From positions 1 to 25,478 of IMG/VR virus record IMGVR_UViG_3300020045_003265: 25,478 nt of DNA; one strand, given 5' to 3'. The notes under the pieces are model-generated. The model was given only the letters and a program-made list of their open reading frames with translations. It was not told the DNA's origin and ran no database searches. Source of the stretch: a virus (taxonomy: Duplodnaviria > Caudoviricetes). The position numbers and the translations under genes were made by a program. The first letter of the stretch is position 1; each line of letters opens with the position of its first letter. Positions 1-25,478 of this stretch are shown piece by piece.

Positions 1-104
1 GTCCCGTCAGGTAAGTGACGATCTGCCACGATTACCTTGCCAGCAGCTTCCCATAGGATCGGTGGCTTCACATGCTGCCACTTCATTGTACCATCGTTCT
101 GCAT
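1..104 (-). CDS. hypothetical protein, N-terminal part (runs off the window)
   Basis: ATG at 104 preceded by AAAGGAAA SD; open frame MQNDGTMKWQHVKPPILWEAAGKVIVADRHLPDG to the window edge. Confidence 0.6.
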   Translation of the reverse strand, partial: MQNDGTMKWQHVKPPILWEAAGKVIVADRHLPDG

Positions 105-154
105 ATTAGTTTCCTTTAAAGAAGGCACCAAGTTATGATGCCTTTGTTGTTTAA

Positions 155-721
155 TTAAGCAAGAGTGCTTTCACGGTATTCTAGCATAGCCTCAAAGCGT
201 TCAATGATCTCAGGAGCATCCAAATGAATTTCTGCTCCTTCTAGGCATGTAAGAATCTCTTCTTCGCTTAGAAATCCAGTATAGCACAGACGGAATGACT
301 TCTCAAGCTGCTTCACAAGGTGCAGTGTAGCTTTCATCCCGTCGTTCATCTTAGACATTGGCATACTTGTTGAAGCATGATGTACAAGCATGGTTCCTAA
401 AGGAAGTACGTATAGTCCATCGCAGGAGAGTGCAAGCATACTACCACAGGAGTTTGCATTACCTGTAATAATAGCAACAGTACGTGCTTGTGTTTGTTGA
501 ATGCCTGCAAGGATGCTCAAGAAGGCATCATAACTACCTCCATTAGAGTTAATGCAGAACTCAACAGTATCTTCTTCTTGTGCTTCAACTAAAGTTGTGT
601 AAATACTATCGTAATCCTCAACAGCACCAAAGTCTTGGCTAATCATTACTCTAAAGTGGTTGCTTGTACGTTGTGAGCACGTAATCATTGGCTCATTTGG
701 TAGGTCTAGTTGTTCTTGCAT
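155..721 (-). CDS. ClpP-like (peptidase S14-type) serine protease
   Basis: INSNGG motif, nucleophile region ANSCGS and MLVHH His motif match the ClpP fold; adjacent to phoH. Confidence 0.8.
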   Translation of the reverse strand: MQEQLDLPNEPMITCSQRTSNHFRVMISQDFGAVEDYDSIYTTLVEAQEEDTVEFCINSNGGSYDAFLSILAGIQQTQARTVAIITGNANSCGSMLALSCDGLYVLPLGTMLVHHASTSMPMSKMNDGMKATLHLVKQLEKSFRLCYTGFLSEEEILTCLEGAEIHLDAPEIIERFEAMLEYRESTLA

Positions 722-1501
722 TTATCGTCCTTTTTTAAATTGTGAATTTACTTCTGTTGTACTAACAATACTGTCTAGTGAGTTACCTAGTTTCTGCTCT
801 TTGTCAAAAGCCAGAACAAACGACTTAGTGATACCACTACGGCAAATATCCTCTGGTGTAAACGTGATGAATTCTACATCAGGAATCTCGTAGCGCTGTG
901 TGATCTTCTCTAAGTACGTTAAACCATCCATTCCAGTACGCACATCACTTTGTAAGCCTGAATTATCACCACAAAGAATCATTTGGGAGTCATCACCAAG
1001 TCGGGTTGTTAGTGCTTGAATCTCTGGAACAAACAAGCTTTGGCTTTCGTCTATAATCACAATAGACTTAGACCATGAACGCCCACGAATAGTCTCCAAC
1101 GAGCAAATCTCAATTGATTTATTCTTCAAGTGAATCTCTACTGTTGATTTACCCATGAAATCCTCTAGGTAATCAATCATTTGCTGGTAGTAAGGCATTA
1201 ATTTTTCGTCCGCACTGCCAGGAATAAAACCAATAGTACGTCCAGCAAGAGGCTGATAAGCACGAATCAGAATGATTTTATCAATGTCTTTGTAGTAAAG
1301 CTTCTTAGAAGCATGATAACAAGCAAGATAAGTTTTACCTGTACCAGCTGACCCTTGAGCTACAACTACAGTGCTGTACTTTAGTGCTTCAAGCATCTGT
1401 GCTTGGTTCTCATTCTTAGGCAGCAAAGCAGGAAACTGATTATTCCTCTGGAACTTTTCTTTTTGGACACGATCACTAGCTGTTTTTTGATTACGCTTCA
1501 T
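722..1501 (-). CDS. phoH: PhoH-family ATPase
   Basis: Walker A GSAGTGKT, IGFIPG, IRGRS, Walker B IIDESQ, TRLG, GD..QSD and ICRSG are PhoH signatures; AAAGGAAA SD. Confidence 0.93.
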   Translation of the reverse strand: MKRNQKTASDRVQKEKFQRNNQFPALLPKNENQAQMLEALKYSTVVVAQGSAGTGKTYLACYHASKKLYYKDIDKIILIRAYQPLAGRTIGFIPGSADEKLMPYYQQMIDYLEDFMGKSTVEIHLKNKSIEICSLETIRGRSWSKSIVIIDESQSLFVPEIQALTTRLGDDSQMILCGDNSGLQSDVRTGMDGLTYLEKITQRYEIPDVEFITFTPEDICRSGITKSFVLAFDKEQKLGNSLDSIVSTTEVNSQFKKGR

Positions 1502-1510
1502 AGTTTCCTT

Positions 1511-1744
1511 TCAGTGGTTAGAATTATTTATTACTCTTTTGGCAAGTCTGTCTGTTCTATGCTCCTTACTTTCAAACACAGGTAGATATTGCTCATACTT
1601 TGGTGGAATAAAACCACTATCATCAAGTAATTTTCTGAGTTTATCACTTAGTTCATACTGTTTATTCTCTTTAGCTTCTTTATATAAATCTACAATAAGA
1701 GACATCTCAGTAAACTCTTGAATTGTCGGGTTGTAAGTATTCAT
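1511..1744 (-). CDS. small protein resembling the C-terminal helical domain of cysteinyl-tRNA synthetase
   Basis: YKEAKENKQYELSDKLRKLLDDSGF resembles the CysRS R..AR..KD...AD.IR..L...GI pattern; ATGA overlap with the upstream gene. Confidence 0.55.
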   Translation of the reverse strand: MNTYNPTIQEFTEMSLIVDLYKEAKENKQYELSDKLRKLLDDSGFIPPKYEQYLPVFESKEHRTDRLAKRVINNSNH

Positions 1745-2289
1745 TGTTGTTCTTGGAATTTCTTTTTAGCATCCTCCAATGAAATCGGTGTGTAATTGAT
1801 ATTCTCTACACTTAAACACAAGTATCTAGTATCTTTAACAAAACTACCGCCATTAGGTCCAAGTGTTTTCTTGTACATCATAACTGATCGGCTATGTAGA
1901 TGCCCGTGAAAATTGCCACTCCAACGCTCAATACTACAAGGATGAACAGGTATGTGGCTTAGTAAGAAGCTATCAATCACTTTGTAAGCATTAACACTTT
2001 TGAAATGCTCTAGGTACTCACTAGGTCGATGCACATCATGATTACCCTGTACCAGTATCTTAGTACCGTTTAAACGGCTTAAAACAGGCAATGCTGAACG
2101 GTTAATAACAACATCACCTAAGTGGTACACAGTGTCCTTCGTACGCACTACAGAGTTCCAGTTGTTTACAAGTGCTTCGTCCATTTCTTCTGTGTTGTCC
2201 CAAGGACGTTCTTTTGTTCCATCTTCACGTAGGAACTTTACAATGCCTTTATGTGATATGTGAGTATCTGCTATTAGGAATGTATTCAT
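1741..2289 (-). CDS. calcineurin-like metallophosphoesterase
   Basis: DTH, YHLGD, GNHD, SH and HGHLH motifs. Confidence 0.92.
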   Translation of the reverse strand: MNTFLIADTHISHKGIVKFLREDGTKERPWDNTEEMDEALVNNWNSVVRTKDTVYHLGDVVINRSALPVLSRLNGTKILVQGNHDVHRPSEYLEHFKSVNAYKVIDSFLLSHIPVHPCSIERWSGNFHGHLHSRSVMMYKKTLGPNGGSFVKDTRYLCLSVENINYTPISLEDAKKKFQEQQ

Positions 2290-2291
2290 AT

Positions 2292-2549
2292 TTATCCTGC
2301 TCTAACTAAATTGTAATGATCATATACAAATGTCCTACCCTTCTGTGTAAGCTTACCTCTCTTGTCAACCAAAAGCATAACCTCCATGATATAACTAATA
2401 GTAGAACCACAATGATAACCAACAGCTTTCTTCATTACGCTTGAAGCAAGCAAATTACGATAGTCATTGCGTTGACCAAAGTTAGTGCCTAAGAAAGCAA
2501 TTTGAATGTCATGATCACTGACAATTAGTTCGTCTGGTTTATTAGTCAT
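2292..2549 (-). CDS. hypothetical protein, possibly winged-helix-like
   Basis: Packed in the operon; ATG at 2549 (MTNKP) overlaps the upstream stop and is preferred over 2573; C-terminal LVDKRGKLTQKGR. Confidence 0.6.
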   Translation of the reverse strand: MTNKPDELIVSDHDIQIAFLGTNFGQRNDYRNLLASSVMKKAVGYHCGSTISYIMEVMLLVDKRGKLTQKGRTFVYDHYNLVRAG

Positions 2550-2797
2550 TATGTGTATTTCTCGCGTAGACATTGGTTTTCTTCTTCTAGAGCATCGTAG
2601 TCAACCTTGAGTGCATCAAACCAGTCAGATAAATCTCTGTTTGCTAAGAGCAAAGCGTCTATTTCATTCTTTTTGTTATCACAGTCTTGTTGACACTTGA
2701 CTAAAGCACTATGTAGCTCAAGTATTTCATAGTACATAACTGTTTCACACATTCGATCTTCCCAAGGCTTAACAGGTGGATGTGTAAGTTCCTTCAT
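2549..2797 (-). CDS. hypothetical coiled-coil protein
   Basis: ATGA overlap with the upstream gene; AAAGGTAG SD; heptad-like C-terminus. Confidence 0.65.
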   Translation of the reverse strand: MKELTHPPVKPWEDRMCETVMYYEILELHSALVKCQQDCDNKKNEIDALLLANRDLSDWFDALKVDYDALEEENQCLREKYT

Positions 2798-3168
2798 TTG
2801 CTACCTTTATTTGCAACAGCTTCATCAAAGAAATCCTTTGTTACTAACACAAGAGGATTGCCAAGCATCATGACTTTTAACTTATCTTGGTGCGGCTTGT
2901 CTAGTACCAGGCCCAGCGATACTCCATACGAGTTAAGATTAGCAGTACTGCATGAACAAGATGCACCTGTTACATAGCAAGGAACACCATGTACTTCTTT
3001 TGGTTTGATGCGGTAATGATAACCCGCAACACCATTAGATAGTGTGTATAGCACTTTGTTGTACGAAGTATCAATGTACTCCAAACCACAAAGAGACACT
3101 TGAATAGCCTCTTTATCAAGCATCCATTTAAGCACTTCAGAATCTGTACTGTTTAGTTTGTTGTTCAT
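2794..3168 (-). CDS. hypothetical protein
   Basis: Start reassigned to ATG 3168 (AAAGGGTAAACTT-ATG), downstream of the promoter at 3197-3225. Confidence 0.65.
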   Translation of the reverse strand: MNNKLNSTDSEVLKWMLDKEAIQVSLCGLEYIDTSYNKVLYTLSNGVAGYHYRIKPKEVHGVPCYVTGASCSCSTANLNSYGVSLGLVLDKPHQDKLKVMMLGNPLVLVTKDFFDEAVANKGSK

Positions 3169-3196
3169 AAGTTTACCCTTTAAGTTTGTATAGATG

Positions 3197-3225
3197 TAGT
3201 TTAGCACAAGAAAGCTCAGTGTTCA
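3197..3225 (-). promoter_or_regulatory. sigma70-type promoter
   Basis: TTGAAC-17 nt-TAAACT with TG extended -10 on the minus strand. Confidence 0.6.
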
Positions 3226-3248
3226 AGCTAATTATAGCTTTGTTAATC

Positions 3249-3449
3249 TTATTTCTGTTTCTCCTGTTGTTCTTTGAATGTTAATTTCATTTCAAGCCTG
3301 CACATAGTAAGATTGAAGTCTGACAAAATGTAACCAAGTGTACAAATACTGACTAAACTGTCTAGAAGCATAGCTAGACCTCTTGTGTGATTAAGTAAGT
3401 ACAACTTTAAATTGATGTACTTATGCTTGTTAAGCTGGAAGTGTTTCAT
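3249..3449 (-). CDS. hypothetical protein
   Basis: AAGGATAA SD before ATG; 66 aa. Confidence 0.6.
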   Translation of the reverse strand: MKHFQLNKHKYINLKLYLLNHTRGLAMLLDSLVSICTLGYILSDFNLTMCRLEMKLTFKEQQEKQK

Positions 3450-3606
3450 TTATCCTTCTTACCTGTACCGTTACAGCAGGAGCATTTAGGTGATCCTTTG
3501 CATCGTAGTACCCACTACCATTGCACGCTGAACACTTTTGTTCGGTGAGTTGTTTATGTGTTTTCCACTCAAGTAGTGATTTGCGCATTTCTTTGTTAAG
3601 TTTCAC
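3446..3606 (-). CDS. small DnaJ-type zinc-finger (2x CxxCxGxG) protein, split by a -1 frameshift
   Basis: GTG start 3606 after AAAAGGAA; CSACNGSG in frame 0 and CSCCNGTG in the -1 frame after GCAAAGGA (3497-3499); the -1 frame stop overlaps the next ATG. Confidence 0.7.
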
Positions 3607-3652
3607 TTGTGTTCCTTTTAAGTTTGTTAAGACACTAAACTGTACCACACTT

Positions 3653-3799
3653 TGTAAGCCACCTATGTAAACAGTAAAGAACTTAGTAATGCCTTTAAAC
3701 GCTCTACAATCGATTTAAAGCTATCTAAGCCACATTGGTATGTCTTGTAGTGCTTAAAGCTGCTGTAGGCTGTTCTAGAGCGTTCTAGGTGGCTTTACA
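3653..3799. repeat. 10-bp-phased TA/GC periodic DNA bounded by an imperfect 13/14-bp inverted repeat
   Basis: TA steps at 3696, 3705, 3716, 3726, 3755, 3766, 3776, 3786, 3796; TGTAAGCCACCTA (3653-3665) vs TAGGTGGCTTTACA (3786-3799). Confidence 0.6.
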
Positions 3800-3891
3800 G
3801 AGGCTGTCTTTAGTTGGTTGCTATAGCAGTGATGATTTAGCTGCCTGTTTAAGTTATTTTAACAAAGTACAAAAGAAAGCTAACAAAACGC

Positions 3892-3920
3892 TTGACACTG
3901 GTACTTCAGCGTGATACCAT
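3892..3920 (+). promoter_or_regulatory. sigma70-type promoter driving non-coding element copy A
   Basis: TTGACA-17 nt-TACCAT with TG extended -10. Confidence 0.8.
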
Positions 3921-3926
3921 CTACGT

Positions 3927-4290
3927 ATGGGTATGTAAAGGTCTAGGCAATGGAGTAGTTCGTTGTACACATGTGGTTCATAACTCTCCACAGGCTTACG
4001 AGTAATCATTACACGAGCGCTAAACTCTCGGATAATCCCAGCTAACAAATGCTGTAGCACAAAACTACAGTCTACCGAATGCAAAGGAGTTCACTACGGC
4101 ATAACCTTCGGGTTCCTGTTGTGAATGGAACGGTAGCAGGAACCTCAGAGAACATTGTTCTTAGGAAACTGAAGTCTTAACCCATTAAGGAACAAGGCAG
4201 AACTAATCTGTTGCTTGACCTCTAAAGGGATTTCTGACTTCTGATTTTCCTAGAGAATATATTTAATACCTAAGTAATTAGTAATACTAT
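3927..4290 (+). ncRNA. putative structured ncRNA or origin-associated transcript, copy A
   Basis: Begins ATGGGTA 7 nt after the -10; shares ACGAGTAATCATT, a CTAAA-loop hairpin, TAATCCCA, CAGTCT..AAAGG..GGCAT and GTAATTAGTAA with the copy at 23940-24315; no conserved ORF; 3' end uncertain. Confidence 0.65.
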
Positions 4291-4370
4291 AGTAGTTAAC
4301 TTAGTAATCATAAGATTAAAGAAAGAATAAACAAATGAAAGAAGATATAAAGAGAAGTTATAAGGATAAG

Positions 4371-4493
4371 ATGTACTATTTAGTGTTGTTAGCTCTTACA
4401 TTTACTCTTAACTTTATCACTGGATTACTAACAGCAGTTGGGATAGTTTTTGTCATGTTAACGTTACTTGGTTACGTTACTTTTAAAGTATGA
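4371..4493 (+). CDS. 40-aa hydrophobic membrane peptide (not in the ORF track)
   Basis: TAAGGATAAG-ATG; MYYLVLLALTFTLNFITGLLTAVGIVFVMLTLLGYVTFKV; TGA overlaps the ATG of the next gene. Confidence 0.7.
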   Translation: MYYLVLLALTFTLNFITGLLTAVGIVFVMLTLLGYVTFKV

Positions 4494-4990
4494 CTAAACC
4501 ACAGGTTAAACACAACCACAAAGACTTCATCACGTATGACCCTGTACAGGGTAGTTTCATGCTAAAGAAAGAAGGTTGTGAACTCAGAGAGGTTTATCCT
4601 AATGACAACGGATACATCCTTTATGGACATGAGAAGAAGCTAAGGTATGTGAGAGCTTGTGTAATTGCTTATGAGATATTTAACTCATGTGTTATTCCAA
4701 GTAATCACAAGATACTCTTTAAAGATTTAGATATGACTAACTTAAAAGCTAATAACTTAGGCTTAGTCAGTGCTGAAGAGTACAAAGAAGCTACTCAAGC
4801 ACTAAGGAACTTATCTAACATAAAGCTAAAGCCCCACCCACATGATAAGCATAGTTATATCTTGACATACAATGAGAACGGTATGCGTGTACGCAAAGTA
4901 ATCTTTGATGTTGTTGTAGCAAAGAGAGAGCTTATAAAACTGAAGGTTAAGTTTACTAAAGTAGTATCTAAGTATTTCTATTTGGACTAA
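4490..4990 (+). CDS. degenerate HNH-endonuclease-like protein
   Basis: YDPVQGSF, NGY, RACVIAYEI and ILFKDLDMTNLKANNL align with phage HNH_3 motifs (YD..TG.F, AHRl.w, IDHkDG..lNN...NL), but the His residues are absent. Confidence 0.65.
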   Translation: MTKPQVKHNHKDFITYDPVQGSFMLKKEGCELREVYPNDNGYILYGHEKKLRYVRACVIAYEIFNSCVIPSNHKILFKDLDMTNLKANNLGLVSAEEYKEATQALRNLSNIKLKPHPHDKHSYILTYNENGMRVRKVIFDVVVAKRELIKLKVKFTKVVSKYFYLD

Positions 4991-5017
4991 GCTGAAGTAC
5001 AAGCTATTGTTTGTGTA

Positions 5018-5046
5018 TTGCTATTTTGTGTAAGTAATGATATAAT
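5018..5046 (+). promoter_or_regulatory. sigma70-type promoter for the tRNA/ncRNA cluster
   Basis: TTGCTA-17 nt-TATAAT with TG extended -10; 10-bp inverted repeat at 5010-5019/5044-5053. Confidence 0.8.
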
Positions 5047-5073
5047 ACACAAATGAAATAAGAGATTAAGATA

Positions 5074-5251
5074 TAATCAGCGGTGTGGAAGGACACACTA
5101 AGCAAGGATGATGCAACGGAGTTTAGGGTGCTTAACCTACCTGAAGTCAACATAAGAGGTTTAACCGACTCGTTAAAAATGGGTGCATCTGTCTGGTAGG
5201 TAGTTGCATAGCCAATATGCAATAAACTGGTATCAAGCCCAGTCTGATTAC
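5074..5251 (+). ncRNA. tRNA-like RNA with a large structured insert replacing the anticodon arm
   Basis: 7-bp acceptor TAATCAG/CTGATTA; D-like arm GTGT-GGAAGG-ACAC; T-like arm ACTGG-TATCAAGC-CCAGT; about 128-nt paired insert. Confidence 0.65.
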
Positions 5252-5375
5252 ATTTTATAGAAAAACAGAGCTTGCACTTTGTTATACTGATTGGCTCTGC
5301 GGAATATCGTGTTGAAACCACCTTGCAGGTAAATGTTCTTAAAACGGAAAAACGTGTAGAAAGTGAGTTAATGAA

Positions 5376-5642
5376 ATGAGTAAATTCAAACGGGAAGACC
5401 GCTACCTTGTCATTAAACGTAGCGACGTTCCGCATCTGCCAGCGGAAGAGCAAAGAAGCCTTGCGTATATTGCAGGCCTCATCGAAGAGAACCGATTGAT
5501 ACGTGGCAAATTGCCTGTGGAATGTGTTGTGGTGGAGAGAGACTGGCCTGAGTACGAAGTCGTCTTCAAGATGATCGAAGCGCGGGTGAATGGAAGCACT
5601 GAATTCCACACGGACCATGACAAGCCAACTTCCACACCTTAA
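5376..5642 (+). CDS. hypothetical phage protein
   Basis: 88-aa ORF, visibly more GC-rich than its flanks; GAG SD; lies inside the RNA cluster. Confidence 0.7.
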   Translation: MSKFKREDRYLVIKRSDVPHLPAEEQRSLAYIAGLIEENRLIRGKLPVECVVVERDWPEYEVVFKMIEARVNGSTEFHTDHDKPTSTP

Positions 5643-5644
5643 TA

Positions 5645-5738
5645 CGGTGAGCCTACTTATTCTGTAGCACTTGCTTTATTAATATGGTGAGTAGGGTCTA
5701 GCAATGGACGGTAGCTACACTGGAATATAGTAACCAGT
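5645..5738 (+). ncRNA. putative pseudoknotted small RNA
   Basis: CCTACTTATT/GGTGAGTAGG stem; TGTAGC/GCTACA pseudoknot; GTCTA-GCAA-TGGAC GNRA hairpin; terminal ACTGG/CCAGT hairpin. Confidence 0.5.
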
Positions 5739-5747
5739 ACAAATTAA

Positions 5748-5825
5748 GTGCCTATAGCTCAGTGGATTTAGAGCAGCAGGTTTCTACCCTGTAGGTCGGC
5801 AGTTCGAGTCTGTCTAGGCATACCA
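5748..5825 (+). tRNA. tRNA-Arg (anticodon TCT)
   Basis: Cloverleaf: GTGCCTA/TAGGCAT acceptor, GCTC/GAGC D stem, GCAGG/CCTGT stem with loop TT-TCT-AC, GGCAG-TTCGAGT-CTGTC T arm, encoded CCA. Confidence 0.95.
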
Positions 5826-5867
5826 AACAAGACCATAACTAAAATAATAAGAACAAAAGAATTTCCA

Positions 5868-6098
5868 ATGACTAAACCAACCGCCCAACCAGCTAAATAT
5901 TGCAAGCAATGTAATACACCACTGAAGTACGCTAAACAGCGTAAAAACTTAATCTGTAGAGAGTGCAATGACAAAGCATACGAGCTTAATTCATTCAGTG
6001 TGTATGACATTGAAGCTGATCTAGAAGTGCTTGTTAATCCAAGCGGGAAGACAAGAGTACATGACTATGATACTATCAGTGGGTACAAGGAAGATTAA
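5868..6098 (+). CDS. small zinc-ribbon-like hypothetical protein
   Basis: CKQC...CREC pair; 76 aa. Confidence 0.6.
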   Translation: MTKPTAQPAKYCKQCNTPLKYAKQRKNLICRECNDKAYELNSFSVYDIEADLEVLVNPSGKTRVHDYDTISGYKED

Positions 6099-6140
6099 GT
6101 AGTTTGTTAAGTAAGTCCTAAGCAAGACAGTAAACTGCTA

Positions 6141-6239
6141 GAGCTACCTTAGTTTAAGCTGGCAAAACATCAAGCCTAAAGGTAGAACCTAAGTCTTTAC
6201 TTAGAGTGCAAGTTCAATTCTTGCAGGTAGCTCGCACCA
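6141..6239 (+). tRNA. atypical class II tRNA-like gene (possible tRNA-Leu(TAA) pseudogene)
   Basis: 9-bp GAGCTACCT/AGGTAGCTC acceptor; GTTT/AAAC D stem; GCAAG-TTCAATT-CTTGC T arm; long variable hairpin CTAAGT/ACTTAG; anticodon stem TCAAG/GTAGA has 2 mismatches; 3' end GCACCA. Confidence 0.65.
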
Positions 6240-6248
6240 AATAAATCA

Positions 6249-6342
6249 ACAAGCATTTGCCATGAGTTATCCTGAAGTAAGCAGTAGTGCTAAGAGCTAC
6301 TAGGCTGCTTTATGGGTTATTACTTGTGGTGTTTTGCTTGCT
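6249..6342 (+). repeat. long imperfect hairpin (about 95 nt)
   Basis: Nested pairings CAAGCA/TGCTTG, GCCATGAGT/ACTTGTGGT, AGTAG/CTACT. Confidence 0.55.
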
Positions 6343-6345
6343 GGT

Positions 6346-6481
6346 AAAGGTCGGCACAACTGTGTTGCACCTTAGAATCGTTTGTACGAACACAAGTATA
6401 GGCTAGTCCCGCTTGTTGAGACAACGGCGAAGCCTTTGGCTTGCCTGAGTCGGATCATACAAAGCTGGAGCCGTAACCAGC
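6346..6481 (+). ncRNA. putative structured small RNA
   Basis: AAGGT/ACCTT hairpin; TTTGTACGA/TCATACAAA closing stem; AGGC/GCCT and GGC-GAA-GCC stems; terminal GCTGG-AGCCGTAA-CCAGC hairpin resembling 5719-5738. Confidence 0.5.
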
Positions 6482-6573
6482 AATAACACAAAAACATATC
6501 ACGACAATACAAATGTATTGCGACAGATCACGACATATTAATTTAATACATAGATGTTATCTAAGATGATGTT

Positions 6574-6981
6574 TTGTGTATATGTATAAATAAACAGACT
6601 AAGGGGAATATCATAGTATTCAAAGCAAGAAAAGATAATAACGGTGAACTCGATAGTGCGATTAACAAGCTAGGCAGGATTGCTAAGACAGACAAGCCAA
6701 CTAATCGTAGCTTACGTGAGAAGTACACCGTTGAGTTGCTTCGTAAGCTACGCCCATTGCAGTCAGTGAGTATTACAGCAGCAATGAAAGTAATTCAAAA
6801 TGAAGGCTCTAGTTCGCAGAACGTGCTGAAAGCTGCTGCGATGCTAACAGGGCTGTATAGAAGCGTGCTTAATGATGCTTATGGCAAGGATGATTTAGCA
6901 GATGATGAAGCAGAAATGATTCAGGAGGAGAATCAGCCTAGTTTCTCTTTGAGAATGATTAAAAATGATGATACTGAATAA
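6574..6981 (+). CDS. putative terminase small subunit
   Basis: Directly upstream of the large terminase; basic N-terminus, helical core, acidic tail; start uncertain (SD AAGGGG at 6601-6606 precedes ATA at 6613). Confidence 0.55.
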   Translation: MCICINKQTKGNIIVFKARKDNNGELDSAINKLGRIAKTDKPTNRSLREKYTVELLRKLRPLQSVSITAAMKVIQNEGSSSQNVLKAAAMLTGLYRSVLNDAYGKDDLADDEAEMIQEENQPSFSLRMIKNDDTE

Positions 6982-7006
6982 AGTATAGTTAATAGTAAGG
7001 AGTTAA

Positions 7007-8464
7007 ATGGTAACTAGAAAAACAAAAACAATAAAGAAATTACCGACTAAAACTGAAATCGTATTTGCTCCTGCTTCAAATGCTCAATCTGAGTTTCTAC
7101 TTAGCACGAGCTTTTTCACATTGTACGGCGGTGCGGTATTTGCTGGCAAGTCAATGTGTTTACTTGGCTCTTTTCTCCCTATTTGTCATCACCCCGGTAC
7201 AAGAGCTATTTGTATTCGTAAAACAACTAAACAGATCACTGGTGCTGGTTCTCTCTTTGATGCTGCTATTCAGCTTTACTCAAAGGTTGACCCTAAACTG
7301 AAGATTCGTTCAAGGGATATGATTCTCCAGTTCAGTTCTGGAGCTACCATTCAATTCACCTACTTAGATAAACCTGCTGATAGGATGAATTTACAGGGGA
7401 AAGAATTTTCACATATTATGCTAGACGAGTGCCAACAGCTAAGTATAGATAACGTTCTATACGCTGCTTCGCGCCTCCGTTCCACAATAGTTGATTACCC
7501 CTTAAGAATTGTTGCTAGTTGCAATCCAGACGCAGATTGCTGGTTAAGAGAGTGGGTAGAGTTTGCATTAGATGAACGTGGTATTCCTATTCGCAAGGAT
7601 AAATATGACGAGCGCTACTTTGTTAGAACCCAAGCAGGGATGCAATGGTTTGACACCTTATCTGAAGCACAATCATTGTTTGGTACATCTCCAGAAGCAG
7701 GTATAAAGAGCTTTAAGTTCGTCCCGGGTACTATCCTTGATAACCCAATCGGCATGGCCCTTAACAGGGATTACATCTCCACTCTTAAAGCACTTCCAAG
7801 AATTGAAATGGAGCGGCTACTTCTGGGCTCATGGCATGCGCGTGAGAGCGCTAGTGGGTACTTTAAACGTGATTGGGTAACACTTGTAGACTACCCTAGT
7901 GTGCATGCTACAAAGCGTGTAAGAAGCTGGGACTTAGCATCAACACTCCCTAGTGAGGTTAGACCATCTCCAGATGCTACTGCTGGTGTATTAATGAGTA
8001 GAGATAGAAGTGGTGTTGTGACGGTTGAGAACGTTCAACTTATGCGGAATAGGATTCACGAGGTAGAGAAGTTAATCTTTGAAACAGCACACAATGACAC
8101 ACCAGATGTAACTATTACTATTCCACTCGACCCGGGAGCTACTGCTGGAGCTTATTGTAGAGATTTAGCGCGTAGGTTAAGTGAGCAAGGTTTCTACGTC
8201 AAGCTTATTAGACCAGAAAAAGGGAAACTACAAAGGTTCCTTCCTTTCGCTAGTGCTGCTGAAGCTAAATTTGTTAATGTAGTAAGGGCAGAATGGAATG
8301 AGAGTTTCTTTGTTGAATTAGAGAACATGGACTTTACTGCTAAATATCATGATGATCAAGCGGATGGTTGTAGTGATGCTTATTATCAACTAAACAGAAC
8401 TATAGAAATCCCAGCCTTCACCCTCCCCGACCTCTCCACTGCCCCCGCTTTCTCTTTCTCCTGA
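7007..8464 (+). CDS. terL: terminase large subunit
   Basis: Walker A YGGAVFAGKS, Walker B IMLDE, ASCNP coupling motif, WDLA and HDDQADG RNase H-like nuclease motifs; TAAGGAG SD. Confidence 0.95.
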   Translation: MVTRKTKTIKKLPTKTEIVFAPASNAQSEFLLSTSFFTLYGGAVFAGKSMCLLGSFLPICHHPGTRAICIRKTTKQITGAGSLFDAAIQLYSKVDPKLKIRSRDMILQFSSGATIQFTYLDKPADRMNLQGKEFSHIMLDECQQLSIDNVLYAASRLRSTIVDYPLRIVASCNPDADCWLREWVEFALDERGIPIRKDKYDERYFVRTQAGMQWFDTLSEAQSLFGTSPEAGIKSFKFVPGTILDNPIGMALNRDYISTLKALPRIEMERLLLGSWHARESASGYFKRDWVTLVDYPSVHATKRVRSWDLASTLPSEVRPSPDATAGVLMSRDRSGVVTVENVQLMRNRIHEVEKLIFETAHNDTPDVTITIPLDPGATAGAYCRDLARRLSEQGFYVKLIRPEKGKLQRFLPFASAAEAKFVNVVRAEWNESFFVELENMDFTAKYHDDQADGCSDAYYQLNRTIEIPAFTLPDLSTAPAFSFS

Positions 8465-8559
8465 CCCTCTCTGGTCTACCTCCCTATCTCCACATTAGCT
8501 TTACCCTATCACTTCCGATAGTCCATAGCTCTTACCTATCTACCTAAAAGGAACTGCCT

Positions 8560-10059
8560 ATGGCAACCAAGAAACCCTCTATCCCTGTCCCTAAAGGCAT
8601 CGCCACCGGCGGGGCCGCTGTCCCTAAACAAGACCAAACATTACCTTTTAGTTTAGACGAACAAGGCTATCAAGGTTGGAACATCTTCAACGGTATCTCT
8701 CAAGATGAAGTAAAACGTGAGCTTGTTTTTCCAAATTCTGTAAAAGTATTCAAGCAAATGAGTATGCACCCTGCTATTGCAGCACCTCTATCATTGTTTG
8801 ATGCTCAACTAGGTAAATGCGAATGGAAGGTACAAGCACCTGATAATCCCACTAAGAAAGAGCTATCTCAGACTCAGTTCATTCGTGAATGCTTAGATGA
8901 TATGGAACACTCCTTTAGTGACTTTGTTAGGGATGCTGCTAGTGCTAATCAGTTCGGCTTTAGTGTACACGAGAAAGTATTCCGATTGCGCTTACCAGAG
9001 TACGGCTCAATGTACTCTGATGGCAAAGTAGGCTGGAAGAAACTACCTTTACGCAATCAAGAGACTATCAATAGATTCTTGTTCTCGCAAGATGGTAACG
9101 ACATTACAGGCGTTGAACAAGCATTCCCTAGTGGAGACACCTACGGACGCTACCAAGGGCGTACAGACATGCCTAGGCTGTCTCTTGGGCCTAATGGTAA
9201 GGCTATGTTGTTTCGTGTTGGTAAGCATAGAGGTGTGCCTACTGGTGCATCCCCTTTGAGAGATGCTTACATCTCTTGGAGATACCTTACTGAGCTAGAG
9301 CAGCTTGAAGCACATGGTATTGCTAGAGATTTAAAGGGCTTACCTGTCCTAAAGATTCCACCACAGTATATGTCCAATGACGCTACACCTGAACAGAAGC
9401 AGATTTATGATTACTACAAGAATGTACTTCGTAATATGCAGACTAATCAGCAATCAGGTTTAATTCTTCCAACAGCTTTTGATGAAAACAAACAACCACT
9501 GTTTAGCTTAGAACTTCTTAATTCAGCAGGCCAAAAGAGCCATGATATTGATAAAGCTAAGACCTATTACATGAATGCTATTTACACAGCAATGTCTGCT
9601 GATATTTTAATCATGGGTCAATCAGCTACAGGTAGCTTTGCTTTAGGTGCTATTAAGAACTCATTGGTTGGTTCATATTTGGAAAACATGGTTAAGACTT
9701 TGCTTCAAGTTATTAATGATGATTTAGTTAAACAGACTTATGAACTCAATAACTGGGATTCATCTCGTAGATGTAAAGTCTATGCAACTAACCTAGAAGC
9801 TGAAGACTTAGAAACACTCTCTAAAGGACTCCAGAGACTTTCAAGCACCTCATGTATTGAACTAGATCGTGCAGTTCTTAATAGAGCACGTAGAGCAGTT
9901 GGTGTTGATGAATTACCAGATGACTTAGAGCCACAAATGGAATACCTGCCTAACTTTACATCTAAATCAGGTTCTGGTATGAATACTGTTGGTGAAGGTA
10001 CTAGCTTATCTATTAGTGGTGCTGATAATTCAAGCAATAACCTTGATAACACTGCTTAA
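8560..10059 (+). CDS. portal protein
   Basis: Follows terL; 499 aa; GFSVHEKVF, P.G.SPLR.AY..W and GLP motifs typical of DUF935/Mu gp29-like portals. Confidence 0.9.
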   Translation: MATKKPSIPVPKGIATGGAAVPKQDQTLPFSLDEQGYQGWNIFNGISQDEVKRELVFPNSVKVFKQMSMHPAIAAPLSLFDAQLGKCEWKVQAPDNPTKKELSQTQFIRECLDDMEHSFSDFVRDAASANQFGFSVHEKVFRLRLPEYGSMYSDGKVGWKKLPLRNQETINRFLFSQDGNDITGVEQAFPSGDTYGRYQGRTDMPRLSLGPNGKAMLFRVGKHRGVPTGASPLRDAYISWRYLTELEQLEAHGIARDLKGLPVLKIPPQYMSNDATPEQKQIYDYYKNVLRNMQTNQQSGLILPTAFDENKQPLFSLELLNSAGQKSHDIDKAKTYYMNAIYTAMSADILIMGQSATGSFALGAIKNSLVGSYLENMVKTLLQVINDDLVKQTYELNNWDSSRRCKVYATNLEAEDLETLSKGLQRLSSTSCIELDRAVLNRARRAVGVDELPDDLEPQMEYLPNFTSKSGSGMNTVGEGTSLSISGADNSSNNLDNTA

Positions 10060-10135
10060 CACTGCTTGATACAACCTTAAACAGCTTTAATCATTCAATA
10101 TTATTGAACTTAACAGCCTTGACTGTTTAATTTAA

Positions 10136-10164
10136 TTGACAACAAACATAACAAATGATATAAT
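10136..10164 (+). promoter_or_regulatory. consensus sigma70 promoter for the head genes
   Basis: TTGACA-17 nt-TATAAT with TG extended -10; inverted repeat at 10146-10155/10175-10184. Confidence 0.85.
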
Positions 10165-10229
10165 ACAACTATTGTTTGTTATGTCTTGATATAAAATAAC
10201 TATAAGCAGTTTATCAAGCATACAAGATC

Positions 10230-10344
10230 AAACCAACTACTACACAGAACGAGTAGGCTCATTGAGAAATATCGCTCTAGCTAACCTTGATATGTTCACG
10301 TTGTACGAGTGCAATGCTTGTATTACTCATGTAGTAGTTGGTTT
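10230..10344 (+). promoter_or_regulatory. structured 5' leader closed by a perfect 15-bp inverted repeat
   Basis: AAACCAACTACTACA (10230-10244) / TGTAGTAGTTGGTTT (10330-10344), extended by GAGTA/TACTC. Confidence 0.65.
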
Positions 10345-10367
10345 ACCCACTGTTGTCAAGGGACTCA

Positions 10368-10736
10368 ATGATTATTAAAAATATCGCTAAGGCACTAAAT
10401 GAGGAACTCATGCAAGTTACTTATGTAGCTATGCAGGAAGGTGTTGATCTTCATGGTGATGAAACAACACTTGAAGAGATTCGCAAAGCACACCAGTCTT
10501 TTGCTAATTCATTAATGAACACTAATCTGTTCCATGAAGTAATGACGGATTCATTTTCAATTCTTGAATCATATTTAGCTCCTGTTGATATGGTTCTTAA
10601 TGAACACGCAATCCTAAAAGGAACGTGGTTAATGACTTTACAAGTTCACTCTGATGTAGTGTGGCAAATGATTAAAGATGAAGAGATTACTGGTTTATCC
10701 ATTGGAGCTAAAGCCAGTGTAGAAGAACTAGACTAA
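10368..10736 (+). CDS. XkdF-like prohead maturation protease
   Basis: VDLHGD, NLFH, ILESYLAP, KGTWL and W..IK..EITGLSIG motifs; start ATG 10368 after AAGGGA. Confidence 0.82.
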   Translation: MIIKNIAKALNEELMQVTYVAMQEGVDLHGDETTLEEIRKAHQSFANSLMNTNLFHEVMTDSFSILESYLAPVDMVLNEHAILKGTWLMTLQVHSDVVWQMIKDEEITGLSIGAKASVEELD

Positions 10737-10749
10737 ATAAAGGATAACT

Positions 10750-11673
10750 ATGACAGATACAAAAGAACCTATCCAGCGTAAAGCAAAACGCAAACTCTCA
10801 GGGATTGACTTCTCTGATGATACATCCCATATTGCTCTTGTGCATAAAGACCAAGGTGGACCAGCACATGGTTCAGATTTTCAACTTGTGCTTAAGGCTG
10901 CTGGATTCTCCAAAGAGACTATCCTAAAAGCTCAACAGATTCAAGTTACTCTTGATATTCCAGAGTTCCTTCAGAAGTTCTTTGGACTGTACTACACAGA
11001 CTCTCAAGTGCTTGCACAACTAATGGGCTATGTACCTCCTGCTGCAACAGAAGACCCTTGGAGCAGCACTAGCTATATCGATGACCAAGTAGCTTCTTTT
11101 ACTATTCTAAAGAGCTTGCAAAAAGGTAACGTAGTTGAACAACTACAAAAGTTAAGTGAAGTTGAGTACATCCAACTACTTGAAGATCAAGCAATGCTTG
11201 AAGGTGTGTTTAAGCAAGCTATTCAAGCAAAGCCTATCACTAAGAAAACCAAACCATCCCAAAAAGAAACTAAAGGAGAACCAATGACTGTTGAAGTCGA
11301 AGTTAATACTGAAGCTACTGAGTTAGCCGAAGTGATGAAGGCTCTTGATAGCCAGAAAGTTGAACTCAAGAAAGCTCTTGATCAGATTACTGCTTTCAAA
11401 GAAGCTGAAGTACAAGCTATTGTGAAGTCCAAGACTGCACGAGTACAAGCTATTGTAAAGAATGTAGATCATCAAGCTGCAATCGTTAAGGCTTGCCTTG
11501 AGTTGGAATCCGAAGATGACTTTGGAGCTTTCCTAGCAGCCATTCAAGCAATGCAAACCGCTGTTGTATCCGGTGAGATGTTTGTAGAAAAGGGCTTGCA
11601 AAGCTCTGATTCTGATAAACCCACGGAGTCCGCTCTGACTAAATCTGTTAAAGCTCTTGTAGCTGCTAAATAA
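10750..11673 (+). CDS. scaffolding protein with a protease-like N-terminal segment and an internal start
   Basis: Between the protease and decoration/MCP genes; coiled-coil C-terminal half; in-frame AAAGGAGAACCA-ATG at 11284. Confidence 0.75.
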   Translation: MTDTKEPIQRKAKRKLSGIDFSDDTSHIALVHKDQGGPAHGSDFQLVLKAAGFSKETILKAQQIQVTLDIPEFLQKFFGLYYTDSQVLAQLMGYVPPAATEDPWSSTSYIDDQVASFTILKSLQKGNVVEQLQKLSEVEYIQLLEDQAMLEGVFKQAIQAKPITKKTKPSQKETKGEPMTVEVEVNTEATELAEVMKALDSQKVELKKALDQITAFKEAEVQAIVKSKTARVQAIVKNVDHQAAIVKACLELESEDDFGAFLAAIQAMQTAVVSGEMFVEKGLQSSDSDKPTESALTKSVKALVAAK

Positions 11674-11690
11674 AATAATAAAGGAAAAAT

Positions 11691-12086
11691 ATGACTTTGC
11701 TCGCAACTGATACTCCTCGCTTTTCTAACGTAGTTAAGCAAGAACTTTGGCCTGAATCCGGTTACACACGTGCTGTTGTAACTGTTAATGGTCCTGCTGC
11801 TACCTTTAAAATTGGTACAGCACTTGGTAAGGTAACTGCTGACGGAAAGTACCTCGCTGCTATTCAAACTGCTGTTGATGGTTCTGCTGTTGTAGATGCT
11901 ATTGTGATTCGTGAAACAGTAATTCCAGCTACCACTGATACTAAGGTTCTAGTGCTTCTGAAAGGCCCTGCTGTTATTTCTAAAGCTGGTTTGATTCTAG
12001 ATGCTTCTTACAACCTTGACGCTGAAAAAGCCGTTGTCTACGCTAGCCTTGAGGCTAAGGGTATTCAAGTTGATGACGCTGTTTAA
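11691..12086 (+). CDS. head decoration protein (lambda gpD-like)
   Basis: 131 aa immediately before the MCP; GTALGKVTADGKY, DGS and L.AKGI patterns. Confidence 0.8.
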   Translation: MTLLATDTPRFSNVVKQELWPESGYTRAVVTVNGPAATFKIGTALGKVTADGKYLAAIQTAVDGSAVVDAIVIRETVIPATTDTKVLVLLKGPAVISKAGLILDASYNLDAEKAVVYASLEAKGIQVDDAV

Positions 12087-12108
12087 TAAATAATAAAGGA
12101 TAAAAAGA

Positions 12109-13128
12109 ATGACTACTATTCGCAGTTTTGATAATGCATTTGCTGTAACCGACCTTACCGAGCCACTTTCAATCATTCCCAACTCGTGGGGCTTAATTAA
12201 TGAGCTAAACATCTTCCGCACTGAAGGTGTTACTCAACATACTATTAATGTTGAAGTTCAAGAAGGTACTTTGAGTGTTATTGGTGATATGGTTCGTGGC
12301 GCACGTAATCTCCAGAACAAACAAGATAACCGGACTATCCAAGCGTTTAGCATCCCGCACTTCCCACTGGATGATAGCTTGTCTCCAGAAGACTTAGTTG
12401 GTAAGCGGGCTTATGGCGCTGATCGTCAGGATACTGAGTCTGAAGCTGTTGCTCGTAAACTATTACGTATTCGTAAGAACCACGCTGTGACTCTAGAGGC
12501 TGCTCGTGCTTATGCACTAACCAATGGTGCTGTGTACAGCCCTAACGGTACAGTTACTGGCAACTACTACACATCATTTGGTGTTACTCAGAAATCAATT
12601 GACTTCGTTCTAGGAACCGCTACAACTGATGTTGTTGCTAAGACTGAAGAAGGCATCGCTCACGCACAGGATAATTCATTGTCTGGTGATTCTATCAGCG
12701 GTATGGTTGGTTTGGCATCTCCTGAGTTCTTTGCAAAGCTGATCGCCCACGCAACTGTTAAAGATGCCTATCGTTATTTTGCATCCTTGCAAGACCCTCT
12801 GCGTACTCGTTTGGGTGGAAACTCTACGCTGTATCGCAAGTTCAGCTATGCAGGTGTGGACTGGATTGAATATCGTGGTTCTTACAATGGTACTCGCCTA
12901 ATTCCCGTTGGTGAGGCATACCTTGTGCCACAGGGTACTTCTGATTCCTTTATCTCTTATTTCTCTCCTGCTAATAAGATGTCTCTAGTTGGTACTGTTG
13001 GTATGGAAGCATACGCATTCCAGTATCGCGACCCACGCGATGAAGGTATCTTGATTCAGTCAGAACATAACGCGCTTCACTTGGTTCGCCGTCCACAAAC
13101 TGTAATTAAGTGTACTACAAGCAATTAA
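12109..13128 (+). CDS. major capsid protein (lambda gpE-like, HK97 fold)
   Basis: 339 aa; DLT..L.IIPN.WG, F.IPHFP.DD and terminal N.L...RRP motifs of the gpE family; position. Confidence 0.92.
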   Translation: MTTIRSFDNAFAVTDLTEPLSIIPNSWGLINELNIFRTEGVTQHTINVEVQEGTLSVIGDMVRGARNLQNKQDNRTIQAFSIPHFPLDDSLSPEDLVGKRAYGADRQDTESEAVARKLLRIRKNHAVTLEAARAYALTNGAVYSPNGTVTGNYYTSFGVTQKSIDFVLGTATTDVVAKTEEGIAHAQDNSLSGDSISGMVGLASPEFFAKLIAHATVKDAYRYFASLQDPLRTRLGGNSTLYRKFSYAGVDWIEYRGSYNGTRLIPVGEAYLVPQGTSDSFISYFSPANKMSLVGTVGMEAYAFQYRDPRDEGILIQSEHNALHLVRRPQTVIKCTTSN

Positions 13129-13134
13129 TGTAAT

Positions 13135-13156
13135 AGCCTATTAATTTAGGCTTTAT
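13135..13156 (+). terminator. putative intrinsic terminator after the MCP gene
   Basis: AGCCTA-TTAATT-TAGGCT followed by a short T-rich run; second hairpin at 13161-13187. Confidence 0.45.
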
Positions 13157-13309
13157 ATTGTAGGGTATTCTATTATTGAGTATCCTATGCTATAATCTAA
13201 TCTTGCATACTTGGCTGCAACCAAGTTTTACCACAGTGAATACACATGCAGGTGTCTCTAGTTCCTTTGCTAGATAGCTGTGACCTATAACGAATCTTAA
13301 AGGAGATTT

Positions 13310-13906
13310 ATGGATTATTCGAGTGTTGACTGGGAAAGTATAATAGAGTACTCAGAAGAGAGTCCTAGTGGATTAGTCTGGAAAGAAGCAGGCCTAAGTA
13401 ATAGGTCAAGATCAAAGACAAGAAACTATAAATACGCTGGCTGTGCATCTTACTGTGATAGTCTTAAAACTGTACCAAAGTGTTGGTTGATAGGCTATAA
13501 AGGGAAGATTTATAAAGCGCACAGAATAGTATGGAAGTTAATTAGTGGTACTCTAGATGAAGAACTTGTTATAGACCATAAAGATGGTAATCCACTAAAT
13601 AACTGTATTAGCAATCTAAGGCTTGTTCCTAATAAACTCAATAGAACGAACATGAAAATAGCCTCGACAAACAAGACAGGGGTGACTGGTGTTACTCGTT
13701 GTGTAAACAAATCCAACAATAATTATTATGTTGCAAGATGCCAAACAACAAACCCAAACGGAAAGGTTGCAGTCAAGTACTCTCATTTTAGTATTGACAA
13801 ACTCGGAGAAGCAGAAGCATTCCGATTAGCCTGTGAGTACAGAGCGAAGATGATTGAAGAACTAAACGCTAATGGCGCTGGCTACACAACAAGACACGGT
13901 ACTTAA
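13310..13906 (+). CDS. free-standing HNH homing endonuclease with AP2-like C-terminal domain
   Basis: SPSGLVW, KAHRIVW, IDHKDGNPLNN.ISNLR, NKTGVTGV, FSIDKLGEAEAFRLACEYR and YT.RHG motifs; AAAGGAG SD; TGCTATAAT extended -10 at 13188-13196. Confidence 0.92.
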   Translation: MDYSSVDWESIIEYSEESPSGLVWKEAGLSNRSRSKTRNYKYAGCASYCDSLKTVPKCWLIGYKGKIYKAHRIVWKLISGTLDEELVIDHKDGNPLNNCISNLRLVPNKLNRTNMKIASTNKTGVTGVTRCVNKSNNNYYVARCQTTNPNGKVAVKYSHFSIDKLGEAEAFRLACEYRAKMIEELNANGAGYTTRHGT

Positions 13907-13973
13907 ATTAATTCTACAAGGTATTTTAAACAGTACCTTGTGTAATAAAGTTTATCCAAACAAAAGGAACTAA

Positions 13974-14432
13974 ATGGCAAATACAACTGCACTCTGTAAT
14001 TCTTACAAAGCTGAAATCCTAAGTGGTACTCATGCATCTGCTGATGTGTACAAAATTGCACTAATCAAAGCAGGCGCTGCTGGTACTTATGGTGCTGGTA
14101 CTCTTAATGTAGGCACTCCCGGTACTGGATCACCTACAGCATCTAACTTAGGTACTGACGAGGTTGTTGGCACTGGCTACACCTCTGGTGGAGCTACTCT
14201 AGCAGGCTTCTCAGTCACTGAAACTGGTTCAGTTGCTCGTTTGGACTTTACTACACCTTCTTGGAGTACAGCTACTATTAGTGCTACTGGGGGTATTATT
14301 TATAACTCAAGCAAGTCCAATAAGACTGTTGCTGTGTTTGACTTTGGTGGGACTATCACAAGCACTGCTGGTACGTTCACAGCTACTATGCCTGCTGTTG
14401 GTGATGCCACCTCTCTAATCCGTATTGCTTAA
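13974..14432 (+). CDS. putative virion structural protein
   Basis: Gly/Thr/Ala-rich beta protein with GTGYTSGG and DFGGT...AGTF motifs; AAAAGGAA SD. Confidence 0.65.
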   Translation: MANTTALCNSYKAEILSGTHASADVYKIALIKAGAAGTYGAGTLNVGTPGTGSPTASNLGTDEVVGTGYTSGGATLAGFSVTETGSVARLDFTTPSWSTATISATGGIIYNSSKSNKTVAVFDFGGTITSTAGTFTATMPAVGDATSLIRIA

Positions 14433-15619
14433 TGTTACTTCTTACATCTGTAGCTGATATAGTTCGGCTTACAACAAGTGTTGCTACGACTACAATTGAA
14501 GTTCATACGAGTTACATGGATGTAAGCGGAACAAGTATTACACCCGGCAGAACCAACACTTTAATCACTACCGCTACTACTACTAGTATAGTTAGCTCGC
14601 CGCCTATCTCTACTCAAAGGAATGTTAAAGCTATTTACTGCACAAATAACAGCACTGGAACTTCTTGTACTGTTAGTATTGAGCACTTTGATGGTGTTGT
14701 CGCCGTAGAACTTATGTCTTTTGTACTCTTACCCGGTGAGAATCTAGGTTACGGAGAAGACGGATCATGGGTACATAGAGACAGTCAAGGGGCTGAATAT
14801 CCAGCAGCGGGGCTTGGTAACTATGGAGGTAGAAATATTCCGTTCATGAAGACATCAACAGTGACAGATGCTGCTGGTGTTTGGTACTGCACATCAAAAG
14901 ATGCAGGCTATCCCGGTGCATGGGCTGTTGGTGCACCCGGTATAAATGGAAGAATAACTAATGGAACAGCTGCGGCGGACTACGGTTGTATTCCAATTGC
15001 TAATGCAGCCACTGGGGCTAATTATTTAACAGCCTTAGAAATGGCATCAAGTGTTAATCATACGAATGACTTCTTTGATGTTCTTTGGGTAAATAGTGGT
15101 ATTGCGGTTACAACAACTACTCTTCAAGCAATAACAACCCCAACATTACCAGCAAGGGATGTTAATGGAGCTACTGCTGGTGAGGGTTGTACTATTGCTT
15201 TGTTGGTAACAACTGTATCTACAAATGCTGCTGCTAATGCAGGCATTACTGTAACGTACACGAACAGCAAAGGAACTGGTTCCCGTACAGCTAGACTATC
15301 AGCTATAGCAGGTTCACAACTACCCGTTGGTGCAAATATTGGGGCTATGTGCTGGTTTCAACTTGATGCTGGTGATACAGGAGTACAAAGCATACAAGGT
15401 ATTACGCTCACTACGACACTACTAACAGGGGCTGTTTCATTAATGATTTGTAGGGATATAGCCACGATTGGGACTGCCATTGTGAATGTAAGCACGCCGA
15501 AGACAATTGGCTCTCCCGGTATTAGATTATATAACGGTACTTGTCTTTTACATAATATTCTTTGTAGTGCAACAACTGCTACGTTCTTTTCTGGTGGTCT
15601 TGCTGTAATGGAGAAATAG
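14432..15619 (+). CDS. putative structural beta-sandwich (fibre-associated) protein
   Basis: 395 aa, Thr-rich; TAATG overlap; LDAGDTGVQSIQ motif. Confidence 0.6.
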   Translation: MLLLTSVADIVRLTTSVATTTIEVHTSYMDVSGTSITPGRTNTLITTATTTSIVSSPPISTQRNVKAIYCTNNSTGTSCTVSIEHFDGVVAVELMSFVLLPGENLGYGEDGSWVHRDSQGAEYPAAGLGNYGGRNIPFMKTSTVTDAAGVWYCTSKDAGYPGAWAVGAPGINGRITNGTAAADYGCIPIANAATGANYLTALEMASSVNHTNDFFDVLWVNSGIAVTTTTLQAITTPTLPARDVNGATAGEGCTIALLVTTVSTNAAANAGITVTYTNSKGTGSRTARLSAIAGSQLPVGANIGAMCWFQLDAGDTGVQSIQGITLTTTLLTGAVSLMICRDIATIGTAIVNVSTPKTIGSPGIRLYNGTCLLHNILCSATTATFFSGGLAVMEK

Positions 15620-15793
15620 ATGTTGATAATTGGAGTAATAAACAATGTAGTAGATATAGCTGTAACAATAACTCCAGACCAATTGCAGACTTTGACTGAA
15701 ATGTTTCCAGAGCATACCTTCACAGAGCAACAAAGTAATGAAGATATCGGTTGGATTTATGATGGAGTGAAGTTTACTGAGCCAGTGGTGTAG
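15620..15793 (+). CDS. 57-aa tail-fibre-assembly-like small protein (not in the ORF track)
   Basis: GGAG SD; ATG abuts the upstream TAG; C-terminal IGWIYDGVKFTEP matches the GW.YDG..F..P pattern of fibre assembly chaperones. Confidence 0.7.
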   Translation: MLIIGVINNVVDIAVTITPDQLQTLTEMFPEHTFTEQQSNEDIGWIYDGVKFTEPVV

Positions 15794-15795
15794 TT

Positions 15796-17241
15796 ATGGT
15801 GTTCCTTGGCTTATTTGACGGGGAACTAAGATCAGATGCTTGGTTTGATGCTGACTTACAGCAAGCAGCTTGGTTTGATACCGATGTTGTTAATGTGCAA
15901 CAAGATATTGGAGTGGATACTAACGTATCACTAGGTAGTGTAAGCTCAAGCACACAGATTGGCTTACAAGTTATTAGGGGAGATTCACAGGTTGTACTTA
16001 CTGGTATTAATGATACAACGAGTATTAATACTGTATTACCTTTTGGTAATTCATCAGTACAACTTAGCACAATACAAGCGCAATCAAGCGTAAATCAGTT
16101 TGTACTGTATAGTAGTGCTATTGTGGTATTGCAAAGCAGTCATTGTGCAACAAGTGTAGGTGTAATTACAGCAAGCTCAACAGGGTCTGCTGAAGTACAA
16201 CTTAACGGAGTACAAGGTACTTCACAAGTAAGTGAACTTATCTTAACAGGTAATGCTGTTAAATCTCTAACTGGTCTACAAAGTTCATCTGGTTTAGGCA
16301 GTATTACAGCTAGTGCAAATACCAGCACAACACTGATCTCCTCTCAAGCTAGTACAAGCACACAGCCATTGAATGCTTCTGGTACAGCTACTAAAGCATT
16401 ACCAAGTACACAAGCTAGTCAGTCTGTTGGAAGTATAAGTACAAGTGCTTCAAGTGTTACCTCTTTAGTTGGCAGTCTAGGTGCTACACAGATACAAGGA
16501 TTATCTTTAAGCGGTACTTCGGTAGTCAATGTACTTGGAACTCAAGCTGTAACAAGCTTAGGTACTTTAAATGCACTAGGAAGTGCCTACAGCAGCATTG
16601 GAACAGTACTTGGTACATCAGGTACTGGTAACTTACTTAATGCAGCTACAGCCTTTGTATTACTTCAAGGTAGCAATAGTAGTTCTAATGTTGGACTGAT
16701 CCAAGCTACTGCGGAGTCCTCTGTTGGAGCTAATGTAGCATTGATAGGTATTTCTGCTAGTTCAGTTCTAAGCTCTGTGTTTTCTTCTGGTACTTCTGTT
16801 GTTGCATTAACTAGTACAAGCTCAACAAGTGCCGTAGGTAATACAACACAAACGGCTAGTGCTAATAAGGTATTCCAAGGTGTTAACTCAGTTACTTCTG
16901 TTGGTGTATTACACGCTAGTGGTATCGTAAACGTATCATTTAGTCTACAAAGTATATCAAGTGATACACAAATCAATAACTTGGTATTATCTGGAAGCTC
17001 AGTAACTAACCTTCAAGCACTTAATGCTGTATCAAGCATAAACAACTTGAGTATTATTGCTGAAGCACTTGCTTTGATATATGGTTGTGAAGGTATTACT
17101 GAAGTATCAAATATAGTACCTGAATCAAGTACATTTGACTTAATCAGAAAGTACACAAACAAAACAACTGAGCTAAAGCTAGGTAGTATTTATAAAACAA
17201 AAGTACAGACTGTGTATAACTCAATTAACAAACTAAAGTAA
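15796..17241 (+). CDS. Ser/Thr/Gly-rich fibre-like protein with about 22-aa degenerate repeats
   Basis: Consecutive units such as LTGLQSSSGLGSITASANTSTT / LISSQASTSTQPLNASGTATKA / LPSTQASQSVGSISTSASSVTS. Confidence 0.7.
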   Translation: MVFLGLFDGELRSDAWFDADLQQAAWFDTDVVNVQQDIGVDTNVSLGSVSSSTQIGLQVIRGDSQVVLTGINDTTSINTVLPFGNSSVQLSTIQAQSSVNQFVLYSSAIVVLQSSHCATSVGVITASSTGSAEVQLNGVQGTSQVSELILTGNAVKSLTGLQSSSGLGSITASANTSTTLISSQASTSTQPLNASGTATKALPSTQASQSVGSISTSASSVTSLVGSLGATQIQGLSLSGTSVVNVLGTQAVTSLGTLNALGSAYSSIGTVLGTSGTGNLLNAATAFVLLQGSNSSSNVGLIQATAESSVGANVALIGISASSVLSSVFSSGTSVVALTSTSSTSAVGNTTQTASANKVFQGVNSVTSVGVLHASGIVNVSFSLQSISSDTQINNLVLSGSSVTNLQALNAVSSINNLSIIAEALALIYGCEGITEVSNIVPESSTFDLIRKYTNKTTELKLGSIYKTKVQTVYNSINKLK

Positions 17242-17359
17242 GGTATGTATGCAAGAAAATGAAGTAATACAAAGTGTTACTAAGTTGTATGTATCTTTTA
17301 GTTCTGTTAATAAAGTACAACTACAACAACATTTACAAACACAGATTAAAGGTAGTAAT

Positions 17360-17635
17360 ATGATTTACACAGGAGATACAGGTACTATTGTTAGGCTTGA
17401 TACTTTAACTGATATAACAACAGCTACTTCACTTGTAATTAAAGTAAAGAAACCAAGTGGAGTTAGTGCTACTTGGGTAGCTACATTAGAAGGTACTACA
17501 GTATTGAAATACATTTCAGTAAATGGTGACTTCAATGAATCAGGTACTTACAAGATGCAACCACAAGTAGTTATGCCGGGGTTTACTGGTAGTGGTGATA
17601 TTACTCAAGTACAAGTAGATAGCACTTTAGCTTAA
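17360..17635 (+). CDS. BppU N-terminal-like Ig-fold adaptor protein
   Basis: GDTG...L...DIT.A......KKPSG......Y....GD....G.Y pattern; start probably ATG 17360 after AAAGGTAG (ORF track start 17249 also possible). Confidence 0.55.
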   Translation: MIYTGDTGTIVRLDTLTDITTATSLVIKVKKPSGVSATWVATLEGTTVLKYISVNGDFNESGTYKMQPQVVMPGFTGSGDITQVQVDSTLA

Positions 17636-17643
17636 GGACAACA

Positions 17644-18087
17644 ATGAGTATCACACAAGTACAAGACATTAGGTTGATGATTGGAGACTTTGATCCTGCG
17701 TTACCATTTCTAACTGATAGTGTCATAGAATATTATCTAAGTAAGAATAACAACAGCACTAACAGAGCAGCTATTGATTGTGCTAGAGCTGTACTTATGA
17801 TGTTAAGTGTCAGATCAGACGAAAGCGTTGACATTTTTAGCACTAAGTCCAGTAAGACTTCAGCAACTTATATAGCAGCTTTACAGTTATTCCTGAAAGA
17901 CCCTAGCCTTAACCCTGTCTATCAGAATGTACAAGGTTATGCTAGTGGTATCTCTGTTAGTGACATCAACAACAATAACTTAAACTCAGACAATGTAGCT
18001 GCTTGGAGTCCATTCTTAGGTTGTACAACAGCATCTCAGTTTGATACTCCATTTACTAACCTAAGCTATCCATCAAGGCTCTTATGA
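17644..18087 (+). CDS. head-tail adaptor/connector
   Basis: IRLMIGD....PFLTD..I.YYL......RAA motif; TAAGGA SD. Confidence 0.75.
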   Translation: MSITQVQDIRLMIGDFDPALPFLTDSVIEYYLSKNNNSTNRAAIDCARAVLMMLSVRSDESVDIFSTKSSKTSATYIAALQLFLKDPSLNPVYQNVQGYASGISVSDINNNNLNSDNVAAWSPFLGCTTASQFDTPFTNLSYPSRLL

Positions 18088-18434
18088 CACCAGCAGAAAG
18101 AGCAACAATAAGAGCTATTAATACTCACGGTCTAGCTTGTACTTACTCTAAGGTAGCTAGTGTTTACGATGTAGAAACTTCAGTAGCTACTAAGACTTTA
18201 ACTAGCTACTCAACTAAAGCTTATAAGCAACATTTAAAAGCTACTCAGTTTCATTATCCTAGCTTGATAAGTAAAGATGCTGCTTTGTTTCTGTTGAGTG
18301 GTTATGAGTTAGGTTTTACTCCTGAAGTAGAAGATCAAATCCAACAAGGTAGTGATATTTACAAAGTACAACAGATTCAAGAGCATAGTGCTTATGGTGG
18401 TGTTTTCTTGTATAAATTAGCTTGCATCAAGTAA
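18084..18434 (+). CDS. head closure (stopper) protein
   Basis: 116 aa after the adaptor; YDVETS, P...D.I and Y.V..I patterns. Confidence 0.7.
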   Translation: MTPAERATIRAINTHGLACTYSKVASVYDVETSVATKTLTSYSTKAYKQHLKATQFHYPSLISKDAALFLLSGYELGFTPEVEDQIQQGSDIYKVQQIQEHSAYGGVFLYKLACIK

Positions 18435-18443
18435 AGGCAATGG

Positions 18444-19160
18444 ATGATTAATTATTTAAATAAATTGAAGTACTTTGTAGTAGCTTTGTTTATTACTTTC
18501 AGTTTTAACTGTTTAGCACAAGAAGATGAAGTACCTAAGCTCTACGAAGGTAAAGTAACTGTTTTGACTGGTGTATCAAAGTACCAGAAGCAAGGTGATG
18601 GAATATGGTATCAAGAAGCCTTTCCTTATGAGCTAAAACTCAATACTAACAGTGTAGGTATCAGGTACGACACAAAGCCAAAGGATAATGTTTCTTACGG
18701 CTTTGGCTACATGAAACTAGGCGGTGTTAGCTCTTATGCTAAAGCAACTGCTAAGGACAATACATCACCCGGTGATGATGGCTACAGTCCAGATTTAAAA
18801 GGTTGTGACGGCACTTGTTGGCCTTTGAGTACATGGTACGGTAAAGGTGATGTTCAAGGTGTCTTTGGAGCGGCTAAGTACCACAGTGGCCCTTGGGCAG
18901 TAGAAGCTGGTGTATATGCTTATAAGCCAAGCTGGAGCATGAAGATTCCTGATTACATTAGCTGTAGAGATTGTCAACCAGTTTATCTAGAAGTAAACCA
19001 CAAAGAAGATATTCAAATTGGCCCTATGCTTGGTTTAAGTTACACAAAAGAACCTTGGTCATTGCACTTGAGTACTTGGAGAGTTAATGTAAACGGTGAT
19101 GAATGGATTCCAGTATGGACAGGTTGGACTACTAATTTATCGCTTGGATATAGCTTCTAG
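18444..19160 (+). CDS. predicted outer-membrane beta-barrel protein (moron)
   Basis: Sec signal peptide ending CLA-Q; amphipathic aromatic-rich strands; C-terminal NLSLGYSF BAM beta-signal. Confidence 0.75.
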   Translation: MINYLNKLKYFVVALFITFSFNCLAQEDEVPKLYEGKVTVLTGVSKYQKQGDGIWYQEAFPYELKLNTNSVGIRYDTKPKDNVSYGFGYMKLGGVSSYAKATAKDNTSPGDDGYSPDLKGCDGTCWPLSTWYGKGDVQGVFGAAKYHSGPWAVEAGVYAYKPSWSMKIPDYISCRDCQPVYLEVNHKEDIQIGPMLGLSYTKEPWSLHLSTWRVNVNGDEWIPVWTGWTTNLSLGYSF

Positions 19161-19164
19161 TTGT

Positions 19165-19656
19165 ATGTCTGTATCAGTAAATACAAAAGCCACTGAAGCC
19201 TCTCTTGAGAAGTACAAACAACAACTAGAGCAGAAGTTCATTAAGCTTTCAAAGAGGCTTTCTTTTGTAGTAGCTCAAAGTGCTATCGAGGTAACACCTT
19301 ATGGTGATGTGGACAGATATAGAGGATTATATGAGTACCGTAAGGCTACTAAAGGTTATGAGATACAAGCAGGTCTAGCCAAGGGTTCTTGGACTGTTCA
19401 AGTGGGTTCTAGTGCTTCTAAAGGGGCTATCTTTTACGATGACAGACAAGGCTCTGAAGCACTTGGTAGTGCTATTGGTAATGTCCAGTCATTCAAGCTA
19501 GGTGATAGTATTTATATTAATAACACCTTAGATTACATCAAGCAACTTGAAAATGGTTACTCGCAGCAAGCACCACAAGGAATGCTAAAGCCAGTTATGG
19601 AACATATCAAAGCTGTTTATAAGATTAATTTACAGCAGGTACTTGATGCTGATTAG
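19165..19656 (+). CDS. neck/tail-completion protein (HK97 gp10-like)
   Basis: TP...G.AKGSW and IYINN.LDYI..LE.GYSQQAP.GM motifs; start ATG 19165. Confidence 0.8.
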   Translation: MSVSVNTKATEASLEKYKQQLEQKFIKLSKRLSFVVAQSAIEVTPYGDVDRYRGLYEYRKATKGYEIQAGLAKGSWTVQVGSSASKGAIFYDDRQGSEALGSAIGNVQSFKLGDSIYINNTLDYIKQLENGYSQQAPQGMLKPVMEHIKAVYKINLQQVLDAD

Positions 19657-19683
19657 AGTAGATAACAACAAAGGAATAAATAA

Positions 19684-21468
19684 ATGACAAAAACAGTAAC
19701 TGAGTACAGTGTGGATGTTGGCGGTAATACAACTGTAGAGTACAGTGATGGTACTACGAACAAGTTTAATATTACGGATGCTGTAACGGCTCAGACTAAT
19801 CCTGTCACCGGGGGGGTTGAATTTTTAACAGGCGGCGCCCGTATTTACATGGACAGCAGCCTGTCATTGAATTCCTTTGGCTCTCCTGATGTAAATGGAT
19901 GCTGGTCGGCTGTGTTTCAGGCTGCGAACGACCACTTAGTAAGCCTTGCAGCCGAGCGCGGTACGTTCGACGGCTTGCCAAGTATTCGGGTCCAGTCCGC
20001 CGTTTTCAAAATGCTGACTGGCGTGGTCTTTGCGCCCAATGTCAAATTTGTCGCTGAAGGATCGTTCACCCTTGACTTCAGTACAGCCGGGGCGGGCGTC
20101 GGTGGTATATCAATATCAGGCTATGCTGGCGGTCCTGCCTCTGATAGCTACGGTTTTACAGGTCACGTCCTATCAGCTCCAGCGGGAACGATACACATCG
20201 CAGGGCCGGGGCGTGAGGTGTCAACTGCTGTGGCTATCACAATCGGCAATGCGTCTGCTGGCCTGTCGATTTGCCGAGAAGTCGGCTTGTCAAATTTGAG
20301 TGTGACAGGATGGGGGACGGCGCTAGAGTTCAGGAAGTACGACACTTACCTGTTTCACGCCGAGACATGCAGGTTTGAACGCAATTTCAACGGCATCAAA
20401 ACTCCATCGGGCGCAGTGTCAAACTCAGGCGAAAGAATGTCCTTTCGGTCTTGTGTGTTCGCACAAACGGGAGTCACTGGGGCGCTTGTTACCCATGCTT
20501 GCGACACGTTTAATCTGTCCTTCAATGACTGCTCCTTTGATTTCTTTCACACGTTGTTGTGCTGCAAAAGTGGCGCAACATACGCAAAAGTTAGCTTCAA
20601 CGAGTCCCACATGGAGGGTGTTGATGGGTACTTGGTTGATTGGCAGTCTTTCGGCGAAAACTTCTTTGTCGAAATCAATGGCGGCACGATTCTCCCAACA
20701 CCGTTCAACGCAACGGCGGCGTATCACGCCAGTCCTTCGAGGGACTTATTCAATTTCTCAGGGTCGGAGGGTGTTGAGGTGCATATTGACAATGCACCGA
20801 TCCTCTATACGAAGCCACCGATCACGGATTATCCGCGCTTGTCGGGTGGCTCAGTCGCAGCAAGCGGAAAGAACTTGCTGAAGGTGACAGGGCACAGGTC
20901 TTACTCGTTCAATCCACTGTTGATTGAGTCAATCGCAAACGATGACCACAACTTTGCGGAAAACGCTGCGGGTACTGCAATGGCCGCGCTAACGGGCTGG
21001 AGTCTGCCGGATAGCGGGAATGTGAGTGGTTCGTCTGTCATTACCCACGGCGGGCGAAATGTCCTAAAAATTACATCTACAGCCCTTGTCGGCAGTTACG
21101 CGGTGTTGTCAAGCAAGGTTTCGTTTCCTGTCCACCCGGGTGGACTTTTGTTTACAAGCGCAGCTGTCAGTTTGTCGGGACTCGATCTTACTGGTGCGGC
21201 TGCTGGTGATCCAGCCCTTGAGGTTGGTGTCCAGTTTTTGCGCCAAGATGGCTCCGTGCTCTCAACCAAGACGCTGGCTACGGCAATTGGCAACGTGTTT
21301 GCCGACTCAAGCGCCGGGAACTTTGGGGAGGGTGCCGCTCGGTTTATTTCTACATCGCCTTTCCCATTCTCAGTGCCACCAGGCGCGAGAACAGCAAAGG
21401 CGTATTGTGTGTTCTCGAAGTTCAAGGGTGATTTGCTTGTGTCTAACCTATGCGTGTCGGCTCAGTAA
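19684..21468 (+). CDS. tailspike/depolymerase-like receptor-binding protein
   Basis: Short N-terminal anchor, then pectin-lyase-like beta-helix strands (AVFQAA, NSGERMSFRSCVF, FNDCSFDF) and a C-terminal jelly-roll-like region; GC-rich from about 19801. Confidence 0.75.
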   Translation: MTKTVTEYSVDVGGNTTVEYSDGTTNKFNITDAVTAQTNPVTGGVEFLTGGARIYMDSSLSLNSFGSPDVNGCWSAVFQAANDHLVSLAAERGTFDGLPSIRVQSAVFKMLTGVVFAPNVKFVAEGSFTLDFSTAGAGVGGISISGYAGGPASDSYGFTGHVLSAPAGTIHIAGPGREVSTAVAITIGNASAGLSICREVGLSNLSVTGWGTALEFRKYDTYLFHAETCRFERNFNGIKTPSGAVSNSGERMSFRSCVFAQTGVTGALVTHACDTFNLSFNDCSFDFFHTLLCCKSGATYAKVSFNESHMEGVDGYLVDWQSFGENFFVEINGGTILPTPFNATAAYHASPSRDLFNFSGSEGVEVHIDNAPILYTKPPITDYPRLSGGSVAASGKNLLKVTGHRSYSFNPLLIESIANDDHNFAENAAGTAMAALTGWSLPDSGNVSGSSVITHGGRNVLKITSTALVGSYAVLSSKVSFPVHPGGLLFTSAAVSLSGLDLTGAAAGDPALEVGVQFLRQDGSVLSTKTLATAIGNVFADSSAGNFGEGAARFISTSPFPFSVPPGARTAKAYCVFSKFKGDLLVSNLCVSAQ

Positions 21469-21538
21469 TTGACAAATCTAATCCCTTCTGCACAAAGATT
21501 AGAAATAAACAAGTAACTAACAAGAAAGTGAGGTACTT

Positions 21539-21946
21539 ATGGCTTTACCTAGAATTAAAGTAGCTCTTGAGAAAGCTATCAAAGCTCTTGATCCTAGCTT
21601 CAGTACAGCTTATGAAAACGTAGAGTTCACTCCACAAGCAAACACTCCTTATCAGGATATTCAAATAGTCCCAAGAGCACCAGATAATCAGACTGTAGGG
21701 TCTGGTTATTATAGAGAAGTCGGAGAACTTCAGGTGTTCTTGAGCTATCCAAGTAATACAGGTACTTCAGCTTGTATGCTTAAAGCAGTACAACTAAGAG
21801 ATTACTTCAAGAGAGGTAATACTTATAGTAATGCTGGGATTGATGTGAATATTATGAAAACACCAAGTATCTCAAGTGGTAGTGTTATCGGAGATAGGTA
21901 TGTTGTTGTGGTAGTGATTAACTACAGTGCGGGGGTCTTTAAATAA
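21539..21946 (+). CDS. tail terminator protein
   Basis: AYENVEFTP, G.LQVFL.YP...G and YFKRG motifs; precedes the tail tube; GAGGT SD. Confidence 0.8.
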   Translation: MALPRIKVALEKAIKALDPSFSTAYENVEFTPQANTPYQDIQIVPRAPDNQTVGSGYYREVGELQVFLSYPSNTGTSACMLKAVQLRDYFKRGNTYSNAGIDVNIMKTPSISSGSVIGDRYVVVVVINYSAGVFK

Positions 21947-22124
21947 GTTTAAAGCCCTAGGAGTGTTTAAGGCTTAGTGCTGGTTATGAATTAGCAGTGA
22001 AGAAAGAATAAGACACTGAAGGCAGATTGGCTTATCAGTGCGGTTAAGGTGTAGCACTTAGGTGTTATCAGTAAGTACAAGCATAATATATGCTTTTGGT
22101 TTTATAAATAATAAGGAAATATCT

Positions 22125-23339
22125 ATGACAATTGCAACAGGCGTAACAAAGTCAGTAATCATTAAAGAAGAAACTACTTGGGGTACTCTTGCAGGTTCCT
22201 CTGGTGGTCAAGTAATGAGGAGATTGACTTCCGACTTCAATTTATCGAAGGATAGTTACAAATCAAACGAAATCAGAACAGATCGTCAAACAGTAGATAT
22301 GCGCCACGGAATGCGTAAAGTGGATGGCACTATTAACCAAGAGCTTGCTCCCGGTAGTGCTAGTAAAATGATTGCAGCAATCCTCTGTAAGGACTTCGCA
22401 GTAGGTGCTACAGCAACTTCGCTTTCATTGACAATTACAACTTCTGGTAGCACTTATGTACTAACTAGAGCAACGGGGTCTTTCATTACTGATTCCTTCA
22501 AGGTAGGCTCAGTTTTAAGATTATCTGTTGGTACGCTCAACGCCGCTAATATCAACAAGAATCTTATGATTGTTGGTGTAACCGCTCTAGCTTTGACTGT
22601 TGTAACACTTAATGGTTCTACAATGGTTAATGAAGGGCCGGTGGCAAATGTGACAGCCTCTACCCCAGGGAAACAGACTTTCATTCCACAGACTGCACAA
22701 ACAGATCGTTCATTCACTGTGGAGCAATTCTTCAGTAATATCAGCCAATCTGAAGTTTACACAGGTTGTAAAGTTGCTTCTGTAGCACTGAACCTTCCTT
22801 CGACCGGTTTGGCAACTTGTAACACAACTCTACAAGGTAAAGACCTAGCATTGACTGGAACTAGCCAATACTTTACAGCACCTACTGCACAGACTACTAC
22901 TGGTGCTCTTAGTGCTGTTAATGGCGTGTTGTGGGTTAATGGTGAGCAAGCTGCTGTCCTTACCGGATTGACTATTAACATTGCTAAAACACTAACACCT
23001 GCTGGAGTGATTGGTAGTAACGTTAGCGCAGATGTATTCAGTGGTCAACTAAGCGTAAGTGGTAATGCAGCTGTTTGGTTTATTGATGATATTTATCGTA
23101 ATATCTTCGTTAATGAAACAGAAGTAGCTATCTCTTTTGCTATCACTACTGGTAATACTGCCGCTGCTGATTTCATTGCGGTGTCACTTCCACGTTGTAA
23201 ATTCAAGACAGCTACCACGTCAGATAGTGCAGATGGTATCAGTGGATCGCACGACTTCGATGCATTGCTTAATGTAGCCGGTGGCACTGGAATGACTACA
23301 GAGCTGACAACTATTGTCGTACAGGATAGTGCTGCTTAA
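22125..23339 (+). CDS. major tail tube protein
   Basis: EETTWG, S.EIR.DRQ, SFTVEQ.F and YTGCKV motifs; start ATG 22125 after TAAGGA. Confidence 0.88.
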   Translation: MTIATGVTKSVIIKEETTWGTLAGSSGGQVMRRLTSDFNLSKDSYKSNEIRTDRQTVDMRHGMRKVDGTINQELAPGSASKMIAAILCKDFAVGATATSLSLTITTSGSTYVLTRATGSFITDSFKVGSVLRLSVGTLNAANINKNLMIVGVTALALTVVTLNGSTMVNEGPVANVTASTPGKQTFIPQTAQTDRSFTVEQFFSNISQSEVYTGCKVASVALNLPSTGLATCNTTLQGKDLALTGTSQYFTAPTAQTTTGALSAVNGVLWVNGEQAAVLTGLTINIAKTLTPAGVIGSNVSADVFSGQLSVSGNAAVWFIDDIYRNIFVNETEVAISFAITTGNTAAADFIAVSLPRCKFKTATTSDSADGISGSHDFDALLNVAGGTGMTTELTTIVVQDSAA

Positions 23340-23352
23340 ACAGTAGACGTAG

Positions 23353-23406
23353 AAAAGCCCCTAGAGGACTACAAGGTATTAACCAAGTGGCTCCCTAGGG
23401 GCTTTT
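23353..23406. terminator. bidirectional intrinsic terminator between convergent genes
   Basis: AAAAGCCCCTAG / CTAGGGGCTTTT perfect 12-bp inverted repeat. Confidence 0.8.
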
Positions 23407-23407
23407 A

Positions 23408-23779
23408 TTATTTAACACAGATACCATAAGCAATAACAATTACATTGTCTACTTGATTACGTCCAATTACGGCTGCTTTCTTTTCACAAGCATATGGGTA
23501 TTTGTATGAACCACATTGAGCTCTATACACAGGACACCCAGCAGATTGCCACACTACCAAGGCTTGTTGATTCTTTAAAGATTCTTTGTCTCTTTGTTGT
23601 GATGACCAATTAATATATAAAGCCAGTACCGTAAGTAGTATCAATAAACTACACATTGAGTTTTTCTTACTCTTGTGTTTTCCAGCACTCCCGGATAAGA
23701 AGAAGAACACCCCTACCGAACTGGCCACTACCGAGATAGCTGTAAGTAAGAGAACCATGAAAACAACTGCATCTGACAT
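23408..23779 (-). CDS. hypothetical two-transmembrane protein
   Basis: AAAGGA SD; two hydrophobic helices; Cys-rich C-terminus; extended -10 TGTGATATACT just upstream. Confidence 0.65.
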   Translation of the reverse strand: MSDAVVFMVLLLTAISVVASSVGVFFFLSGSAGKHKSKKNSMCSLLILLTVLALYINWSSQQRDKESLKNQQALVVWQSAGCPVYRAQCGSYKYPYACEKKAAVIGRNQVDNVIVIAYGICVK

Positions 23780-23939
23780 TCTATATCCTTTAGTTAAAAC
23801 ATAAGTATATCACATCTTGTCCGCATGGCATTGACTTCATAGCCTTATGCACTCCGTAAGGACTACAGCTACTTTAACTATTCTTCTTCTTATTCTCTTA
23901 CCTATCTTTGTATTTTACTTAATTACTTTATACTTCTTA

Positions 23940-24315
23940 GTTACTTACTAATTACCTACTAAGTTATATACTGCGGAAGGTTCTGCCAAATGAGAGTCCT
24001 TTTAGGAGGACAGCTATAAGTACACGTTGTACAAGCCATCTTCCTAAAAGAGGATTCACATCTAACACAACCTTCCAATATGCGGATAGGACTGCCTAAA
24101 CATACTGTCATAACAATCAAAGCAGGTCTATAGATATTAGAATGCCACCTTGATTACCTTTCACTTGACAGACTGACAACACTCGTCATCAGGAGATAGT
24201 GTGGGATTACTGGTCAATTTAGCAGACCTAAGAATGATTACTCGTGTGAAGCGAAGATTGTGTGAATCGCATTGTGCTAAGACATCCGTCAAAGCCTACC
24301 ACTTCTATTACCCAT
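23940..24315 (-). ncRNA. putative structured ncRNA or origin-associated transcript, copy B
   Basis: Begins ATGGGTA 7 nt after the -10; same motifs and spacing as 3927-4290; 3' end uncertain. Confidence 0.65.
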
Positions 24316-24321
24316 TTACGT

Positions 24322-24350
24322 ATTGTATCACCGTACGTGCATGTTGTCAA
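24322..24350 (-). promoter_or_regulatory. sigma70-type promoter driving non-coding element copy B
   Basis: TTGACA-17 nt-TACAAT with TG extended -10 on the minus strand. Confidence 0.8.
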
Positions 24351-24639
24351 TTAAATTAAGCATAAACCCAAGAGGAAGTTAAAAGAAAGTTAAATAAAGC
24401 ATCAACAAGCTGCTCAGTAGCCTCTACAACAAACTCAACACATAGTGATACTTCTTAGAGCGATTAGATAGGCGTTATATCAAGCGTTATCACTAAAGCA
24501 ATGCAGACGTAGCCTAGACTAGCTCAAGGCTGCTATAGACCGTTTAAACAAGCCCTAATGCTTTAGTGCTTGTATTTACAGACTAAGCATAGCCTTATAA
24601 CACTATTTAGGAGTTCTTTTAAGTTCTTTAGTGAAATAA

Positions 24640-24668
24640 TTGACATTTAGTTCCTAGAGTGATATAAT
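24640..24668 (+). promoter_or_regulatory. consensus sigma70 promoter for the tail chaperone operon
   Basis: TTGACA-17 nt-TATAAT with TG extended -10. Confidence 0.85.
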
Positions 24669-24704
24669 CCAACTATCATAAACAACTAAGGATATAAAAA
24701 ACCT

Positions 24705-25136
24705 ATGGCTACTAAATCTCAAGCAACTACTGTCGTGTACAACTTTGCTCAGAACTCACTCTCTAAGACTGCTGAAGCAGGTGTTGAACTGAAGATTGTT
24801 CTCCCTAATGGTGTTGACACTGGAGCAGTGATTACTGTTCGTGGTGAACAAGCACCTTCTGTTAAGGCTTATGGTCGTAAGCTCTACCAAGAATACAACA
24901 TGAAGCGCCAAGCAGCTATTGCTCGCAAGCGTGAACCAGAAGAACTCACACTGGAAGAAGCTGAAGCACTTGCTGTAGAAGCTGCTGTAGTGCGTACTAT
25001 CGGTTGGTCAGGTGTTGGTAATGATGATGGGGCTATTCCATTCTCTCCAGAAGCAGCACGTAAGTTCTACCAAGAGAACTCATGGATTCAAGAACTTGTG
25101 ACAGAGGAATCCAAGAACTCATTTCGCTTTTGTTGA
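24705..25136 (+). CDS. tail assembly chaperone (gpG-like)
   Basis: Follows the tail tube; I.VRG..AP, RTIGWSGV, IPFSPEAA...Y and W motifs; TAAGGA SD. Confidence 0.85.
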   Translation: MATKSQATTVVYNFAQNSLSKTAEAGVELKIVLPNGVDTGAVITVRGEQAPSVKAYGRKLYQEYNMKRQAAIARKREPEELTLEEAEALAVEAAVVRTIGWSGVGNDDGAIPFSPEAARKFYQENSWIQELVTEESKNSFRFC

Positions 25137-25478
25137 AACAGAGTTACCTGAAGCAGTTGAATTCTTAAAGCAAGAGTTCAGCTTATCCAAAAGAGACAAA
25201 CAAGGTGTTTCCAAAAGAGATCACCTTGAAAGTGTATGGAGACAAACAGGAAAGAAGCCACAAGAGCTTCAAGAGGTGTATTCCTTACCTGAATGTTTCT
25301 ATGAAGTCTGGGGATGGTTCCTTGAGCTTAATAACTCAAGGCAATCAGGAATGTCAGCTAATCCTCTGAGCTTCAGCGATATATATGCTTTCTTTAGCTT
25401 GTATAACATCGATGTACTCCCTTGGGAAATTAAAGTAATTAAAGCATTTGATAATGCTGTACTAAAGATACACCAAGA
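25102..25478 (+). CDS. tail assembly chaperone gpT-like extension (+1 frame, partial)
   Basis: Open frame from 25102 to the window end (..ELPEAVEFLKQEF..HLESVWRQTGKKPQEL..VWGWFLELNNSRQSGMSANPLSFSDI..WEIKVIKAFD) with no evident own SD/start at its 5' end. Confidence 0.8.

Follow-up and report, generated by a model that had tools for sequence, protein, structure and literature searches.

Two genes for a predicted folded RNA with an exchangeable 5' domain in a freshwater phage, and their possible role as replication origins

Why does a freshwater phage (IMG/VR record IMGVR_UViG_3300020045_003265) carry two gene copies for a predicted folded non-coding RNA, each leading into an A-rich tract? In the window analyzed here, the whole 25,478-nt stretch of that record, copies A and B each consist of a sigma-70 promoter, a structured non-coding unit of ~330 to 350 nt, and the tract. 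To our knowledge, how replication starts in large non-T4 lytic phages is mostly unknown, and our main reading, to which we assign a probability of roughly 0.4, is that both elements encode a structured pre-primer or origin-activating RNA of transcription-activated replication origins. The phage group concerned has a cultured member, Curvibacter phage P26059A, so the question can be addressed directly by experiment.

Direct reading of both copies bore out the paired element described in the initial annotation. The copy A promoter (3892..3920, plus strand) is of sigma-70 type, with TTGACA-17-TACCAT, a TG before the -10, and a predicted start at ~3926-3927, and that of copy B (24322..24350, minus strand) reads TTGACA-17-TACAAT; both were also recovered in promoter scans. 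As described, ATGGGTA lies 6 nt past the -10 in both copies, opening trivial frames of 3 and 8 codons, a common 13-mer is found at 3998 in A and 24245 in B (offsets +71/+70), TAATCCCA ends at +113 in each, and GTAATTAGTAA is present at 4274 (A) and 23955 (B). The 13-mer alone is weak evidence, with 67 different 13-mers occurring at least twice in the window; the colinear resemblance of A to B is beyond chance (nhmmer of A against B, E 2-3e-6). The 13-mer, the ATG, and GTAATTAGTAA differ in other members of the family and are not shared by all of it. The copies had been placed as brackets around the head/neck module; they do form a bracket, which extends further, from upstream of the tRNAs/terminase to just past the major tail gene.

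The 5' domain of copy A (3926..4043, plus strand) is predicted to fold into helices P1 (3928-3931/4037-4040), P2 (3940-3943 with ~3993-3996), H1 (3947-3966), H2 (3973-3991, with a UUCA..UCU loop), and H3 (4014-4030), together with a GNRA mini-hairpin at 4000-4007. The sequence between the shared motifs had been called unrelated, a view that does not survive the finding there of three further covarying helices (P2, H1, and H2) and the mini-hairpin, which brings this ~115-nt domain to six predicted helices, three more conserved ones than in the earlier reading. The 3' part of copy A (4044..4258, plus strand; fold z -2.7) has motifs in common with relative L021 and comprises middle hairpins and a long, irregular terminal hairpin (~4154-4258), which closes immediately 5' of the A-rich, TAAG/GTAA-rich tract (4256..4400, plus strand, right boundary approximate). 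This tract is a candidate unwinding element, and the lowest-GC non-coding 120-nt stretch in the whole window starts at 4244 (20% GC). On the minus strand, copy B has its 5' domain at 24199..24316, its 3' part at 23966..24198 (long terminal hairpin at ~24076-23975; fold z -5.3), and an A-rich TAAG/GTAA tract at 23870..23970 (left boundary approximate).

Among close relatives the first ~115 bases vary freely and the predicted base-pairing is unchanged. Both sides have changed in 21 of the 25 pairs of the 5' domain, a figure equalled by none of 500 shuffles, and four copies that were not part of the initial training set also fit the fold. No reading frame is conserved across copies. A search of Rfam 15 (4227 models) at the gathering threshold returned a tRNA as its sole match and left the element unmatched, and E-value scans added weak chance matches alone, none approaching threshold. 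Together these results support the original proposals that conservation acts at the level of RNA structure and that the family is uncatalogued. A small peptide was rejected because the start codon is not conserved, as was a tRNA or tmRNA identity for the element; cores of RNase P, hammerhead, or group I type, looked for by eye through their characteristic motifs, were rejected as well and found no support in Rfam. In some copies H1 and H2 might kiss, judging by eye. The UAG junction and UUCA loop offer a lead toward a tRNA-elbow mimic; a T-loop is expected to carry an A, which this loop lacks.

Nine copies were found in seven related siphophage records, all kin of P26059A, and one relative has two copies at sites identical to those of A and B. 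In all nine the order is promoter, RNA, hairpin, and AT tract, across three different genomic sites, and each shows a promoter-like motif and, past the 3' hairpin, a 50-nt window with a GC content of 18-32% (the weakest tract is that of copy G, the weakest promoter that of copy H). Copies P, F, G, and H sit at divergent strand switches and A at the equivalent position; B, D, and E lie within the late operon, away from any major strand switch. P26059A, DC31, and L009-L014 lack the B-site copy, which suggests that this copy was inserted in one lineage. Searches beyond this set added little: blastn searches of phages with A, B, D, and P matched P26059A itself alone, protein-led searches of genome contigs found nothing, sequencing runs listed no holder of the RNA, and motif scans returned 7 loci, 72 loci (1 real, already known), and 14 metagenome plus 8 genome loci, the remainder of which were judged by context and nhmmer to be chance. 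Searches with model R2 left 28 of 32 records, many being fragments, without a member, and yielded none with filters off at the G007, G009, and G012 slots. Four supplement files of Fremin et al. 2023 (PMC10690425) on candidate viral structured RNAs, in which contigs or sequences might not be tabulated, gave no match, and the available portion of the DC31 paper (PMC12195039) has no occurrence of "non-coding" or "ncRNA."

Comparison of copy B with its counterpart in the near-identical phage L168 shows the interior of the 5' domain replaced (57 of 96 positions identical) with the fold kept, and complete identity (244/244) from the 3' strand of P1 onward, so that the 5' domain behaves as a swappable head; further mosaic heads occur at both sites in public contigs, with uncovered stretches left out of the comparison. 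Whatever the function, such wholesale replacement between near-identical genomes, with the helices kept, is a sign of strong diversifying selection acting on the surface of an RNA and suggests a role in conflict or specificity. The main rival to the origin reading, somewhat less probable in our view, is that the product is a stable trans-acting RNA (a decoy, sponge, or scaffold) whose exposed 5' domain diversifies under pressure from some factor of the host or of a rival phage, with the AT tract as no more than a spacer or termination zone. The exchange of heads over an identical 3' part would be expected of such an RNA, a genome with two unlike heads would gain in coverage, and the variation among downstream genes fits as well. 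Loop and junction bases conserved alongside freely varying stems (UAG before H1, an ACA linker, the UUCA loop, and the GNRA) suggest a tertiary fold, and the head alone does not exceed shuffled sequences in stability (z -0.8 to +0.3), a common situation for RNAs that bind proteins or ligands. However, the AT tract is kept by all nine copies, new sites included, no canonical hairpin-plus-U-run terminator was listed for the 3' end of A, the only terminator in B is one short candidate inside the terminal hairpin, and no target was found.

Comparative support for an RNA-primed origin, a role that we infer from sequence, comes from what relatives carry in the same slot, surveyed at 37 loci upstream of a marker HNH gene. 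Twenty-seven of these (many near-duplicates, the DC31 group) have a tract of at most 20% GC and no match to the RNA; in DC31-group loci with sufficient contig, the promoter runs directly into the AT tract, which is the promoter-plus-DUE layout of T4 oriF/oriG. In the complete genome G012 this slot is occupied by a 131-aa protein with a match to phrog_8102 ("replication initiation protein," E 7.8e-11), and three 8-nt direct repeats, at spacings of 23 and 22 bp, come after it. Among the eight complete genomes tested for all features, four had the tract only, two the RNA plus tract, one the initiator plus repeats, and one another promoter-led non-coding stretch. The slot appears to hold interchangeable solutions within one phage group: an AT tract with a bare promoter, a tract with the RNA, or an initiator with repeats. 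P26059A is annotated with a DNA polymerase, a primase/helicase, and an exonuclease, and homologs of the exonuclease were present in all six relatives tested. Genome G001, besides two RNA copies, has at another location an initiator-like gene of its own, accompanied by repeats and an AT tract, so the RNA does not strictly stand in for an initiator. The slot is also a hot spot for gene gain, and its occupancy may reflect a strong promoter and not a shared function; the enrichment of repeat motifs in the tracts was computed with motifs picked after the tracts had been seen.

If the elements are origins, host RNA polymerase would transcribe through the whole unit, and the 5' domain and 3' hairpin would fold co-transcriptionally, so that only the RNA 3' end, in the easily melted tract, would stay annealed to the template as an R-loop. 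Processing of the annealed RNA would then yield a primer that the phage polymerase and helicase-primase could use, as happens at T4 oriF/oriG. On a more speculative level, a factor from host or phage might bind the swappable head and so license or time priming, and variation of the head might give origin specificity or escape from defence or a nuclease.

The portion of the T4 literature consulted (PMC3016281) describes minimal origins of ~100 bp with MotA-dependent middle promoters and no need for a specific RNA sequence, the active ones near strand switches. The likeness of our elements to oriF/oriG, within that description, lies in a promoter followed by an A+T-rich tract, in proximity to strand switches, and in there being several per genome. 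In contrast to T4, the promoters here have the sigma-70 -35 hexamer and a conserved fold of 330-450 nt precedes the tract, and origin activity is our interpretation of that layout. Because T4 R-loops form without a sequence need and the DC31 group has no RNA, the fold would be dispensable for an origin of T4 type. Over the tracts, the stability of RNA:DNA relative to DNA:DNA falls at about the 5th percentile in A and B, is near zero in P and F, and is unfavourable in DC31; these R-loop energetics are unremarkable and give no clear support for priming.

In size and predicted fold, the RNA would fit a ColE1-type pre-primer, in that RNA II, as described in part of PMC11012335, is a structured transcript of several hundred nucleotides with a ~110-nt multi-hairpin 5' region, made from a host promoter and ending at what would correspond to our candidate origin. 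Unlike ColE1, however, the copies examined have no G-tract, copy A has no plasmid match by blastn, Rfam has no match, and an antisense promoter of the RNA I kind over the 5' ~110 nt is not conserved among the nine copies (a weak 9/12 match stands at the right place in only B and E, which carry the same 3' allele). ARRPOF, as far as the excerpted account goes (PMC12990946), is likewise an orphan multi-helix RNA, of 255 nt, linked to replication by location, but it belongs to Fusobacterium plasmids and has eight stems and four pseudoknots; our element has no Rfam match to it at E up to 10. GOLLD, ROOL, and OLE are also large structured RNAs of unknown function in the partial descriptions at hand, and tRNA arrays are a frequent setting for ROOL and GOLLD, as copy A lies 1.5 kb from two tRNAs, but they measure 550-830 nt, have no Rfam match here, and are described there without mention of a swappable 5' head. 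We think it unlikely, but worth stating, that these elements define a new origin class whose R-loop priming is licensed by a folded RNA bearing an interchangeable 5' specificity head, phages carrying two origins of different "type" and reshuffling heads by recombination; if true, lytic phages would have an RNA-based counterpart to the incompatibility groups of plasmids.

The genes behind the two copies bear on two further explanations. Copy A is followed by a 52-aa hydrophobic ORF (4335..4493, plus strand) and a conserved HNH protein of I-HmuI-like type whose active site looks degenerate (4490..4990, plus strand), and copy B by a 123-aa hydrophobic cargo ORF (23408..23779, minus strand) with a terminator-like hairpin after it at ~23340-23403, in place of which relatives have a different, endonuclease-like ORF. 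A cis-acting leader (an antiterminator, processing, or riboswitch-like element) controlling such variable genes seems improbable to us: each copy starts near +1, same-strand ORFs follow within ~100-600 nt, and alternative pairings are open to the 5' strand in L021, but the downstream genes are unrelated from copy to copy, the ribosome-binding site lies beyond the tract, and L198 has a second promoter between element and next gene. Still less credible is a selfish mobile unit or homing-nuclease target, in which free-standing endonuclease genes accompany the RNA as it moves and the variation of the head is an escape from cleavage. The patchy B-site copy would suit it, as would the endonuclease-like ORF behind D and E, which we label GIY-YIG tentatively from its motif (Pfam gave no family). 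Head replacement, however, involves ~40 changes with compensations and not a cleavage-site polymorphism, copies A, B, G, and H have no adjoining intact-looking nuclease, and group I/II intron and HEARO models in Rfam were unmatched, with no fixed nuclease partner among the varying downstream ORFs. The HNH gene marks the slot in relatives yet is not fixed to the RNA, being divergent from it in L198 and distant from it in G010, and an obligate RNA-HNH partnership was rejected on these arrangements. In one close relative, an additional 103-aa ORF is inserted ahead of the 52-aa ORF.

The window, a siphophage fragment, encodes ClpP, PhoH, two tRNAs, terminase, portal, capsid, neck, major tail, and tail chaperone, and its capsid protein shares 61 to 62% identity with the capsid proteins of Limnohabitans phage DC31 and Curvibacter phage P26059A. 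Two copies of an element composed of a sigma-70-type promoter, a predicted structured RNA, and an A-rich (AT) tract occur here: copy A (3892, plus strand) at the junction of the leftward PhoH block and the rightward structural block, and copy B (24350, minus strand) in the interval that separates the major tail and tail chaperone genes, followed downstream by a 123-aa ORF and then a terminator-like hairpin. All coordinates and motifs given for both copies in the initial annotation are present in the sequence. Their proposed likeness holds as colinear similarity beyond chance (nhmmer E value, 2-3e-6) but not on the shared 13-mer alone, which could be due to chance because 67 13-mers recur in the window. 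Elsewhere, the head-neck block includes four ORFs without a PHROG match (395, 57, 481, and 128 aa; 14432 to 17635), and the AT-rich gap that separates portal from protease (10060 to 10337) contains a perfect sigma-70 promoter (10136) and precedes a protease ORF of only 132 aa.

We identified nine copies of the element in seven records: A and B; C and D in the related phage record G001, occupying the two sites of A and B and likewise convergent; E at site B of the near-identical phage L168; and copies P, F, G, and H in P26059A, L044, L198, and G010, respectively. The RNA family is rare, with no match in 28 of 32 related records (many of them fragments) and a match in 1 of 7 near-complete ones. 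The view that the family is unrecognized was borne out: only a tRNA reached the Rfam threshold, and copies A and B gave nothing relevant at E values up to 10; six homologous loci likewise gave nothing relevant at E values up to 1. BLAST returned no matches outside P26059A, and no description was found in the literature searched. IMG/VR has been screened for candidate RNAs (Fremin et al. 2023, PMC10690425); our record identifiers and motif were absent from the part of those supplements that was searched, and part of the fold may be listed in the accompanying alignment archives and PDFs. The element is outside the T4, ColE1, and ARRPOF families and is most suitably classed as an RNA family of its own, one that is new and probably works like a known kind of origin. 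Downstream of copy E, an endonuclease-like ORF is broken into two frames of 148 and 236 aa (L168:1903-3023). P26059A has another repeat-rich tract, located at its other divergent switch (56568 to 56800; L017:14570-14810), which resembles the tract behind copy P and has no match to the RNA model.

A six-helix fold of the head, the 5' domain of about 115 nt, was drawn by eye on a plain MAFFT alignment of copies A to E, and RNAalifold recovered the same helices unprompted. P1 pairs the 5' end with position +113, and P2 closes a junction containing a 7-bp H1 with a 6-nt loop and a 4-bp H2 with a UUCA-rich loop, after which come a GNRA mini-hairpin and H3. Among these heads 95% of cells pair and both sides have changed in 21 of 25 pairs, a result matched by 0 of 500 shuffles, although the set is small and the control ignores relatedness; slid controls reduced pairing to 36 to 46%. 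Copies P, F, and G, which had no part in building the first model, provide an independent check: each fits the fold with at most one broken pair (rough E values of 1e-8, 2e-9, and 7e-12), which supports the earlier proposal of conservation at the level of RNA structure. In copies P and F the GNRA hairpin is enlarged by a 39-nt insertion, and copy H (rough E value of 4e-6 with a second model) lacks this hairpin and keeps the P2-H1-H2 core. Folded by itself, the head does no better than shuffled sequences. The 3' parts have fold z scores of -1.2 to -5.3 and in each copy close with a long irregular hairpin immediately before the AT tract; they align poorly across lineages, and homology is therefore shown within lineages only. 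No peptide product is implied, as the start ATG is not conserved.

Comparison of copies B and E suggests that the head is a replaceable unit. Across the promoter and 5' end they agree at 41 of 45 bases, and across the 3' part at 244 of 244, versus 57 of 96 inside the head, a divergence like that between A and B (58 of 96), and all six helices of E are intact despite it. Short public contigs, each single and a hint only, show a B-like start after promoter A (two runs) and an A-type H2 loop joined to a B-type H1 (one run). With the head interior replaced, helices kept, the 3' part identical, and mosaic contigs present, the head appears to move as a cassette from strain to strain, and probably also between the two sites.

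The gene downstream of copy A encodes a 166-aa HNH-like protein and served as a marker of this slot across relatives. Of the 37 slot loci compared, 27, many of them near-duplicates and two ended by contig edges, lack the RNA and carry, in the 900 nt upstream, an AT tract with a GC content of ≤20%; the RNA is present at three (C, F, and G). In the DC31 group (L023-L047) the promoter runs directly into the AT tract. A conserved, GC-richer stretch of about 200 nt follows between tract and HNH-like gene in this group, with inverted repeats CCTTCAG/CTGAAGG and CCCCTAGA/TCTAGGGG, possibly a second structured or DNA element; similar stretches, rich in TAGAG/CTCTA-like words, lie ahead of both promoters in the window (3690 to 3810 and 24400 to 24600) and are possibly bent DNA or protein-binding sites. 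The G012 slot instead holds a winged-helix gene with a match to phage replication initiators (phrog_8102; E value, 7.8e-11), then three short direct repeats spaced by about two helical turns, and an AT-rich stretch (63781 to 64250; L217:3781-4250). This arrangement and a similar one in G001 (71069 to 71620; L157:11069-11620), both with small genes (131 to 132 aa), are candidate iteron origins in lytic siphophages. The G007 slot (77997 to 78450) has a different promoter-led noncoding stretch of about 400 nt with three G-tracts, no match to the RNA model, and a shuffle-like fold (z of about 0). Five loci have none of these features, and two of those genomes carry a promoter-tract unit at the other divergent switch, with RNA in G010 and none in G009. 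A two-sequence profile, which may overlook distant homologues, detected the initiator-like gene in only one of eight complete genomes, G012, which has neither RNA nor tract. G001 (69% complete) departs from this pattern: it carries the RNA twice and, elsewhere, an initiator of its own, two repeats, and an AT tract.

T4 oriF and oriG, as described in PMC3016281, lie near strand switches and require a promoter followed by an unwinding element, where R-loops form, a layout matched by the DC31-type slot. The element's predicted folded RNA, placed before the tract, is similar in size to the 555-nt folded ColE1 preprimer, which is regulated by an antisense RNA directed at its 5' end (PMC11012335). 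These likenesses point to a transcription-activated origin, to which we assign a probability of roughly 40% and at which the predicted RNA would act as a preprimer ahead of the AT tract. Counting against an origin, an antisense promoter-like site occurs at the right place in only two of nine copies, the hybrid-stability profile of the tracts is unremarkable, G001 holds both systems, and T4 R-loops, in that account, need no special RNA. A trans-acting decoy or scaffold RNA would account for head swapping no worse, and perhaps better, and we consider it possible if rather doubtful. Less likely than either is a cis-leader, which we regard as improbable, and a mobile or nuclease-linked unit seems more improbable still.

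The 166-aa HNH-like protein has 148 relatives at 50% clustering, with weak HNH_3 matches in 41 of 85 aligned members. Its structure model is confident (pLDDT of 94), and the best fold match is a weak one to I-HmuI (E value, 3e-3); relative to the I-HmuI motif, the acidic residue preceding the catalytic His looks lost. Divergent from this gene in G010 and G009, both without a tract there, is a 420-aa protein (phrog_2467) with an N-terminal Walker-A-like motif (L205:4655-5917 and L223:9828-11126, respectively), which is also encoded in G007 (69282 to 70484).
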